A stretch of DNA of 64,000 nucleotides from Fervidicoccaceae archaeon (GCA_038734945.1 JAVYOA010000002.1:310001-374000); one strand, 5' to 3'. Shown: positions 1-64,000, numbered from the stretch's first letter. Translations and numbers: made by a program. Notes: a model not told the origin generated them from the letters alone.

Positions 1-882
1 CCGACGACACCAGATGGAGTGCCTACTCCAGCTCTATTAACAAGAGTTGCCATACAGCTTTCAGGGATCCCTTACCTAGTTGTAAACTGTGGAAGCTATA
101 TAGATCCCCAGATACCGCATGTGGACATACCAGGCAAAGCTGTTGGAGGAAGGATCGATGTTGAGGACTCTCTCACTCCAGAGGCTGTATCTAAACTTTT
201 CGATGGTTCGAGAACTCTGGGAAAGATGCTTGGGTCGGAGAGCTCTCTTCTGGTTGTAGGTGAATCTATGCCTGGAGGGACAACTTCGGCTATGGCCATT
301 ATGGAGGCGCTAGGCTATAGAGCCGTTGGAAGGGTGAGCAGTGCGAGTCCATCAAACCCACATGACCTGAAGAGAGAAGTCTTTGAGAGCGCTGTTAAAA
401 GAGTTGGAAAAAGGCTTCCGCTAGTTGAACCACTAGAGGTAGTTAGCCACTTCGGAGACCCCCTCCATATATCGATTACAGGTTTTCTCGCTGGAGCGCT
501 TGAGAGAGGCGCCAGAGTTATATTGGCAGGTGGCACCCAGATGTCTGCTGTACTCGCCCTGGCTAGAGCTCTCGGTATTCGCTTTGGCGGTAGAGTAGCC
601 ATAGGCACCACCCGCTGGATTGTCGAGGACAGGAGCTCAAACCTTTTGGGGCTTGTTAAAGATATATATCCAGATGTTCCTGTAGCCTATGCTGATGTGA
701 ACTTCTTGAGCGTTAGGCATCGGGGTCTCAGAGCTTACGAGGAGGGGTATGTTAAGGAGGGGGTTGGAGCTGGTGGCACTCTGATAGTTAGTGCTCTCCT
801 CAGGAATATTAACATGGAAGAGTTGTTGAAAGCGGTGCAGGAAGAGTATGAGAGGGTCGTTAGTCTTGCCCAAGAGAGCTAG
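1..882 (+). CDS. cobT: Archaeal nicotinate-nucleotide:dimethylbenzimidazole phosphoribosyltransferase (CobT family), 5'-truncated by the window edge
   Basis: Frame is open from base 1 (PTTPDGVPTPA); motifs GESMPGGTTSA, VSSAS, LAGGTQM, YEEGYVKEGVGAGG; first gene of a cobamide cluster. Confidence 0.9.
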   Translation, partial: PTTPDGVPTPALLTRVAIQLSGIPYLVVNCGSYIDPQIPHVDIPGKAVGGRIDVEDSLTPEAVSKLFDGSRTLGKMLGSESSLLVVGESMPGGTTSAMAIMEALGYRAVGRVSSASPSNPHDLKREVFESAVKRVGKRLPLVEPLEVVSHFGDPLHISITGFLAGALERGARVILAGGTQMSAVLALARALGIRFGGRVAIGTTRWIVEDRSSNLLGLVKDIYPDVPVAYADVNFLSVRHRGLRAYEEGYVKEGVGAGGTLIVSALLRNINMEELLKAVQEEYERVVSLAQES

Positions 883-1873
883 ACGCTTAGATGCAGACAC
901 TATACTGAGAGGTTTCGACAGCCCTATGGAGGTAGTCTCAACACCCCCACTAATCACCCCAGACAGGCCTATAAGAGGGGAAGTGGAGGTCCTAGTATTT
1001 AAGAGGGTAAGGACCGAGGAAGTGGAGAACCCCATAAAATACTATACGCGAGTTGCTAGAACGCTAGGCCTGAAAAGAGCCCTGATGGTCACAACCTCGG
1101 TGTCTTTAGACGATAAATTCAGTTACATAAGGGTTGAGAAAGCTGTTGCCTTTCTTTACATGACTGCGAGCCCAAAGCCCCCGGTATGCTCAGATTCTGT
1201 TACATGCCTTCCCCTTCTCTTTGGCACAATCAATGCAGTTGCTGTAGATTACCAGCCGCTGAGCTATAATGCTCTAGTAGATCTATTGAGAACCTCAGCT
1301 GAAGCGAAGGTTTTAGCTTCAATCGACCCTCTGCTGCGATGTAGAACCTGGTCGCCAGAGACGGTGTCTGATTCTATATTGATCCTCGAGCCGTCGGAAG
1401 TGAATGAGAGAATCGCTTTTGCAGGTATATCCACTAACATTGGGAGGCTGCTAGACGTGTTCTCTGAAGTTTCTTCCGGCTGCCTCATACCCGAGGTAAA
1501 CATATCCAAAGCTAAATCTCTTGCCTTGAAGCCGCTAAAGAGAGCTCAGCAAGATCCTAATGTTTGGGCCCTTTTAGTTGCAGCCAGAGAGCTAGACCTT
1601 CTTGGACTAGCCGGAAGCATACCAGAGATAGCCAAGGAAGAGCTCGAGGAGGACGGCAAAAAATTAGTTGCTGATGAGGTCATCGACACAGCTTTACTCA
1701 CATACCCAGCTGGACTCAGTGGCTTGTTCATAATATACCGGGTCGATAGGCAGAAAGACTACGGCATTGTTGACCATGAAGAGCTCGGCGTTTTCATGGA
1801 CTATGTGCTTTCAGCATTACTAGTATGCATGATAGTAGATCTCCTTGCTAGGGTAGATAGAGATGAGGAATAG
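848..1873 (+). CDS. cbiS: CbiZ (adenosylcobinamide amidohydrolase)-CobZ (alpha-ribazole phosphatase) fusion, CbiS-like, motifs look eroded
   Basis: N-terminal GTIN...RTSAEAK (CbiZ-like); C-terminal DPNV..LLVAA, LVADEVI, FMD (CobZ-like); cobamide context. Confidence 0.7.
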   Translation: MRGSLVLPKRARRLDADTILRGFDSPMEVVSTPPLITPDRPIRGEVEVLVFKRVRTEEVENPIKYYTRVARTLGLKRALMVTTSVSLDDKFSYIRVEKAVAFLYMTASPKPPVCSDSVTCLPLLFGTINAVAVDYQPLSYNALVDLLRTSAEAKVLASIDPLLRCRTWSPETVSDSILILEPSEVNERIAFAGISTNIGRLLDVFSEVSSGCLIPEVNISKAKSLALKPLKRAQQDPNVWALLVAARELDLLGLAGSIPEIAKEELEEDGKKLVADEVIDTALLTYPAGLSGLFIIYRVDRQKDYGIVDHEELGVFMDYVLSALLVCMIVDLLARVDRDEE

Positions 1874-2396
1874 GGTCATTTGTGTAGTGATGGCTGGTGG
1901 TGAGGGAAGAAGATTTGGCAACCCAGAGAAGTTCATGGAGAAGGTATGTGGGGAGCCGATACTTTCCAGACTCGTGAAGCAGCTAGAGAGGCTCTGCGTG
2001 CATATAGTATTAGCACTCTCTCATAGGACTGAGGAGGTCTGCTCTGCCTTCGGAGACGAGCTTGCCATTAGCTGTGTCGAGCTCCCGGGTAGGGATTACG
2101 TCGAAGACCTGGGCATGGTTGTTAGAGCTCTTCCTAAGCCCCTCCTAGTGGCAGCGGCCGACTTGGTCATTAGCTACGAATCCCTTCTAGGTTTCGTCGA
2201 GATAGCTCTTGAGCTTCGAACAAGTATAGTAACAGCTGAAGCGGTTGGTGATGGTTCGCCCTCGTTGCTGGGCCTCTCCTTGTTTCATGAGGAAAGAGGA
2301 GAATGGGTAAATGTCTTGTTAGATGGTCGGAGCGCAGTAGATGTAGACGAGCGTGATGACCTTGAGAGAGCTGAAAGAGTATGTAGGCAATTGTAG
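1863..2396 (+). CDS. cobY: Adenosylcobinamide-phosphate guanylyltransferase (NTP-transferase, CobY-like)
   Basis: VMAGGEGRRFGNPEK motif, G.DYVEDL, C-terminal DVD...DL; operon context. Confidence 0.8.
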   Translation: MRNRVICVVMAGGEGRRFGNPEKFMEKVCGEPILSRLVKQLERLCVHIVLALSHRTEEVCSAFGDELAISCVELPGRDYVEDLGMVVRALPKPLLVAAADLVISYESLLGFVEIALELRTSIVTAEAVGDGSPSLLGLSLFHEERGEWVNVLLDGRSAVDVDERDDLERAERVCRQL

Positions 2397-3480
2397 AGGG
2401 CACGGGGGCAGAGCACCTGAGGGCTATCTAGACTTTTCTGCCCCTCTCAACCCACTGGGCACTCCTGAAGTAATCAAGAAGCTCATTCTTGAGGCAGTAA
2501 CAAAAGGTGCTTACAGTAAATACCCTGACTACGAGTATGACCGACTTAGGGGGGCTATCGCAGGCTTCTACGGCATTGAGGCAGAGGGAGTGGTGCCGCT
2601 AAATGGGGCTAGCGAGGCTCTGTATCTGCTCTTACTCACTTTGAGACCGGATACCTTAGTTGTATTTGAGCCAACTTTCGGAGACCATGGGTGTTTGTCT
2701 AAGACTGTAGGATTGAAGATAGTTCCCCTCCAGTACATAGAGTCCGGACTCAGCTACGAGCTGCCCATGCAGGCCCTCAGAAACATAAGTGCTCTCAGAG
2801 GGAGTAAAGCTCTGGTGATGTTATCCAACCCTAATAATCCTACTGGGGCTGTGCTCTCAATAGACCAGGTTAAGGAAGTTCTTGAAGTCTTCACAGACTC
2901 GGTAGTGGTAGTTGATGAAGCATATTTGGAGCTATGCTACTCATGCGATAGTGCAGGTTCTCTTAGGCTGACAAAAAGCTATGATAACTTAGTTGTCCTC
3001 AGGAGTCTAACTAAGATATATGTAGTTCCGGGCCTGAGGGTAGGGTTCCTTTATACGTCAAATGCTAAACTAGCAAACGTGGTTGAAAACTCAAGACCCC
3101 CGTGGAACGTTAACTCTATAGCTGAGGAAGTATTTTCGACTGCACTTAGCGAGCATGCAGGAGAATTGAAGTCGTTCATATCGCTGTCTAGAGATGTAGT
3201 CAGGTTGGAGGGAGAGCACCTATCTAGGGGCTTGAAGTCGCTTGGGTTAACTGTATACAGGTCCTCAGTTCCCTATTTTCTCGTTAAGCATGATCGAGTC
3301 ACGACCAGCGAAGTAGTGAAAGCCTTATCTCAAAGAGGAATATACATTAAAGACGCGTCTGTCTACTTAGGCTTGTCCCAATACCACGCTAGAGTGGCAG
3401 TTAGACTAAGGCATGAAAATGAGGTACTATTATCAGCATATAGAGAGGTGCTCCAGTCTGTCCGCAAGCAAGAGGATTAA
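2353..3480 (+). CDS. cobD: L-threonine-O-3-phosphate decarboxylase (PLP aminotransferase class I/II)
   Basis: HGG, DFSAPLNPLG, NGASE, NPNNPTG, VDEAY, RSLTK..PGLRVG; cobamide context. Confidence 0.8.
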   Translation: MMTLRELKEYVGNCRGHGGRAPEGYLDFSAPLNPLGTPEVIKKLILEAVTKGAYSKYPDYEYDRLRGAIAGFYGIEAEGVVPLNGASEALYLLLLTLRPDTLVVFEPTFGDHGCLSKTVGLKIVPLQYIESGLSYELPMQALRNISALRGSKALVMLSNPNNPTGAVLSIDQVKEVLEVFTDSVVVVDEAYLELCYSCDSAGSLRLTKSYDNLVVLRSLTKIYVVPGLRVGFLYTSNAKLANVVENSRPPWNVNSIAEEVFSTALSEHAGELKSFISLSRDVVRLEGEHLSRGLKSLGLTVYRSSVPYFLVKHDRVTTSEVVKALSQRGIYIKDASVYLGLSQYHARVAVRLRHENEVLLSAYREVLQSVRKQED

Positions 3481-4252
3481 GGCACTCCTATCTCTGATGA
3501 CAAGGATACCTCTCGGAGAGCAGCCTATAGAGGAGGCTGCTAAAGCATTCTACCTTGTGCCCCTTATTGGGACTCTTGAGGGTCTAATTGTGGGCTCCAT
3601 AGTTGCTCTTTTGGTCTGGCTAGGTGTTATTCCAGTAATCATATCTATCCTTTACTTCTTTCTCCACATAGTACTAACAGGCGGTATTCATCTAGACGGT
3701 TTTGCTGATTATTTAGATGTGATTGGGTCACATAAGTGCGGAGACCAGGCCTTAAGGGTATTGAAGGACCCTAGGAAGGGGTCCTATGCTGTGGTAGTTA
3801 CTTCACTGAGGGTAGTTGCAGGAGTAGCGAGCCTATCTGTGCTGGTAGAATACCTTGGAATGATGATTGTTTTTCCATTAGTAGCATCGTATATAGCATC
3901 TGCCGAGGCGATGTTTGTAAGCTGCCTTTTTGGAATCGAGGAACCGTACGAAGGTATGGCTAGAAGCTTCTGCAGGTATTCCAAGAACCGCATGCATGTT
4001 CTCAAGAACATTCTATACTACTTAATGCTCTCCATAACATTAGTAGCCCTGGGAGGCCTAAGCAGAGCAGGACCTAGTACTGTTGTAGTTCTCGCACTGC
4101 CGGCTATAGTAGGCACTTTAGTTTCTCATGATGCAAACAAGAGACTAGGGTTTGTTAATGGAGATGTTATGGGGTTCTCCTATGAGCTCACCCAAACGAT
4201 CTCTCTAATACTGGTTGCAACACTGATCTCGACTAGAAGCTTAGCAAGGTGA
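3413..4252 (+). CDS. cobS: Cobalamin synthase (adenosylcobinamide-GDP ribazoletransferase)
   Basis: TRIP, TGGIHLDGFADYLD, LKDPRKG, GFVNGDVMG; multi-TM protein; start may lie slightly downstream. Confidence 0.92.
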   Translation: MKMRYYYQHIERCSSLSASKRIKALLSLMTRIPLGEQPIEEAAKAFYLVPLIGTLEGLIVGSIVALLVWLGVIPVIISILYFFLHIVLTGGIHLDGFADYLDVIGSHKCGDQALRVLKDPRKGSYAVVVTSLRVVAGVASLSVLVEYLGMMIVFPLVASYIASAEAMFVSCLFGIEEPYEGMARSFCRYSKNRMHVLKNILYYLMLSITLVALGGLSRAGPSTVVVLALPAIVGTLVSHDANKRLGFVNGDVMGFSYELTQTISLILVATLISTRSLAR

Positions 4253-4256
4253 AGTT

Positions 4257-5192
4257 ATGCTCTATACCTTGTTTGACCTATTGCTAGTTCTCTTTCTTGC
4301 TCACCTCATGGACTTCATCTACCCATACCATACTGGACCCCTCTTTCTTATACATCCAGTTCACACGTCTTATGTGATGGCTGTGAAGCTGGGGAAGCCA
4401 TTCTCTTCAAAGGCTAAAGGAGCTATAGTGTGGATTCTAGTCATCTCTGCACATATACTTGCCTACTTCTTCCTCATTTACTTCTCTTCTCTTATTCACA
4501 AAGCCCTCTTAATAGTGATCTCGGCCTATATTTTGAAGACCTCTTTCTCCCTTAGACTACTTTTCGACATAGTTGGGAAGACCTCTGTCTGTTTAAAAAA
4601 TGGGGATTTGGAATGTGCCAGGTTCTGGGTACAGCAGATAGTTAGGAGAGATGTTAAAAAGCTCCAGGAACAACATTTAGCTTCTGCGGCTATAGAGTCC
4701 TTAGCTGAGAGTCTAGTTGATGGTTACATCTCACCTCTCTTCCTCTTCATTTTTCTTGGTCCCCTAGGAGCCCTATTCCAGAGAGTTGCAAACACTCTCG
4801 ATAGTGCACTAGGATATAAGGACCCCCCATTCAGAGATGTTGGATGGTTTTCAGCGAGAGCAGACACGGCAGTAAATTATGTTCCAGCAAGACTTGCGAG
4901 CCTCTTCATAGCTCTCGCGTCTCCGGCTGCTGGAGGAAGTATTGGGGTTGCTTTCAAGACAATTAAGAAAGAGCACGGTAGAACTGAGAGTTTCAACGCA
5001 GGATACCCTATGTCCGCCATGGCTGGAGCTCTTGGCGTGAGGCTGGAGAAGATCGGGTGCTATACTATAAACAACAGTGCCAGATGGCCTGGATGGCAGG
5101 ACATAGTGAGAGCCCTTAAAGTTGCTAAGCTCGCTGTGTTCTTATGGTTAGCTGTGTCTCTGGGAGCTATACTCGTAATCAAGAGCATTTAG
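4257..5192 (+). CDS. cbiB: Adenosylcobinamide-phosphate synthase (CbiB/CobD family)
   Basis: HPV, IVRRD, AIESLAESLVDG, NTLDSALGY, NYVPARL, NAGYPMSAMAGALGVRLEK. Confidence 0.92.
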   Translation: MLYTLFDLLLVLFLAHLMDFIYPYHTGPLFLIHPVHTSYVMAVKLGKPFSSKAKGAIVWILVISAHILAYFFLIYFSSLIHKALLIVISAYILKTSFSLRLLFDIVGKTSVCLKNGDLECARFWVQQIVRRDVKKLQEQHLASAAIESLAESLVDGYISPLFLFIFLGPLGALFQRVANTLDSALGYKDPPFRDVGWFSARADTAVNYVPARLASLFIALASPAAGGSIGVAFKTIKKEHGRTESFNAGYPMSAMAGALGVRLEKIGCYTINNSARWPGWQDIVRALKVAKLAVFLWLAVSLGAILVIKSI

Positions 5193-5810
5193 TTCAAGCT
5201 ACTAGAGCACCGCTGTTCATAAATAGAGGACTTCTTTGGGCTCGACAGCCACCCATGAGTCCGCGCGGATACCTAGATTCGCGTGGGAAGGTAGAAGTTC
5301 CTGATATGAAAGAACATAAAAATGAATATCCAAGACAAGCAGTTTACGAGGCTGGCATCTTTCCTCATAATATCAAACTCTAGTAATTTAAAAGCCTCCC
5401 AAAGTGATGGTAGATTCACAACACTCTCCAATGTTTTCTCTTTATGTAGAAAGAGCAGTGATTAACAGGTCGGGCAAATTTTTATGACTTAGTAAGTTTT
5501 ATTTTTAAAAGGATGACGCTTATTAAAAATAAATTTTCTATTGATCTCCAATCCAGCCTTCTCTTGTTTTCTTTAACAGTTTCTCCTTTCTTTCCACTTT
5601 ATTCTATCATATTTACAAAGAGCAGATCAGGAATAATCAAAACAGGATAAATCATGCTGAAGATTTCCAATTAAGATTGACATCCTCATAGTTCCGAAGA
5701 GCTAGGATGCAACTTTCAGAAAAAAATTAACGGAACTTCTTGATAGTTATTTTGTAAAGTGAAGCTATACAGCAGCAAGACATTGTGAGCGCTCTTGAGG
5801 GCTAGGAAAG

Positions 5811-5932
5811 CGCCGGGGGCGGGATTTGAACCCGCGCGCCCCCAACGGGACAGTAGGTCTCTCTCCTTCTGCCGGAAACCTCCATTGCCCTGGTCTCGAG
5901 CCTACCGCCTTAGACCGCTCGGCCACCCCGGC
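5811..5932 (-). tRNA. tRNA-Ser(CGA) with a 36-nt intron at 37/38 (intron 5859-5894); CCA not encoded
   Basis: Reverse complement: GCCGGGG acceptor, GTAGG-CT-CGA-G[intron]A-CCTAC anticodon arm, long variable arm, GGTTCAAATCC T-arm, discriminator G. Confidence 0.92.
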
Positions 5933-5967
5933 TCATAATTATTTTAAAATAAAACGGCAATTTATTC

Positions 5968-6294
5968 TTATTGAGAATGAGAACTTAGCTCCTTCAGTCC
6001 TCTAAAGACGGTTGTTCCATTTTCGTTGCTGAGCTCCACCAGCATCCCAGTTGAAAGGCTCTGAGGATCTCCTTCATATCTACCAAGAATTTTCATTCCG
6101 TTGAATTCCGCAATTCCTATGTAAATTGGGGGCGTAAAACCTTTAGGCGGAACAAGAATTATTGTATATGTTAAAATTTTTCCCACAGCCCTCTCCACTG
6201 TGACCTCTCTGAACTTGGTGCTTCCGCAGAAGCATCTGAACTTAGGGGGAAAGAATTTCCTTCCGCATTTCTCGCATTCATAGTACCTGAACAT
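5968..6294 (-). CDS. DUF35 family Zn-ribbon/OB-fold protein (thiolase partner)
   Basis: CEKCG.KFFPP...C.CG followed by OB-fold (GKILTYT); directly downstream of the thiolase-like gene; start moved to ATG 6294. Confidence 0.88.
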   Translation of the reverse strand: MFRYYECEKCGRKFFPPKFRCFCGSTKFREVTVERAVGKILTYTIILVPPKGFTPPIYIGIAEFNGMKILGRYEGDPQSLSTGMLVELSNENGTTVFRGLKELSSHSQ

Positions 6295-6295
6295 T

Positions 6296-7465
6296 CTACC
6301 ACCCTCTCTCATATAGAACTGTGAAGGCATTGTTTCCAAATCCGCCCATGCTCATTGAAATCGCATAGTTGAAATCCCTCTTCACCTGCCTCTGACCTGC
6401 CTCCCCTCTCATTTGCAGAGCAATTTCATATGCTTGAGCAACTCCTGTTGCTCCTATAGGATGCCCCTTAGCCTTGAGGCCACCACTAGTGTTTACGGGA
6501 AGCTCGCCGTCATACCTTGTTTCATATTCCATAGAGGCCTTCCATGATTCCCCCCTTGGATAGAAGCCCATGCTCTCCAGCTCAACAAGCTCAAGAATTG
6601 TTGCCATGTCATGTAGCTCTATGAGTCCTATTTGCTCTCTAGTTACTCCGGAGAATCTCAGTGCTTTTTCCAATGAATTCTTCACTGCATTTAGAATCAA
6701 CAGATCCTCTCTCTCATGAACCACATGGGTATCGGTAGCACCAGCTACGCTTTTTATTATTATAGGCTTGCTTGTGATGGTTGTTGCTGTATCCTTTCTC
6801 ACCAGCAGAATGGCTGCAGCTCCATCGCTTATTGGCGTGTAGTCCATGACCTTGAGAGGATCATTGACAATCTTGGAGTTCATGTATTCTTCAATTGTTA
6901 TTGCTTTCTGGAAGTGAGCCTTTGGATTCATGCTTCCGTGGAGATGATTCTTCACAGCTACATAGCCAAGTGCTTCCCGGGGAACAGAGAACTTTTCCAT
7001 ATATAGCCTAGCAAGCATGGCAGCATAGCTAGGAAGGGTTACACCGTGCCTCCTCTCATAATCATGTACTAGCCCTGATATTATAGCTGCATTTTCCTCA
7101 GTCGATATATGGGTCATCTTCTCTCCTCCGACAACGAGCACTGCCTCTGCTTGACCCGATGCTATGAGGAGCCAGCCATTGTAGAGAGCAGCACCGCCGC
7201 TTCCGCTTGTGTTCTCCACTCTGAATACTGTTGCATTTTCAAGCCCGAGAAGGCCTGCTAAGATGTTCGCCGGCCCCATTATATTCTCATATCTTCCTGG
7301 GCTCATGGCAGAGGCAATGAGGGCATCTATTTTTTCTACGTTTGTTCTGTGAAATACCTCTTCAATAGCCTCCATGTAAAGATCTATGAGGCCCTTTCCC
7401 TCCCTCTTGCCGAACTTCGTCATCCCATAGGAAACAACTGCTACTTCCTCTAGATCCCTCGGCAT
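6296..7465 (-). CDS. Thiolase-superfamily protein (archaeal SCP2/acetyl-CoA acetyltransferase-like) lacking the canonical catalytic Cys
   Basis: GMTKFG, GGEKM, AVKNH..G..NPKAHFQ, PISDGAAA, ELHD, NTSGGLKAKGHPIGATG; VENTSGSGG where VENACASG is usual. Confidence 0.88.
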   Translation of the reverse strand: MPRDLEEVAVVSYGMTKFGKREGKGLIDLYMEAIEEVFHRTNVEKIDALIASAMSPGRYENIMGPANILAGLLGLENATVFRVENTSGSGGAALYNGWLLIASGQAEAVLVVGGEKMTHISTEENAAIISGLVHDYERRHGVTLPSYAAMLARLYMEKFSVPREALGYVAVKNHLHGSMNPKAHFQKAITIEEYMNSKIVNDPLKVMDYTPISDGAAAILLVRKDTATTITSKPIIIKSVAGATDTHVVHEREDLLILNAVKNSLEKALRFSGVTREQIGLIELHDMATILELVELESMGFYPRGESWKASMEYETRYDGELPVNTSGGLKAKGHPIGATGVAQAYEIALQMRGEAGQRQVKRDFNYAISMSMGGFGNNAFTVLYERGW

Positions 7466-7607
7466 GCTGCTTAACCTCTGGGATTTCTATGCCCAGAACG
7501 TATTTAATTTTTTCGTCTTTTGAATATAATCAATTCGATTTATGACTATTTTCCAAGCTTCTTGAAAGAACTGTTTCTCTAGGCTTTCGACTAGCGAGAA
7601 TAGGAAC

Positions 7608-7685
7608 TGGTGCCGCGGCCGGGATTTGAACCCGGGTCACGGGCTCGAGAGGCCCGCATACTTGGCCGGGCTATACTACCGCGGC
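7608..7685 (-). tRNA. tRNA-Glu(CTC), CCA encoded
   Basis: Reverse complement GCCGCGG...CGGGC-CT-CTC-GA-GCCCG...GGTTCAAATCC...CCGCGGCA-CCA. Confidence 0.96.
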
Positions 7686-7822
7686 ACAGGAGACTAATTC
7701 CATAAGAAAATATTGGGCTTTATATTGATTTCCTCAATCTGTGATTTCTATCCGCATTGACTTCAAGCTCAATACTAGCATTTCCAGAGAGAAGATGATC
7801 TGTGAATTTTAAAATAGGATTT

Positions 7823-7898
7823 TGGTGGACCGGCCGGGACTTGAACCCGGGACCTCTCGGGTGCAAACCGAGTGCTCTTCCAGCTGAGCTACCGGCCC
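7823..7898 (-). tRNA. tRNA-Ala(TGC), CCA encoded
   Basis: Reverse complement GGGCCGG...CTCGG-TT-TGC-AC-CCGAG...GGTTCAAGTCC...CCGGTCCA-CCA; G3:U70 identity pair present. Confidence 0.96.
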
Positions 7899-7949
7899 TC
7901 AATGTTAAAAATAGAAAAAGGAGTTTTTAATCTTTAACAGCTTTTCCAA

Positions 7950-8342
7950 TCATTTCTTACTAAAAGATCCAAGCAGCTTGAGAAGCTTTATTAGCTTTGT
8001 GAGCCCTATTTGCACTTCTGGATCTTTCAGAGCTTTCAATAGTCCCCCTATGCCAGTTTTCTCCCTCTCCTCTGAGAGAATTATCTCCCCGCTTCTTTCA
8101 AGCAACTCAGCATAGTTATCCAGCCTATCAGCCAGTCTCAAGATCTCTGGATTCATCAAGTACTTCAGTAGGCTCTCTAGAACTTCACTGCTTGATATGA
8201 CTTTGAGAAGATCGATAAGGCCGCTCTCGTTCATTGCTATGAGCAATTCGGTCAAATTTGCTACAGCTTCCTCCATCCTCGGATCCTCCAGATAATTCAG
8301 AATCCTCTCATTTGCCTGAGCTTTTTCATTTGCCTCTACCAT
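7950..8342 (-). CDS. DUF1641 domain protein
   Basis: C-terminal GIGGLLKALKDPEVQIGL signature; overlaps the stop of the SQR-like gene. Confidence 0.8.
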   Translation of the reverse strand: MVEANEKAQANERILNYLEDPRMEEAVANLTELLIAMNESGLIDLLKVISSSEVLESLLKYLMNPEILRLADRLDNYAELLERSGEIILSEEREKTGIGGLLKALKDPEVQIGLTKLIKLLKLLGSFSKK

Positions 8343-9520
8343 CCTCTCTCACCCAATACGCTAGGCTCAGTAGCCTCGAAATACGCATTGAATATTGGCT
8401 CAAACTTTCTTGGATGCATGAGCGATGGGAAGTACATAGAAACGAAAAGATCCTCCATTAGTCTCTTCAGCTTGGAGAACCTCTGCCCCACTGGCTTATT
8501 CTCGTAGTCACTAATCACGAATATTGCCTCATTGTCTGTTATCATGGGACAGTTCGTTCTTCCAGTGTACACGGCATTCTCTCCTCTAATTCTCCTCCAT
8601 ACAGTGAAGGCACCAAGATGGGCGGCAACACCTGTCTTCGATGTTGGAGCGTTGGTGCAGTCTCCAATAGCATAGGCATCATCATAGGAGGAAATGCTTA
8701 GCTTGTTCTTGTCGACCTTTATGAATCCATCTTCGTCTCTGGCATCCGCTGGGTTGATCTCTATTTTGGGCCCCTTGTGAAATGGTATCACAGCCAGAGC
8801 ATCGTATGCTACTTCCTCTCCATTCATTCCTACCACTACTTTTCTCTCCACATCAATGCTATCTATCAAAAACGATGTCCTGACTGATATGTTTCCGAAC
8901 TCCTCCATTTTTTTCTCAATTGTTCTGGCAAGCTCAGCTTCTGTATATGCATGCGGTGATGGATATAGGAGCTCTACGCTTACATCCCTTTTCTCTTTCT
9001 TGAAGAAAGATGCTGAGAGAAATGTCCCCTTGTGGGGAGCGGGAGGGCACTTTATAATGAGATCCGGAACTCCTATCACGAATTTTCCCTTCTTCAAGCC
9101 CCTGATTGTTTCCCATAGCCTCACTGCTGATTGAGGAGTTGAGTAGTAGTCTCCAAACCTATTGAGGCTCTCCCTCATGCCAGGAAGGGAGTCATAGTCA
9201 AGGCTTGCTCCCGCAGCTACAACTACAACATCATAATCAAGCTTTCTATTTTTCTCAGTGATAGCAAACCTATTTTCCAGATCTAGCTTTGTAACCTTTT
9301 CCAGTATTAGCTCCACATTCTGATGCAGAAGAGAATTCACGCTTCTGGAATACTTCTCCGGCGGTTCTCCTCTGAATGCTATGAAGAGATTCGCTGGTTG
9401 GAAGAAATGAACTGGAGAGTCAGTAACGAGTGTTACTTTCTTTCCCTCTTCGGCAAGCAAATTTGCCGCTATTATTCCTCCTGATCCTCCTCCTATTATC
9501 AGCACTCTATTCTCTGCCAT
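8336..9520 (-). CDS. FAD-dependent sulfide:quinone oxidoreductase-like flavoprotein
   Basis: IIGGGSGG Rossmann motif, H.FQP, KCPPAP Cys, YAIGD, SKTG..AH, TNCP second Cys; start moved to ATG 9520. Confidence 0.82.
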   Translation of the reverse strand: MAENRVLIIGGGSGGIIAANLLAEEGKKVTLVTDSPVHFFQPANLFIAFRGEPPEKYSRSVNSLLHQNVELILEKVTKLDLENRFAITEKNRKLDYDVVVVAAGASLDYDSLPGMRESLNRFGDYYSTPQSAVRLWETIRGLKKGKFVIGVPDLIIKCPPAPHKGTFLSASFFKKEKRDVSVELLYPSPHAYTEAELARTIEKKMEEFGNISVRTSFLIDSIDVERKVVVGMNGEEVAYDALAVIPFHKGPKIEINPADARDEDGFIKVDKNKLSISSYDDAYAIGDCTNAPTSKTGVAAHLGAFTVWRRIRGENAVYTGRTNCPMITDNEAIFVISDYENKPVGQRFSKLKRLMEDLFVSMYFPSLMHPRKFEPIFNAYFEATEPSVLGERGW

Positions 9521-9544
9521 TGTTCTCACTTGGCTCAATTTTAG

Positions 9545-9784
9545 CTATTTCTTCGCTGTAACTTCTATGACAGCCCTAATAACTCCTGAACTATCCTGTT
9601 TCAGCTCAACAAGCTTATTTCCGGTGCTCTCAGTCCATGATTTCACATCTGCAACAAATCCCTGATCTGTTGCAAGAACTTCAATTATGTCTCCATTCTT
9701 TGCTTCTCTGTAGGCTCTTGTTAGCTTTGCTATAGGTCCGGGACATGCCATGCCTCTAGCATCCACTAGTTTTTTTTCTCCCAT
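9545..9784 (-). CDS. tusA: TusA family sulfur carrier
   Basis: DARGMACPGP motif, IEVLATDQG, 79 aa. Confidence 0.9.
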   Translation of the reverse strand: MGEKKLVDARGMACPGPIAKLTRAYREAKNGDIIEVLATDQGFVADVKSWTESTGNKLVELKQDSSGVIRAVIEVTAKK

Positions 9785-9830
9785 CTTTTCAGCACCTCAT
9801 TTTCAAATGCCTTTAGAAAGACTCAAGAGA

Positions 9831-10235
9831 TTAAATATATATCACAGTGTCTCCCGCTGTTTTTGTCAAAAAGAAGGTTGCTCCCACTACATCATCAACG
9901 ATGGGATCCCAGTCCTCCTTCTTTACGCCGAGAGCCTCTGCTGTCATTGAGCATCCATATACCTTCACATCCCCCATCTCCTTTGCCATCTTCAGCATAT
10001 CATACCAGCTTGGAGCATTCATCTTCTGCATTCCCTCGAACATCTTCTTAGCGAAGTCGCTGAACTCCGCAGACGGTCTGGGCTCTGGCTTGTTCTTTGT
10101 GAAATAGGGAACTGCGAAGCCCGTGACGAAGATCTTGACTGGAATTCCGAGGCTGGCTGCTGTCTGGGTTAGAACTCCAAGAGAAATGAAGTTCTCCGCC
10201 TGTCCTCTTGCTATTATTATTGAAAGACCTGCCAT
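9831..10235 (-). CDS. DsrE/DsrF-like (DsrE2/peroxiredoxin-like) sulfur relay protein
   Basis: VKIFVT, W.DMLK.AKEMGDVKVYGCSMT, VVGATFFL; start moved to ATG 10235. Confidence 0.82.
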   Translation of the reverse strand: MAGLSIIIARGQAENFISLGVLTQTAASLGIPVKIFVTGFAVPYFTKNKPEPRPSAEFSDFAKKMFEGMQKMNAPSWYDMLKMAKEMGDVKVYGCSMTAEALGVKKEDWDPIVDDVVGATFFLTKTAGDTVIYI

Positions 10236-10331
10236 ATCTAGCACCGCAAATTCATATGCTCTTTGCCATATAAAAAGAATGTATATATTTATCATGTCTA
10301 ATTTATGTCTTTAAATATTCAAAAAAATTAC

Positions 10332-11129
10332 CTACTCTTGAAGGCTGAGGACGATCTCTACCTTGTTCGCTCCAGATAGAAAGATGCTTGGCTCGTCAAG
10401 CTTCAAGCCATACTTTTTCTCCAGATATGTCTTCATAGAGCTGGAAAGGCTCCTTGTGAGACAATCAGCTTTCTTCACATTCAATTTCGGATGAGAGATA
10501 AAGCTTACATAGAGAGAGAATGGTTTTCCATTTAGGTACAGAGTTTTTATAGATGTGAGCTTGAAGAGGGAGCTTTCCTCTAGCTTATGCATAATTCGAT
10601 CCAGGCTTTTTTCAAGAGAAAATGAGTTTTTGACAAGCTGTTCCAGCTCCTCGCAAGAGTCCGAATCCCTTAATATCTTGAATAAAACTGCTCCTCCAAA
10701 ATCGGTTGAATAGAACAAGGCTTTTGTCAGTTCACTGGGATTTTTGACTATTTGAATTGTCTGGAGACCCTGGCAACATGCTGAAAGGAGAGAGCTTGCT
10801 TCTGGGAGTGACTTGCCGAGATTCTTCCATTGAAGAGCTATGAGTCCTATGTGCTTTCCATCTTCCTTCGGAAAAATCCACGTAGCTGCAATTTCTGCCC
10901 CTTTTTTCTGCAGATTGATTACTGCCTGTGCTATCTCGAGCACTGAGGATTCAATGAAAAGAAGGAGAAGATCTCTCTTCCCTGAAAAGAGTCTCAGGTT
11001 TTCGTTCCTGAGGGAAGGAAGAAGGGCAACCAAGCCATCTAAAGATTTGGAAGACTCATATGATATTTCCGGCATGCTCTCCTGCTCAGCACTTATCTCC
11101 ACAATCTTTCTGTCAAATTTTTCTCCCAA
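10332..11129 (-). CDS. Hypothetical protein (possible degenerate ACT-like N-terminal region)
   Basis: 265-aa ORF with normal codon style, divergent from PEPCK; no clear motif. Confidence 0.55.
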   Translation of the reverse strand: MGEKFDRKIVEISAEQESMPEISYESSKSLDGLVALLPSLRNENLRLFSGKRDLLLLFIESSVLEIAQAVINLQKKGAEIAATWIFPKEDGKHIGLIALQWKNLGKSLPEASSLLSACCQGLQTIQIVKNPSELTKALFYSTDFGGAVLFKILRDSDSCEELEQLVKNSFSLEKSLDRIMHKLEESSLFKLTSIKTLYLNGKPFSLYVSFISHPKLNVKKADCLTRSLSSSMKTYLEKKYGLKLDEPSIFLSGANKVEIVLSLQE

Positions 11130-11211
11130 TGCTATCTATCTCCCTCAAATGAATAATCCGGCAACAATTTAATAAAATTATTAAAATGAAAAGTTAAAAG
11201 GAATCCTTGAA

Positions 11212-13008
11212 GTGTTTAATATGGTTAAGCTTATACCAGATTTGGATGATATAACTCCTGAATCCTTTCTCTCATCTCTGTTTTCAATTTTCGAATACAA
11301 GAGAAAGGCTGGGATCACGCCATATCTCGACAATCCAAGCGACCTTAGAGAGAGAGCAACGCTGTATGCTACAAGCTTCAAAAACGGTTCCTACGGATGG
11401 GCATCGAATATCTGGTCAAGGTCTGCCGCAAACACGGTAATAATTAATGATGCTAAGGAGATGAAGAGAGAGCACAAAATCCTGCTGCAGAGAGTGCTGG
11501 AGCACGTTCTTGCGCAGGGTCCGCTGATTAAAGTGGATGGAGCTTATGGATCTCCTGGAAGCAAGGTCAGAATGAACGTTAGAGTCTTTGTCGATCCCCA
11601 GTTTCCCGATCTAGCCTACCGCTGGAGACAGCTTGTATTTGAGCCTGACAGAGACAGGGATCCAGATGCTACATTGATTGTAATACCACACTATTTGGGT
11701 AACCCCATAATACCTGGAACTGACAGGTTGATGGCCGTAATCAGATTTCCAAACCACAATTTCACAGTAATAACTCTATCATCATACCAAGGAGAGATAA
11801 AAAAGGGTGCTCTGTGCCACTGGATTTATTATGCATATAAGGCGGGATGCACGGGAGAGCATGCTGCCCTCAGGGAATTCAGTGTAAAGACCATTGATGG
11901 ATCCTGGAAAAGGGTTGTTCTGGCCATATGGGGATTGACTGGAAGCGGAAAGTCGACTCATGGCTTCTATGTATGGACTGAGAGAAATGCTGAAGTCTAC
12001 CAGAGGCTCTTCGGAATCAACCCACTTGAATATGTGAAGGAGCAGGAAATAAAGAACGATGATATCATAGCAATCTGTGAGGACAGGGTTTACGGCTCTG
12101 AGCTGGGAGCTTGGACGAAGACTGAAGATTTAACACCAGATCTGGAAGCTATGTGGAATGGGGCAATGAGCAGCAGAGCTCTTCATGAGAACACAGAGTT
12201 CGATGAGAGGGGATATCCAGGATTTGAGGGAAAGCTTTTCCAGTACTTCGGTTCTCCGAATAGGAATGCGAGGTCTGTGCTTTACCTAGAAGATACGGGC
12301 TACTTCAGAGGTAGTGTGGACAGCAGCGGAAGGCTCAATGCTGCTGTATTCCTAAGTCCGGGATACTTCACTGATTATGCATGGGTTAAGATAGTCGACC
12401 CAGCACTAGCAGCTAAGGTACTCGCCGATGGAAGGACTGTAGGCCACGCAGCGCAGGCCAGAGAGCTTGTTGGAAAAGTTAGGTTCGTTCCGAGGTACTC
12501 TGAGTTCACAATTGGTGTTAAGGATGACGTCCATGTTATCAGATTCTATGAATTCCTGAAAAAGTGGAGAGAGAAGGGACATGAGGTCAACATATATCAG
12601 TGGAACACAACAGGCAGAATAGTTGCTAAATACAGATGGGTTGAGAAGAAGCTTGGAGATAGAACAATAATGGCCCCAGAGCCAATCCTGCAGGAAGTGA
12701 ATGGAATTCTGAAGCCCGTTGGAGGAGAGAGGCCCCTAATAGAGGAGACTGAGCTGTTCTTGCTACAAGCGGAAAGGGGGGCTGTGGAGTGGTCTCCGCA
12801 TCCAGTTTGGGGCGAAAAGGTGCTGGTTCCAAAGAAGGTGGAGGGGATTAGTGAGGAGAGGTTGAAGCAGCTGAGTCCGCTCACATATATGAGCATGGAG
12901 GAGTTCAGGGCCCTGCTGAAAGCTCAGCTGGAGGAGAGTAAGTACAATTTAAGCAGATTGGGTCTGAAGCTTCCACCAGAGATAATGAACTCCATGGACT
13001 TCGAGTAG
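11212..13008 (+). CDS. pckA: Phosphoenolpyruvate carboxykinase, divergent ATP-type
   Basis: YQGEIKKG, EHA, P-loop GLTGSGKST, KNDD metal motif, E.GAWTKT, EN, NRNAR. Confidence 0.8.
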   Translation: MFNMVKLIPDLDDITPESFLSSLFSIFEYKRKAGITPYLDNPSDLRERATLYATSFKNGSYGWASNIWSRSAANTVIINDAKEMKREHKILLQRVLEHVLAQGPLIKVDGAYGSPGSKVRMNVRVFVDPQFPDLAYRWRQLVFEPDRDRDPDATLIVIPHYLGNPIIPGTDRLMAVIRFPNHNFTVITLSSYQGEIKKGALCHWIYYAYKAGCTGEHAALREFSVKTIDGSWKRVVLAIWGLTGSGKSTHGFYVWTERNAEVYQRLFGINPLEYVKEQEIKNDDIIAICEDRVYGSELGAWTKTEDLTPDLEAMWNGAMSSRALHENTEFDERGYPGFEGKLFQYFGSPNRNARSVLYLEDTGYFRGSVDSSGRLNAAVFLSPGYFTDYAWVKIVDPALAAKVLADGRTVGHAAQARELVGKVRFVPRYSEFTIGVKDDVHVIRFYEFLKKWREKGHEVNIYQWNTTGRIVAKYRWVEKKLGDRTIMAPEPILQEVNGILKPVGGERPLIEETELFLLQAERGAVEWSPHPVWGEKVLVPKKVEGISEERLKQLSPLTYMSMEEFRALLKAQLEESKYNLSRLGLKLPPEIMNSMDFE

Positions 13009-13011
13009 CAG

Positions 13012-14025
13012 CTATTCTCTCCTTTTTATTCCTTCCTCAGAGGCCTCTGAGACAATGTACATTGAGCTAATGCCCTTCTCCTCAAGCAGCTCGGTGAGGG
13101 CCTTTCCCACATTATTGGCAACTTTCTCGTTTGGAGAAACTGCGAAGACTGAGGGGCCTGCTCCAGAAATGTTGAAGCCAAGAGCTCCGTGCGAAAATGC
13201 TTCCTTCTTCAACAGGTCGTAGTAGGGAATTAGTTTTTTTCTGTGAGGTTCCGCTATGTGATCGGTTGAAACTGATTCACCGAACATTTTAAGATCCTTT
13301 AGAAAAAGTGATGCTGTTAGCTTCCCCACAGCGGAGCTCTGCCTTATGCTGCTCTCCAAGCTTATATCCTTTGGAAGGATCCCTCTTGCTGCCCTGGTCT
13401 TTCCCTCGACCTTTCCGAGACCAGTTGGGACAATTACTGTGAAGAAGGCATTTGCTGGAATTGGGAGCTTTATGAACTTTAGAGTTTCGTAGTCCGTGAG
13501 AACGACTCCTCCGAGATAGCTGGCAGAAACGTTATCATAGTGCAGCGAGCCAGCTGCCATCATTTCACCGCAGGCTGAAATTAGAATGGATTCCCTTTCT
13601 GAAAGAGGCAAACCAAAGAGGTGGGAAAAAGCTCCGACTGCTGCTACCGAGGATGCTGCAGAGCTTCCGAGCCCTCTTGAAATTGGAACTCCTTTCTCCA
13701 GCGTGATATGGAGATCGACCTTTCTTTCCATTCCACATGCTCGGAGCAGCTCTCTGATCAAGAGAAATGCTATGTTTTTTTCATTTCCACCGGGGATTTC
13801 CTCGCCTCTTGTCTCGAGCTCTATCGAACCGCTTCCCTCCTTTGCCTCCAATGTGAGTGCATCTCTAGGATGCCTCAGAGCTAAGCCAAAAATATCGAAT
13901 CCTGGGCCCAAATTTGCTATAGAAGCTGGGCTCTCCACTGCAACGCGCTCTAGCCTGAGAGAGGCTCCTCTGCATTTTTCCTCGAATATTTTCAAGTGCT
14001 CGCAAAAGGGCTGAACTGCGCCCAA
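13012..14025 (-). CDS. thrB: Homoserine kinase
   Basis: PASIANLGPGFD, P.SRGLGSSAAS, HYDNV, ISGAGPS. Confidence 0.95.
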   Translation of the reverse strand: MGAVQPFCEHLKIFEEKCRGASLRLERVAVESPASIANLGPGFDIFGLALRHPRDALTLEAKEGSGSIELETRGEEIPGGNEKNIAFLLIRELLRACGMERKVDLHITLEKGVPISRGLGSSAASSVAAVGAFSHLFGLPLSERESILISACGEMMAAGSLHYDNVSASYLGGVVLTDYETLKFIKLPIPANAFFTVIVPTGLGKVEGKTRAARGILPKDISLESSIRQSSAVGKLTASLFLKDLKMFGESVSTDHIAEPHRKKLIPYYDLLKKEAFSHGALGFNISGAGPSVFAVSPNEKVANNVGKALTELLEEKGISSMYIVSEASEEGIKRRE

Positions 14026-14037
14026 TTTCTCTGCCTC

Positions 14038-15105
14038 CTAGCTGAGTTCCCCCCTTTTCAGGTACTCTGCATATAGCTCTGCCATGAGAACTCCAGTTCC
14101 TGCTGCTCCTCTAACTATGTTGTCTCCTAGAACAACATATCTAAGCAATCGGCCTTCTCCATCGAGCTTTATCCTTCCCACAGTAACTGCCATTCCTTTT
14201 CCATTTCCCCTGTCAAGCCTCGGCTGAGGCCTGTCATCCTCTTCTTTAACTATTATGGGCTCCTTTGGCGCTGTAGGAAGATGCAATCCAGATATCTTGT
14301 TCCAGGAAGTGCTTCTCAACGATCTGACTATCTCTTCCTTGCTCACGCCGCTTTGAGAGAGCTCAACGACAACGGATTCTGTGTGTCCATACAGGACTGG
14401 GACCCTTGTTGTGGTTGCATATATATTGAAATCAGCATGTGAAATTTCTCCATTCTCCAGCCTTCCAAGCATTTTTTTGGGCTCGCTCTCCACCTTCTCC
14501 TCCTCCCCCTGAATGAAGGGAATGAGATTATCGATAATTTGCATTGAGGGAACGCCGTGGATCCCTGCTCCGCTGAGAGCCTGCATAGTTGTTACGAAAA
14601 CTTTTCTGATGCCGAAGGCATCATATATTGGTTTGAGGGAAAGAGTCAATATTGCTGAGGTGCAGTTCGGCACCTTCAGCACTTTTCCGCTTCCAAAGTT
14701 CTGCTTCCTGAGAAGCAATATGTGATCTGCATTAACTTCTGGGTTCAGAAGGGGGATGAGAGGATCCATTCTCCAGTTGCTTGCATTGGAGAAGACTATT
14801 TTCCCTCTATCAATCAGCCTTCTCTCTACTTCAATTGCTTCCTCTGCAGGTAAAGCTGTAAATGCAAAATCAAAGTCATTCCTTTCCAGAAGCTCCTTAT
14901 TTGAGATGAGCCTGTTTTCCTCAACCTCGCTTGGAATAGGCTCGGGAAGAAGCCAATTCACAGCCTTGGAGTATGGCTTCCCAATGCTTCTCTCAGAAGC
15001 TGTGAGATAGACTGGCTCAAACATCCTGTGACCTGAGAGAAGAGAAATGAATTTCTGACCAACGAGACCTGTGGCTCCCAGAACAGCAACTCTGAACTTA
15101 TCCAT
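14038..15105 (-). CDS. asd: Aspartate-semialdehyde dehydrogenase
   Basis: [21 protein letters not shown] catalytic Cys, QALSGAG, RVPV..GH, N.VRGAAG; start moved to ATG 15105. Confidence 0.95.
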
Positions 15106-16228
15106 TTTCAGCACCCCAGATGAGATTTTCATGTATGAAATCGAGTAGTTCCAGAGCTGGGGATTTTTTGTCAAGAGATAGAAAAAGTAAATGAGGCCCC
15201 CTTATTTCGAATTTCGCCCCAAATTTTTCAGAATCCAAGTCATATGTTCTCAGCTTCCTCATGGCTAGAGCAGAGCTGTTCTTTCCTATGACCGCTATTC
15301 CGTATCTATCTGAGAGCTCCTTCATTGATATGACCTTAACTCCCTCGCTCGAGCATCCATTACCGCATATGTTTGTCCCCTCTCCAGAAATGGATCTCAC
15401 AATAATTTTTCTCGGAAAGGAGAGGAGCTCTGCTGGCTCTAGGGTCTTTGGATGTAGGCGCTTTACTCCATAGAGAGAAGCCAGCTTCGCTTCCATCATC
15501 TCCAAGCTATCCACTTTTTTTGGTCTCCTCACGAGCTTTGGATCGCAGCTCATTATTCCACTAGTCTCCGTAATCAGCTGCACCTCCTCAATGGATAGAG
15601 CTCCAGCCACCGCTGTAGCAGTATAATCTGAACCTCCCCTTCCAAGAGTGGTAACTCTTCCATTTTCCAAGGAAGCTATAAATCCCTCTATTATTATTGG
15701 AGAGCTTTCCCTATTTACTGCCGAGATTTCCTCCCTCAGCCTGAAGGAGGTCTTCTCATAATCTATTGAGATATCACCATTGCTTTGTGAAGCAACAATG
15801 CTCTTTATGGCGCTTATATGTGCTGGTTTTTTTCCAATGACTCTGAAAGCACCAGCCATTAAAGCTGCACTCAGCCTCTCTCCAAAGGAAAGTATCAGCT
15901 CCCTGCAGAGCTGCCTCTCTAGACATTTATCGAAAATTGAAAACTGAAGATCATTCAGAAGCATTGATACTTCTTTTTCAGCTTCTGGATCCCCTATTTC
16001 TTCAGCAAATCTTAAGTGCAGATCTCTGATCTTATCTAACTTCTCCAGATTTCCAGCAGATATGTCAATTAGCTCATCCGTAATTCCTCTTGCTGCGCTC
16101 ACAACCAGGAGAATTGTGTTTTTTTCTCTCAAAAATTCCTCCGAGATCCTCTCAGCTATCCTTATATATTCCCTCCCTGAAAAAAGGAGGGAGCCTCCAA
16201 TCTTCACGACCTTCTCTATCTGTATCAC
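15098..16228 (-). CDS. lysC: Aspartokinase
   Basis: VKIGGS, VVSA..GITD, SFGERLSA, TTLGRGGSDYTA, DP, LHP. Confidence 0.92.
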   Translation of the reverse strand: MIQIEKVVKIGGSLLFSGREYIRIAERISEEFLREKNTILLVVSAARGITDELIDISAGNLEKLDKIRDLHLRFAEEIGDPEAEKEVSMLLNDLQFSIFDKCLERQLCRELILSFGERLSAALMAGAFRVIGKKPAHISAIKSIVASQSNGDISIDYEKTSFRLREEISAVNRESSPIIIEGFIASLENGRVTTLGRGGSDYTATAVAGALSIEEVQLITETSGIMSCDPKLVRRPKKVDSLEMMEAKLASLYGVKRLHPKTLEPAELLSFPRKIIVRSISGEGTNICGNGCSSEGVKVISMKELSDRYGIAVIGKNSSALAMRKLRTYDLDSEKFGAKFEIRGPHLLFLSLDKKSPALELLDFIHENLIWGAENG

Positions 16229-16231
16229 ATC

Positions 16232-17416
16232 TCACCTCCTGATTTCCTCAATGGCTTGGGATTCACCCTCTACTTGGATAATTGAGGGGGGGAACCTGGA
16301 TAGCAGTGCGCTCCCTTCTTTGAGAGCGCTCCCAGTTCCTATTAGGACTGCACTTTCTCCCCTCTCCACTATTCTCTCCTCCAGGGCCTTGAGCAGACCG
16401 GCAAGGGTTGAGGCAGAGGCGCTCTCAACCCCTATGCCTCCCTCTCTAGCCAGCTGAAGCTGTGAATCCAATATTTCCCTGTCCTCAACATCTACAGCAT
16501 TGCCTCCAGACTCCCTGACTGCAGCAAGCACTCTCTCCCAGTGTAGGGGGCTCCCAATCCTTATGGCTGAAGCTATTGTCTGTGGAGAGCTCACCTCACG
16601 GAATTTTCCTGTCCTCACTGCATTCACAATTGGTGATGCCCCCTCAGCCTGGACAATAAGAAGCTTTGGCAAGCTATCTATAATTCCCAGCTTCCTTAGC
16701 TCCTTCAAGCCCTTCCATATAGCATATGTGTTCCCTCCATTTCCAACAGGGATAACTATCCAATCTGGCACTCCTAATTCCTCGATAATTTCGAAGGCAA
16801 TTGTTTTCTGCCCCTCTATTCTCCATGGATTCACTGAATTCATCAAATAGATCTCTTTGTCCTTTTCCGAGATCTCCAGAGCTTTCTTCATAGCGGCATC
16901 AAAGTTTCCAGCTATTTCTAGAATTCTTGCTCCATATAGAGCTAGCTGGGAAATCTTCCCCTCTGCTATACCATTCTTTGGGACCATCACTATTGGCTCC
17001 ATCCCGGCCCTTCTGGCATACGCAGACATGCTTGCAGCAGTATTACCGGTAGAAGCAGATATTACTCTTTTGGAGCCAAGGGCCCCTGCAATAGTGATAG
17101 CAACGGTCATGCCTCTGTCCTTGAAGCTTCCTGTAGGATTGGATCCCTCGAACTTCATCCATATTCCAGCCATGCCAAGCCTCTTTTCAATGGACTTCAG
17201 TCTGATCAGCGGTGTGCCTCCTTCCATCATTGATACTATCCTAATGCCCCTTGGAACTGGAATAAAATCTCTATATCTCCACACTCCTCTTCTTCTTGTG
17301 CGGTGACTGGGGAATGAGTTCCTGAGGGGAGAATGCTCGAGGTGGAGGAGGCCGCCGCATTCGCACAGATATCTCTTTTCAAAAATTGAATATCTTCTAC
17401 TGCACCTATCACACAC
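16232..17416 (-). CDS. thrC: Threonine synthase
   Basis: N-terminal Zn ribbon, EGGTP, NPTGSFKDRG (PLP Lys), ASTGNTAAS, EGQKT, PVGNGGN. Confidence 0.95.
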   Translation of the reverse strand: MCDRCSRRYSIFEKRYLCECGGLLHLEHSPLRNSFPSHRTRRRGVWRYRDFIPVPRGIRIVSMMEGGTPLIRLKSIEKRLGMAGIWMKFEGSNPTGSFKDRGMTVAITIAGALGSKRVISASTGNTAASMSAYARRAGMEPIVMVPKNGIAEGKISQLALYGARILEIAGNFDAAMKKALEISEKDKEIYLMNSVNPWRIEGQKTIAFEIIEELGVPDWIVIPVGNGGNTYAIWKGLKELRKLGIIDSLPKLLIVQAEGASPIVNAVRTGKFREVSSPQTIASAIRIGSPLHWERVLAAVRESGGNAVDVEDREILDSQLQLAREGGIGVESASASTLAGLLKALEERIVERGESAVLIGTGSALKEGSALLSRFPPSIIQVEGESQAIEEIRR

Positions 17417-17541
17417 TAAAGCGTTTGGCTCAAATCGCCCACCTGCTTGAGAAAGTTATTACTGTAAAAAGCACTTTTAAGTGGTTCCCCTACTTTTTTC
17501 CTATTAATAGGAAAAACAGCATTTTTTATAATTTATAATCT

Positions 17542-18747
17542 TCACTCCTTGCTCCTCCAAAGCAGGTGATGATTGAGGGCCAGGGATGCTAGAAGCGCAG
17601 ATCCCATATAGAGCACTTCCTCGTCGACATCAAAGCTTGGGCTATGATGCGGCACATTTGTCCCCTTTGCTGGATTTCCAGTACCAAGAAGTATGAAGCT
17701 TCCGGGAACTTTTTCTAGGTAAAATGAAAAGTCCTCTCCACCCATGCTTGGCCTCGGAATTACAACGCTTTCCTCTCCGAAAAGTGCTGCTGCAACCTTT
17801 CTAGCTACTGACGAAGCTCTAGGCTCATTGATTGTTGGTGGCGTAACATCCATCAGCTCCACATGGGCTGTGGCTCCAAAAGCTTCAGAGACTTTTTCCG
17901 CTGTTTCCCTTATCCTTTTCTTTAATTTTTCTCTTGTCTCCACTGTTAAAGCTCTGTATGTTCCTCTCATAAGCACACTTTCTGGTATTACATTGAATGC
18001 CCTTCCCCCCTCAACAGCTCCCACTGTTATTACTGCTGAATCGAAGGGATCTATATTCCTGCTGACAATGCTCTGGAGGGCCAGAATTACTGCTGCTGAA
18101 GCTACTATTGGATCAACTGTTTGATCGGGATGAGCTCCATGGCCTCCTTTTCCCCTCACAGTGATTCTGAAGTCTCCAGTAGATGCAAGGAGCGGGCCAT
18201 CCCTTATGCCTATTTTTCCGGAGGCAAGATCGCTCCAAACATGGATCCCGAATATTACATCAACCTCGGGATCTTCAAGTGCTCCTCCCTCGATCATCTT
18301 CAGGGCTCCATTTCCTCCCTCCTCAGCAGGCTGGAATATCAGCCTTATTGTGCTCCTCAGCTCTTGCTTTAGGGAGGAGAGAATTCTGGCTGACCCAAGA
18401 AGCATTGCTGTGTGGGCATCGTGTCCGCAAGCATGCATCTTTCCAGGTATTCTAGATCTGTATTCTCTTCCCTCAACTTCCTCTATAGGTAAAGCATCCA
18501 TGTCTGCTCTGAGAGCGATAGCTCCTTCCCCGCTTCCTCTCATAGTTGCTATTATTCCAGTCTCGCCAACATTTGTCTTCACATCATATCCCCAATCCCT
18601 CAGCTTCTGTGCTACAATCTGGGATGTTCTTCTTTCCTCATAGCCGAGCTCGGGATACATGTGGAAGTCCCTTCTCCATCTGATTATTTCTTCGCTGAGC
18701 TCCTTAGCAATGGAAAGGGGTCTCGTATCTATGTTCATGCAGATCAT
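17542..18747 (-). CDS. M20 family amidohydrolase/carboxypeptidase
   Basis: RRDFH.YPELGYEE, LRADMDALP, MHACGHDAH, FQPAEEG, GGHGA.P, GGEDF, HHSP.FD. Confidence 0.93.
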   Translation of the reverse strand: MICMNIDTRPLSIAKELSEEIIRWRRDFHMYPELGYEERRTSQIVAQKLRDWGYDVKTNVGETGIIATMRGSGEGAIALRADMDALPIEEVEGREYRSRIPGKMHACGHDAHTAMLLGSARILSSLKQELRSTIRLIFQPAEEGGNGALKMIEGGALEDPEVDVIFGIHVWSDLASGKIGIRDGPLLASTGDFRITVRGKGGHGAHPDQTVDPIVASAAVILALQSIVSRNIDPFDSAVITVGAVEGGRAFNVIPESVLMRGTYRALTVETREKLKKRIRETAEKVSEAFGATAHVELMDVTPPTINEPRASSVARKVAAALFGEESVVIPRPSMGGEDFSFYLEKVPGSFILLGTGNPAKGTNVPHHSPSFDVDEEVLYMGSALLASLALNHHLLWRSKE

Positions 18748-19032
18748 CCTCGGTTAACTTTCCAGGATACTCTCTTGTGAACTATCCCTTGTATTGCAGA
18801 GGATTCAGGCACTTGAGCTATTTTAATACATGCATTTAAATCCCTGTCGTATTCCTTTCTGAAGCATGGCAAATACATTACATAGATGCTGCTATGCGCG
18901 AAAGCATCATAAAATATGCTTGAATTCCGAGCATTTAAAAACGCAAATCGTAGAGGAAAGCGAGGAAAAGTTATGAGGAGAAAAATCTATAATTTTTTAA
19001 AAAGAAGAAGATCTCAGGGAGAGAAGAGCATC

Positions 19033-19779
19033 GTGAGTCAGAAGGTTGTAATAACGCTGCCAATACATCCAATAATGTTCGCTCTCTATGGATTTCTCCT
19101 TTTTCCTCTGTTCATGTATTCCCCAATCATTTTCGCCTCTCTTTCATCCTACTTGGGAGTTTCAAGCAGCGCTGCTGCAGCACTTGGCCTGCTCATGCCG
19201 ACCCTAAGCTTCCCTCTCAGCCTTGTTAATGTTGTTGTGAAGAGAATAGAAACGGAGGAGGAGATCCTCACATATGATTCGAAATACATTACCTTCATGG
19301 GATTTCCAATCCCTGTCTTCATCCCAGTTCTCCAGAGAAAGGAAATCACAATTGCTGTTAATTTGGGGGGAGCGGTCCTGCCAATTTTTTTCAGCACATT
19401 GCTCATAATTGCCATAGGAAGGAGCTCCTCTGATATGCTAATTAGGGCCTTGCTTGATGTGGCAGTAACATCGATTGTAACCTTCTTCACGTCTAGGGCA
19501 GTTCCCCGCGTAGGCATAGTTACTCCCTCTCTCATCCCACCAATTGTCTCCACACTTGCAGCCTTTCTCCTTGGAGGGGGGCACTTCACTTTTCCGATAG
19601 CGTATATTGGAGGAGTTCTGGGAAGCCTGATAGGAGCAGATGTTCTCAGATTGATGAAGGATATTGATAAGTTCAAGAGCGAGCTTGGAAGCGCTTTTCT
19701 GAGCATTGGAGGTGCTGGAACTTTTGACGGAATTTTCCTCTCGGGAATATTCGCTGCCGTATTCTCAGCAATTTTATGA
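19033..19779 (+). CDS. DUF1614 family membrane protein
   Basis: IAVNLGGAVLP, AYIGGVLGSLIGAD, SIGGAGTFDGIFLSG; start probably GTG 19033 (ORF open from 18916). Confidence 0.85.
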   Translation: MSQKVVITLPIHPIMFALYGFLLFPLFMYSPIIFASLSSYLGVSSSAAAALGLLMPTLSFPLSLVNVVVKRIETEEEILTYDSKYITFMGFPIPVFIPVLQRKEITIAVNLGGAVLPIFFSTLLIIAIGRSSSDMLIRALLDVAVTSIVTFFTSRAVPRVGIVTPSLIPPIVSTLAAFLLGGGHFTFPIAYIGGVLGSLIGADVLRLMKDIDKFKSELGSAFLSIGGAGTFDGIFLSGIFAAVFSAIL

Positions 19780-19797
19780 GCATTGGGAGGGGGGATC

Positions 19798-20250
19798 ATG
19801 GAGAGATGGAGGATAAGAAAGGCAAGCATTTCAGACATAGGAGCAATAACAAGAATAGAGAGGGAGAGCTTTCCCGATTATCCATATCCCCGTGAGGTTT
19901 TTTATTTCTATTTGAGAAAATGTCAAGAGTACTTCCTTGTAGCTGAGATCGATGAGGAGTTGATAGGATATGTTCTGGGATGTGCTGATGAAGATGAGGG
20001 AAGCATAGTATCAATAGCAATTTCCCCCAATCACAGAGGCAAGGGTATTGGAAGAATGCTTATGGAGGCCGTTGAGAAGGAAATGAAGGAAAGAGGAGTT
20101 AGAAAAATCAAGCTAGAGGTATCGAACTTGAATTTCAAGGCAAGAAGGCTATATGAGAAGCTTGGCTACAGGGAAATTAGTAGAATAAGAAATTACTATT
20201 CAGACGGATCAGACGCTATAGTTATGGAGAAGATAATTCGCAGCACTTAA
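19798..20250 (+). CDS. rimI: RimI/Ard1-type GNAT protein N-acetyltransferase
   Basis: IERESFP, IVSIAISP.HRGKGIG, LEV..N..A..LYEKLGY, NYYSDGSDA. Confidence 0.88.
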   Translation: MERWRIRKASISDIGAITRIERESFPDYPYPREVFYFYLRKCQEYFLVAEIDEELIGYVLGCADEDEGSIVSIAISPNHRGKGIGRMLMEAVEKEMKERGVRKIKLEVSNLNFKARRLYEKLGYREISRIRNYYSDGSDAIVMEKIIRST

Positions 20251-20287
20251 TTCTTAAAAGAGATTTTTGTGATGCTCGAAGCTTGCT

Positions 20288-20752
20288 TCATTTGAACCAG
20301 GTCCCTAGTGCAGCAACAAGTAGGCTTCCGCTTTTCCCATAGATCCTCACTTCAGTTACTATTGTAGTTTTTCCACTCTTCAAGACCTCTCCAATTACCT
20401 TGAAGGGAGATTCATCCTCAGTGAGTGGCCTGAGATAGTTTATTTTTAGCTCAAGTGTTACTTGATTCTCTCCTCTATGCGAGGTCCATGAAGCAACAGA
20501 TCCTATTTGATCCACAGCAGCTGCAATAATGCCTCCATGAATTGTTCCATTTGGATTGACAAATTGCTTCAGAAAGGGAAAGGTTCCTACTGCTCTCCCA
20601 TTGCCTATTTCCGCCAGCTTCAGTTCAAGAAGAGAATATATTGGGTTGAAGCGCCTTAGAGATATGTCCAAAGCCTCCTCAAGACTTTTCCCCTCTTTAA
20701 TCAGATCTTCGAGCATGTTCCTTATATCGGTATACATTCCCAAAATTATCAC
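20288..20752 (-). CDS. PaaI family hot-dog thioesterase
   Basis: NPNGTIHGG....D, VTLELKINYLRP. Confidence 0.9.
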   Translation of the reverse strand: MIILGMYTDIRNMLEDLIKEGKSLEEALDISLRRFNPIYSLLELKLAEIGNGRAVGTFPFLKQFVNPNGTIHGGIIAAAVDQIGSVASWTSHRGENQVTLELKINYLRPLTEDESPFKVIGEVLKSGKTTIVTEVRIYGKSGSLLVAALGTWFK

Positions 20753-20972
20753 CTTTTCTCGTGGATAATTGCTTTGAATTTTATATTTTTTTCAGATGGA
20801 GAACTGAAATCCTCTCCGCTATAAAGGACAAGGCCTTTGGTTTGGTAACTTACTGTGATATAATTAAAGGGATTCTGACTTATTTCTCTGTTATTCATTC
20901 ACATTTTTGGTATTGAAGACAGTAAAAATATATATATTAAACATTACTAAATGAAAAACCTAGGTGGACATT

Positions 20973-22781
20973 TTGTTCGGAAATTGGGGGAAGTTCATTA
21001 GAGTTGACATGGCAACAGGAAACATTAAAGTGGAGTCGTGGGGCGAAGAAGTAGCGAAGAAGTGGTTAGGAAGCAGAGGTCTTGGCATCTATCTCATGCT
21101 GAAGGAGGTTGATCCCAAGACCGATCCACTTTCTCCGCAGAACAAGCTCATAATAGCGGCTGGACCTCTAACTGGAACTTCTGCCCCAACGGCTGCCAGA
21201 TACAATGTCATAACAAAGAGCCCCCTCACTGGATACATAACCTTCTCCAATTCTGGAGGATATTGGGGAGCTGAGCTAAAGAGAGCGGGCTATGATGCTG
21301 TAATCATTGAAAATTCTTCCGAGACTCCCAAGTATCTGTTCATAAAGGATGAACATATTGAGCTGAGGGATGCTTCAAAGCTGTGGGGCCTCAAGATGTC
21401 TGAGACCGAGGCGGAGCTCAAGAAGACACACAATGACCAGAACTTGAAGGTTCTTGGAATAGGCCCAGCTGGAGAGAAGCTCGTCAAATTTTCATCGATC
21501 ATGAATGATATTCACAGAGCGGCTGGAAGAGGAGGAGTAGGGGCAGTAATGGGATCCAAAAAGCTTAAGGCCATAGCTGTTAGGGGATCCAAGAACGTTC
21601 CTCTGGCAGATCACGAGAAGTTCATGCTAGAGGTAAGAGAGAAGGTTAACAAGATAAGGAGTGATCCCGTGGGAGGAGGCGGACTGCCGAAGTACGGGAC
21701 TGCCGTCCTTGTTAACATAATAAACGAAAACGGGCTGTATCCGTACAAGAACTTCCAGTATTTGCAGTTCGAACACGCCTATGAGCAAAGCGGGGAGGCA
21801 ATGGTTAAAAAGTACCTCGTGAGAAATAAGCCTTGCTTTGCCTGTCCTATTGGATGTGGAAGGGTGAATAAGCTTCCCACCATCGGCGAAACAGAAGGGC
21901 CAGAATATGAAAGCACATGGGCTCTTGGATCAAATATGGGAATAAACGACTTGGCAGCAATAATTGAGGCAAATCATATGGCTGATGAATATGGATTCGA
22001 CACGATCTCGCTCGGAGGCACACTGGCAACAGCAATGGAGCTCTATGAGAAGAAGCTCATAAAGGACGAGGATCTTGGAGATTTCCCGCCACCAAGATTT
22101 GGGAATACCGAGGTTCTTCACTACTACATAGAGAAAATTGCCAAAAGGGAGGGCTTCGGAGATAAGCTGGCTGAAGGAGGATACAGACTTGCTAAGATGT
22201 ACAATGGAGAGTACTACTTCATGGGAGTTAAGAAGATGGAGCTCCCAGCATATGACCCGAGAGGTGCTGAAGGGCATGGATTAGGATATGCAACGAATAA
22301 CAGAGGAGGATGCCATATAAAGAACTACATGATAAGCCCTGAGATATTGGGATATCCAAAGAAAATGGATCCACATGACATAAGCGATGAGAAGGTAAAA
22401 ATGCTCATAACATTCCAAGATCTGACTGCCGTTATAGATGCTGCTGGACTGTGTCTATTCTCAACCTTCGGACTCTGGGCAGATGATTATAGAGATCTGC
22501 TGAATGCAGCTCTTGGCTGGAACTACTCTACAGAGGACTACCTCAAGATAGGAGAGAGAATTTGGAATGCAGAGAGGCTATTCAACCTTAGAGCGGGAAT
22601 GAAGCCTCAGGAGGAGGACACCCTTCCAAAGAGATTCCTCGAGGAGCCAGCACCAAACGGGCCAAATAAGGGGAGGGTTGTCAGGCTCAAGGAGATGCTT
22701 CCAAGATACTATGCATTGAGAGGATGGACGCAGGAAGGGTTGATTCCAGAAGATAAGCTCAAGGAGCTGGAGTTGCTCTAA
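20973..22781 (+). CDS. aor: Tungsten-containing aldehyde:ferredoxin oxidoreductase
   Basis: GPLTGT, KSPLTG, IGPAGE, RAAGRGG.GAVMGSK, C..CPIGC, EGPEYE, D.IS.G, YDPR, RGGCH, D..GLC.F; TTG start after AGGTGG RBS. Confidence 0.96.
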   Translation: MFGNWGKFIRVDMATGNIKVESWGEEVAKKWLGSRGLGIYLMLKEVDPKTDPLSPQNKLIIAAGPLTGTSAPTAARYNVITKSPLTGYITFSNSGGYWGAELKRAGYDAVIIENSSETPKYLFIKDEHIELRDASKLWGLKMSETEAELKKTHNDQNLKVLGIGPAGEKLVKFSSIMNDIHRAAGRGGVGAVMGSKKLKAIAVRGSKNVPLADHEKFMLEVREKVNKIRSDPVGGGGLPKYGTAVLVNIINENGLYPYKNFQYLQFEHAYEQSGEAMVKKYLVRNKPCFACPIGCGRVNKLPTIGETEGPEYESTWALGSNMGINDLAAIIEANHMADEYGFDTISLGGTLATAMELYEKKLIKDEDLGDFPPPRFGNTEVLHYYIEKIAKREGFGDKLAEGGYRLAKMYNGEYYFMGVKKMELPAYDPRGAEGHGLGYATNNRGGCHIKNYMISPEILGYPKKMDPHDISDEKVKMLITFQDLTAVIDAAGLCLFSTFGLWADDYRDLLNAALGWNYSTEDYLKIGERIWNAERLFNLRAGMKPQEEDTLPKRFLEEPAPNGPNKGRVVRLKEMLPRYYALRGWTQEGLIPEDKLKELELL

Positions 22782-22789
22782 TCTCAATC

Positions 22790-22797
22790 CTTTTTTT
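22790..22797 (+). terminator. Oligo-T archaeal terminator after aor
   Basis: T run directly after the aor stop codon. Confidence 0.4.
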
Positions 22798-22912
22798 AAA
22801 ACTCTTTTCATTTCTCATAATTTTCTGTTGTCCTTTTTTAATTGGCTGAGGATGATAAATACATATAATTTAAATTTCATTGAAAATATGGATCTTTCTT
22901 GATTTACGGAAA

Positions 22913-24043
22913 ATGGAGGCATCGAAATTGTCCAACGGAGAACAAGAATACAGATTCAAGATGTATGGCGGAGACGCTATAGTGAAAGGAGAGCTGGACT
23001 TGAAGCTTCTGTATATTGAGCCGACGACCAGATGCAATCTCTCCTGCAAGATCTGCTTCAAGCAGCACTGGTTCGATAAAGAGGGAGATATGGATTGGAA
23101 TCTCTTCAAAAAGCTGATTGAGGAAAGTGCGGATTTTCCAAAGCTGAGAACAGTTATTTTTGGGGGAATTGGCGAACCGACGGTTCACCCAAGAATAGCT
23201 GATATGGTCTCAGAGGCAAAGAAGAGAGGATTGAAAGTTGCCATCACTACTAATGGACTGTTCTTGAGCACGAGCTCACTTTTGAACCTAGTATCAAGGG
23301 GGATTGACTCCATATACTTCTCGGTTGATGCCCTTCCATCTTCATGGAATCCCATGCAGCATGTCGGCTCCAAAGTAGTTCTTGATAGGATTAGAGCTCT
23401 GGACAAATGGAGAACAGAGAATTCGAAGAATTTACATATAGGGGCTCAGATCGTTGTCACAAAGCTAAACTATATGGATATACCATCCATGGTTAACCTT
23501 CTAAGAAGCATGAATGTGAATGAAATAATTGTATCCAACATATTGCCGACCTCAAAGGAGCATGTAGAGCTGATTGTCTATGATGGTTCCCACGATATGA
23601 AAAAGATTGAGGAGGAGCTTTCTCTTCTTGCATCTAGAGGAGCAAGGATTAGAATGCCGTACTTTCAGCTAAAGACGGAAAGGAGGTGCCTTTTTGATGA
23701 GAACAACGCAACAGTTGTGAGGTGGGATGGAGAAGTCTCCCCATGCTATAGATTTCTCCACAGCTATAAGGAATACATATTTGGAAGGGAAAAGAAAGTG
23801 GAGATGGTCTCCTTCGGCAATATAAGGGAAAAGAGCCTCAAGGAGATCTGGCTGAGCAGAGACTATGTAAGGTTCAGATTTGTGACCAGAAACTATTTCT
23901 ATCCTTCTTGCACTGATTGCAGCCTCAGGGATTCCTGCGACTTTGTCAAATCGAGCAATCTTGATTGCTGGGGAAACTCACCATCATGTGCGGACTGTCT
24001 TTGGGCGAGGAACCTAGTTCACTGTCCAGTTCCCCAAATCTGA
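22913..24043 (+). CDS. Tungsten-cofactor oxidoreductase radical SAM/SPASM maturase
   Basis: CNLSCKIC (CxxxCxxC), FGGIGEP, C-terminal SPASM Cys array (PCYRFLH, YPSCTDC, DCWGN.PSCADC); next to aor. Confidence 0.88.
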   Translation: MEASKLSNGEQEYRFKMYGGDAIVKGELDLKLLYIEPTTRCNLSCKICFKQHWFDKEGDMDWNLFKKLIEESADFPKLRTVIFGGIGEPTVHPRIADMVSEAKKRGLKVAITTNGLFLSTSSLLNLVSRGIDSIYFSVDALPSSWNPMQHVGSKVVLDRIRALDKWRTENSKNLHIGAQIVVTKLNYMDIPSMVNLLRSMNVNEIIVSNILPTSKEHVELIVYDGSHDMKKIEEELSLLASRGARIRMPYFQLKTERRCLFDENNATVVRWDGEVSPCYRFLHSYKEYIFGREKKVEMVSFGNIREKSLKEIWLSRDYVRFRFVTRNYFYPSCTDCSLRDSCDFVKSSNLDCWGNSPSCADCLWARNLVHCPVPQI

Positions 24044-24304
24044 TCTCCTTCCTTTGAAGTTGCGAGGAGTTTCTGAGAAGTTTAGAGCTGCATTCCAGGC
24101 TGGAGCTTGTTTAAGCTATGAGCACGTCTTGAAAGCTTTGCTCCCTCTTTATACAGCATATAGTTCTGGGATATGCTAATTTCCATAGCCCCTATTCGCT
24201 ATCTCTGTAGTAAAGAAGAGGCTTCCAGCTGTAATTTTCTTCAGCTAGATATTTTCTTATTATTGAGACAAATCCTAGAGCATATCTAGGTTCTTGAAAA
24301 AAGA

Positions 24305-24496
24305 TCATTTTCCCCTTCTAGGCTTTACTTTGATGGTGAACTCAGAGACCTTTCCTCCCTTTCCTTCGCCTCTGTAGTAATTGAATATACCATTGCATTT
24401 TGGACACTGCATTCTTGCAACACTGTAGAACCTGAATTTCCAGCTCTTAAGCTGAGGAATTTCACCCTCATAGCCACAAAATGGGCACTTAACCAT
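24305..24496 (-). CDS. Small basic Zn-ribbon protein (63 aa), possibly Cren7-like
   Basis: MVKCPFCG...KSW...CPKCNG.F; GGTG RBS before ATG 24496. Confidence 0.7.
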   Translation of the reverse strand: MVKCPFCGYEGEIPQLKSWKFRFYSVARMQCPKCNGIFNYYRGEGKGGKVSEFTIKVKPRRGK

Positions 24497-24664
24497 GAAT
24501 AGGTGCACCTTTCTATTATGTAATGATGCATCATAATAAATATACTTTCCTCCTTCAAACAGTTCTCTCTGCTCTAACCCTTTCAAGCTCAAAAGCATGT
24601 TTTTATTCAAAGTTTTTTATAGGAAAAATTGAGTAATTGATTTGTGCTTATTGAAGCAGACTAA

Positions 24665-25405
24665 TTGGTGAAAGAATTGAAAGTCCTGATTATATCAGAT
24701 ATTCACGGAAACTATGATGCGTTGCGTGCTGTTTTGGAAGACGCAGGAAGCTGGGATCAGCTATGGGTTCTTGGAGATCTCGTTGACTATGGACCAGAAC
24801 CGGAAAAAATAGTAGATGAGATCAGGGATATGAGGCCTGAAGTCCTGCTTAGGGGAAATCACGATCATGCTGCTGCCTATAATGTGGACTGTGGATGCGG
24901 TATAAGGACTCATGACATAAGCGTCTATACAAGAGAGCACATCACCAGAAAGCTGCTATCCGAGGACCAATTAGAATGGTTGAAGAATCTTGATCTGAAG
25001 ATTGAGCGCAGCTTCTCTGGAGGCAAAATTATTCTTGTTCACGGCAGTCCGAGAAGCCCCCTCTATGATTACATGCTCCCCTCTCTTCCAAAGAACATCT
25101 TAATGGAAATGATTGGCAGCATTGCAGATGAGCCTTCTAGAAGCCTTGTAATTTTTGGGCACACGCATTTAGGAACAAACATGCTCCTGAAAAATTCTGT
25201 CTTGTTGAACCCTGGAAGCGTAGGCCAGCCAAGAGATGGGGATCCAAGAGCCTCCTATGCTATATTTGACTTGGAATCTATGGATTTCAGGATAATAAGA
25301 GTTAAATACGAAGTGGAGAAAGTAGTTGGAAAGCTAAGAGAGCTTGTCAAGGATGGAGCAGTAATGAAAAAGCTATCCTCTATTTACATGAATGGTAGGG
25401 TCTAA
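24665..25405 (+). CDS. Calcineurin-like metallophosphoesterase
   Basis: SDIHGN, GDLVDYG, GNHD, HGSP, GHTH, NPGSVGQPRDGD. Confidence 0.92.
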   Translation: MVKELKVLIISDIHGNYDALRAVLEDAGSWDQLWVLGDLVDYGPEPEKIVDEIRDMRPEVLLRGNHDHAAAYNVDCGCGIRTHDISVYTREHITRKLLSEDQLEWLKNLDLKIERSFSGGKIILVHGSPRSPLYDYMLPSLPKNILMEMIGSIADEPSRSLVIFGHTHLGTNMLLKNSVLLNPGSVGQPRDGDPRASYAIFDLESMDFRIIRVKYEVEKVVGKLRELVKDGAVMKKLSSIYMNGRV

Positions 25406-25425
25406 TTGTAGTTAAAAAAAGATCT

Positions 25426-27285
25426 CTATGTTGTTCGATGCTTCTGCATGGAAGGATGGGCTATGCTTGTGCTGAACAGCCGAAGCTCCTTCTCAGTAGG
25501 AAAAATCTTTATTGTGATCCTTTTTCTGTCCGTCCTCAATATGCCTGTTCCAATCGGAAAGTTGGCGAGGAGCTCTGACTCAGCATCTGATAGCTTGTAG
25601 ATCTCCTTTATTAGATCTGTTCCTTGGGGCTCCTGCTTTAGAAGCAGGACTGTAGAGGATTGCTCCAATATTGCTCTTCCCTGTATCTTCAATGCAAGAT
25701 CCTCCGCCCTTTGAGTAATATATAGAAAAGCGATTCCGTGCTTTCTCCCCCTCCTAGCTATTCCTTCAAGGAGAGATGCTATGCTGGGAGTTTCCATGAG
25801 GAGCCATGCTTCATCTATGAATAGAACGCTCTTCTCTGCTCTGCTAAGAAGCTTGTTGTAAGTATATGGTGCTATCATTGCTGTTATCAAAAGCTTAATT
25901 CTCCTGCTCTTTATCCCCCTCATCCCAAAGATCACAGATCCTTTCAATTTGGGAGATGTTCCTTCGAAGACATTGGAGTCAGGTGGGATCCCTGCCCCCT
26001 GGAGATATCTGCGGATCTCTGGGCTCTCAGCTCTCTCTATGACCTCCATCAGATTTCCCGAGCTTCTTGCTCCCCTGAATAGCTCCTTTCTGAGGATCCC
26101 CTGAAGTCTCTCTGGAATTCCATATATTTCAGCTAGGATTTCGGATAGCTGTTCAATCTCTATTGCTCCTTCCTTCATCAGCTTTACAGGATCTAGACCG
26201 AGCTTCTGCGACTCCTGGATCTCCACTGCCTCGGCACCAAATACCTCAGCAATTCTAGAGTACTCGCTCTCTGGATCAATACCAACAATAGGGATAGTTG
26301 GATCCATGCTTCTGAGCCTGCTGAGATACAGCTTTGCTGCCATGCTCTTCCCTGATCCTGTGGTTCCCAATATCGCGAAGTTGTAATTGTGCTTGCTCCA
26401 GAGGTCAAGGAGAATTGGAGAGCCCGTTCCTGAAAAGCCAAGAAATACTCCTCCTGGGTCAAAAAGCTCCTCATCGATCAGTGGGAAAAGGGCTTTCATG
26501 CTCTCTCCGCTTGTATAGCTCCTCTCTGCACAGAGAAAGCCCAGACAGGTTTCAAAGTTGTAGAGCTCTTTCTGAATGGGGACGGCCTCAGCATCTAGGC
26601 CAAAGCCTCTGAGCAGTGCTCTGAGCCTCCTCTCTTTCTCGTTCAGGTCATCCATTCCTGGAGATGTAAGTATTAGAAGAAAGAAGAGTTCGATCAGAGA
26701 TGATCCTGACATTATACTTGAGGCCAGTTCCTCGAGAGCCATGGCTTCCCAAGTCTCTTCGGTTCCTCTTCCTCCATTTATTTTCCTTCTTCTTGCCATC
26801 TCTAAAAACGGCAGAGCTCTATCTTTTCCAATTTCTCTGAAGATCAGTGCTATCTCAGATGCTTCGCTGAGGAGAACATATGCAAAACCTTCAGGAAGGA
26901 GGGAAGAATATCTATAGACAGTGAGTACCCTGGCAAGCATTCCGTTTTCAAGAACCAATGTAAATGGGTTCCTCAGACCAATTGATCTAGGCCGATGAGG
27001 TGGCTCAACCTTTCTTGCATTGAAGTGAAGAACATGTGTTCCTGACTTCACCCTCAGATAGAACTCATTTCTAAAAACTGGAATGCTATAGCTCGAATAT
27101 GAAAATGTGTCCTCTATCCTTCTAACGAGGAGGACTCCTTGCTTTGCATTGCTCAATAGAGATGAAAACTCAGAGAGCGCTATGTCTCTTTCCTGAGATG
27201 GAAGAATTGCGAAGCTAACTCCTTGCAGCAAATACCAGTCATGTTCTCCTCCTTTTCTCCATTTTTTATTGAATTTGCCCAGCAT
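25426..27285 (-). CDS. VirB4-like (type IV secretion / TedB-CedB class) ATPase
   Basis: GVFLG..G.PI.LD, Walker A GTTGSGKS, IDPESEY, Walker B IDEAW, ARRGRK.G....TQ, G.G.L. Confidence 0.85.
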   Translation of the reverse strand: MLGKFNKKWRKGGEHDWYLLQGVSFAILPSQERDIALSEFSSLLSNAKQGVLLVRRIEDTFSYSSYSIPVFRNEFYLRVKSGTHVLHFNARKVEPPHRPRSIGLRNPFTLVLENGMLARVLTVYRYSSLLPEGFAYVLLSEASEIALIFREIGKDRALPFLEMARRRKINGGRGTEETWEAMALEELASSIMSGSSLIELFFLLILTSPGMDDLNEKERRLRALLRGFGLDAEAVPIQKELYNFETCLGFLCAERSYTSGESMKALFPLIDEELFDPGGVFLGFSGTGSPILLDLWSKHNYNFAILGTTGSGKSMAAKLYLSRLRSMDPTIPIVGIDPESEYSRIAEVFGAEAVEIQESQKLGLDPVKLMKEGAIEIEQLSEILAEIYGIPERLQGILRKELFRGARSSGNLMEVIERAESPEIRRYLQGAGIPPDSNVFEGTSPKLKGSVIFGMRGIKSRRIKLLITAMIAPYTYNKLLSRAEKSVLFIDEAWLLMETPSIASLLEGIARRGRKHGIAFLYITQRAEDLALKIQGRAILEQSSTVLLLKQEPQGTDLIKEIYKLSDAESELLANFPIGTGILRTDRKRITIKIFPTEKELRLFSTSIAHPSMQKHRTT

Positions 27286-27328
27286 TTGAAAGCCTCCAGG
27301 GTTTTTTAAAGCACCTCTTTTTTCAGGC

Positions 27329-29323
27329 TCAAAGCAGAAAGTCCCAGGAAGCGGAGGGCCTTTTTCTCTTGTGCCTCTCGACGCTATCGCCTTGCTCGAA
27401 TTCTTCTGCCATTAATTTTATGCTATTTCTCAAAGCTTCTTTTCCCCTTTTCAGTACTCCCTCTTTATCTTCAATAGCGCTGTTTCTAAGCTCTTTCCAG
27501 CTCATGCCAGAGGCTTCTTTTAAAAGATGCTCCATTTCATTTGACATATCCTGCTCATTTCCTGCCTCATTTAGTTCCTCCTGCTTTCTTGGAAAGCCAA
27601 CCTTTTGCTTCATCGAAGCAATTCTCTCTGTTTCACTATTTTCCTTCCTTTTCAGCATCATCGGTGAGAGAAGAAAAGAATCTGATTTTCTGCTCAATGC
27701 ATTCCAATCACTAGCATCGTTCTTTTTCGCTCTGCGCTCCTTTTCTCCATGGAGCATGAGTCTGGTGATCCCACTTCCCGGGGGCTCTGAGCTGTACCTC
27801 TCTCTCAAAACTTTGCTGTTGGCGGAACTTATTGCCTTTATGGATCCTCTGTAGAGGGATCCTCCAACGGATGCAATTTTCTCTCCAACAAACGATGCCA
27901 TTCCGCCTCCAAATGCTCCCAGGAGACTGGGGACTATTCCTACTATAATAGGATAGAGAATGGCAAAAGTCACTTCTTTTGCAGGGAGGAGGGAGTTCAG
28001 AACTACTAGGAATATAGAGGTGAGGGGACCTGCTAAAAGAAGACCTGCGAAGATCCCTAGAATATGCTTCACAGATGCTCTCAATGCTGGATGCAGGTAA
28101 GCAATGCTCAACAAGGGAGAGGAGGAGACAATTGTGAGGAGGAGAACATATCTAGCGTATATAACAGTGCTGGAAACTGTTAGGAGAAAAGCAAGCATGG
28201 AGCCGTAGTTTGCCGCGAATGGGATGGCATATCCTAGTATTACACTGAGAGCCAGCTGCCCTGCAATCCATGAGAACACCCATCCAATATCTATGCTGCT
28301 CACAAAATGAAGCGATATTGTATTAAGCATGCTTGCTGTGGCGTTATATACTGAGGGGGCAAGGAATGCTAATGCTACTGCTGCTGAAGCATCCTTTATC
28401 GAATCAATCAGAGCTGAGAAGAAGTTATCCTCTCTGAATGCTCTTGCTGCGATATCGAAGGATAGAAACAGGCCTAGAAATCCCATGGAGGCCTTCAGTA
28501 TATATTCATAGAGATCGTGGAGCTCTCCGCTCTCAGGCATTATGGGAGCTGCTGCCAGCTTTCCTAAATCTAGCACGGGGAAAATTATGCTGGCGAACTT
28601 GTAGAGAGGGCAGAGCAGGCTGAAGGGCCAGTCAAAGGGGCAATACTCACTGTTCTGAATCATTATTGTGAATTCATTGAAGCCCTTTTCTTTATTATCA
28701 GAGACGTTTGCAGTCACTGTATATGCTCTGCTCATTTCTGTTGAGTTGAGTGCCGGATAGGAGTGAGAAAAAAGAATTTCATTGGAATTGGCAACACCAG
28801 TGCTAAATGTTCCGTCGCCCCAATCCACAGAGACGGTATAGGGAGGAGATCCCCCGCTCCATCTGATGGTCAGGTTGAAGGTGAGCTGGTCTGGTGCTGT
28901 TAGAGAAGTTGATGATGGATAGACCTCGACTGCTATAGCTCCTCCTATGTTCCCTCCTGCAAGACTGAACGAGAAGTAGCCCAATCCTATGAAGAGGATG
29001 CTCGCTATTAGGCTCCAGTATCCTTCTCTTCTCCCGATTGCTATGTAAATGGAGGATGAAGCAAGCATAATTCCTGCTAGTACATAGAATATCCAGAGAT
29101 AGCTGGAGGAAGAGCTAGGTGCACCATAAATTGCCTCAATCACGCCCCATCCAAAAGATGCCACAAGGATTGAGGAGAGGCCAAAGACAATGTAGCGGGA
29201 GTAGTTCTCCTTTCCAAGAACTCCAAGCATGATGCCGAAAAGGAGGCTTCCCGCCCCTAGAGCCTCACCTATCCAAAGGGCATAATCGATGAGCTTCAGA
29301 AGCAACCCGTATGAGCTCTCCAT
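27329..29323 (-). CDS. VirB6/TrbL-like polytopic membrane protein with N-terminal pilin-like hairpins and a PKD/Ig domain
   Basis: 4 N-terminal hydrophobic segments, PKD signature GGSPPYTVSVDWGDG..SHSY...YTVT..VSD, ~7-8 TM core, charged C-terminal tail; directly upstream of VirB4. Confidence 0.65.
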   Translation of the reverse strand: MESSYGLLLKLIDYALWIGEALGAGSLLFGIMLGVLGKENYSRYIVFGLSSILVASFGWGVIEAIYGAPSSSSSYLWIFYVLAGIMLASSSIYIAIGRREGYWSLIASILFIGLGYFSFSLAGGNIGGAIAVEVYPSSTSLTAPDQLTFNLTIRWSGGSPPYTVSVDWGDGTFSTGVANSNEILFSHSYPALNSTEMSRAYTVTANVSDNKEKGFNEFTIMIQNSEYCPFDWPFSLLCPLYKFASIIFPVLDLGKLAAAPIMPESGELHDLYEYILKASMGFLGLFLSFDIAARAFREDNFFSALIDSIKDASAAVALAFLAPSVYNATASMLNTISLHFVSSIDIGWVFSWIAGQLALSVILGYAIPFAANYGSMLAFLLTVSSTVIYARYVLLLTIVSSSPLLSIAYLHPALRASVKHILGIFAGLLLAGPLTSIFLVVLNSLLPAKEVTFAILYPIIVGIVPSLLGAFGGGMASFVGEKIASVGGSLYRGSIKAISSANSKVLRERYSSEPPGSGITRLMLHGEKERRAKKNDASDWNALSRKSDSFLLSPMMLKRKENSETERIASMKQKVGFPRKQEELNEAGNEQDMSNEMEHLLKEASGMSWKELRNSAIEDKEGVLKRGKEALRNSIKLMAEEFEQGDSVERHKRKRPSASWDFLL

Positions 29324-29612
29324 GCTGACTTCACTCTGTTCAAATGTGCTTTACTGGAAGAACGATAAGCAGGCTTCTTCCTCTCGGGTTTTCTCTATCG
29401 ATAATTTTTCCTTCCTATCTGCCTTTACTGGAAATCTGCCTTTTCCCAATTTCTCAAAAGATGAATTCCGGGAGGCAAAATCATCAACGATGAGGGGGGA
29501 AAGCTGCTGAAGCGTAAAAGGAGAGATATAGCTATTCAAGGGGGATCTCCATTTATAGGAATTCCCTTAAAAAGTTCCTCCTCAAATCATCTTTTAAGGG
29601 ATCCTTTTTTGA

Positions 29613-29927
29613 TTGGGAATCCAAATGGAGTTCGAAGCAAGATACATAAAGTTCATCTGGGTCAGGAACATTTCTCTGCTGAATGAAAAGGCTATTGGAA
29701 TTCTCAGAATGAAGCATATAGTTAGCATATTCATGACAATAGTTCTTCTTTGGGGCGGGCATGGAGAAGGATTGACCTCTTCCTGCATGGGATTGAGCCT
29801 TCTAATTTTCACAGCTCTCTCTGCACTTCTCAGCAATGGAGCAATGAGCTTTGAATCCAAAATAATAGCGCTATTGTATTCCTTCATTGAGCTCCTTTTG
29901 AATATAGCTGGGAGGAGAGACAATTGA
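29613..29927 (+). CDS. Small 2-3 TM membrane protein, VirB3/PrgI-like
   Basis: ISLLNEKAIGILRMKHIV followed by hydrophobic helices; its stop overlaps the start of the next ORF (TTGA). Confidence 0.5.
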   Translation: MGIQMEFEARYIKFIWVRNISLLNEKAIGILRMKHIVSIFMTIVLLWGGHGEGLTSSCMGLSLLIFTALSALLSNGAMSFESKIIALLYSFIELLLNIAGRRDN

Positions 29928-31711
29928 GAATCAATTTGCAATACTCCGTGAAGAGCTTCATCGAGCTTCCGCAGGAAATAGAAGAATTTTCATTGAGCCC
30001 CTTTGATCTGGAGAGCATAATCGCAAAGGGATTCGCTCTTCAACCTAGAATATCCTTGGATGGCATCCATGGAGATACATGGATAGGAAAGAGTAGCTGC
30101 GAGAGGGAGGTATTCATAAACAAGGATAGAGCCATATGCAATCCACTAGCAGGCTTTTCACACGAGAAGTTCGGAGTGGCTTTGACAAAGAACGGAAAGA
30201 AGTTCAGAGTTGAGGGGGGTGACGGATTGAAGCTGGAGGGTGAGAAATGCTCATATATGGAGGTTCCAGGAGCAATTATCATTTCAATATATGAGAAGCC
30301 ATATGCTCATATCGTAACATCCGACTATCTCTACGGTTTGAATGTTCATGAGAGGGCATACAGAGGGGAGCCGAGATCTGCTTCGGCTGGCTACAGAGCC
30401 TATACCACAATCTATGCTGACGGAAGGAGCCAGATATTCTGGGGAGGAAAAATAGAGGAAACCGGCATGCTCGCTCAGAGGGCATTGAGAGTTCAAAATT
30501 CAACATTTGTCCTCTCCTCTAGATGGTTAGTAAGGCTGGAGGAAGATCTTCCGAGACCTTTGGTCTTTCTTGGAGAAGAAGCTGATTTTCTGGGCCTCAT
30601 TAACGAGCAACCGGTATTCATGATAGGAGGAGCTCCCTATAGACTTGAGGAGGCCTCTCTTATTCCATTGAGACGCGTTGGAAAGCTTTCTCCTTCAGCT
30701 TCAATCTCAATCTACGATATAGCTGTTGTTTCCCTTCCGGGATGGCTCACAGTATATGATGAGGAGGAGAAAGAGATTCTGAAGGTTTCAAAGGGGGAGG
30801 ATTCTTGGTGCTGGGCAGTTAGGAAGAGCGTATTCTGCTGCACTAGAGGGCTATGCGGCGAGATCTCGGAAGGATCGTCGCAAATTTTTGTGAATGCTGA
30901 GAATTCTGAGGAAAGAGATCGCCATTCCATTGTTATAGATACGGAAGTCCCAGTGGTCATAGATGAAAATGGAGAAGAAAGGCTTCTCAGACCAGGAGAA
31001 AATGCCAAAATTAGCAGAAGCGATGTGAGTATTTTTGAGCCCTACATTTTCGATGTTAGGCTGAGGCACATTCTAGGAGCCGCCTCAGCTCCTATTCCCT
31101 CATCCCCCAGGAAAATCAAGCTGGAGGCAGAGGCAAGAGTGTTTGAGAGCACAGGGATCCATGAGTGCGGAAGGCCTTTTTTCCTTGAAGTAGAAGTTCT
31201 ATCCTTAGAAGCTCCGATGGAAATCAGGCTCTTTATTGAAGGAAAAGAAGTCAAGAGAGGTGAGAAGCTCGAGCTTTGCTTGGAAGAGCTTCCAGATTTT
31301 CTGCATCCCAGAGCATTTGATCCCGTTACCCAGAGATCGATTGAACTTGATCCTCTTATTGTGAACAGAGTGTTTGTGCATGAGCCCAGCCTGGGAATTG
31401 AGATCGAGCACCATGAGGGGAGAAGCGAGATCCTGCTGAAGACAAATGCTGAAGAGGTGAGAGGAAAGCTGATATGCAGCAACAGAGAATTTGGGCTGAA
31501 AATTCCCAAAAGCTTAATTGAGAACTGCCAGCTCCCTGCTTACTTCAGCTTGGAGCTTAGAAAGAACGGCTTTATATATCAGAGGAGGAAGGATATAGTA
31601 ATTGAAGACCTTGACGAGGACATTGTGAAAAAGCTGAAGAATGGAGAGAACGAGAGCAGAATTGGCGGATTTCTGATTCGATATTATGCTTCTCTCGGTC
31701 CTAGCTCTTAG
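29924..31711 (+). CDS. Uncharacterised 595-aa beta-rich protein (propeller-like N-terminus?)
   Basis: Long ORF with native codon style, many short beta-strand-like segments, no TM segment or signal peptide. Confidence 0.65.
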   Translation: MRINLQYSVKSFIELPQEIEEFSLSPFDLESIIAKGFALQPRISLDGIHGDTWIGKSSCEREVFINKDRAICNPLAGFSHEKFGVALTKNGKKFRVEGGDGLKLEGEKCSYMEVPGAIIISIYEKPYAHIVTSDYLYGLNVHERAYRGEPRSASAGYRAYTTIYADGRSQIFWGGKIEETGMLAQRALRVQNSTFVLSSRWLVRLEEDLPRPLVFLGEEADFLGLINEQPVFMIGGAPYRLEEASLIPLRRVGKLSPSASISIYDIAVVSLPGWLTVYDEEEKEILKVSKGEDSWCWAVRKSVFCCTRGLCGEISEGSSQIFVNAENSEERDRHSIVIDTEVPVVIDENGEERLLRPGENAKISRSDVSIFEPYIFDVRLRHILGAASAPIPSSPRKIKLEAEARVFESTGIHECGRPFFLEVEVLSLEAPMEIRLFIEGKEVKRGEKLELCLEELPDFLHPRAFDPVTQRSIELDPLIVNRVFVHEPSLGIEIEHHEGRSEILLKTNAEEVRGKLICSNREFGLKIPKSLIENCQLPAYFSLELRKNGFIYQRRKDIVIEDLDEDIVKKLKNGENESRIGGFLIRYYASLGPSS

Positions 31712-31929
31712 CTTTGTGAGATGCTTTTGAGTGAGGCGAAACAGCTGTATCTATTCTCATTTCAGCAGAGCTGTGCTTTTGGCTGAAGGTATAGCTGATA
31801 TGGAATAGATGATGCCTATTCACTTTTGAATTGTACACAATTTTCCTGAATCGAATCCATGAAGGATTGCCTTTTTCAGCAGTTTCAAAATAGATATGTT
31901 TGAATATTGGTGGGTATAGAAGAATATTG

Positions 31930-32537
31930 ATGTCCGAAAAGCTCTATACAATCAAGGAGGCGAAGAAGCTTCTTGGAGTCACCACCTGGACTATTCAGCA
32001 ATGGGATAGGCAGGGCAAGATTAGGTGTGTTAGAACTGTGGGGGATGAAGGAGGATCCCTGAAAGTGAAATAAAACGCATCCTTGGTTTAAGAGAGGAAA
32101 GAATTGTCGTAGGGTATGCAAGGGCTTCATCTTCAGCACAAAAGGATGATTTAGAAAGACAGAAACAACTTATTTCAAGCTACGCTAAGGAGAAAGGTTA
32201 TGGTGAAATTCAAGTTTTAACGGATGTTGGTTCTGGACTTAACGAAAAAAGAAAAAACTTCCTGAAACTCTTAGATATGGTTTCGGAAAGGAAAATCTCT
32301 AAAGTTATAGTCGCTTACGAAGATAGGCTCACGAGGTTTGGTTTTGAAACCTTAAGGAAAATGTTCTCAGCTTTCGGAACAGAAATAGAAGTAATAAATC
32401 ATGAAGGGAAGACACCTCAAGAAGAGCTTGTGGAAGACTTAATCACCATAGTTTCCCACTTCGCTGGAAAGCTCTACGGTATGAGGTCACACAAATATAA
32501 GGAGGTTGGCGAAGGTGTCAAGAAGCTTGTTGGTTAA
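31930..32537 (+). pseudogene. tnpA: IS607 serine recombinase TnpA, frameshifted
   Basis: MerR-like HTH (YTIKEAKKLLGVTTWTIQQWDRQGKI) stops at 32071-32073; catalytic part ([36 protein letters not shown]) is in another frame after TGA 32046-32048. Confidence 0.88.
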
Positions 32538-33717
32538 GGCATACTCAATACCGCATAACCTTGAGGTAAACGGGCTTATAGAGGATTACATGCGTGTCCT
32601 CAACGCTATCTTGGAGGATCTATGGAAGAACATTGCATGGGAGAGGAGGGGTAAGAGGCTTATACCGTTTCCTAGGAAGGACAAGACCTTCAGGAAGGAG
32701 CTTAGGGACAAGTACCTTAAGGGTTGGGTTTATTCCAAGCATTACGTGGACTCCGCGATTAAACAGGCTTATTCCGTGCTCGAGTCCTGGAGGAAGAGGT
32801 ACCTCCGCGGGCGGGCTGGAAGAAGAAGACCTGAGTTGAAGAGGAAGTTCGTGAGGGTCAAGGAAACCCTCTACAGCTACAGGGATGGTGTGCTCAGGAT
32901 TTCGATTAAACCCTATGAAGAAAGCGTGACCGTAGATTTGAGGAAGGCGTGGTGTTTGGATAGGATAAGGGGATTGGAGCTCGGCGAACTCATACTTAAA
33001 CAGGACAGGCTCATAGTTACTGTTAAAAGAGAGGTGGAGCTAAAGATTAAAGACCCAATATCATGGGACACGAACCTCTTAACCTTAGATGGCTTTGATG
33101 GTGAAAAGCATTACTCGATAAGCCTGAAGGAAATCTACACAATTCATAGAACCTATGAGCTGAAGAGAAGGATTATCCAGAAGCTACATGGAAAAATGAG
33201 GAAGAAGCTCCTGGAGAAGTACCGCTCGAGGGAGAGGAACAGGATTGACGACGCGCTGCACAAGCTGGCCAGGCAGCTCTCAGGCAGGACAAATATCTTT
33301 GAAGACCTGAAGAACTTCAAGGAGAGGGTGGCTAGGACGAAGAATAGGAGCATGAACAGGCAGAACAGCAAGCACGACTACATCAAACTGCAAAAGTATG
33401 TGGAATACAAATCTGCGTGGAATGGTTATGCTACCATATATGTGAAGGCGAAGGGCACCTCGAAGACCTGCTCCAAATGCGGGTACTACAACAAAGACCT
33501 AAGGGGAGCAGTCTTCAAGTGCCCAAAATGCGGACTTGTAATCGATAGGCAGAGGAATGCATCAATAAACATTTGGAAAAAGTTCCTTAGGATGTGGGGA
33601 TTCATGGGTTCACCCCGAAAGGAGCTAACCCCGATGAGCCCTCCAATGAACCCTGAGGAGGACAAGAGGGATGAAGCTCAAGGACTAAGTATGGATTCCA
33701 TACGTATCCACACTTAG
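32506..33717 (+). CDS. tnpB: TnpB RNA-guided nuclease family protein
   Basis: RuvC-I SWDTN, RuvC-II FEDL, Zn finger [14 protein letters not shown], RuvC-III region [10 protein letters not shown]; start may be GTG 32515. Confidence 0.92.
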
Positions 33718-34159
33718 TTCAGAACCCTCTATGTTTGGAGGATATTCTATTCTGAAAAGCTCTTCATCCTTCCTGCTCACAACTATATGGCTTGGAGCAA
33801 TTTCCTCAATCTCGTAGTTTGGATAGAGAAGTACCTCCCTGCCACTGATGTTCTTCAAGAAAGTATATTTGAATTTTCCATTGCTGCGCTCTATCCACCC
33901 AGGATATAAGTATATATCTTCCACTGGAAATATGTCTTCATAGCCTACTTTTTTCTCTTTTCCTTCCACCCTCATTCTCTCCACTATTTCTACAACTCTC
34001 CTTTTTCTCACTTTTCCCTCCTTCAATCCAGTCACACATATTTCCTTATCTTGGAACTTGGATTCCAAGGGAGCAGCCCCAATGCAGATGCTCTTCTTTA
34101 AAAGAAGCTGGAGTTTTTGCAGAGCTTTATAAGCGATTCTTTTATTTTGGAGAGGGCAA

Positions 34160-34534
34160 ATGGCAAAAAGGAGCATTTCCTCGATTTTGGTAGCAATCGC
34201 CATGACATTGATTATTCTTGGTATGTTCACAGCAATCTACAGCAAACTGGAATTTTCTACAAACGCTCTTCGGGAAAAAACTCAGAGCTCAATATCTATG
34301 GCCACAGTCCTAGCTCTCAGGAATGGAGATAGAAACTATGAAGTTATCATATACAATTACGGTGATAGAATCATTGAGAAAATGACAATAGCATATAGCA
34401 ATGGCACTGCAATTGAGTATGAGAATGTCTCTTCAATAAAGCCAAAATCTCTGGTAACGCTGGTTGTCAGTGGAATCCCAATTTTCTATATGGATGCTGC
34501 TGGGGAAACAGGCAGAATAGAGGTGGTCAACTAG
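34160..34534 (+). CDS. Type IV (class III signal) minor pilin
   Basis: MAKRS|ISSILVAIAMTLIILG hydrophobic helix; IYNYGD beta-sandwich motif. Confidence 0.75.
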   Translation: MAKRSISSILVAIAMTLIILGMFTAIYSKLEFSTNALREKTQSSISMATVLALRNGDRNYEVIIYNYGDRIIEKMTIAYSNGTAIEYENVSSIKPKSLVTLVVSGIPIFYMDAAGETGRIEVVN

Positions 34535-34968
34535 TGAGAACCAGGGCCCTTGCAGAAGCCATGGCCATAGTGCTAATAGCGATTGTCTCTCTCCTTTTCA
34601 CCATTTTTCTGAGCACAGTGAATGAGAGAATCGCTGGAGAAACTGCGGAGAGAGCAGAAATGGTCAGCGATATGTCGCTCAGGAGCGTGGAGACTCTGTA
34701 CTTAAGCTTAAGCGAGAGTCATCCGTGCATAAAGAGCAATTTGAGGACTCAAATAGTGGCGCTCATTTTCTTCAGTCCAAATACGACGGAGCTATACAGG
34801 CATGATTCCAACCCGATCGAGGTCCAAGTAGGCTCCTGCATTCAGCTGAGCGAAATAGAATCGAAATCTCTCAAAGGTGTATGGAAGCTTCTCGTGATAA
34901 CTGTCCGCGGAAACGTCCACAGCTGGAACTCCACATTTCAGATTCAAGGTGTGAAGATTGAACCATAG
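34534..34968 (+). CDS. Type IV (class III signal) minor pilin
   Basis: MRTRA|LAEAMAIVLIAIVSLLF; C-terminal VITVRGN. Confidence 0.75.
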   Translation: MRTRALAEAMAIVLIAIVSLLFTIFLSTVNERIAGETAERAEMVSDMSLRSVETLYLSLSESHPCIKSNLRTQIVALIFFSPNTTELYRHDSNPIEVQVGSCIQLSEIESKSLKGVWKLLVITVRGNVHSWNSTFQIQGVKIEP

Positions 34969-36763
34969 GGGAATTGCGGAGGGAATTGGCGTCATTCTTT
35001 TAGCCCTGATGCTTACATCCTTCATCTCCATTTTAGCCTACGGAACGAGGCATGCAGAGAGCATAATCAGAACTGAGAGCAGCATCCAGTCAATATTAAG
35101 CTTGAGAAGAGCAGAGAGGATAGTATTTGGGGTAAATGGAAGCACATTGCTGGCAAAGAGCACTATTGAAACTGAGGCAGTTATGCTAGTAGTTTTCTGG
35201 AGCAATACTGTTTACTATTCCAATGAGAGCAGAATCCCTCTGCAACCTGGAGACTGGACTCTCCTTCCATTGCCACAGGAAGTAGCAGCTCTCATACTTT
35301 CATCAGGAAATGCTTCTCTAGGAATAATAACTCGCTACGGGAACTTCTTCGTTTTCACTCCGAATGATCTGGGCTCAATGAATGCATCGGTAAATCAAAT
35401 TCAATTTCTGAGATCTGGGGTCCTGCAGAGGGCAGGGAGCTTCAGTATTTACTATGTTGGAAATAGCTCGGCAATATATTCCTCATATCAAGCGACTGTG
35501 AGCGGTACATATGTAAAAGATTATTCAATGGGAAATGTTTTTGCCTCGCTCTCTATGTCCCTCAGCTCCTTTACTCCAATTTGGTCCCCCATTCTCATAT
35601 TCTATTCAGGAGATGTCTCCATAACTGAGAAATGGAACTGCAGCATTGTGAACGTGACTGTGGAAGATAGGGCTGGAGGAAAGATCAGCTTCTCTGCCTA
35701 TGCTAATGGAACGCTTATCAATAAGAGCACTGTGAATACCACGCAGGGCAGGTCGCTCAAGCTATTTTTATTTGATTTCTCATCGCAGAAGTACTCGAGC
35801 TCAGACGTGAAGATATTCTCGCTTCCAAGCGGTCCTGAGGTCTATGTCGTTTCAATAGTTCCCGTTCTATTCTCTGGGAGCTTCTACATTTACGCTACTT
35901 CGATTCTAGATGGAAGCTTGCTTTCCCTCAGCTACGGATCTCAATCCTCCAGCTCAAGCTCCTATTTATCCCCTCCAGGGAACATGGCTACTCCGAGCTA
36001 CATATATGCTGGATTTGTGAGCTTGATAGAGGGGGGATCTTACATCTATTATGATGGGAGCTTCAATTCCAGAACATCATCTCCCCACAGCATAAGCATT
36101 GAGCTGATAGACCAATCAACTCTTTCTGCCGCGATTGCTACAATCAATGTTGCTACCGCACTGCTTACAGACTACTATGGGGCTGGATATATAAGCTTCT
36201 TGGAACCTCCGGTGAATGTCAGCATGACTGGATTCAGCACTGTAATAAATGCGAAATCCTGGGATCTAAACAGGACTCCTGGAAGCTCAAACAGTTACTA
36301 TCAAGCACAATCTAGCATAACTTTTCCTGGAAGCTGCAGCGCCCAGGTCCTGGGAAAGATCTCGCTCTCAATTTCGTTCACAAATGCGGGAGGAAGCGCT
36401 ATTAATGGACCTCAGCCTAGTCCTCCACCCTACATCCCTACAGCACCTCCGTCGATATACTACATTCAGACTCCGATGCCAATGAATGGCACATCAATAG
36501 CAACGACAGTCTACTTATATGCTGAGAGAATTAACAGCAATCTCACTGCTAACTACATTAAAATAAATTTGGAGGACGGATCTTCTGAGAGCTTTTGGAA
36601 CGTTCCCTTCTCGATTATTTCCTCTCCGATAGGAGAGGTGTATGGGATAGCAATACCTCTAGATGGAGATTCTCGATATTCTTTGAGCATAACTGTGCTC
36701 TTTAACGGACAGAGGCTGGCGTATGGAACATTCTACAATTATCTTGCTCCATCTAATCCTTGA
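34958..36763 (+). CDS. Large pilin-like adhesin (class III signal, Ser/Thr-rich, many N-x-S/T sites)
   Basis: MNHRG|IAEGIGVILLALMLTSF; IITRYGN matches the motif in the preceding pilin; long extracellular-type C-terminal region. Confidence 0.72.
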   Translation: MNHRGIAEGIGVILLALMLTSFISILAYGTRHAESIIRTESSIQSILSLRRAERIVFGVNGSTLLAKSTIETEAVMLVVFWSNTVYYSNESRIPLQPGDWTLLPLPQEVAALILSSGNASLGIITRYGNFFVFTPNDLGSMNASVNQIQFLRSGVLQRAGSFSIYYVGNSSAIYSSYQATVSGTYVKDYSMGNVFASLSMSLSSFTPIWSPILIFYSGDVSITEKWNCSIVNVTVEDRAGGKISFSAYANGTLINKSTVNTTQGRSLKLFLFDFSSQKYSSSDVKIFSLPSGPEVYVVSIVPVLFSGSFYIYATSILDGSLLSLSYGSQSSSSSSYLSPPGNMATPSYIYAGFVSLIEGGSYIYYDGSFNSRTSSPHSISIELIDQSTLSAAIATINVATALLTDYYGAGYISFLEPPVNVSMTGFSTVINAKSWDLNRTPGSSNSYYQAQSSITFPGSCSAQVLGKISLSISFTNAGGSAINGPQPSPPPYIPTAPPSIYYIQTPMPMNGTSIATTVYLYAERINSNLTANYIKINLEDGSSESFWNVPFSIISSPIGEVYGIAIPLDGDSRYSLSITVLFNGQRLAYGTFYNYLAPSNP

Positions 36764-36813
36764 AGGATTTTTTCTAGCTTTTAAAGCTCTCCTTCATCTT
36801 CTGGGGATGAAAA

Positions 36814-37095
36814 ATGCATTTGCACTTCTACATTCTGAGCTTCTTCTTAAAGTTAGAGTCCCAGGTATTTACAGTATCTCCGGAGCCTCCTCCTGGAATA
36901 AGCGAGGCAATCATGAAGCTGCTTTCATGGTTAGCCTGGATAGGGTGGGTATCAGTTGCTGCTGCTTTAATTGCAGGGGGAATTAGCCTAGTCCTTGGCT
37001 ACATGGAAAGAGGAAAGAGGCTGATTCTTGGAGCCATTCTTGGAGCCCTGATTCTGGCATTCTACAGCGCTATTATCTCAGGGCTCATAGGATAA
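36814..37095 (+). CDS. VirB2/TrbC-like conjugative-type pilin (CedA1/TedC-like)
   Basis: Leader, Pro-rich linker, then two hydrophobic helices joined by a basic loop (ERGKR); no class III signal; own TATA-like TTTTAAAG at ~36779. Confidence 0.62.
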   Translation: MHLHFYILSFFLKLESQVFTVSPEPPPGISEAIMKLLSWLAWIGWVSVAAALIAGGISLVLGYMERGKRLILGAILGALILAFYSAIISGLIG

Positions 37096-37154
37096 ATATA
37101 CAGAGATTTTTTTGCCCTTTTTTAAGCCCCTTTTACTCTCTTGGAGGGATATAC

Positions 37155-37616
37155 TTGAGAAAAATCTGCAGAGCAAGAAAAATGAGGGGGATGAGCTCGG
37201 AGCTCATAGTAATGATATCCGTGGTCCTCATAGCGATGGTAGCAGTCTTTGCTCTTAGAGGATGGCTCTCCACCCAGCTAGGGAGGATGGGCAACATAGA
37301 CATGGCAGAGGCAACCTTCACCAGCACTTCAGTCAATCCAAGTAGCATGGTTATTGTAATTAATGTGAAGAATCTCCTTCCGAACCAAATAAGCATCATA
37401 GGATTTCAGATACTTCTCTCCAATGGAACTGTGCTCACTGGAAATTCAGCAGGTATTTCAACTTCGCCTGCCCTTCCAACAGCAGTAGCAGGAAAATCCG
37501 ATGGACTCTTAACCGTGTTCCTGAACAACATGCAGAATAGCATTCTGAAGATCAGCGTGAATGTTCAAGACAATTCGACTGGACAGACACAGTGGATTTC
37601 TGCGGTTGGAAGCTAA
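37155..37616 (+). CDS. Probable major type IV pilin
   Basis: RARKMRG|MSSELIVMISVVLIAMVAVF; INVKN beta domain; own TATA-like TTTTTAAG at ~37119. Confidence 0.78.
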   Translation: MRKICRARKMRGMSSELIVMISVVLIAMVAVFALRGWLSTQLGRMGNIDMAEATFTSTSVNPSSMVIVINVKNLLPNQISIIGFQILLSNGTVLTGNSAGISTSPALPTAVAGKSDGLLTVFLNNMQNSILKISVNVQDNSTGQTQWISAVGS

Positions 37617-37647
37617 CTTCTCGGTCCTCATGGGGAGGCTAAAAATA

Positions 37648-39066
37648 ATGGGGATCATCCTGGAAAGAAAATTTTTCTCTGAAAAAGAAAGGAAAGTAGG
37701 GACACTTTTTTGTAGTGAGGATAAGCACCTCCCCCCTGAAAGCTCCACCCCGCACGAAAATCTTCCTTTGAGGTATAGAGTAGGAGCATATGATGTTCAA
37801 ATAGTGAGGAGCAACGGTGTTTATGAGTACCGCATATGTACAAAGAAGGAGCTGGGCGATCTTCATAATCTCATAGAGTCCAGGCTAGAGGAGATAATTC
37901 TCCTCATGAGAAAAGGGGCAGATGCAGGAGATGTTCTAACAAGCGTGCTCGGAATTCCTAGAGAAAAGGTCCCTGATGCCTTGTTTGTGCTCAGGAGCAT
38001 TCTTGAATATGGGAAAATCCAGGCTCTGCTCGGCGATGCTCACATCCAGGATATAAGCATTGAGGGGGCTGATAGAGTATGGATAAGGCACTCGCTCATT
38101 GAAAAAATGGATGAGGATCAGGACTTCATTCCTACCAATATATTTTTTCAGAGCGTTGAGGAGGTGCTAGTGCTGCAGCAGATAATTGCAACGAAATGCA
38201 ATGTCTACGTCTCCATGAGCAATCCCATTGTGGAGGCACAGCTTCCAGCTGCAGATGGAGGACATAGGGTTCACCTAGTCTTCCCATCTATATCTCAGAA
38301 CAGACCTGAAATAGTAATAAGAAAGAGACTGCAGCGCCCTCCAAGCATTAAGAATCTCTCCGAGAGGGGGGTAATCCCAGATGCTGCTGTGGAGCTTCTA
38401 AGGGGAATAATTGCTGCCAGAGCTTCAGCAATAATAGCAGGACCACCTGGTTCAGGAAAAACTACACTTCTCAGAAGCATACTTCACTACTTGGTACCGA
38501 GAACATGGAAGGTCCTCGTAATTGAAGATACAGGCGAAATAGATCCGCCTCCAGGGTCTCCTTGGACAAAGTACACAACGTTTGAGCTAGGTTCAGTGAA
38601 AATAGATCTTTTCGATCTGGCCAAGGCCTCTCTCAGGGCTTCAGGAACAAAGATCATAGTTGTTGGTGAGACGAGAGGCTCTGAGGCACAAGTCCTCTCC
38701 CAGGCAATGCTTGTGGGATTGGGAGCGCTCACAACTTTCCATGGGTCCAGCCCAAGCGAAGTCATCTCCAGGCTCATGAGCCCTCCAATCAACTTGAGGG
38801 CTCCCCAGATAGGAATGTTCCAATATTTGTTCGTACTTGGATTTGGAAAATCTCCGAGAAGGCAGCTAAAGTCACTGTCGGAGCTAAGCTACAGCGTAGA
38901 GAAGAAAATGGTTGAGCATAGAGTGATTTGGTCCAGGGAAGTTGATGGAATGAAAATTGACCCCGAGGAAATGCTTCGTAGGAGTGAGAGGTGGAAGGAG
39001 CTTCTGAAGAGGTCAATGGATGCTTCACATGGTGGAGATGAAGTTGAGGATCTCGCACAAGCTTAG
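37648..39066 (+). CDS. Type II/IV secretion-pilus assembly ATPase (TadA/CpaF/VirB11 family)
   Basis: IQDISIEG, Walker A GPPGSGKTT, Asp box IEDTGEI, Walker B IVVGETRG.EA, His box TTFHG; start after GGAGG RBS. Confidence 0.92.
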   Translation: MGIILERKFFSEKERKVGTLFCSEDKHLPPESSTPHENLPLRYRVGAYDVQIVRSNGVYEYRICTKKELGDLHNLIESRLEEIILLMRKGADAGDVLTSVLGIPREKVPDALFVLRSILEYGKIQALLGDAHIQDISIEGADRVWIRHSLIEKMDEDQDFIPTNIFFQSVEEVLVLQQIIATKCNVYVSMSNPIVEAQLPAADGGHRVHLVFPSISQNRPEIVIRKRLQRPPSIKNLSERGVIPDAAVELLRGIIAARASAIIAGPPGSGKTTLLRSILHYLVPRTWKVLVIEDTGEIDPPPGSPWTKYTTFELGSVKIDLFDLAKASLRASGTKIIVVGETRGSEAQVLSQAMLVGLGALTTFHGSSPSEVISRLMSPPINLRAPQIGMFQYLFVLGFGKSPRRQLKSLSELSYSVEKKMVEHRVIWSREVDGMKIDPEEMLRRSERWKELLKRSMDASHGGDEVEDLAQA

Positions 39067-40492
39067 GGAATCCTGCAGAAGGCATCTGATATCACTGTAT
39101 CCGGGAGTTGAGGAATATGCTGGAGCTAGGAGAAGGCTGAAAATCCTCTGCATTTTAACAGCGACTTCTCTTGTCATGATATCAATTGAGCTTGCTTTTA
39201 GAGCAAGCGCCTTCCCTCTCCTTATCCCCCTTCTCCTCTTTCCAATATTGACTGCACTTGAGATTTCTGCTGCTTTTGTGAGGAAAGCTCTGCTCAATGA
39301 AAGGCTTGAGCAGGAGCTTCCATTCCTGGTAGTTGCCTCTGCCTCTTTTTCCAGAACTGGGCTCGAGCTATCAGAGCTTCTAGAGCATGTTGCCAAGAGC
39401 AGCGTTTTCAGAGGAGCAAGGATGATAGGCGAGAAATACATAATTCTATCGAGATTATTTGGAAGGAATCAGGCCCTGAACTTTATCTCCAAAATTATTT
39501 CAGGAAAGAGCAGGTTCCTCCTATCGGAGTACAGCGTTTCTCTTTTAATAGGAACGTCAGTTCAGTTTCTCAGAGAGAGGGCAGGCGATATACTTAAGAG
39601 CTCAGAGACAATGGTTGACAGGGCAATCCAGCTCAGAGCAACAATTGCAATGATAGCAATAGTTCTCTATGGCCTATTTCCCAGCATCCTCATTGGAATG
39701 GCATTTATCCAGTCAATGAGCATCAGTGAGAGTGAAAACAGCTCTGGCTCCTTGGCCCTGCTCACAATGGGATTGACTTCCGCTAGCTTGCCTGCTGTTT
39801 TAGCTGCAATACCAGACTATCCTCTTTCCATGCTAGTTCTACTGTCCCAGAAGGCAAGCAAAATCTTTAGGGCTCTCTTCATAATTGGACTTATTGCTTT
39901 GATTTTGCCATCAGTGCTCCTCATCTATTTTCCGGAAGAGAGCTTCTCAGAGTTCGCTGTGATCTCTGCTGCAATCTCATGCATTCTCGGCATCCCATCT
40001 TTCTTTTATCCTCTTCTCTCAATTATAACTAGCAAGGTCGATCTCATAGCAGAGGAAATGTTGAACCATGCGAGAGTATGGAGGAGCCTTCACTTATTCA
40101 GATCCGCTGAGCTCGAAAGATTGGAAAGAAGGGATGTGAAGCCATGGATAGCAGAATTCATTGCTGAGATGCTGGAATTCTTCAGGGGCCTGGGAGACTG
40201 CAATCCCTCAATATTCGAGACTTTCGTTTCATTTATCAGTGAGAGCAGGAGAAGTGCTATGCGATTTACTATGAGTCTAGTACTCCTCATGATAGCTTCC
40301 ATAGCTTCCCCTATAATGAATGCAATGATTATCAGAATTTCTCCAGCCCCCAATAGCTCTCTATTGCTATCAGGGTATGTGAGCACGATTGCCATGGGAT
40401 TAATCGCGGGAAAGCTCTCCATAGGTAAAAACATGAGCACTTTTCTCCCGTCCATTTCCGCAATGCTCTATATCATTCTCGCCCCTCTCTGA
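39020..40492 (+). CDS. TadB/TadC-like pilus platform membrane protein
   Basis: Multi-TM protein with LEQELPF...S..G..L motif; directly follows the ATPase. Confidence 0.78.
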   Translation: MLHMVEMKLRISHKLRESCRRHLISLYPGVEEYAGARRRLKILCILTATSLVMISIELAFRASAFPLLIPLLLFPILTALEISAAFVRKALLNERLEQELPFLVVASASFSRTGLELSELLEHVAKSSVFRGARMIGEKYIILSRLFGRNQALNFISKIISGKSRFLLSEYSVSLLIGTSVQFLRERAGDILKSSETMVDRAIQLRATIAMIAIVLYGLFPSILIGMAFIQSMSISESENSSGSLALLTMGLTSASLPAVLAAIPDYPLSMLVLLSQKASKIFRALFIIGLIALILPSVLLIYFPEESFSEFAVISAAISCILGIPSFFYPLLSIITSKVDLIAEEMLNHARVWRSLHLFRSAELERLERRDVKPWIAEFIAEMLEFFRGLGDCNPSIFETFVSFISESRRSAMRFTMSLVLLMIASIASPIMNAMIIRISPAPNSSLLLSGYVSTIAMGLIAGKLSIGKNMSTFLPSISAMLYIILAPL

Positions 40493-40523
40493 GCATAATC
40501 TACCTGAATTTTCATGGAAGGGG

Positions 40524-42509
40524 ATGGATTTTGCTTTTCAAGAAGCCAATGGTTTATCCCATCCAGAAAAGATTCTCTCATATTTTATCTGCGTGATCAA
40601 GATGCTCCTCGAGATATTTCCCAGACTAAAAGGGACAAAGCTCAACATCAACATCTTAGGACCAAGCTTCACATTCTGCATAATGAAAGATTCCGCTAAG
40701 CTCCACATACTGCTGGATACATCGACGTCGCCAAACACACTGCGAACCTACTTTGAATCTAGGCAGTTTAGCTACGATAATTTCCTGGAAGCACTAGGAA
40801 GATCAGTCTATGCATCTGAGGCAAGGCTCAAGAGAGAGGAAGATTTTTGGCTTGGCAATTTCAGCATCTCAGATCTTCCGGGAACTATGGATTCACTTGA
40901 CTATCCATCTGCTGTGTGCTTATCTATCTCGAGGAGCTTGGAGCTCAGCAGGATTTTTTTGAAGCATTCAGCAGGACTCATCAAGAGGGCATCGAAAAAC
41001 GGAGATTACTTTCTCAGATCACAGGCTGAAATCTTTCGAAATATTATGAATAGGGTCCTACTCTTGAAATTAGTTCTGCTGGCTGGGGGAAGAGAAGATA
41101 TTAGAAAAATAGAGAAGCTGATTGATTCCCTTTCTATCGCTAAGCTCAGCTGGATGCGACACATTGTGAATACAAGTCAAGAAATATCGGAGCTTCTGAA
41201 GCCCCCCACAATTAGCCTTTTCGAAACTCTCATTGGGAAGACTAGAAAGATAACAGTTCTCGAGGAAAATTTGAGAGAGATGATTTTCCTTCCGGATCCC
41301 TCCATTTACAGAATAGACTTTTCCAGAGGTTCCCCTCTGCCCCTTCTCTCTGCAGAGAGAGTTGGAAAGAGAGCGTTCAGGATTGGTCTGCTTGAGAATG
41401 GAAAGGAGTTTAGATTGAGCGTTGAGGATCTCTACAGGCATACATACATAATTGGACGAACTGGCTCAGGAAAAACCAGCTTCATGAAGCTCCTAGTTCA
41501 CAGGATGAATGATCTGGGCGATCTCTCGCTGATTGTCGTGGATCCTCACGGAGATATGGCTAAGGAGCTTGCCGAGGAAGCTGCAAATTCAAAATATTTC
41601 CATCCAATCAACAGCCCGTTTGGCATAAACCCCCTTGATTTGCCGAATATGAATAGCAGAGAGCACGCTGTTTCAATAGCTGTGGATGTTGCTCTAGAGA
41701 TCTTCAGGGATGTGCTTAGACTCACTGAAAGCGCTGTGAATGTTAAATACATGCTCCAGGTGATCCTCAGAATTCTGTATGAAAAAAATGACTCGCCAAC
41801 TCTCGCGCAGCTCTATGATATGATATTGGATCTTCATGAGGGGAAAATAGAGAGGATCACAAGCGATGAAAAATGGGAAAAGCAGCTCAGAGTTCTTCAG
41901 AGGATGCAGAGCCAGAGCTTCATCTCAGCTCTCTCGAGGCTGGAGCCATTTGCACATGACAAGCTCCTCCTTAGAATAACCAGCAGAACAACTGTTGATT
42001 TCAGCGAGCTCATGCAGCCAGGGTCTCTTGCTCTATTCTCTGTTCCCAAGGCTGACCTTGGAGAGCACCTAGCTAAGCTCATTGCATCAGCTATAATTAT
42101 GAAGCTCTGGTTTCAAATTCTTGCGAGAGCGAGAAGTGATGAGAAGAGAACTCCCGTGTTCTTGGTTGTGGATGAATTCCAATTCATAGCTGATTTCCCG
42201 ATTATTGATACTATTCTATCGGAAGCTAGAAAGTTCGGGTTGCATTTAGTGATGGCCCACCAACACACTGGACAGATCTCGAGGGAACTATTTCAGTCAA
42301 TTATGACCAACTGCGCTGTGAAAGTCAGCTTCGCAGTCGAGGGGGAAGATGTAGCAAGACTCTCCACAATGGATGCTGCTTTTTCAGAGGCCATAGAGAG
42401 AAGCCTTGGCTCCCTCACTGTTGGAAAAGGCATTGTAAAAATAACTGGAAATTCTGGAGAGCAGCAGCCGCCTCCTGCAATCGTTACCTTTGATTATATT
42501 GAGAAATAG
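40524..42509 (+). CDS. VirD4/TraD-like coupling-protein ATPase (HerA/FtsK superfamily)
   Basis: RHTYIIGRTGSGKT, VVDPHGD, INPL, VVDEFQ, LSEARKFGL.L.MAHQ...QI, N. Confidence 0.8.
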   Translation: MDFAFQEANGLSHPEKILSYFICVIKMLLEIFPRLKGTKLNINILGPSFTFCIMKDSAKLHILLDTSTSPNTLRTYFESRQFSYDNFLEALGRSVYASEARLKREEDFWLGNFSISDLPGTMDSLDYPSAVCLSISRSLELSRIFLKHSAGLIKRASKNGDYFLRSQAEIFRNIMNRVLLLKLVLLAGGREDIRKIEKLIDSLSIAKLSWMRHIVNTSQEISELLKPPTISLFETLIGKTRKITVLEENLREMIFLPDPSIYRIDFSRGSPLPLLSAERVGKRAFRIGLLENGKEFRLSVEDLYRHTYIIGRTGSGKTSFMKLLVHRMNDLGDLSLIVVDPHGDMAKELAEEAANSKYFHPINSPFGINPLDLPNMNSREHAVSIAVDVALEIFRDVLRLTESAVNVKYMLQVILRILYEKNDSPTLAQLYDMILDLHEGKIERITSDEKWEKQLRVLQRMQSQSFISALSRLEPFAHDKLLLRITSRTTVDFSELMQPGSLALFSVPKADLGEHLAKLIASAIIMKLWFQILARARSDEKRTPVFLVVDEFQFIADFPIIDTILSEARKFGLHLVMAHQHTGQISRELFQSIMTNCAVKVSFAVEGEDVARLSTMDAAFSEAIERSLGSLTVGKGIVKITGNSGEQQPPPAIVTFDYIEK

Positions 42510-42604
42510 CGCTAGGAGAATTTTCGTTTCAGATTTTTCTATTGAACGTTAAAGAATGTCGTACTGCAGAAAAAGCAGTGCGTTTCATCTGAATGAGCAG
42601 ATTT

Positions 42605-42634
42605 GACCTCCCCGCACTAAAGGATGAGGCTTTC
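42605..42634. mobile_element. Solo IS200/IS605-type terminal hairpin remnant
   Basis: GACCTCCCCGCACTAAAGGATGAGGCTTTC resembles the CTCCCCGCCCTAAAGGGCGAGGCTT end palindrome of archaeal IS605-group elements; no transposase nearby. Confidence 0.55.
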
Positions 42635-42677
42635 GATATGTAAAGAGCCATTTTTTAAAAAACAACAATTTCTTTGT

Positions 42678-43073
42678 TTATCCAACAATTTCCCTTATTT
42701 CCTTGATGATCGTGTTCTCAATATGTTGAGTCCAAAGCATTTCAGGTATATCTATAGCGAGGAAGAGCCAAGTTAGAAGGATCGCTTCTGCAGCTGCTAC
42801 CGCAATATTTTGGATCCACTTTCCTATTCCAATATGAATTGTGAAGTCATTTGGCTGCCCCGCTATTAGAATTGTGAATGCTCTATCTGCTGTTATAATA
42901 TCACGCAAGATGCCTTCCTTCTTTGCCTGGATCACTATTCCTGCAGGAACAGTGGCCACCTGTGTTTTGTATCCATCGCTCTCTAATTTCTGAGCAATCT
43001 GCTGAGCTAACTGATTCAGATCCTTATTTTTGCCTTGGAATCTCAGCACCTTTTCTGAAACCAAATTTAGCAC
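42678..43073 (-). CDS. Hypothetical protein (small alpha/beta domain plus one hydrophobic segment)
   Basis: 131-aa ORF with GAGGTG RBS and upstream TATA-like TTTAAA. Confidence 0.7.
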   Translation of the reverse strand: MLNLVSEKVLRFQGKNKDLNQLAQQIAQKLESDGYKTQVATVPAGIVIQAKKEGILRDIITADRAFTILIAGQPNDFTIHIGIGKWIQNIAVAAAEAILLTWLFLAIDIPEMLWTQHIENTIIKEIREIVG

Positions 43074-43225
43074 CTCATTGATAAATAAAACAGCTCTTCT
43101 ATTGTTTAAACTTTTGCTTTTTTCAAAAACTTCAATTCTATTTCATTTTTTCCGATTTAGAAACTATATATATTCTCTCCAATCTTGGGAGTCTTTCTTC
43201 TTGGAATTGGTTTCTCAAAAGTGAA

Positions 43226-43301
43226 TGCGGCGGCCGGGATTTGAACCCGGGATTGCCGGCGTGGCAGGCCGGCGTCCTAATCCAGGCTAGACGACCGCCG
43301 C
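43226..43301 (-). tRNA. tRNA-Gly(GCC); CCA not encoded
   Basis: Reverse complement GCGGCGG...CCGGC-CT-GCC-AC-GCCGG...GGTTCAAATCC...CCGCCGCA. Confidence 0.96.
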
Positions 43302-43402
43302 TTCCAATAATTCTAGAATCACAAGAGCTTTTTAAATTAATTGCTTTTTCCGCAAAGACAATTAACTGCATTTGACCATGAACACACAGGAGGGATGACG
43401 GC

Positions 43403-44344
43403 ATGAGCACTGGAAACTTCAACTACTATTGGAACTGGTTCGTAGAATGGATTGCTGATGGAGATGCCTCGCTCAGAGCTTCCTCAAGAGTATATGCATT
43501 TGAAAAAACTCCCTATCAAAGCGTTATGGTTGTAGAGCTTGTTTCCTTGGGAAAAACTCTGATAATTGATGGAAAAGTTCAGTCAAGCCTGTACGATGAG
43601 CACATATATCATGAGAGCCTTGTCCATCCACCTCTAATAACTCACGGCCTCCCCGAGAAAGTCCTAATTCTGGGAGGAGGAGAGGGAGCTACATTGAGGG
43701 AAGTTCTGAGGTACAGAACTGTCCGCGAGGTGCACATGGTTGATATAGACGAGAAAGTTGTTGAGTTCTCTAGAAACTTTCTGAAGGAGTGGCACAGAGG
43801 AGCGTTTGATGATCCAAGAACGAGAATCATAATAGCAGATGGAAGAAAGTTCGTTGAGGAAGCTGCTGCGAGGGGAGAGAAGTACGATGCTGTCATAATA
43901 GATCTGGTTGATCCATTGAGCGGAGGACCAGCAGTTAAGCTCTACACAAGAGAGTTCTATCATCTTATAGGAAAAATTCTTGAAGATGATGGAGTGATGG
44001 TCACACAGGCAACAAGCCCCATTCTATATCAGAGAATGTATGCTGTGATCCTCAATACTGTAGCTTCTGCTTTCTCAATAGCAAGACCTTATTTAACATA
44101 CATCAGAAGCTACAACGGTCCATGGGGATTTGTCTACGGTTCCAATAAAAAAGATCCTCTTGCTTTACAACCAGAGGAAATTAACAAGAGAATTTCCTCA
44201 CTGCTAAGCACCCCCAGCGAATTGAAATTCTACGACGGAGAAACCCATGAAGCTCTATTCAAGATAACAAAGAACATCAGAGATGGTCTAAAAAGCTGGA
44301 GAGAAGTTTCAACTGATGAATCCCCAAAGTACATTGACATCTAG
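43403..44344 (+). CDS. speE: Polyamine aminopropyltransferase (spermidine synthase)
   Basis: TPYQ, L.IDGKVQS, YHESLVHP, LILGGGEGATLRE, VDID, DG..FV, D..DP. Confidence 0.95.
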   Translation: MSTGNFNYYWNWFVEWIADGDASLRASSRVYAFEKTPYQSVMVVELVSLGKTLIIDGKVQSSLYDEHIYHESLVHPPLITHGLPEKVLILGGGEGATLREVLRYRTVREVHMVDIDEKVVEFSRNFLKEWHRGAFDDPRTRIIIADGRKFVEEAAARGEKYDAVIIDLVDPLSGGPAVKLYTREFYHLIGKILEDDGVMVTQATSPILYQRMYAVILNTVASAFSIARPYLTYIRSYNGPWGFVYGSNKKDPLALQPEEINKRISSLLSTPSELKFYDGETHEALFKITKNIRDGLKSWREVSTDESPKYIDI

Positions 44345-44436
44345 TTTTTTGATGACAAAAATTCTTGGTTTTTTAGCAACCTTCCCCTGCTGTTTATTTT
44401 TTATAATGATTTAAGCTAATATTCCGTCGAAATCAA

Positions 44437-44443
44437 TATAAAG
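44437..44443 (+). promoter_or_regulatory. TATA box upstream of the GC-rich hairpin RNA
   Basis: TATAAAG about 30 nt before the abrupt start of GC-rich sequence at 44468. Confidence 0.5.
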
Positions 44444-44467
44444 CCTTCAACTTCTATAATATTAAAT

Positions 44468-44608
44468 GGACTCTCCGGGAGCTCAGAGGCTCGCCGCGGC
44501 CTTAGCCCGGCGGCACAGCCGCAACATGGAGCGATTTGCTCCTAGAATGAGCGGGCTGTCTCCGGCTGCGGGAAAACTTCTGCCTCTGGGCGAGTACCGG
44601 GGACAGCA
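44468..44608 (+). ncRNA. Putative structured RNA (long irregular hairpin) upstream of the rRNA operon
   Basis: Nested stems 44472-78/44597-603, 44481-90/44582-91 and 44494-501/44564-71, plus inner ACAGCC/GGCTGT and GGAGC/GCTCC; GC island between AT-rich promoter tracts. Confidence 0.5.
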
Positions 44609-44614
44609 AAAATC

Positions 44615-44621
44615 TTATAAG
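44615..44621 (+). promoter_or_regulatory. TATA box of the rRNA operon
   Basis: TTATAAG preceded by an A-rich BRE-like tract and followed by the structured 16S leader. Confidence 0.55.
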
Positions 44622-44788
44622 CCAATTAGAATAATTCGAGTAATCGCAATCAAGATGACGGCTCGAGGAGACCCCGCAGGTGCGGGGAAAACTCGGGTCC
44701 GAGATAGGCTGCGCGAGAATCCCCAAAATCAGGTTGGGGGTGGCGCAGAATTCCACCAAGGGATTCATCCCCCCAACCTTGCGGCCGA

Positions 44789-46290
<1,502 letters not shown>

Positions 46291-46427
46291 GGTGGCTACA
46301 GGAGGTTGGGGGGATATGACCTTGGTGGGACTGCAGAGCCACTTCTCGCGCGGCCTATCTATTTCCATGCAGCTCGAGACAATGTCTCGGGCGAAGGGCT
46401 GAGGGAGGAGAGATCATCCTCTCAATG

Positions 46428-49630
<3,203 letters not shown>

Positions 49631-49712
49631 GTTAGAACATAAATTTCTGCTATTCTGATATATACTAGGTCTTTTATTCGCTTTTTCTTTCATAAAGCTT
49701 GCGGGGATTCAC

Positions 49713-50618
49713 TTGATTCCAACTCCCATTGAACTCATCAACAAAGTTCATCCAACTCCAATTGTAAAGCTTAGGAACAGGATTAATGATTCTGCTCTCT
49801 ACGCTAAGCTCGAGTTCTTCAATCCGTTTTCGCAGAGCATAAAGGATAGACCCGCCAAGCGCATTCTCGAGGAAGCCATCAGCTCTTCTCTTCCAAAAAA
49901 GATCTATGAGGCAAGCTCTGGAAACTTTGCTATAGCTTTGACACTTCTCTCAAACGCATATGGCATTCCAGTTAGAATATACCTCCCCAAGGGCTCTCCA
50001 ACGTCCACTCAGTCACTGCTGAAATTGCTTGGAGCTGAGGTAGTAATAACAGATTTTGATAGCATAAATCCTGAAATGATTGAAATGGTGAAAGAGGAAG
50101 CCGAGAGAGATGGTGCTGTGAATCTAAACCAGTTTGAGAACGATCTAAATCCTCAGACTCACTATGAGGAAACCGGAAAAGAGCTTGTGGAGCAATTGCT
50201 AGAGGAGGGGGTGAAGCCAACTCATCTCATTGTTGGTCTTGGGACTACAGGGACGCTTTGGGGTGTGGTGAGGAGAGTGGAGGAAGTGAGAGAGTGGCGT
50301 GGAATTAAGATAATTGGCGTTCAGCCAGCTAAGGGATCAAAAATTCCTGGAATAAAGAGAATAGAATCCAGGCCAAAGTGGATTGGAATGGTAGAGCTAA
50401 ATGAGATCTTGGATGTCAGCGATCGAGAGGCTGCACTGGGAGCAATAGAGGTTGGCAGAAAAGAGGGATTGCCCATAGGGCTTTCCTCTGGAGCTGTTTA
50501 TATTGCTTATAAGAAAATAGCAGAAAGAGAGAGGGGAGTTTTTGTGACAATATTTCCCGACTCCATCTACAAGTATGTTGAAGTTCTGCAGAAGCTGGTT
50601 GGTGAGGCATTAAGGTGA
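49713..50618 (+). CDS. cysK: Cysteine synthase family (O-acetyl/O-phosphoserine sulfhydrylase)
   Basis: PTP, AKLEFFNPFSQSIKDR (PLP Lys), EASSGN, NQFEN..N...H, GLGTTGT, IPG, GLSSGA, FPD. Confidence 0.88.
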   Translation: MIPTPIELINKVHPTPIVKLRNRINDSALYAKLEFFNPFSQSIKDRPAKRILEEAISSSLPKKIYEASSGNFAIALTLLSNAYGIPVRIYLPKGSPTSTQSLLKLLGAEVVITDFDSINPEMIEMVKEEAERDGAVNLNQFENDLNPQTHYEETGKELVEQLLEEGVKPTHLIVGLGTTGTLWGVVRRVEEVREWRGIKIIGVQPAKGSKIPGIKRIESRPKWIGMVELNEILDVSDREAALGAIEVGRKEGLPIGLSSGAVYIAYKKIAERERGVFVTIFPDSIYKYVEVLQKLVGEALR

Positions 50619-51082
50619 TGGCATCAAAGCTTCTGAGGAGAACAGCCCTGGCAAATATAGGGGATCTTCTCCCCCATGAGATGATAAGCGAGCAAACAGT
50701 CAATCTAGTGCAGAAGATGATTGCTAGCGATGGAGCTTTCAAAGTTCCGGTTCTTGTTGACAGCGAGTTTGGAATAATACTCGATGGACATCACAGAGTT
50801 GAAGCACTTAGAAGGCTCGGAATAAAGCTGGCTCCTGTCTATATTGTGGACTATCGCTCAAACGACATACTCGTCTTCTCAAGAAGGAAGGAGATAATTG
50901 TAACAAAGAATGAAGTTATAAGAAGAGCCCTGAGAGGTGACCTATATCCATATAAGACAACTAGACATGTGGTTGTTGGGGGAAGCATGCCTTGCTCACT
51001 TATATACCTAGATGAGCTGAGAGGGGAGAGAGCCCCCCTGCCTATTGTGAGCTTTCAAAGGAAAGCTTTCTCATTGGGATGA
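50615..51082 (+). CDS. ParB/Srx-fold protein, compact SerK/SbnI-like free serine kinase candidate
   Basis: LLPHE, ILDGHHR, VDY, LYPYKTTRH; GTGA overlap with cysteine synthase. Confidence 0.7.
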   Translation: MMASKLLRRTALANIGDLLPHEMISEQTVNLVQKMIASDGAFKVPVLVDSEFGIILDGHHRVEALRRLGIKLAPVYIVDYRSNDILVFSRRKEIIVTKNEVIRRALRGDLYPYKTTRHVVVGGSMPCSLIYLDELRGERAPLPIVSFQRKAFSLG

Positions 51083-51503
51083 TGAACGTTTTAAGAATGC
51101 TATCTCCTGGATCAAGCCTAGCATAGCCCATGGGAGGGATCCAGTTTGGATAGATCATCCTTATTTCTCTCAGCGAGATGAAGACCTTGTACAGCCTCGG
51201 ATGCCTAATTTCAATGGCAACAGCACTTTTTGATCCCTGAATGAACATCTTTGACTCCGGAGATATGCCCTCTGGATTCCTCCTTCTTACATATCTCCAA
51301 ATTTCCTCTGGAGTGCCGATCCTTATTTTTCCTATAGTAAATTCCCCCCAGATCTCCTTTACCCTCCCACTCACATATACTATGGCCACGCTTCCCTCTT
51401 CCAGTCCTGTTCCCCTTCCTCTCCTTAGCTCAAACTTTTTTCTTCTATCGAATATTGCTCTTGCATACTCAGGCCGAACCGAAAACATGTAGAATGTGCT
51501 CAA
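51042..51503 (-). CDS. ASCH/PUA-domain protein
   Basis: SVRPEYA..IF..RKKFELRR, VY.S....I.GEF, PPMGY. Confidence 0.8.
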   Translation of the reverse strand: MSTFYMFSVRPEYARAIFDRRKKFELRRGRGTGLEEGSVAIVYVSGRVKEIWGEFTIGKIRIGTPEEIWRYVRRRNPEGISPESKMFIQGSKSAVAIEIRHPRLYKVFISLREIRMIYPNWIPPMGYARLDPGDSILKTFIIPMRKLSFESSQ

Positions 51504-51702
51504 AGCACATCGGCCTCCCAGTTTTTCAATTCAGATTCGCAATTTTCATTGACCCTCCTACCAAATCAAAGCTCCTTCCTTTATAATTTCATCCTCTCTC
51601 GCCATGAAGCTTAAATCTCCTGACCTCCATAGCTCTAGAGAAAACGGAGCTCATGGCTGCAAAATTTTAATTCAAGGAGTTTAATAAAAGTGGAGTGAAT
51701 GA

Positions 51703-52533
51703 TTGGAGGATGTGGATTTGAGCAGGAGAATCGTCATAACAAATGATGATGGGATCTATAGCCCAGGGCTCAAGATACTTCATGATTCGGTTTCTGGCCT
51801 GGGAGAAGTCAACGTAATTGCACCAGAAACGCCGAAGAGCAGTACTGGACTAGGACTCACCCTGCACAAGCCTCTCAGAGTGATGAGAATTAAGCTCTGG
51901 GGAGAAAAACCTCTTATAGCAGTAAGTGGAACTCCTAGCGATATAATACACATTTCGGTCCATATACTAAATGGAAGACCTGACCTCGTTCTCTCAGGGA
52001 TAAATGTGGGAGATAACACTAGCCTTCAGGTTATTCTTTCATCTGGAACAGTTGGGGCAGCGATGCAGGCATCTCTCCTGGGAATACCGAGCATCGCATT
52101 GAGCGCAGATGTCAGATCACCGGAGGAACTATTGAGGAAAAGCTACAGAAAGGGTGTAATGGCTGTGTCAAGAGCAATAGCTACCTATGTGCTTGAGAGA
52201 GGAATGCCAAAGGGCTTCGATCTGATTTCTGTCAACTTTCCCTCAGTTGTCGGAAAGAAGACAAGGGTAAAAATAGCTAAGCCTGCTAGAGTTAGATTTG
52301 CTCAGTACACGGAGAGAAGAATAGATCCCCAGGGAAGGCCGTACTTCTGGATATATGGAGAGCCCACATCTCCCGAGCAGGGAACAGATGCCTATGTAGT
52401 ATTGGTAGAGAAGAACATTGCAATCACTCCGCTTTCTCTGAATCTGAGCTCATGCCAAGAGACAGAGGAAATAATTGAGCCAATGAGGGCTGAAGCTGAG
52501 AGGGCTCTGGAAACTGGAATCTCCGGCACATAA
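51703..52533 (+). CDS. surE: 5'/3'-nucleotidase SurE
   Basis: TNDDGIYSPG, SGTP.D, SGIN.G.N, SSGTVGAA, ITPL. Confidence 0.95.
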   Translation: MEDVDLSRRIVITNDDGIYSPGLKILHDSVSGLGEVNVIAPETPKSSTGLGLTLHKPLRVMRIKLWGEKPLIAVSGTPSDIIHISVHILNGRPDLVLSGINVGDNTSLQVILSSGTVGAAMQASLLGIPSIALSADVRSPEELLRKSYRKGVMAVSRAIATYVLERGMPKGFDLISVNFPSVVGKKTRVKIAKPARVRFAQYTERRIDPQGRPYFWIYGEPTSPEQGTDAYVVLVEKNIAITPLSLNLSSCQETEEIIEPMRAEAERALETGISGT

Positions 52534-52581
52534 AAAACAATATTTACTTTTATAAGAAAAACAGGAAAGAGGTATTGTGCC

Positions 52582-52980
52582 ATGAGCATAGTTTATACCT
52601 CGCTCGGAGATGTGAAGGTGGGTTCATATATAGTAATAGATGGCGAGCCCTGCAGAGTTGTGGAGATAACAAAGGCAAAGACTGGAAAGCATGGAAGCGC
52701 AAAGGCTCACGTTGTAGCAATAGGTCTATTCAGCGGCAGCAAGAAGACGATAACTGCTCCTGTTGATCAGAGGGTTGAGCAGCCGATAATAGAAAAGAGG
52801 GTTGCCCAGGTAATTTCGGACCTTGGAAAATCCTTCCAGCTAATGGATCTTGAGACATATGATACATTTGAGGTTCCAAAGCCGGAGGACCCAGAGCTTG
52901 CTGGGAAAATAGCACCTGGAAAAGATGTTGAATACTGGGAAGTAATGGGAAGAAGGATCATTGTGAGAACAAGAGGATGA
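52582..52980 (+). CDS. eif5A: Translation factor aIF5A
   Basis: Hypusine motif [10 protein letters not shown]. Confidence 0.97.
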
Positions 52981-52998
52981 AAGAGGATTGAATGATAG

Positions 52999-54357
52999 TT
53001 GAGCTCGCTGTTTTCTGGGCTTAGGGAAGCAATAAAGAAGTATTTTTCCAGCACCTCTCCCTACGAGGAGAGCGTTGAGGAGTTCATAAAGGACCTTCAG
53101 AGAACTCTCATAAAGTCTGATGTGAATGTAAAGATAGTTTTTGAGATGTCAAACAGAATAAAGAAGAGGGCTCTTGAGGAAAAGCCTCCTCAGGGAGCTT
53201 CTAGGAAGGATTGGTTTCTAAAGATAGTCTATGAGGAGCTAGTCTCGATTCTTGGAGGAGAGGAAGAGCCTGAGATAATTCCAAGGAAGAGGCCATATGT
53301 AATAATGCTGGTTGGGCTTCAGGGAAGTGGTAAAACAACCACAGCAGCAAAGCTGGCATGGTACTTTAAAACCAGGAAGCTCAAGTCTGGCCTTATTGCA
53401 GCTGATACTTACAGGGCTGGAGCATACGATCAGCTGAAGCAGCTGAGTGAGAAAGTTGGAGCTCTGTTCTATGGAGATCCAAGAGAGAGGGATCCTGTGG
53501 CTATAAGCTTGAGGGGAGTGGAGGAGCTGAAGAAGCAGGGGGTCGATGTCATTATCATTGATACAGCTGGGCGTCATGGCTATGGAAATGAGGCAGATCT
53601 CCTTGAAGAGATGAGGCAAATCGCTTCTGCTGTCAAGCCTGATGAAATAGTAATGGTTCTAGACGCTTCCATTGGACAGAAGGCTTCGGAAATAGCTAAA
53701 AGGTTTCATGAAGCTACTCCAATAGGAAGCATAGTGATATCAAAGATGGATGGAACTGCAAAGGGAGGCGGAGCTCTATCAGCAGTGGCGATGACGGGGG
53801 CAAAGATAAAGTTCATAGGCACTGGAGAGGAAATAAGCGAGATAGAGCCTTTCAGGACTAAAAGCTTTGTATCTAGGATACTTGGACTTGGGGACATTGA
53901 GGGACTTCTGGAGAGAATGAGATCGCTGGAGATAGATAAGGAGGAGCTGGAGAAGCAGGCTGAGGAGATGCTCACAAAGGGCCTAAATATGAAGCTCATA
54001 TACAAGCAATTGATGCAGATAAGAAAGATGGGTCCTCTGAGCAAGGTGCTGAAAATGATTCCCGGGTTTAGCATGAGTATCCCAGATGACAGCGAGCTGG
54101 AAAAGATTGGGGAGGAAAAGTTCGACAGGTGGATCGCAGCCATCAACAGCATGACGTATGAGGAACTGGAGAAGCCGGAATTAATTGAAAGGGAGAAGAG
54201 CAGGCTGAGAAGAATAGCAATTGGTTCAGGAACAAGGGTGGAGGATGTAAGGGAGCTGCTGAAGTACTATGAGGGGACAAGGAGGATGCTGAAGCAGCTC
54301 AAGAGGAAGAAGTCCGTGCTGAAGAAGCTTGAGAAGGAGGGAGAGGGTCTTTTCTGA
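52999..54357 (+). CDS. srp54: Signal recognition particle protein SRP54
   Basis: GLQGSGKTTT, DTAGR, SKMDGTAKGGG, Met-rich M domain (RIAIGSG). Confidence 0.97.
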   Translation: MSSLFSGLREAIKKYFSSTSPYEESVEEFIKDLQRTLIKSDVNVKIVFEMSNRIKKRALEEKPPQGASRKDWFLKIVYEELVSILGGEEEPEIIPRKRPYVIMLVGLQGSGKTTTAAKLAWYFKTRKLKSGLIAADTYRAGAYDQLKQLSEKVGALFYGDPRERDPVAISLRGVEELKKQGVDVIIIDTAGRHGYGNEADLLEEMRQIASAVKPDEIVMVLDASIGQKASEIAKRFHEATPIGSIVISKMDGTAKGGGALSAVAMTGAKIKFIGTGEEISEIEPFRTKSFVSRILGLGDIEGLLERMRSLEIDKEELEKQAEEMLTKGLNMKLIYKQLMQIRKMGPLSKVLKMIPGFSMSIPDDSELEKIGEEKFDRWIAAINSMTYEELEKPELIEREKSRLRRIAIGSGTRVEDVRELLKYYEGTRRMLKQLKRKKSVLKKLEKEGEGLF

Positions 54358-54363
54358 GCTTTC

Positions 54364-55653
54364 GTGGTGGGAATTTTGGGATCCATTCTGGAGGAAGCAG
54401 CCAATGTCATGAAATCATTTCCTCTCTGTGATTCTTGCCTAGGAAGGATGTTCTCAACTCTGATGAGGGGAATGAGCAATGAGGAGAGAGGAAAAGCTCT
54501 GAAGAGAGCTGTTGTAATGGATATACTGTTGAGGATGAAAAGCGGAGAAAAGGATGCCGAAAATAATTTGAGGGAAATTGCCAGATCGCTGGGAGAGGAC
54601 TTCAATGAGACTCTGAAGTCGGTTGGAATGCAGAGAGATGTTGTGCCATGCTATATTTGCGGAAACAATATCAGGGAATGGAAGAAGCTGTATGAGAAAG
54701 CTGTTGAAAGGCTGAAGGAAGTTTCTGCGGAGTCGTTTCTGGTAGGTGTTCGAATACCAAGAGATATTGAGGAAAGGGAGGAGGAAGTTGTGAGAGCTCT
54801 CTCCCTTTATACTGCAGAATCAATTAAATCTGAGCTTAAGAGGGAAATCGGAAAATCCATTTCCATGCGTCTTGGAATACCTGTTGAGTTCAAGACTCCT
54901 GGGGCCGTTGTATATGTTGATGTTGGGAAAAATGATGTTGAGATTGCTGTGAACCCCCTATTCATAAAGGGAAGATATGTGAAGAGCGGAAGGAACATAA
55001 GCCAGATCAGGTGGTTCGATGAGCCATTGAGCAGCGACTCCCTGTCTATAGAAAAGATGATTTCATCGCTTCTGAAAATATACGATGGATCTGAGATTGT
55101 CCTTCATGCCTCTGGTAGGGAGGATGTCGATGTCAGAATGCTTGGGTATGGAAGGCCATTTGTGGTAGAAATTAAGAATCCAAGAAAAAGAAGAGCAAAT
55201 TTAAAGCTTGTCTCGGATATTCTGAACAGATCCTCTCCATATGGTAGATTTTTCATTGAAGGAATTGGAAAGAGGGATGATGTGAGAACCCTTAAGCTTA
55301 TGGATAGGGCCAAACTGAAAGCATATAGGTTCGTGGCTGTTTCAGAGGAGCCAGTGAATGAAGATGATATTGAGAAAATTGCTGCAGGTTTGAGGGGAGC
55401 TACGATAAAGCAGAGAACGCCCACCAGGGTTCTGAAGAGAAGGGCAGACATTGTGAGGAGCAAGAGGATTCACGATATAAGCCTCACAAGAATTGGAGAG
55501 AATGCGATTTTGGGGATTTTGGTAGCCGATGGAGGTCTATATGTGAAGGAGCTCATTTCAGGAGATGATGGGAGAACTGTGCCTAGCTTCTCTAGCTTGA
55601 CTGGAAAGAAAATGAGCTGTGCTGAGCTGGATGTTCTGAAGGTATTTATTTAG
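54364..55653 (+). CDS. pus10: tRNA pseudouridine(54/55) synthase Pus10
   Basis: LCDSCLGR, C.IC, ASGREDVDVRMLG.GRPF, QRTPTRV, GGLYVKELISGD.GRT.PS. Confidence 0.95.
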   Translation: MVGILGSILEEAANVMKSFPLCDSCLGRMFSTLMRGMSNEERGKALKRAVVMDILLRMKSGEKDAENNLREIARSLGEDFNETLKSVGMQRDVVPCYICGNNIREWKKLYEKAVERLKEVSAESFLVGVRIPRDIEEREEEVVRALSLYTAESIKSELKREIGKSISMRLGIPVEFKTPGAVVYVDVGKNDVEIAVNPLFIKGRYVKSGRNISQIRWFDEPLSSDSLSIEKMISSLLKIYDGSEIVLHASGREDVDVRMLGYGRPFVVEIKNPRKRRANLKLVSDILNRSSPYGRFFIEGIGKRDDVRTLKLMDRAKLKAYRFVAVSEEPVNEDDIEKIAAGLRGATIKQRTPTRVLKRRADIVRSKRIHDISLTRIGENAILGILVADGGLYVKELISGDDGRTVPSFSSLTGKKMSCAELDVLKVFI

Positions 55654-56347
55654 ATTCACTTTGGATTCTTCTTAGGGCTCTTCTCAGAACGTGATGGACA
55701 ACGCGAATTTCCATTCTGGATGGAGAAGATTTGTAGATGATTTGTCTGAATGCCCTGCTTGCTCTCTCTACCTTGTGTGGATCTCTGTGAACAAGAGCTG
55801 ATATTTGGGAAAAAGTTGAAATTGTGCTTTCAATGTCTTCCCTCGAAGCAGTTTCAATAATGGGCTCGGTCTTCTTCTTCGCAGTGAGCTCATACAGGTA
55901 TATAGCAACTGAGTTTGATAGGTTCAATGCTGGGTATTCTTCCGATGTTGGTATAGTTGATGCCAAATCGCACTTCGAGAGCTCTTCCCTCGTCAGTCCA
56001 GTGCTTTCCCTTCCGAAAACAAGGCACACATTTTTGTATTTGGAAACCAGTTCAGGTAGATGCAAGGAGGATACTGTGTTTCTCAATATATCATCAGAAG
56101 CCCCTTTAGCTGTAGTGCATATTTTAATATCGCAGCCATTCAGTGCATCTTCAATTGTTACATGCCTAACAATGGAATGATACAGATGCCCTGCTCTTAC
56201 TGCATATCTGAGAACCTCTTCCTCGTTGTACTCTCTAGTTGATACTATATGAATATCCTTGATGCTGAAATTTGCTGCAAGCCTCAATATCATGCCAAGA
56301 TTTACTGATCCCTCTGTATCAACTAGCACCAATCTCAGATTATCCAT
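55646..56347 (-). CDS. trmJ: SPOUT tRNA methyltransferase, TrmJ family
   Basis: N.G.I.R...NF, VFGRESTGLT.EEL, YPALNLS. Confidence 0.88.
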   Translation of the reverse strand: MDNLRLVLVDTEGSVNLGMILRLAANFSIKDIHIVSTREYNEEEVLRYAVRAGHLYHSIVRHVTIEDALNGCDIKICTTAKGASDDILRNTVSSLHLPELVSKYKNVCLVFGRESTGLTREELSKCDLASTIPTSEEYPALNLSNSVAIYLYELTAKKKTEPIIETASREDIESTISTFSQISALVHRDPHKVERASRAFRQIIYKSSPSRMEIRVVHHVLRRALRRIQSESK

Positions 56348-57005
56348 TTTTTTCCCCTCTCAATAGGTAGAGCCTCTCAAAAAAATAATCTCTTTTATCG
56401 ACAACTTCAGTGATGAAATGTAGAGACCTCATTGTCTTCATGATCTCTTCAGCCCCTCCCAGCGAGGAGGATACTAGGAGAACCGTGTATTTTCCGCTAA
56501 GAAGCCCTTCAAGGCTCTTGAGAATTCTCACGGAAGTCTCGGACCCCTTCTTCCCACCATATAAAGCCATATCCAAAAAATAATCTCCAGTTGACTGATC
56601 GTATGGCAGGTATGGGGGATTGATCAGAACCAGATCGAAGTGAGTCCCCCTGCGAATTATGCCATCAATATCTCCAGCAATGATCTCCACAGATTCAGCT
56701 CTCTCTCCTAGAATTTTTCTTAGGTTGAATTGAGATGTTTCACAGGCCTTTGGAGAAATGTCTACTGACATGACATGTGAGGCTCCTCTTTCGACAGCAA
56801 AAATGGAGAGAATTCCGCTGCCGCTGCCTATATCGAGAACCCTAGCATTCTCAAGCAAGCTAACATTTTTCTCTAAATAGGAGAGAATCATGTATGTATC
56901 ATCGCTTGGGTCATATACTGATGGGGGGATGCATAAGCTGTATCCCCATCTTAGCTTCTCTGGGCTCCCATCAGGGCAGCTCTTGCCAGCTCCTCCATTT
57001 GCCAT
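56340..57005 (-). CDS. HemK2/MTQ2 family protein methyltransferase
   Basis: VYDPSDDT, LDIGSGSG, NPPYLP, GG..G, FFERL. Confidence 0.88.
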   Translation of the reverse strand: MANGGAGKSCPDGSPEKLRWGYSLCIPPSVYDPSDDTYMILSYLEKNVSLLENARVLDIGSGSGILSIFAVERGASHVMSVDISPKACETSQFNLRKILGERAESVEIIAGDIDGIIRRGTHFDLVLINPPYLPYDQSTGDYFLDMALYGGKKGSETSVRILKSLEGLLSGKYTVLLVSSSLGGAEEIMKTMRSLHFITEVVDKRDYFFERLYLLRGEKNG

Positions 57006-57844
57006 GGTGCTATCTCCCTCACTCTCAGATTCTCGACCTCTCTGAGAATGCTCCTTCCAGTTTCAACATCTATTTTCAAATTGAGCCTCTCCATGCAGAA
57101 TGGAACCACCTTTCTGGCAACCCTATTTCTCTGGGAAAACAAACATCCGCTGATTTTCTCCAGAATTGAATGCAGAACATTATCATAATCTCTTTTTCTC
57201 ACAAGTCTGATTACTGTTACGCTAACTTTTGGTCTGGGAGCGAAGCAGTTTGAACTGAAGGTCCCCTTCATTTCCCTCTCAAACAATAGAGAGGAGAGAA
57301 CGGAAATTCTCCCATAGTTCTCATCTCCAGGAGAGGCAGCAATCCTCATTGCCACTTCACTCTGAACTCCGAGAACTGATTCCCTAATGCTGTTGTTCCT
57401 GGCTATCTCCAGAAAAATGGGGACAGAAAGGGAAAATGGTGTGCTGGAAATCACAAGGGGTATTCTTGTCCTTCGAAGAATCTCTATTCCATCTCCCAAA
57501 ACTAAGGCAACTCTGCTGGATTCTACATTCTTCGATGCAAGCTCGAAGAGCCGGGGATCCTTCTCTACTGAAATTACAAAACCCCTCATTCTGCTTATAA
57601 GGAAAGCTGTTAAGAAGCCTATCCCAGTTCCAATTTCTAGAATTTCGTTGTATTGAGAGGAGGCCGAGGAGCTCAATGTCTCAAGATAATCTCTACTTAC
57701 GGCGAAGTTCTGGCCAAGTCTTCTAGAGGGCCTAATGCCTGCTTCTTTCAAGAAATGTCTTGTTATTTTTCTCAGGCCATCGCTTGAGATTTTTGAAGCA
57801 AATTCCTCTGAGATTATAGCTTGAGGATTTCTCATGGAAATCAA
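56951..57844 (-). CDS. ksgA: 16S rRNA dimethyladenosine transferase KsgA/Dim1
   Basis: LGQNF, EIGTGIG.LT, EKD, Q.EVA.R..A.PG..NYGRISV, F.PRPKV. Confidence 0.9.
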   Translation of the reverse strand: MISMRNPQAIISEEFASKISSDGLRKITRHFLKEAGIRPSRRLGQNFAVSRDYLETLSSSASSQYNEILEIGTGIGFLTAFLISRMRGFVISVEKDPRLFELASKNVESSRVALVLGDGIEILRRTRIPLVISSTPFSLSVPIFLEIARNNSIRESVLGVQSEVAMRIAASPGDENYGRISVLSSLLFEREMKGTFSSNCFAPRPKVSVTVIRLVRKRDYDNVLHSILEKISGCLFSQRNRVARKVVPFCMERLNLKIDVETGRSILREVENLRVREIAPWQMEELARAALMGAQRS

Positions 57845-58521
57845 TCTGCATATATGGACTCAAGAACTCTTAGATATACAGCGTCCTTCTCAGCAATCTT
57901 TGGTTTAATGAAAAGATAGTACCTCTCCCCTCCCTCGAGCTCTTTTATTATTCTGCTCGCTATTATGCTCTCAATGTTGTGGAGCTTTACTCCTCTTAGA
58001 GCCAGTCTATCCTCGACTTCCTTCAGAGATTTAAACGGTGCCCTCTTTCTCTCATCGAGAATTATGTTTAGGGTTCTCTTTCCTATGCCTGGGAGGAGCT
58101 CGAGGGAGTGCATTCTCAGTGTAATTGCTCCCAATGTGTTGAAAATCTTCACGAAGGCCTTCTCGTTCTCCTTAATTATGTTTGAGAGGACAGTGAGGAG
58201 ATTCGATTTTGAGACAGAAGTTAGATCGGAGTAATCTATCGGTCCAGTAATTGATCTTATAGGACCCTTTCCTATATAATCGGATCCGATGTAGATTTTT
58301 TCCCCCACCTCAAACGTTTCTCCTTCCGGAACTACAAGCTCAACAAGCGTAAAGAACTTAACACCAACAGCCTGAGCAAGGGGAACCCTCCTGTGCTCGG
58401 GATGCCTATCGAATGGATTCCCTTGGGGGAGGTAATCCAGAATTGCGGCAGTATCATCTGGTATCTCTCCTTTTCTACCGAAATATGGTGGGAATCTTCC
58501 TTCACCGGGTCCTCTCTGCAT
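57841..58521 (-). CDS. DUF655 family predicted RNA-binding protein
   Basis: LDYLP.G, AQA.G..FFTL.EL, ITLRMHSLELLPGIGK (HhH), RYYLF. Confidence 0.9.
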   Translation of the reverse strand: MQRGPGEGRFPPYFGRKGEIPDDTAAILDYLPQGNPFDRHPEHRRVPLAQAVGVKFFTLVELVVPEGETFEVGEKIYIGSDYIGKGPIRSITGPIDYSDLTSVSKSNLLTVLSNIIKENEKAFVKIFNTLGAITLRMHSLELLPGIGKRTLNIILDERKRAPFKSLKEVEDRLALRGVKLHNIESIIASRIIKELEGGERYYLFIKPKIAEKDAVYLRVLESIYAD

Positions 58522-58782
58522 TTCGAACCTCCACCGCCAGCTATTTTTCAATTTGCTAATTCAATCTATATTTGGGCTATAGACATGAATATGGTGTTTT
58601 TCCATAAATATCTACTGCATGCAGCACCTCTATATACCCTCCCTATATTTGAGGTGGGGGAGCATAGCTTCCTTGGCAGCCTGTTCTTTTTGCACCTCAT
58701 TTTCATTTATGATTTCTCTTGCAGTTTTCTCCATATTGCTCGCTCACCAGAGAAGTAAAGTATTTGAGATAGTTTCTCAGTG

Positions 58783-59133
58783 TTAGCTAGAACATTTGGA
58801 TAGCGCTTCTGCTATCCTCTTTACATCTTCCAAAGACATGGATTGGCTCTCAGGTGGCAGAAGGGCCCTTATTTCTGCCTCATCTCTGGGGAGAACATTC
58901 AGGAGCATGATTGCTAATTCCTTGCTCACGCCTATTTCTTCAAGCTCTTTCAGAACTTCGCGTGAAGTTTCATAGCTACAGTCGAATAGAATGCGGGAGA
59001 GAGTTTCGTCGGTTCTGAGAACCAATGGATTGGATTCGGAGGCCTGTGATAACAGCTTCTCCCTAAGGATCTTAATTGCCTCATAGTTGTCGATTGGATG
59101 GGATTCAAGAACTTTTTTTATCAAGGTAACCAT
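58783..59133 (-). CDS. rpo4: RNA polymerase subunit Rpo4 (RpoF)
   Basis: LLNVLPRDEAEIRALL HRDC-like motif; conserved position after rpl21e. Confidence 0.85.
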   Translation of the reverse strand: MVTLIKKVLESHPIDNYEAIKILREKLLSQASESNPLVLRTDETLSRILFDCSYETSREVLKELEEIGVSKELAIMLLNVLPRDEAEIRALLPPESQSMSLEDVKRIAEALSKCSS

Positions 59134-59152
59134 CTCTCAAATTGATGATGCT

Positions 59153-59464
59153 TCAAGAAAAAGTAGTACCCTGAACGGGTCTGAGGTGCTCTGGTCTGAC
59201 AAACAGCGTTTTTCTAATGCTGCCTTCCTGGAGCACTGCTACGTATGCTCTCCCTCTTCTCCCTACTATTTCGACAGTTCTTCCGTGATACCTTCTGTGC
59301 GGCATTCCGTGATGAACTGACGGGTTTATCTTTATAACTGCTTTATCTCCAGGCTTGTAATCCAGCATGAGCAAGCTAAGCGGAGGAACTGCCCCCCTTT
59401 CCCTTATTTCCTTTTTCAGGAGCTTCCTAGTTCTGTGCCTCAGTCCTCTTGAAGCTCTTACCAT
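59153..59464 (-). CDS. rpl21e: 50S ribosomal protein L21e
   Basis: G.R.RTRKLL, INPSVH.GMPHRRYHGRT, RPEHL. Confidence 0.97.
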   Translation of the reverse strand: MVRASRGLRHRTRKLLKKEIRERGAVPPLSLLMLDYKPGDKAVIKINPSVHHGMPHRRYHGRTVEIVGRRGRAYVAVLQEGSIRKTLFVRPEHLRPVQGTTFS

Positions 59465-59685
59465 GGATTTATCACATCCTTATTGCTAATTGGATAATCC
59501 TACCTAGCTTTTCTGAATCAATTACGTGGAAACTGTTTAATAACGTTTATGTTGTGCTCATTGGTGAGATCAGATATTCAAGCTGCTTCTGCCGCTGAAT
59601 AGAAAGAGCGGAGATAGCCTTTCCAAAATGAATGAAAATATTAATTAACTGAGTAGAGAAATTCTTGCTGTGCGAGTTGATCTAT

Positions 59686-60198
59686 ATGCCAATGAGACCT
59701 GCCAGATGCTATACCCATTTCAGCTCTCCACCGTATACTAGAAAAGAGTATATCCCGGGAGTCCCGCAGCCGAAGATATCGAAGTTCGAGATGGGAAATC
59801 CAAAGGTAGAAGGAGATTATTTGGTAAAATTGATAGTTCTTGAGGATGGACAAATAAGGCATAATGCCCTTGAGGCTATGAGAGTTGCTGCCCATAAGCT
59901 CTTGACCTCGAAGCTTGGAGAAGAGAACTTCTACTTGAAGGTTGTCAGGTATCCTCATCACGTCATAAGAGAGAACAAGATGATGGCATTTGCAGGAGCA
60001 GACAGGCTCCAGGATGGAATGAGGCTTTCCTTCGGGAAGCCAATAGGCACAGCAGCCAGAGTGTATAAAGGGTATGAAGTACTGGAGGTTATAGTAAAGA
60101 AGGAGCATCTAGAGATAGCAAAGAGAGCGGCTAAGGTGGCTTCATCTAAGATCCCCCTGCCATCCAAGATAGAGATCGAGGAAATAGAAAAGAACTGA
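59686..60198 (+). CDS. rpl10e: 50S ribosomal protein L10e (uL16)
   Basis: [27 protein letters not shown]...[20 protein letters not shown]. Confidence 0.97.
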
Positions 60199-60300
60199 GC
60201 TGCTGTTTTCTTCTGCTGAGAAGCCAGCGTGATAGGTCAGGATTTCTTATATTTACTCTTTGTAATAGTAGAATAGCTACTTTCTGACAAGAGCATGAAG

Positions 60301-61575
60301 CTAGAAAAAGATTATGAAAAGCAAGTATACTACGAGGTTAACAGCTGTAACCAATGCTCCTACTCTAAGGAACGTTGTGAATTTTATGGTTGTATTGAAC
60401 TTGCTTTCAACAACCTCAAGTATTATTATGTTAGATGCTGCTCCAAATAGAGTTAAATTTCCAGCAATAGTTGAGGACATTGCAAGGGATACCCATGCCT
60501 TAACATCCTCTCCAGTGAATCCAAGAGCATTCATGTAATTTATGAAGAGCTTGACAAAAGGCACATTGCTTAGTAGCTGGCTAAGTATTATTGATGTAGT
60601 GGAAATTGCAATGGGCTCGAATAGAGTGTTTGGCTTGCTTTTCATGAAAAGGGATATCAAGTCGCTCGAGACTCCGCTGTTCCATATCCCCTGCATTGCT
60701 ATGAACATTGTTATGAAGAACATTATTGTCCCCCAGTCAATTTCCTTAATTACTTTTCTGGGCTCCTCTACAAAGAAGTACATGGCTGAAGCTACAAGAA
60801 AGGGTATGAATCCTATTTCCTCGATGTGAGGCTCTCCTCTCAACCTAAATATGTCGTTGGCGAGCATTAGAGATATGACTGAAATGAGGGAGAGGGAAGC
60901 AATTAGTGCATCCCTTTTGTTCTTCAGGCTCTCCTCTGCTATGAGGCCAATCTCAATCCCTTTCCTTGGGACCTTGAGAAGAAATGAAATGATCAGAGGG
61001 GTAATGATTAGATTGATGAGCGTTGGAACGAATAAGTAAGACATGAAAGATATGAAAGGGGCCTTCATGCCAGAGCTCACGGAGATCAGAACGTTCTGCG
61101 GATTTCCTATTGGAGTTGTAGCTGAGCCTATAGTTATGGAGAATGCTAGAACAAGGAGGAGGGCTTCAAGAGAAATACCAGTGGCTCTTGATATAGTGTA
61201 TATTATGGGGGGACCCATTACAGCTATAGTATCATTGACAGCAAATGCTGCCATTAGACCGAATACAATAGAAGAAACAATCATTATGCTATATGTTGAT
61301 TTGAGCTTTGTTATGAACCAGTACGATAGGAGGCTCAGAAGGCCAGAGGATTCAGCGAGCGAAACAATGCTGAACATGCCGATGAGAAAGAATATTACAT
61401 TGAGATCTATCACCGTTGGCAGCTCCTCTATGCTGACCAGCTTACCAATGATGCTGAGAAAAGCGAGAAATGACATGAAAGCCCACACGGGCATTTTTGG
61501 ATTTCTAGATCTGAGCATGAGGAAGGATATCAGCATTATTAGCATCAGCCAGCCCAGAAGATACTGATATGTCAA
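60301..61575 (-). CDS. SLC13/ArsB-NhaD superfamily anion permease
   Basis: ~11-12 TM; ID..VI.FL.GMF, NDT, IGS..TPIGNPQN, LSNVP, ST.AGNLT..GAASN. Confidence 0.88.
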   Translation of the reverse strand: MTYQYLLGWLMLIMLISFLMLRSRNPKMPVWAFMSFLAFLSIIGKLVSIEELPTVIDLNVIFFLIGMFSIVSLAESSGLLSLLSYWFITKLKSTYSIMIVSSIVFGLMAAFAVNDTIAVMGPPIIYTISRATGISLEALLLVLAFSITIGSATTPIGNPQNVLISVSSGMKAPFISFMSYLFVPTLINLIITPLIISFLLKVPRKGIEIGLIAEESLKNKRDALIASLSLISVISLMLANDIFRLRGEPHIEEIGFIPFLVASAMYFFVEEPRKVIKEIDWGTIMFFITMFIAMQGIWNSGVSSDLISLFMKSKPNTLFEPIAISTTSIILSQLLSNVPFVKLFINYMNALGFTGEDVKAWVSLAMSSTIAGNLTLFGAASNIIILEVVESKFNTTIKFTTFLRVGALVTAVNLVVYLLFIIFF

Positions 61576-61721
61576 GAGAGCTCACCGGCTATGAATCAAG
61601 AATGGAAAAAGAGCTTATTAATGGTTCATTTGCGACAAAAAGCAATCTGTTAAATTTAGTTATAACGAAAATATATGAATGCAATAGATTGCACAGCGGG
61701 AGTGCCTTGGAGGCTGGCAAA

Positions 61722-62753
61722 ATGTCAATTGATGATGAAATGCTCTATGATTTCGAACTGGATTCGCTAATAGAAAAGCTAAGAGGAGCAAAGAGGATCC
61801 TCGTTCAGATTCCTGATGGGCTGAAAATGTACTTTCCAGTAATAGAGAAGCAATTATCAAGCTCGCTTGGAAGTGAAGTCATTCTATCGATTAACAGCAG
61901 TTTTGGTGGATGCGATCTGGACATACATGAGGCGCTTCTCCTAAAAGCAGATGCATTAGTTCACTTTGGTCATAGCGAGTACTCTCTCCAGGAAGTTCCA
62001 TACGAGGCTGAGAAATTGAAAGTTCTGTTTGTTCCCGTTTACTATAAGGGAGATATTGGGGATGAACTAATCTTGGAGGCTGCAGAGAAGCTGAGGGCTG
62101 CTGGAGCACAACGACCCGTCATCGGCGCTTCCGTACAGCATGTGAGGCTTATACCGAAAGTATATGAGAGGCTGAGCTCCCTCGGATTCTCACCAAGAAT
62201 TTCGTCTGGAAAAAGAATGTTTTCTGGACAGATAGTAGGATGCGATTATACAGCTCTGATCTCTGCTGTGGATTCCGATTCCGCTCTGATAATAAGCGGG
62301 GGACTCTTCCATGCTCTTGGTGCTTCTTTTGCCTTCAGAGGGCCAGTGATTCAAGTGGATCCATATGCGGGAAAGGTGAGGAACATGGAGGAAGAAAGAA
62401 CAAAGTGGATGAAGAGAAGGTATGCAGAGATGATGAGGGCAAGGGAAGCAAGAATGTGGGGTATTATAATTGGAACGATGATAGGACAGTATAGACCATC
62501 TATACTCGAAAGGCTTAAGAGGAGAATTGTTGAGAGGGGCATGAAATACAGATTGTTTGCTTCTCACATTCTGAAGAGAGAGAACTTACTTAACTTGGCA
62601 AATTATGATATAGATGCTTTTGTGGTCACATCGTGTCCAAGAATCCCAATAGATGACTTCACGCTTGATCCGATGGAAAAGCCGGTCCTCACTCCTGGAG
62701 AAGCTCTATCTGTTATTGAGGGGAAATTGGAGGTATATAGGTTTCCTTGGTAG
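61722..62753 (+). CDS. dph2: Diphthamide biosynthesis enzyme Dph2
   Basis: QIPDGLK, FGGCD, HFGH, GQIVGC, GGLFH, GQY, TSCPRIPIDD, PVLTP.E; start ATG 61722 after GGAGG. Confidence 0.93.
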   Translation: MSIDDEMLYDFELDSLIEKLRGAKRILVQIPDGLKMYFPVIEKQLSSSLGSEVILSINSSFGGCDLDIHEALLLKADALVHFGHSEYSLQEVPYEAEKLKVLFVPVYYKGDIGDELILEAAEKLRAAGAQRPVIGASVQHVRLIPKVYERLSSLGFSPRISSGKRMFSGQIVGCDYTALISAVDSDSALIISGGLFHALGASFAFRGPVIQVDPYAGKVRNMEEERTKWMKRRYAEMMRAREARMWGIIIGTMIGQYRPSILERLKRRIVERGMKYRLFASHILKRENLLNLANYDIDAFVVTSCPRIPIDDFTLDPMEKPVLTPGEALSVIEGKLEVYRFPW

Positions 62754-63376
62754 AAGGAACAATTGATAAAAAGAAATTGGAGATCATGCTAGATAAGCTT
62801 GAGGGAAAGCTTAAACCGCTGCCGAATCTTGAGCAGCACAGAACGCCAGGATGGATAGCAGCAGACATAGTTTGGACAGCAAGACAGTCTGGAATGCTCC
62901 TAAATAAGAGAATTTTGGACCTAGGGTCTGGAGTAGGGATCTTCTGCATAGCCTCTCTGCTTGCTGGAGCTTCCGAATGCATTTCCATCGAGATCGATCC
63001 AGATTCAATTGAGGTCCAAAGAAGGAACTTGGCCATGTATGAATTGCAGGATGATGCGCATGTTATATTGGGGGATGCTAAACATCTTCCATTGAGAGAG
63101 AGCATATGCGATTTGGCTCTGATGAACCCTCCTTTTGGGACTGTAAAAAAAGGAGATGATGTTGCTTTTCTTTATTCCGCTGTTTCAGCCTGCAGAGCAG
63201 CCTTAAGTCTTCACCTCTCCAGCGAAAAGACCAGGGAATTCATCTACAGAGAGATGGAAAAGATTGGAAAGAAGAGCAAAGTGTTAAAAACGTATAAAAT
63301 GGAGTTAAAACAAATATTCGAATATCACAGATCTAGAATAAAGAGGATAAGCGTGGATCTATATTTGGTGGAGTGA
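62747..63376 (+). CDS. METTL5 family methyltransferase
   Basis: LEQH.TP...A, DLGSG.G, EID, MNPPFG, F.YH. Confidence 0.9.
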   Translation: MVEGTIDKKKLEIMLDKLEGKLKPLPNLEQHRTPGWIAADIVWTARQSGMLLNKRILDLGSGVGIFCIASLLAGASECISIEIDPDSIEVQRRNLAMYELQDDAHVILGDAKHLPLRESICDLALMNPPFGTVKKGDDVAFLYSAVSACRAALSLHLSSEKTREFIYREMEKIGKKSKVLKTYKMELKQIFEYHRSRIKRISVDLYLVE

Positions 63377-63377
63377 T

Positions 63378-63944
63378 ATGGAGAACAATGATGTTGTCGT
63401 ACCAGGAGAGGAGCTGGCAGTCATAGAGGAGTTCTCTCCACTGAACGGAACATACAGCGATGAGAATGGCTTCGTGAGAGCCTCGCTTTTGGGAAAGGTT
63501 TCGAAAGATCTATTGAACAAGGTAATAAGAGTAAATCCCGTGAAGTCCAGGTATGCTTTTCCCATGGTGAAGGATATCGTTATTGGGTATGTTAGCTTCT
63601 TGAGGGGAGAGATAGCCATGGTGAATATTGTGAGAGATGGAAACCTCAGGCCTTTGACAGGACAGCTGGCTGGCTTTCTCCATATCTCACAGACGGGAGC
63701 TGAGGGAAGGCACATCAGTGAGCACATTGCCCCAGGGGATCTTATAAGAGCAAGAGTGATATCGTCTGAAAATCCATTTCAGCTTTCAATAAAGCATCCC
63801 TCACTCGGAGTCATCCTGGCCTCGTGCTCTCAGTGTGGGGCCATACTGCGGAGAGATGGAGACAAGCTAGTTTGTCCAAAGTGTGGAAACATTGAGAAAA
63901 GAAAAATTGCCTCAGGATATCTGAATTTAAAAAGAATAGAGTAG
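63378..63944 (+). CDS. csl4: Exosome RNA-binding subunit Csl4
   Basis: VVPGEELAVIEEF, S1 domain, GD.IRARV, LGVILA.CS.CG...CPKCG..EKRKIA. Confidence 0.95.
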   Translation: MENNDVVVPGEELAVIEEFSPLNGTYSDENGFVRASLLGKVSKDLLNKVIRVNPVKSRYAFPMVKDIVIGYVSFLRGEIAMVNIVRDGNLRPLTGQLAGFLHISQTGAEGRHISEHIAPGDLIRARVISSENPFQLSIKHPSLGVILASCSQCGAILRRDGDKLVCPKCGNIEKRKIASGYLNLKRIE

Positions 63945-64000
63945 AGATCTTCTAGAGGTTTGTTGAAACGAGAGAGAAGGTGGGTTTTCCGTTTTGACGG

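Follow-up and report, generated by a model that had tools for sequence, protein, structure and literature searches.

A locus at positions 25426-42509 of a 64,000-nt stretch of DNA from a heat-loving Fervidicoccaceae archaeon (the window) is read here, with modest confidence, as a chromosomally resident composite, in which a conjugative-plasmid-type type IV secretion (T4SS) core is combined with a complete type IV pilus (T4P) assembly set. The first module is of the pNOB8 type and includes two ATPases, one VirB4/TrbE-like and the other a coupling ATPase of the VirD4/TraG kind, together with a VirB6-like channel and a two-helix protein resembling VirB2. In the second, three small pilins and a pilin-like protein of 601 aa accompany a TadC platform and an ATPase of the FlaI/TadA type. 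The gene set had been outlined in an earlier note and is real at the positions given below, except that the co-orientation of the genes and the asserted freedom from integrases did not hold and the VirB3-like gene was not confirmed.

The VirB4/TrbE-like ATPase (619 aa, 25426..27285, minus strand) was recognized by the Pfam models AAA_10, DUF87 and TraG P-loop as well as by VirB4-type models of NCBIfam (conju_CD1110, 1e-31; TraC, 8e-31), and it matched the VirB4 entry 4ag5 of the PDB at 3.7e-20. It shares 34.6% identity over 622 aa with a 630-aa DUF87 protein of pNOB8 (E 1e-109), and 34-35% identity with five Sulfolobus plasmids across 96-98% of VirB4. Only 43 nt upstream on the same strand lies the gene of a 664-aa polytopic membrane protein (27329..29323), a candidate VirB6/CedA-like channel by hydropathy and pNOB8 homology, whose hydropathy profile has eight peaks and which carries a PKD domain on the outside and a long, charged tail at the C-terminus. 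The VirB6-like protein of the earlier note is supported indirectly, through homology of this product with a pNOB8 protein of 604 aa and 10 TM segments (23.7% identity, 355 aa, E 4e-11), but no match to VirB6 itself was returned by Pfam, PDB sequences or Foldseek. None of 15 homologues carries a Pfam domain, and the AF2 model (pLDDT 62.5) matched in Foldseek through the PKD domain only (approximately residues 130-225).

The candidate VirB2/CedA1-like conduit pilin is a small two-TM membrane protein (36814..37095, plus strand), which comprises 93 aa when the ATG at 36814 is used and 60 aa when that at 36913 is used. A 106-aa 3-TM protein of pNOB8 matched the window at 36871-37080 (33% over 72 aa, E 3e-7), and at E 0.02 the small protein was also matched by a 130-aa ORF that immediately precedes VirB4 on the T. 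nautili 33-3 plasmid. Moreover, it was aligned by hhalign with the hairpin at the N-terminus of the channel proteins at a probability of 91.1 (E 1e-6); 100 shuffles all stayed under 50, the highest at 10.9, the reversed sequence gave 15.1, and four TadC hairpins gave at most 0.5. The same relation between a small protein and a channel N-terminus is described for CedA1/CedA and VirB2/VirB6 in the available text of Beltran 2023 (PMC9905601), and in this respect the locus resembles Ced. The VirB2-like assignment is supported by the plasmid match and the hairpin, but not by PDB sequences, where no match was obtained at E<=10 among entries including TedC, CedA1 and VirB2.

The fourth member of the core, a VirD4/TraG-like coupling ATPase of 661 aa (40524..42509, plus strand), was identified by TrwB_AAD_bind (1e-13), T4SS-DNA_transf (5e-8), TraG-D_C (1e-7) and the NCBIfam model conju_CD1115 (1e-16), with PDB matches to HerA (1.8e-6) and TrwB (2.3e-4). 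Its pNOB8 counterpart is a 1025-aa DUF87 protein (37.8% identity, 437 aa, E 6e-86). Such an ATPase had been presented as lying outside the described Ced core, a view that is outdated because the coupling ATPases CedD and TedD were published in 2025, as the accessible parts of PMC11823120 and PMC11868833 indicate. Altogether, four of the 46 annotated CDS of pNOB8 have homologues in the locus; a fifth, an unrelated TnpB, matches the IS607-type element described below, and the 64 kb contains no further pNOB8 homologue. At the sequence level, the T4SS genes are clearly related to genes of the TrbE/TraG type on conjugative plasmids of the Sulfolobales. The pNOB8-type plasmids of the Sulfolobales share the VirB4-like, VirD4-like, polytopic and small membrane proteins with the locus, whereas the window lacks the pNOB8 integrase, ParA/ParB, other plasmid genes and an att repeat, and displays a housekeeping context and native codon use. 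Conversely, pNOB8 holds no homologue of the window's pilus ATPase, TadC, pilins or beta-propeller.

The pilus module is encoded on the plus strand. Four ORFs begin with N-termini (KR-S/ISS, R-A/LAE, R-G/IAE and R-G/MSSE) followed by a hydrophobic helix, which we take to be class III signal-peptide-like motifs as read by eye, and on this basis the four class III pilins noted earlier are retained. The first (124 aa, 34160..34534; N-terminus MAKRSISSILVAIAM...), with one N-terminal hydrophobic helix, matched UpsB (2.4e-4; score 21.2 against 70) and UpsA (2.7e-3; 17.9 against 130) weakly and far under the NCBI equivalog cut-offs, and of the four it alone had a family match in the NCBIfam search. 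The second (144 aa, 34534..34968; N-terminus MRTRALAEAMAIVLIA...), whose start overlaps the preceding stop, gave no family match in Pfam or NCBIfam. The third, a large pilin-like protein of 601 aa (34958..36763; N-terminus MNHRGIAEGIGVILLAL...), is a candidate tip adhesin or minor pilin and would correspond, in view of the like size class and gene order, to a 620-aa F. fontis protein listed as "predicted pilin" (arCOG11777). The fourth is a 153-aa ORF (37155..37616), whose likely start at 37182 yields MRGMSSELIV..., with a weak match to Pfam DUF7248 (0.005) under the cut-off.

The ATPase for type IV pilus assembly (37561..39066, plus strand; 486 aa with start 37606 in its database form) was assigned to the FlaI/TadA (T2SSE) family by Pfam T2SSE (7e-23) and by the NCBIfam models FlaI (2e-44), TadA (5e-34) and VirB11 (2e-22). 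It has 115 homologues at E<=1e-40, the closest at 64-65%, including a Thermofilaceae MAG, and a Fervidicoccaceae match at 58%; among PLSDB plasmids no close relative was found, the best being bacterial CpaF at 32%. The end of its gene is overlapped by the gene of a 490-aa TadC/T2SSF-like polytopic platform protein (39020..40492, plus strand), for which Pfam, NCBIfam and PDB sequence searches gave no match. The platform assignment is sustained by eight hydropathy peaks and by two Atlas results, namely a structure match (TM 0.74 across 440 residues) to an archaeal cluster with T2SSF in 25% of its members, and feature scores of 0.95 against archaeal clusters with T2SSF in 21-25%. The three motor ATPases claimed previously, VirB4-like, T2SSE/FlaI/TadA-type and VirD4-like, are all supported by Pfam. 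Neither a prepilin peptidase nor, by Pfam, a PilT retraction ATPase was found in the window.

The locus forms a divergent operon pair: the VirB4 and channel genes lie on the minus strand, opposite to the others, so that it is not the "one co-oriented run" formerly described. From 34160 to 42509, neighbouring genes overlap or stand at most 86 nt apart. T4SS genes alternate with T4P genes inside the locus, as had been reported, with the small VirB2-like gene flanked by pilin genes and the VirD4-like gene 31 nt past the TadC-like gene. The plus-strand run is preceded by a 72-aa 2-TM ORF recognized by hydropathy (29709..29927, plus strand), possibly the "VirB3-like" gene of the earlier note. As the sole candidate, it yielded no Pfam match at E<=10 and an hhalign probability of 0.5 against the channel family, and the VirB3/PrgI-like assignment was not confirmed. 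Its stop overlaps the start of a gene encoding a 595-aa protein without TM segment or signal peptide (29924..31711, plus strand), whose all-beta AF2 model (pLDDT 91.9) found its best Foldseek matches among beta-propellers such as DDB1, BamB, COPI and PorZ. In comparison with its homologues (28 relatives; full-length forms 676-703 aa), about 100 C-terminal residues are missing, of which no remnant was found anywhere in the window.

Adjoining this truncated gene and interrupting the plus-strand run is an IS607-type insertion (31930..33717, plus strand, Pfam), present as a single copy in the window. Its tnpA, encoding a serine recombinase, is split by one frameshift into a MerR HTH piece (31930-32073, Pfam 2e-7) and a resolvase piece (32049-32537, 1.2e-23) in two different frames, and is followed by tnpB (32506-33717; Cas12f1-like_TNB, 1e-19). 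The GC3 of the element is 0.634, against 0.455 ± 0.033 in housekeeping genes. A doubtful 181-aa ORF on the minus strand (33685..34230; GC 0.399) reaches from within the tail of tnpB into the beginning of the first pilin gene. It has no Pfam or NCBIfam match, and its RSCU distance of 0.189 is near the upper limit of the values for housekeeping genes. Because the insertion sits inside the locus beside a truncated gene, this copy of the locus may be partly impaired.

Several known systems invite comparison. Ced, which is found in Sulfolobales, most Desulfurococcales and Acidilobales, is likewise chromosomal, has VirB4/VirB6/VirB2/VirD4-like parts and lacks a relaxase. The combination of pilus-made contact by Ups with a T4SS-like channel is established, according to the available portions of PMC9905601 and PMC11823120, but Ced and Ups occupy separate loci, whereas here pilus and channel genes share common operons. 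As Ced equivalogs, the locus proteins were rejected by NCBIfam (CedB 33.6 bits, cut-off 700; CedD 58.5, cut-off 600). Fervidicoccus and Desulfurococcus do not appear in the Ced/Ted table in the searched supplement of PMC11823120. Ted, of the Thermoproteales, consists of TedA, TedB, TedC and TedD plus ParA/VirC1-like and Rad50 proteins, and resembles the locus in being chromosomal, in its VirB4-type rather than CedB/CedD-type ATPase and in harbouring a coupling-type ATPase within the same locus. The VirB4 proteins of Fervidicoccales and Desulfurococcus had already been noted, and grouped with those of Thermoproteales, in the accessible text of PMC11868833. Ted was set apart through gene content, arCOG membership and a PDB search: by Pfam, ParA/MinD and Rad50 genes are absent from the window, VirB4 belongs to arCOG04035 in F. 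fontis and to arCOG04034 in P. calidifontis, the small protein showed no sequence match to PDB TedC at E<=10, and in P. calidifontis the Ted genes lie approximately 390 kb from a large T4P locus. Hybrid T4SS+T4P gene sets are already known from thaumarchaeal integrative and conjugative elements (ICEs), which combine VirB4, VirD4, VirB6 and VirB3 with TadC, FlaI and pilins (PMC6563490), and two of which encode beta-propeller proteins, one ICE being devoid of an integrase (PMC5797428). They differ in att repeats in tRNA genes, integrases, TFIIB/ParB, cargo and deviant GC, none of which was seen in the window.

The linkage of pilus and secretion genes recurs in relatives, as judged from one 2016 supplementary table and coincident contig sizes. 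In F. fontis, a TadC-FlaI-pilin-2TM run and a pilin-pilin-ORF-4TM-VirB4 run lie inside 17 kb. D. fermentans and D. kamchatkensis each have a single run in which a pilin and FlaI follow two "membrane proteins associated with conjugation system", with VirD4 upstream and TadC and two more pilins downstream in D. fermentans (Makarova 2016). Kdp and FabG genes are scattered among the F. fontis genes (Makarova 2016 supplementary table), which argues for long residence and not recent decay. Seven metagenome contigs (18,144 to 278,264 bp), recognized by eye through coincident size in bp, were common to the 85 VirB4 homologues and the 115 ATPase matches. The linkage of T4P and T4SS genes in relatives is accordingly supported for F. 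fontis, two Desulfurococcus genomes and seven contigs, and together with the interleaving it supports the earlier description of a single locus holding a pilus module and a conjugation-like channel module. VirB4 homologues that share 46-58% identity are found across several genera, in part on contigs measuring 0.1 to 1.5 Mb, and an Archaeoglobaceae sequence is present among the matches. In a FastTree phylogeny of 74 homologues (14 of the 74 tips taxon-named), the window's protein adjoins a Fervidicoccus sp. sequence and Ignisphaera labels occupy two positions.

Twenty-seven flanking genes are housekeeping genes, an rRNA operon included. Apart from the IS607-type tnpA, Pfam revealed no integrase, ParA/B or replication gene in 61 window ORFs (24+37, all those of at least 130 aa outside rRNA genes and antisense overlaps), and no ParA/B, replication gene or tyrosine integrase in nine further short ORFs and IS pieces. 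Neither a relaxase nor an att-like repeat was found in the window, and 23000-45000 is without long direct repeats. The absences asserted earlier hold for tyrosine integrase, replication gene, att repeat and relaxase, but not for integrases in general, given the IS607-type serine recombinase. The native codon style was confirmed, since the seven large locus genes show RSCU distances of 0.094-0.154 against 0.067-0.193 in the 27 housekeeping genes and GC3 values of 0.457-0.489 close to the housekeeping mean. With housekeeping flanks, native codon use and neither integrase nor att repeat, a chromosomal, non-mobile state fits. A tRNA-Gly(GCC) gene (43226..43301, minus strand; ARAGORN, Rfam) marks the right border, a position in which tRNA genes are found at many integration sites, and was counted against the composite reading. 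So were the mixed taxonomic affiliations of the VirB4 and pilus-ATPase homologues, the missing prepilin peptidase and relaxase, the insertion with the truncated beta-propeller gene, and the lack of database matches of the channel and small proteins to VirB6, TedC, CedA1 or VirB2. Its repeats in the window are confined to conserved stretches of 15-22 nt in other tRNA genes, and as far as can be seen it is not an att site.

That border gene, the insertion beside the truncated beta-propeller gene, and a T4SS core about 35% identical to plasmid genes would all suit an immobilized, decaying remnant of a thaumarchaeal-type ICE, which had lost integrase, replication and partition genes and served no host function. 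Its repertoire would equal that of the thaumarchaeal ICEs (PMC6563490), and the integrase-less ICE of Ca. Nitrosocaldus, "immobilized" and vertically inherited, offers a precedent, including the shared beta-propellers (PMC5797428). This explanation is nevertheless considered fairly unlikely, as the seven large genes have all kept complete reading frames and native codon use, no att repeat was found in the window, homologues are spread over several genera and large contigs, and the F. fontis neighbourhood points to long residence.

Competence-like DNA uptake, whereby the pilus would reel in free DNA and VirB4, VirD4 and the channel would import it without a cell-to-cell conduit, appears improbable: the four T4SS genes have their closest relatives on self-transmissible plasmids, which work through mating, the locus encodes a VirB2-like conduit protein, and Pfam found no PilT in the window. 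Such uptake would nonetheless accord with the missing relaxase and be comparable to T4SS-based uptake (ComB) joined with pilus-dependent transformation; Ced is an importer, and pilus systems promote transformation in several lineages, as the available texts of PMC9905601 and PMC11823120 and of PMC6668835, respectively, describe. The locus might instead be a surface-structure or protein-secretion system, whose HerA/FtsK-type ATPases would serve pilus or adhesin biogenesis and transport no DNA. Some bacterial T4SSs transport proteins only, and the external PKD domain, the 601-aa pilin-like protein and the beta-propeller protein are in keeping with this reading, but the coupling-protein DNA-binding and TraG-D_C domains of the VirD4-like protein and the presence of the four homologous genes on pNOB8, which is typed as a conjugative plasmid, render it distinctly improbable. 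Two independent systems adjacent by chance, as the opposite strand of VirB4 and the channel gene and the distance between Ted and T4P genes in P. calidifontis might suggest, are hardly credible given the interleaved genes and the linkage repeated in Fervidicoccus, Desulfurococcus and the seven contigs.

Under the preferred reading of a chromosomally resident composite, the pilus module would produce filaments that adhere by means of the large pilin and thereby draw like cells together. The T4SS module would then provide a membrane channel with a short conduit built of the small protein, through which DNA would pass, VirB4 furnishing energy for assembly and the VirD4-like ATPase handling the DNA. 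As no relaxase is encoded, the DNA substrate would be supplied by host nucleases, like the Ced/Ted proposal, and transfer might proceed by import, as in Ced, or by export, as in plasmids. "Domesticated" is a label that we infer for the locus. Since conjugation-core genes share operons with pilus genes, it is suggested that one locus serves both cell contact and DNA exchange, and on the sequence evidence it is probably a chromosomally fixed system for contact plus DNA transfer.

Judged from sequence, the locus (25426-42509) is best interpreted as a putative DNA-transfer core, fixed in the chromosome and of the kind carried by pNOB8, a conjugative plasmid of the Sulfolobales, joined to a type IV pilus (T4P) of its own. 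It consists of two divergent units about the intergenic stretch 29324-29708. The minus strand carries the gene of a 664-aa polytopic membrane protein (27329-29323), termed here the channel protein, and, 43 nt downstream, that of a 619-aa VirB4-like ATPase (25426-27285). The plus-strand unit opens with a 72-aa ORF bearing two transmembrane helices, whose stop is overlapped by the start of a beta-propeller gene (29924-31711, 595 aa). Beyond an IS607-type element (31930-33717, plus strand) follow three pilin-like genes (124, 144 and 601 aa), the gene of a membrane protein with two helices (93 aa), a fourth pilin-like gene and, in that order, those of a FlaI/TadA-type ATPase (37561-39066), a TadC-like platform protein (39020-40492) and a 661-aa VirD4-like ATPase (40524-42509); from 34160 to 42509, adjacent genes overlap or lie at most 86 nt apart. 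The earlier note on this DNA was largely right as to gene content and partly right in its interpretation, yet needed three corrections, one being that the genes do not form the single co-oriented run it described, since the VirB4-like and channel genes diverge from the rest on the minus strand.

The three ATPases of the locus (VirB4-like, FlaI/TadA-type and VirD4-like) are securely identified. Of the 46 CDS annotated on the pNOB8 stretch, all of which were compared with the window at E<=0.05, five found a match, four of them inside the locus and one, a TnpB, against the IS607-type element; the other 41 had none. The 630-aa and 1025-aa DUF87 proteins of pNOB8 matched the VirB4-like (E 1e-109) and VirD4-like (E 6e-86) ATPases, respectively, while its 604-aa protein with ten transmembrane segments matched the channel protein (E 4e-11). 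Its 106-aa protein with three such segments matched window positions 36871-37080 (E 3e-7), because of which the gene of the 93-aa small protein (36814-37095, plus strand) probably starts at 36814. The pNOB8-type plasmids possess TrbE-like and TraG-like ATPases together with conserved membrane proteins, and by these four homologies the type IV secretion (T4SS) half of the locus is a plasmid-type conjugation core. In a tblastn search of PLSDB, the best matches of the VirB4-like protein were Sulfolobus conjugative plasmids, at 34-35% identity over 96-98% of the protein, and the Thermococcus nautili 33-3 plasmid matched at 31% identity. The latter plasmid (11752-17490) also carries a 130-aa ORF weakly like the small protein (E 0.02) immediately upstream of VirB4 and an 890-aa hypothetical protein after it; this succession of a small protein, VirB4 and a large protein may represent a conserved archaeal conjugation cassette.

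The channel-protein family aligned, through its first hairpin, with the small protein at an hhalign probability of 91 (E 1e-6). As controls, 100 shuffled sequences all stayed below 50, with a maximum of 10.9; reversing the sequence gave 15, and four TadC hairpins gave at most 0.5. CedA1 of Ced, a chromosomal crenarchaeal DNA-transfer system, is a small pilin of two helices that resembles the N-terminal part of its channel protein, and a pilin-to-channel relation of this kind is reported for CedA1/CedA and VirB2/VirB6 in the consulted part of Beltran et al. (PMC9905601). Against PDB sequences, including the entries for CedA1, VirB2 and TedC of the Ted system, the small protein found nothing at E<=10, and neither a single sequence nor a 15-sequence profile of the small, channel or TadC-like protein matched any PDB sequence; Foldseek of the channel-protein model recovered its PKD domain only. 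Because the solved VirB6, TedC, CedA1 and VirB2 structures were unmatched in these sequence and structure searches, the names 'VirB6-like' and 'VirB2-like' rest on indirect lines, namely plasmid homologues, topology and the internal relation. The earlier assignments to these two families thus gain from the pNOB8 homologues and the shared hairpin, but found no counterpart among solved structures.

With respect to the pilus half, archaeal T4P are characterised by an operon that unites a FlaI-type ATPase, a TadC platform and class III pilins, and the window has this arrangement. All four pilin-like ORFs display a short basic N-terminus, a small residue and one hydrophobic helix, and we take these N-termini to be class III signal peptides. 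One of them scored weakly, below threshold, against the NCBIfam models UpsB (21.2 bits, cut-off 70) and UpsA (17.9 bits, cut-off 130) of the Ups/Bas-related pili, Ups being the pili of Sulfolobales, so that no window pilin qualifies as an equivalog of either. The TadC-like protein has no match in Pfam, NCBIfam or PDB sequences; its Atlas model resembles, with a TM score of 0.74 over 440 residues, an archaeal cluster partly annotated as T2SSF. For the pilus ATPase, no close relative was found on any PLSDB plasmid. No prepilin peptidase (FlaK/PibD) is encoded within the window, and in the consulted part of the supplementary table of Makarova et al. 2016 those of Fervidicoccus fontis and Desulfurococcus fermentans are encoded elsewhere in the genome. 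The same portion of that source labels the pilin arCOGs of these two species 'subclade 4I', to which the window pilins may belong, the label being transferred only by size and gene order.

An integrated pNOB8-type plasmid would be expected to bring, besides the conjugation core, an integrase, att sites as direct repeats at a tRNA gene, and maintenance genes (ParA/ParB, the replication/PlrA region). Across the 64 kb, no tyrosine integrase, ParA/B, replication gene or further pNOB8 gene beyond the four core genes and TnpB was detected. Long direct repeats were absent from 23000-45000, and neither the tRNA-Gly gene at the right border nor its flanks recur in the window, conserved tRNA stretches apart. 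The large locus genes lie within the range of 27 housekeeping genes in G+C and codon use, and the flanks comprise genes for cobalamin salvage, threonine synthesis, AFOR, spermidine synthase, rRNA, SRP54 and similar functions. The absence of a relaxase, att repeat and replication gene and the native codon style asserted earlier are hence borne out by the 64-kb scan and the housekeeping comparison. The parallel statement that no integrase is recognisable has to be amended, as a frameshifted IS607-type tnpA, a serine recombinase gene, lies in the locus.

Several features of the flanks were noted in passing. The archaeal 16S-23S operon of this thermophile (44789-49542) has 62% G+C against about 45% elsewhere in the window, and a 140-aa ORF (44466-44888, plus strand) running into the 16S rRNA start at 44789 is probably not a gene. 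A 122-nt Rfam tRNA match (5811-5932, minus strand), uncalled by ARAGORN, is probably an intron-containing tRNA gene, and the aldehyde:ferredoxin oxidoreductase gene followed by that of a radical SAM/SPASM protein (20964-24043) may form an enzyme-maturase pair.

The 595-aa protein was considered as a hidden relaxase or nuclease and ruled out because it folds confidently into beta-propellers (pLDDT 91.9). It gave a chance-level match only among PDB sequences (E 4.2) and no usable match in the Atlas search; K290, C296, C305, H382 and L384 are invariant in an alignment of 18 sequences. About 100 C-terminal residues are absent, since full-length relatives reach 676-703 aa, and no remnant of the lost part was recovered by tblastn or by an HMM search of the six frames of 31500-34400. 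The gene ends about 220 nt before the IS607-type element, so that the break adjoins the element. In the latter, a single frameshift near 32046-32075 divides tnpA into a MerR helix-turn-helix part and a resolvase part, and tnpB has a foreign GC3 of 0.634 against 0.455 for the genome. The locus has been hit by an insertion element in this genome. A public MAG named Fervidicoccaceae archaeon encodes VirB4-like and channel proteins identical to those of the window; its assembly seems to break near the element, the VirB4 and channel genes lying on one contig of 19,617 bp and the pilus ATPase gene on another of 10,817 bp. Beta-propeller 'sialidase-like' proteins are reported on two thaumarchaeal integrative-conjugative elements (ICEs; PMC5797428), possibly a hint that such proteins act on surface glycans.

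The linkage of T4SS and T4P genes claimed earlier recurs in relatives, as indicated by the neighbourhoods in the portion of the Makarova et al. 2016 supplementary table consulted. F. fontis Kam940 carries TadC, FlaI, a pilin and a two-TM protein in genes 81-84, and pilins of 620 and 144 aa, a 126-aa protein, a four-TM protein and a 619-aa VirB4 in genes 93-97. In D. fermentans, a single run begins with VirD4 and a pair of 'membrane proteins associated with conjugation system', of which one has 530 aa and nine TM, and continues with a pilin, FlaI, TadC and a further two pilins; for D. kamchatkensis the table shows the central part of this run (two such membrane proteins, a pilin and FlaI). One Desulfurococcus homologue of the window channel protein is 530 aa long, with an alignment spanning residues 2 to 467. 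Moreover, seven 'longest contig' sizes, compared by eye, are common to the 85 VirB4 and 115 pilus-ATPase matches, the smallest being 18,144, 23,619 and 23,641 bp. A VirB4 FastTree was built from 74 homologues among the first 81 matches, seven below 560 aa being dropped and four remote matches omitted, and rooted on a Sulfurisphaera sequence; the window protein adjoins a Fervidicoccus sp. sequence. As only 14 of the 74 tips are named and the Ignisphaera label appears in two places, vertical descent is not established. Homologues of the system also occur in MAGs labelled Ignisphaera and Thermosphaera, and cultured species of both genera are listed as Ced carriers (PMC11823120 supplementary table), so that some lineages may carry both systems; such co-occurrence would weaken the 'complementary distribution' stated in PMC11868833.

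The consulted passages of PMC9905601 present both Ced and Ted as domesticated forms of T4SS. From Ced, the window is separated by scores far below the equivalog cut-offs of CedB (NF041017, 700 bits; VirB4-like 33.6, VirD4-like 41.5) and CedD (NF053655, 600 bits; VirD4-like 58.5). The earlier proposal that the coupling ATPase falls outside the described Ced core does not stand, as CedD and TedD are already known as VirD4-like parts in the section of PMC11823120 consulted. Ted includes a ParA/VirC1-like ATPase and, in some genera, Rad50, whereas none of the 61 window ORFs scanned has a ParA/MinD or Rad50 Pfam match. In the consulted rows of Makarova et al. 2016, the VirB4 of Pyrobaculum calidifontis is assigned to arCOG04034, and that of F. 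fontis, the relative's gene and not the window's, to arCOG04035. The same rows place a FleN/MinD ATPase and an arCOG05605 protein beside the P. calidifontis VirB4 (TedB; genes 737-742), both being paralogues of accessory genes in a distant clade-4G T4P locus (genes 313-329), so that Ted may also have borrowed pilus-locus parts, though both loci are unlinked in P. calidifontis. For Caldivirga and Vulcanisaeta, the table lists arCOG10497/10500, which might correspond to TedA/TedC, among 'membrane proteins associated with T4P'. Fervidicoccus and Desulfurococcus are absent from the Ced/Ted supplementary table of PMC11823120, and the available part of PMC11868833 records VirB4, not CedB/CedD, in Fervidicoccales, Thermoproteales and Desulfurococcus.

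A parallel in design is offered by thaumarchaeal ICEs, which unite VirB4, VirD4, VirB6 and VirB3 with TadC, FlaI, PilT, a prepilin peptidase and pilins (PMC6563490), an operon-level T4P-T4SS fusion as in the locus, the comparison being by family names only. Those elements carry an integrase, att repeats, a TFIIB-ParB pair and atypical GC, none of which was found in the window; one Nitrosocaldus ICE is without integrase, and beta-propeller proteins are common to Nitrosocaldus ICEs (PMC5797428). On a bolder reading, pilus and channel would be parts of a single composite machine of the envelope, fixed in the chromosomes of Fervidicoccales and Desulfurococcaceae alike; their operon-level fusion could represent the ancestral apparatus of archaeal conjugation, and the split Ups and Ced of Sulfolobales would derive from it. 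The coupling ATPase might then dock on the TadC/FlaI platform, or a type IV filament might guide or carry a VirB2-like conduit; we regard this reading as improbable. The locus is best read as a third flavour beside Ced with Ups and Ted, conserved in Fervidicoccales and Desulfurococcus. No publication describing such a fusion of T4P and T4SS operons on the chromosome of Fervidicoccales or Desulfurococcales was found in a search that lay outside subscription journals, and the accessible parts of PMC4158269, PMC6393860 and PMC6668835 hold nothing on hybrid loci.

How hyperthermophilic archaea exchange chromosomal DNA is understood in the case of Ced with Ups in Sulfolobales alone, and structurally for the Ced and Ted pili. 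The locus reveals the context of the Fervidicoccales and Desulfurococcus VirB4, so far merely noted as present in the consulted part of PMC11868833: it is part of a four-gene core common to self-transmissible plasmids, stripped of plasmid functions and wired into T4P operons. If functional, the locus would be a natural case of co-inherited, probably co-regulated contact and transfer modules, joining plasmid conjugation, thaumarchaeal ICEs and the domesticated Ced and Ted in one evolutionary series, and it points to concrete filaments in cultured Desulfurococcus or Fervidicoccus.

Follow-up and report, generated by a model that had tools for sequence, protein, structure and literature searches.

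The gene at positions 27329 to 29323 (minus strand) of a 64,000-nucleotide stretch of Fervidicoccaceae archaeon DNA, referred to here as the window, encodes a 664-amino-acid membrane protein (P0001) whose first ∼125 residues are two tandem two-transmembrane (2-TM) hairpins, both of them, as profile-profile comparisons show, ancient paralogues of the VirB2-like pilin family of the same system. The hairpins are followed by a PKD domain and by a helical core that weakly resembles TrbL/VirB6 proteins in structure searches. We lean, with modest confidence, toward P0001 being the VirB6/CedA/TedA-type platform of a chromosomal VirB4-type T4SS-like DNA-transfer apparatus of Fervidicoccaceae and Desulfurococcaceae, in which the tethered hairpins serve as the pilus base. 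Archaeal DNA-exchange machines (Ced, Ted, and conjugative plasmids) are poorly understood, and the nucleation of a T4SS pilus on VirB6 is so far described only by a model; a platform that occurs in nature with two tethered pilin-like modules would offer a direct handle on the pilin/VirB6 interface and a defined construct for multimer modeling and cryo-EM.

The gene, its product, and its family

The open reading frame (ORF) is genuine: it translates into 664 amino acids, and NCBI holds a 100% identical protein from a Fervidicoccaceae archaeon metagenome-assembled genome together with 14 homologues. The family to which P0001 belongs is conserved and unnamed; it comprises about 35 representative clusters of full-length proteins, and we aligned it as a close subfamily of 15 sequences and as a wider family of 46 sequences. 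Both a hydropathy scan and the AF2 model (pLDDT 78.6, pTM 0.62; helices across residues 2 to 122 and 234 to 501) describe a polytopic α-helical membrane protein, with four N-terminal helices, a β domain at residues 131 to 224, and a helical core at 234 to 501. From the N to the C terminus, the predicted layout is TM hairpin 1, TM hairpin 2, PKD domain, helical TM core, and cytoplasmic tail, with the following coordinates.

27329..29323, minus strand: whole gene, 664-aa VirB6/TrbL-like membrane protein (P0001; ORF and translation)
29120..29323, minus strand: pilin-like TM hairpin 1, residues 1–68, helices 2–35 and 41–66 (HHalign, HMM, shuffles, AF2)
28943..29119, minus strand: pilin-like TM hairpin 2, residues 69–127, helices 76–96 and 100–122, loop GRREG (HHalign, HMM)
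28649..28942, minus strand: PKD-like β-sandwich, residues 128–225, DWGDG at 167–171, sequons N150, N193, and N206, predicted extracellular (profile, Pfam, Foldseek)
28607..28645, minus strand: linker YCPFDWPFSLLCP, residues 227–239 (alignments)
27821..28606, minus strand: helical TM core, residues 240–501, putatively TrbL/VirB6-like (Atlas, Foldseek)
27329..27820, minus strand: charged C-terminal tail, residues 502–664, a disordered stretch and then a long helix (591–653), presumed cytoplasmic (AF2, alignment)

The tail shows little conservation in the 15-sequence alignment, and AF2 places residues 500 to 561 and 571 to 589 below pLDDT 50, ahead of helix 591–653. Coordinates and sequence strings given in an earlier, sequence-only reading of this DNA are correct: its N-terminal string covers P0001 residues 9 to 67, YLWIFYVLAG...IGRREG residues 75 to 101, and DWGDG residues 167 to 171. 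That reading had also taken the stretch CPFDWPFSLLCP (residues 228 to 239) for a disulfide-like loop. The cysteine pair, C228 and C238, is nearly invariant in the close subfamily, but it is not kept across the 46-member family, where distant members have motifs such as P..WPF or PWF but no cysteines; among the N termini listed for the wider family, many show the WP motif of the linker.

Two N-terminal hairpins related to the pilin family

Profile-profile comparison of hairpin 1 (residues 1 to 68, 45 sequences) with 55 pilins gave an HHalign Prob of 98.6 and an E value of 7.1e-16 over 63 columns, and hairpin 2 (residues 69 to 127) matched the same pilins with Prob 96.3 and an E value of 1.8e-9 over 45 columns. 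The two hairpins matched each other at Prob 95.8 to 96.2, in agreement with the second, weaker hairpin proposed from inspection of the sequence. As a control, six TM windows from the P0001 core were compared with the pilins and reached at most Prob 1.4, and shuffles that preserved composition and layout never equaled the real scores (none of 100 by column, none of 100 by block, and none of 40 by block in any of three further comparisons), which places the family-level likeness above chance. In a search of 790 ORFs, the hairpin 1 HMM found the free-standing pilin candidate of the window (P0002) with an E value of 4.7e-13, the next ORF outside the family following at 0.12, and the hairpin 2 HMM found P0002 at 8.4e-8. 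With shallow alignments, HHalign had given hairpin 2 no support (Prob 1.2 versus the pilin and 8.6 versus hairpin 1), an outcome that deeper alignments reversed.

The pilin likeness of the N terminus, robust at the family level in these sequence comparisons, is marginal for the pair in the window taken alone: BLASTP between P0001 and P0002 gave an E value of 0.029 with 12 of 41 positions identical, and the 55-sequence pilin HMM scored the P0001 of the window at E values of 18 (hairpin 1) and 15 (hairpin 2). The sequence-only reading had described the N terminus as copies of the locus's own pilin. Of this description, homology to the pilin family stands (HHalign and HMM), but the notion of copies does not, with a hairpin-pilin identity of ∼28% and no clear cognate preference. 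Hairpin 1 scored its own pilin best in only three of six systems, two of them by a single point, and hairpin 2 did so in none of the six; in the window, the margin of hairpin 1 was only 64 versus 63. This test gives no evidence of hairpins copied from their own pilin except on plasmid pHGQ25, where hairpin 1 scored 142 against its own pilin and at most 112 against others. Overall, what had been observed at the N terminus is confirmed as real, and the interpretation put on it is partly supported.

The same numbers bear on the function of the hairpins. They could be mere relics, i.e., membrane anchors or insertion signals that look pilin-like through shared ancestry and membrane or lipid constraints and have no docking or priming role. 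Such a reading would suit the low identity to the pilins, the lack of cognate preference in three of the six systems, the narrow margin in the window, and the fact that the pilin HMM individually detects hairpin 1 in only 16 and hairpin 2 in only 7 of the 46 members (domain E value <1e-3); it would also follow Beltran et al., who read the likeness between CedA and CedA1 as reflecting a shared export pathway and common descent (PMC9905601). The hairpin loops, however, are strongly conserved: G97 in the loop of hairpin 2 is invariant in the 46 sequences, G37 in the loop of hairpin 1 is nearly so, and R98, E100, and G101 are nearly invariant in the close subfamily. These conserved loop positions mirror G62, E65, and G67 of the pilin loop, suggesting selection beyond hydrophobicity. 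In addition, hairpin 1 of pHGQ25 tracks its own pilin closely, and in R388 the counterpart helix α1 is the mapped site of VirB2 recruitment (PMC9259494). We regard the relic as the less likely explanation, and a tethered pilus base, with priming by the hairpins in analogy to R388, as a plausible role.

The PKD domain and membrane topology

That a PKD domain follows the hairpins, as had been proposed from the DWGDG motif, is borne out by family-level Pfam matches, by matches to multi-PKD proteins, and by the predicted fold. The Pfam PKD model (PF00801) matches 25 of the 46 members, with a best E value of 4.1e-9 and P0028 at 24.1 bits, over the cut-off of 23.5, although P0001 itself reaches only 0.79. 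At positions of about 115 to 223, the P0001-family profile aligns with repeats found in giant multi-PKD proteins, and PKD domains are the top Foldseek matches (4tn9, E value of 5.2e-3 and TMt of 0.72; 4xed, TMt of 0.66). Superposition on ColG and 4xed had a prob of 1.00, TMt values of 0.66 to 0.72, and an rmsd of 3.4 to 3.7, with E values of only 5e-3 to 9e-3. The archaeal S-layer PKD entry 1l0q was found at a comparable E value of 7.8e-3 but with a TMt of 0.17, a low value owing to the length of this target, a two-domain chain of 391 residues. An insert of PKD size is present in 44 of the 46 members and a [WYF]GD[GNS] motif in 42 of the 46; the two Sulfolobus-type members (P0119 and P0156) keep both hairpins and have no PKD. 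The domain has the β-sandwich and WGDG motif seen in PKD domains on the surface proteins of archaea and bacteria, and it resembles giant multi-PKD proteins; unlike the tandem arrays of surface and S-layer proteins, P0001 has a single copy inserted between the TM helices of a secretion-platform protein.

Two lysine or arginine residues lie in the loop of each hairpin, none in the N-terminal stub, and none between the hairpins, a positive-inside pattern, and three of the five sequons of P0001 fall in the PKD domain. We infer that the N terminus lies outside, that the K/R-bearing loops of both hairpins are cytoplasmic, that the PKD domain, which holds three N-glycosylation sequons, is again external, and that the C-terminal tail is inside.

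In a stronger version of the sequence-only interpretation, the pilin units would be cut from the protein and built into the filament, and the PKD domain would travel with them to the tip of the pilus, acting there like VirB5 as an adhesin or cap. Both termini of the pilin point outward in solved conjugative pili (bioRxiv 10.64898/2025.12.18.695078), and a domain C terminal to hairpin 2 could fit on such a pilus surface. The locus, moreover, has no VirB5 homologue by Pfam and NCBIfam, nor VirB3 or VirB7 to VirB10. Processing, however, finds no counterpart in the alignment: neither hairpin is followed by a conserved AxA-type site, and a conserved cleavage motif is likewise lacking downstream of hairpin 2 and of the PKD domain. 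A conserved linker joins the PKD domain to the core, the PKD-less Sulfolobus-type members have both hairpins fused straight to it, and the hairpins have neither the PPPG N-terminal extension nor the signal peptide typical of free pilins. AF2 shows no long disordered linker: the 10-residue block means are 94 to 97 over residues 11 to 60 and dip to 70 in the loop between the hairpins (71 to 80) and to 58 at the junction of hairpin 2 and the PKD domain (121 to 130), with low-confidence stretches only at residues 124 to 126 and beyond residue 500. In this model, the two dips are evidence neither for a cleavage site nor for a rigid continuous chain. A VirB5-like role is further at odds with the location of the PKD domain as an internal segment between TM helices. 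The fold of VirB5 is helical, and the PKD β-sandwich is unlike it. Altogether, we consider a processed pilus tip very improbable.

The VirB6/TrbL-like core

The assignment of P0001 as VirB6-like comes from structural matches of the core, which are weak, and from the adjoining VirB4-like ATPase. In the Atlas, the core had a feature score of 0.93 to TrbL_3/4/5 clusters and structure TM values of 0.60 and 0.64 to the “VirB6/TrbL-like CD1112 family.” With the full P0001 model, Foldseek ranked TrwI/VirB6 (7o3v_J) 39th in the PDB (E value of 0.022, prob of 1.00, TMt of 0.39); with a core-only AF2 model, poor in quality (7 sequences, pLDDT of 56.9), TrwI chains took ranks 1 to 4 and 6 with a best E value of 0.15, a lead only. 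TM-scores to TrwI were only 0.37 to 0.44, and no Foldseek match to the PDB reached an E value of 1e-3. No sequence match to the family profiles emerged for P0001: neither Pfam nor NCBIfam placed P0001 in a TrbL/VirB6 family above cut-off, TrbL_4 matched 1 of the 46 members at an E value of 0.05, and NCBIfam, which may hold no such model, gave no CedA-type match at an E value of ≤0.1. Searches of PDB sequences with the VirB6-like-family and pilin profiles returned nothing significant and no CedA1, TedC, VirB2, or VirB6 entry.

P0001 might alternatively be a transporter-like membrane protein outside secretion, with its pilin likeness arising as noise from TM composition; source names of its relatives include “carbon starvation protein” and “MFS transporter,” and the core has no curated Pfam or NCBIfam family. 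We find this scarcely credible, since the shuffled profiles never equal the real scores, the other TM segments of P0001 lack a pilin match, a Pfam CstA or MFS match is absent, two independent structure searches both give TrbL/VirB6 as the leading candidate, and linkage to VirB4-, VirD4-, and pilin-like genes is kept in rearranged orders.

Neighboring genes and related loci

The genes around P0001 include two T4SS-type ATPases, a free-standing pilin candidate, and a type IV pilus-like cluster.

25426..27285, minus strand (same strand as P0001): VirB4-like ATPase, 44 bp downstream of the P0001 gene (Pfam, NCBIfam)
29613..31711, plus strand: divergent conserved pair, a 104-aa membrane protein (29613–29927) and a 595-aa protein (29924–31711) (locus comparison)
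34160..40492, plus strand: type IV pilus-like cluster around the pilin gene (N-terminal sequences, TM scan, Pfam)
36814..37095, plus strand: free-standing VirB2-like pilin candidate (P0002, 93 aa) with a signal-like N terminus, PPPGIS, and a 2-TM hairpin with an ERGKR loop (homologues, TM scan)
40524..42509, plus strand: VirD4/CedD-like coupling-type ATPase (Pfam, NCBIfam)

The pilin string that had been aligned by eye with P0001 corresponds to residues 34 to 93 of P0002, but the conserved part of the protein begins farther upstream, at PPPGIS, after a signal-peptide-like stretch. A TM scan and the family alignment describe a small protein with two TM helices and a short charged loop, both termini of which would lie outside. 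P0002 has 74 homologous clusters, many of them with AxA-type signal peptides; one homologue, P0208, is encoded by Desulfurococcus mucosus, a cultivable relative. Within its family, the Pfam models T4SS_pilin (PF18895) and TrbC/VirB2 (PF04956) match 30 and 5 of 55 sequences, with best E values of 4.9e-6 and 3.5e-5, respectively; P0019 scored 15.4 bits in this Pfam comparison, below the cut-off of 26.6. P0002 itself matches neither model at an E value of ≤1 and no Pfam or NCBIfam family over cut-off. These subthreshold family matches, together with the genomic context, make it a candidate pilin.

The VirB4-like ATPase matches Pfam AAA_10, DUF87, and P-loop_TraG as well as the NCBIfam models VirB4-like CD1110 (1.2e-31) and TraC (8.3e-31), in line with the presence of VirB4 in Fervidicoccales and Desulfurococcus (PMC11868833). 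The VirD4/CedD-like ATPase matches Pfam TrwB_AAD_bind, T4SS-DNA_transf, and TraG-D_C and NCBIfam VirD4-like CD1115 (1e-16) and CedD (4.8e-16). The type IV pilus-like cluster comprises class-III-signal-like proteins at 34160, 34534, 34958, and 37155, a T2SSE ATPase (37561–39066; Pfam, 7.4e-23), and a polytopic protein (39020–40492), with weak NCBIfam matches to UpsB (2.4e-4) and UpsA. Housekeeping genes flank the whole cluster, indicating a chromosomal setting; we found no integrase and no att-like direct repeats around it, only four short two-copy repeats.

We compared nine related loci on the basis of the 15-sequence alignment. The VirB4-like gene adjoins the P0001 homologue in two of them (L001 and L004), three (L002, L007, and L008) have pilin and type IV pilus genes no more than 10 kb away, and a VirD4-like gene lies beside the homologue, within 10 kb, in three (L004, L007, and L008). 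Genes of these four kinds co-occur, in rearranged orders, near P0001 homologues in other Desulfurococcaceae genomes, and the family marks a VirB4-type system in Fervidicoccales and Desulfurococcaceae that is physically intermixed with type IV pilus genes. The 104-aa and 595-aa proteins are each kept beside the P0001 homologues in L001, L002, and L005; Pfam, NCBIfam, and the Atlas gave no lead for this pair, and Pfam had no match for the small conserved neighbors.

A proposed role as a tethered pilus base

In the R388 model, a VirB6 pentamer forms the base of the pilus, only helices α1 and α2 are inserted in the membrane, and α1 recruits VirB2 (PMC9259494), which is the published source of the premise, already invoked in the sequence-only reading, that VirB6 recruits VirB2. 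By analogy, the pilin-like hairpins of P0001 would remain in the membrane without being cleaved. As lasting mimics of the pilin, they would dock the free pilin (36814–37095) and constitute the base or nucleus from which the pilus grows, with the neighboring VirB4-like ATPase powering growth. Around the pilus base, the PKD domains would make up an external collar, for passage or for contact with the S-layer or a partner cell, in a system without VirB5 and VirB7 to VirB10. In this scheme, the oligomeric state of P0001, the docking of pilin on the hairpins, and the task given to the PKD domain are conjectural.

A more far-reaching reading can be formulated, which we regard as unlikely. Hairpin 1 would derive from a pilin gene fused onto a VirB6-like gene that already carried hairpin 2; the ten tethered hairpins of a pentamer would account for the first two layers of the pilus, with five subunits in each, leaving the filament covalently rooted in its platform; the missing functions of VirB5 and VirB7 to VirB10 would fall to five PKD domains arranged in a ring, as an S-layer conduit or in partner recognition; and, for some Sulfolobus plasmids at least, the family would provide the long-missing counterparts of VirB6 and VirB2.

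Comparison with known systems

A pilin-like N terminus of VirB6 has already been published: Beltran et al. (2023) described the N terminus of CedA as homologous to CedA1 and likewise that of VirB6 to VirB2 in A. tumefaciens (PMC9905601). What is new here is the duplicated module and the PKD insert, not the principle. P0001 would be an elaboration, by duplication and PKD insertion, of this CedA-CedA1 and VirB6-VirB2 homology, and it supports the published idea that the pilin and the VirB6 N terminus are of common descent.

Like CedA, which works with CedA1 in crenarchaeal Ced DNA import, and TedA, which is found with TedC in Thermoproteales, P0001 would be a VirB6-like polytopic protein serving a T4SS-like system that is chromosomal, or “domesticated,” and its N terminus is homologous to a 2-TM pilin, the cognate one in CedA and TedA (PMC9905601) and the pilin family in P0001. 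The partner is in each case a VirB4-family ATPase, and TedC has a cleavable-looking signal peptide, as do many pilin homologues here. As described by Beltran et al., CedA and TedA have about seven TM helices and one pilin-like region (PMC9905601), whereas P0001 has a tandem-duplicated hairpin, a PKD domain before the core, a ∼160-aa tail, and 664 residues in total. The ATPase is of the full VirB4 type rather than CedB plus CedD (NCBIfam; PMC11868833), and, unlike in Ced and Ted, the pilin gene has type IV pilus-like genes on both sides. Among bacterial VirB6/TrbL proteins, TrwI of R388 (PDB 7o3v), which acts with VirB2, is the best structural lead for the core, and VirB4 is adjacent in both systems; it differs in having no counterpart of the PKD domain or of the second hairpin, its TM-scores are low, and P0001 has no significant TrbL Pfam match.

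A further parallel is a conserved membrane protein of Sulfolobus plasmids (P0119 type; pHGQ25, S. tengchongensis). PMC9905601 describes no pilus protein for such a plasmid, and PMC12857230 describes only VirB4/VirD4-like proteins and a membrane protein of no assigned family. P0119 belongs to the P0001 family (profile match; phmmer, 3.8e-12), has two pilin-like hairpins (pilin HMM, 1.3e-11 and 4.9e-4), and is encoded next to a VirB4-like gene. Unlike P0001, it is plasmid-borne, has no PKD domain and only 21 to 24 residues between hairpin 2 and the core, and has a hairpin 1 much closer to its own pilin. A tblastn search of plasmids with P0119 retrieved only two records, both from S. tengchongensis, so the parallel concerns these and not pNOB8-type plasmids in general. 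On a Sulfolobus plasmid, the P0001 family thus singles out candidates for both the pilin and VirB6; pHGQ25 additionally carries a free pilin homologue and a VirD4-like gene.

Architecture of the VirB6-like protein P0001

The two genes central to this analysis, of which the first is followed 44 bp downstream by a VirB4-like ATPase gene on the same strand, are:

27329-29323, minus strand: VirB6-like gene, ORF of 664 aa (P0001)
36814-37095, plus strand: VirB2-like pilin candidate, ORF of 93 aa (P0002)

A protein identical to P0001 is on record from a Fervidicoccaceae archaeon MAG, and 14 more homologues (31-47% identity) are spread over Desulfurococcaceae, Thermosphaera, Desulfurococcus, and unnamed metagenomes. 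Run in a full HMMER scan, the family profile yielded ∼35 full-length representative clusters (479-861 aa), as well as many giant multi-PKD proteins matching only at profile positions ∼115-223. Neither Pfam nor NCBIfam assigned P0001 to a family, and nothing in our analysis backs the names "carbon starvation protein" and "MFS transporter" that some sources give to its relatives. We modeled P0001 with AF2 from a 46-sequence input (pLDDT 78.6, pTM 0.62), which gave the following parts:

Residues 2-35 and 41-66: helices of hairpin 1
Residues 76-96 and 100-122: helices of hairpin 2
Residues 131-224: beta domain of eight strands
Residues 234-501: helical bundle (core)
Tail: disordered stretch, then long helix 591-653

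The tail (residues 502-664; window 27329-27820, minus strand) is charged and has this predicted helix at its end. In a review (PMC12857230), the conserved membrane protein encoded by Sulfolobus conjugative plasmids is called permease-like and credited with an Smc-like domain; that protein may be of the same kind as P0001.

The PKD domain proposed in the sequence-only reading was borne out, since Pfam PKD matches 25 of the 46 family members and PKD domains lead the Foldseek search with the full model (E values of 5e-3 to 9e-3, prob 1.00; no match at 1e-3), including ColG (TMt 0.72) and 4xed (TMt 0.66). The archaeal S-layer PKD entry 1l0q is also among these leading hits; its TMt of 0.17 is low because this target is a 391-residue two-domain chain. 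An insert of PKD size is present in 44/46 aligned family members and a [WYF]GD[GNS] motif in 42/46. P0119 (Sulfolobus plasmid type) and P0156 retain both hairpins with just 21-24 residues ahead of the core, and P0154 has one hairpin plus the PKD domain.

The core appears VirB6-like through fold leads and context, not through sequence (Pfam TrbL: 1/46 family members, at an E value of 0.05). TrwI/VirB6 (7o3v_J) came at rank 39 with the full model (E value of 0.022, TMt 0.39) and took ranks 1-4 and 6 with a poor core-only model (pLDDT 56.9; E values of 0.15-0.89, TM 0.36-0.44). For residues 225-500, the ESM Atlas gave TrbL_3/4/5 clusters by features (0.93) and "VirB6/TrbL-like CD1112 family" clusters by structure (TM 0.60/0.64).

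The N-terminal hairpins resemble the pilin family

P0002 is a well-supported, though not proven, VirB2-like pilin candidate on the basis of its form, weak family matches, and context. Its family comprises 74 clusters, all named hypothetical, from Desulfurococcus mucosus, Thermosphaera, Ignisphaera, Zestosphaera, Thermofilaceae, and others. The conserved part opens with a PPPG motif that precedes the start chosen in the sequence-only reading; a typical signal peptide with an AxA-like end is found in many members, while that of P0002 itself is short and uncertain. In Pfam, T4SS_pilin touches 30/55 family members (best E value, 4.9e-6) and TrbC/VirB2 touches 5/55 (best, 3.5e-5), with neither matching P0002 itself, and sequence searches with pilin profiles did not retrieve solved pilins.

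The N terminus of P0001 had been read as copies of the locus's own pilin. As judged from sequence profiles, the likeness is real and above chance at the family level, where it is strong, and marginal for the window's own pair: P0001 against P0002 gave a BLASTP E value of 0.029 (12/41 identities), and a 55-sequence pilin HMM found P0001 only at E values of 18 and 15. Shallow alignments gave HHalign probabilities against the pilin of 96.3 for hairpin 1 and merely 1.2 for hairpin 2. With deeper alignments (45-46 family sequences versus 55 pilins), hairpin 1 reached 98.6 (E value of 7.1e-16, 63 columns), the weaker hairpin 2 reached 96.3 (1.8e-9, 45 columns), and the hairpins matched each other at 95.8-96.2. 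As controls, six core TM windows each stayed at ≤1.4 against the pilins, and the real score was attained by 0/100 column shuffles and 0/100 block shuffles keeping the TM/loop layout, as well as by 0/40 block shuffles in each of three comparisons. Reversal likewise fell far below; control maxima were ∼20-24, versus 40-73 for the real scores.

Plain HMM searches of 790 ORFs (the window plus nine related loci) gave a consistent picture. With the HMM of hairpin 1, the four free pilins had E values between 1.1e-15 and 3.4e-11, that of the window scoring 4.7e-13, and the best remaining nonfamily ORF lay at 0.12; the hairpin-2 HMM found the same four at 1.2e-10, 8.4e-8, 0.0049, and 0.0079. Conversely, a six-sequence pilin HMM matched the homologue N termini in L007, L009, L004, and L003 (4.8e-10 to 3.2e-4) and not P0001 of the window.

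Since member-by-member detection with the pilin HMM (domain E value of <1e-3) succeeded for hairpin 1 in just 16/46 and for hairpin 2 in 7/46, the hairpins are old paralogues of the pilin. The idea of copies also fails on identity (∼28%) and on partner choice: the best-scoring pilin was the system's own for hairpin 1 in 3/6 systems (two by a single point) and for hairpin 2 in 0/6.

Topology and possible role of the hairpins

P0001 has two K/R in each hairpin loop and none in the N-terminal stub or between the hairpins, and three of its five N-X-S/T sequons lie within the PKD domain. Both placements fit a predicted topology with the N terminus out and the PKD domain probably outside too. The best-supported reading is a VirB6-type platform to which two pilin paralogues are tethered, its PKD domain lying on the outside.

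That a VirB6 N terminus can be pilin-like is already published in principle. Beltran et al. (PMC9905601) describe the CedA N terminus as homologous to the pilin CedA1 and, more weakly, a likeness between Agrobacterium tumefaciens VirB6 and VirB2. Macé et al. 2022 (PMC9259494) report that TrwI/VirB6 puts only helices alpha1 and alpha2 into the membrane; in their model, VirB2 is recruited at alpha1 and the VirB6 pentamer serves as pilus base. A 2025 preprint (bioRxiv 10.64898/2025.12.18.695078) includes models of Gram-positive pili with 10 VirB2-like and 5 VirB6-like proteins. What is new is the duplicated module and the PKD insert, a combination for which our literature searches gave no description.

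On the platform reading, and by analogy with these models, free pilin would dock onto the tethered hairpins, which would thereby anchor the pilus, and the PKD domains might form an external collar. A serious rival is that the hairpins, as old paralogues, resemble the pilin by shared ancestry, without any docking or priming role. For the earlier proposal that the hairpins are cleaved and the PKD domain carried to the pilus tip, geometry alone speaks.

Genomic context and plasmid relatives

Around the platform gene, the window contains:

29613-29927, plus strand: 104-aa membrane protein, divergent from the P0001 gene
29924-31711, plus strand: 595-aa protein, conserved pair with the 104-aa protein
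32277-33717, plus strand: IS607-like element (truncated serine-recombinase/resolvase ORF and TnpB/Cas12f-like ORF)
34160-42509, plus strand: type IV pilus-like cluster with the pilin gene inside
43226-43301, minus strand: tRNA-Gly, directly flanking the cluster
43403-44344, plus strand: spermidine synthase, cluster flank
44789-49542, plus strand: 16S-23S rRNA operon, cluster flank

The 104-aa/595-aa pair yielded neither a family nor a lead; a minus-strand ORF overlapping its first gene (29594-29941) is probably spurious. The IS607-like element separates two halves of the T4SS/T4P region. In the pilus-like cluster, the pilin gene is accompanied by genes for four class-III-signal-like proteins, for a T2SSE ATPase and a polytopic membrane protein, and, at the end of the cluster, for a VirD4/CedD-like ATPase. 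In Sulfolobales, the genes for Ups pili lie apart from those of the Ced system, whereas the T4P and T4SS-like genes of the window are interleaved. Housekeeping genes and the rRNA operon flank the cluster, and no integrase or att-like repeats were found around it. Elsewhere in the window, an Rfam tRNA match over 122 nt (5811-5932, minus strand), not called by ARAGORN, is possibly an intron-containing archaeal tRNA.

Gene order varies among the nine related loci, which come from Desulfurococcaceae-type MAGs. P0001 homologues are accompanied by VirB4-like genes in L001 and L004, by the 104-aa/595-aa pair in L001, L002, and L005, by VirD4-like genes in L004, L007, and L008, and by pilin and T4P genes, in the same mix as in the window cluster, in L002, L007, and L008. 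Spermidine synthase (SpeE) recurs beside the P0001 homologue in L007, which suggests that the position on the chromosome is conserved and that this is not a mobile island; the window system looks chromosomal and Ted-like. VirB4 is noted in Fervidicoccales and Desulfurococcus in an mLife article (PMC11868833).

Directly upstream of the VirB6-like gene, four related loci conserve a 74-77-aa two-TM protein with the motif PLPRGLSDF, which has no counterpart in the window and is a possible accessory of the VirB3 or CedA2 type:

L002, 9731-9955
L003, 9707-9934
L004, 9474-9707
L009, 487-672

Archaeal conjugative plasmids are described in PMC9905601 as having no recognizable pilus protein. Plasmid pHGQ25 of Sulfolobus tengchongensis (CP152369.1; L010 and L011) carries the VirB4-like/VirB6-like module in two copies, its VirB6-like protein being of the P0119 type, with two pilin-like hairpins and no PKD domain. 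Just upstream of its VirD4-like gene lies:

L011, 14658-14978: free pilin homologue (pilin HMM E value, 1.7e-14)

Hairpin 1 of the plasmid protein is strikingly near this pilin of its own plasmid.
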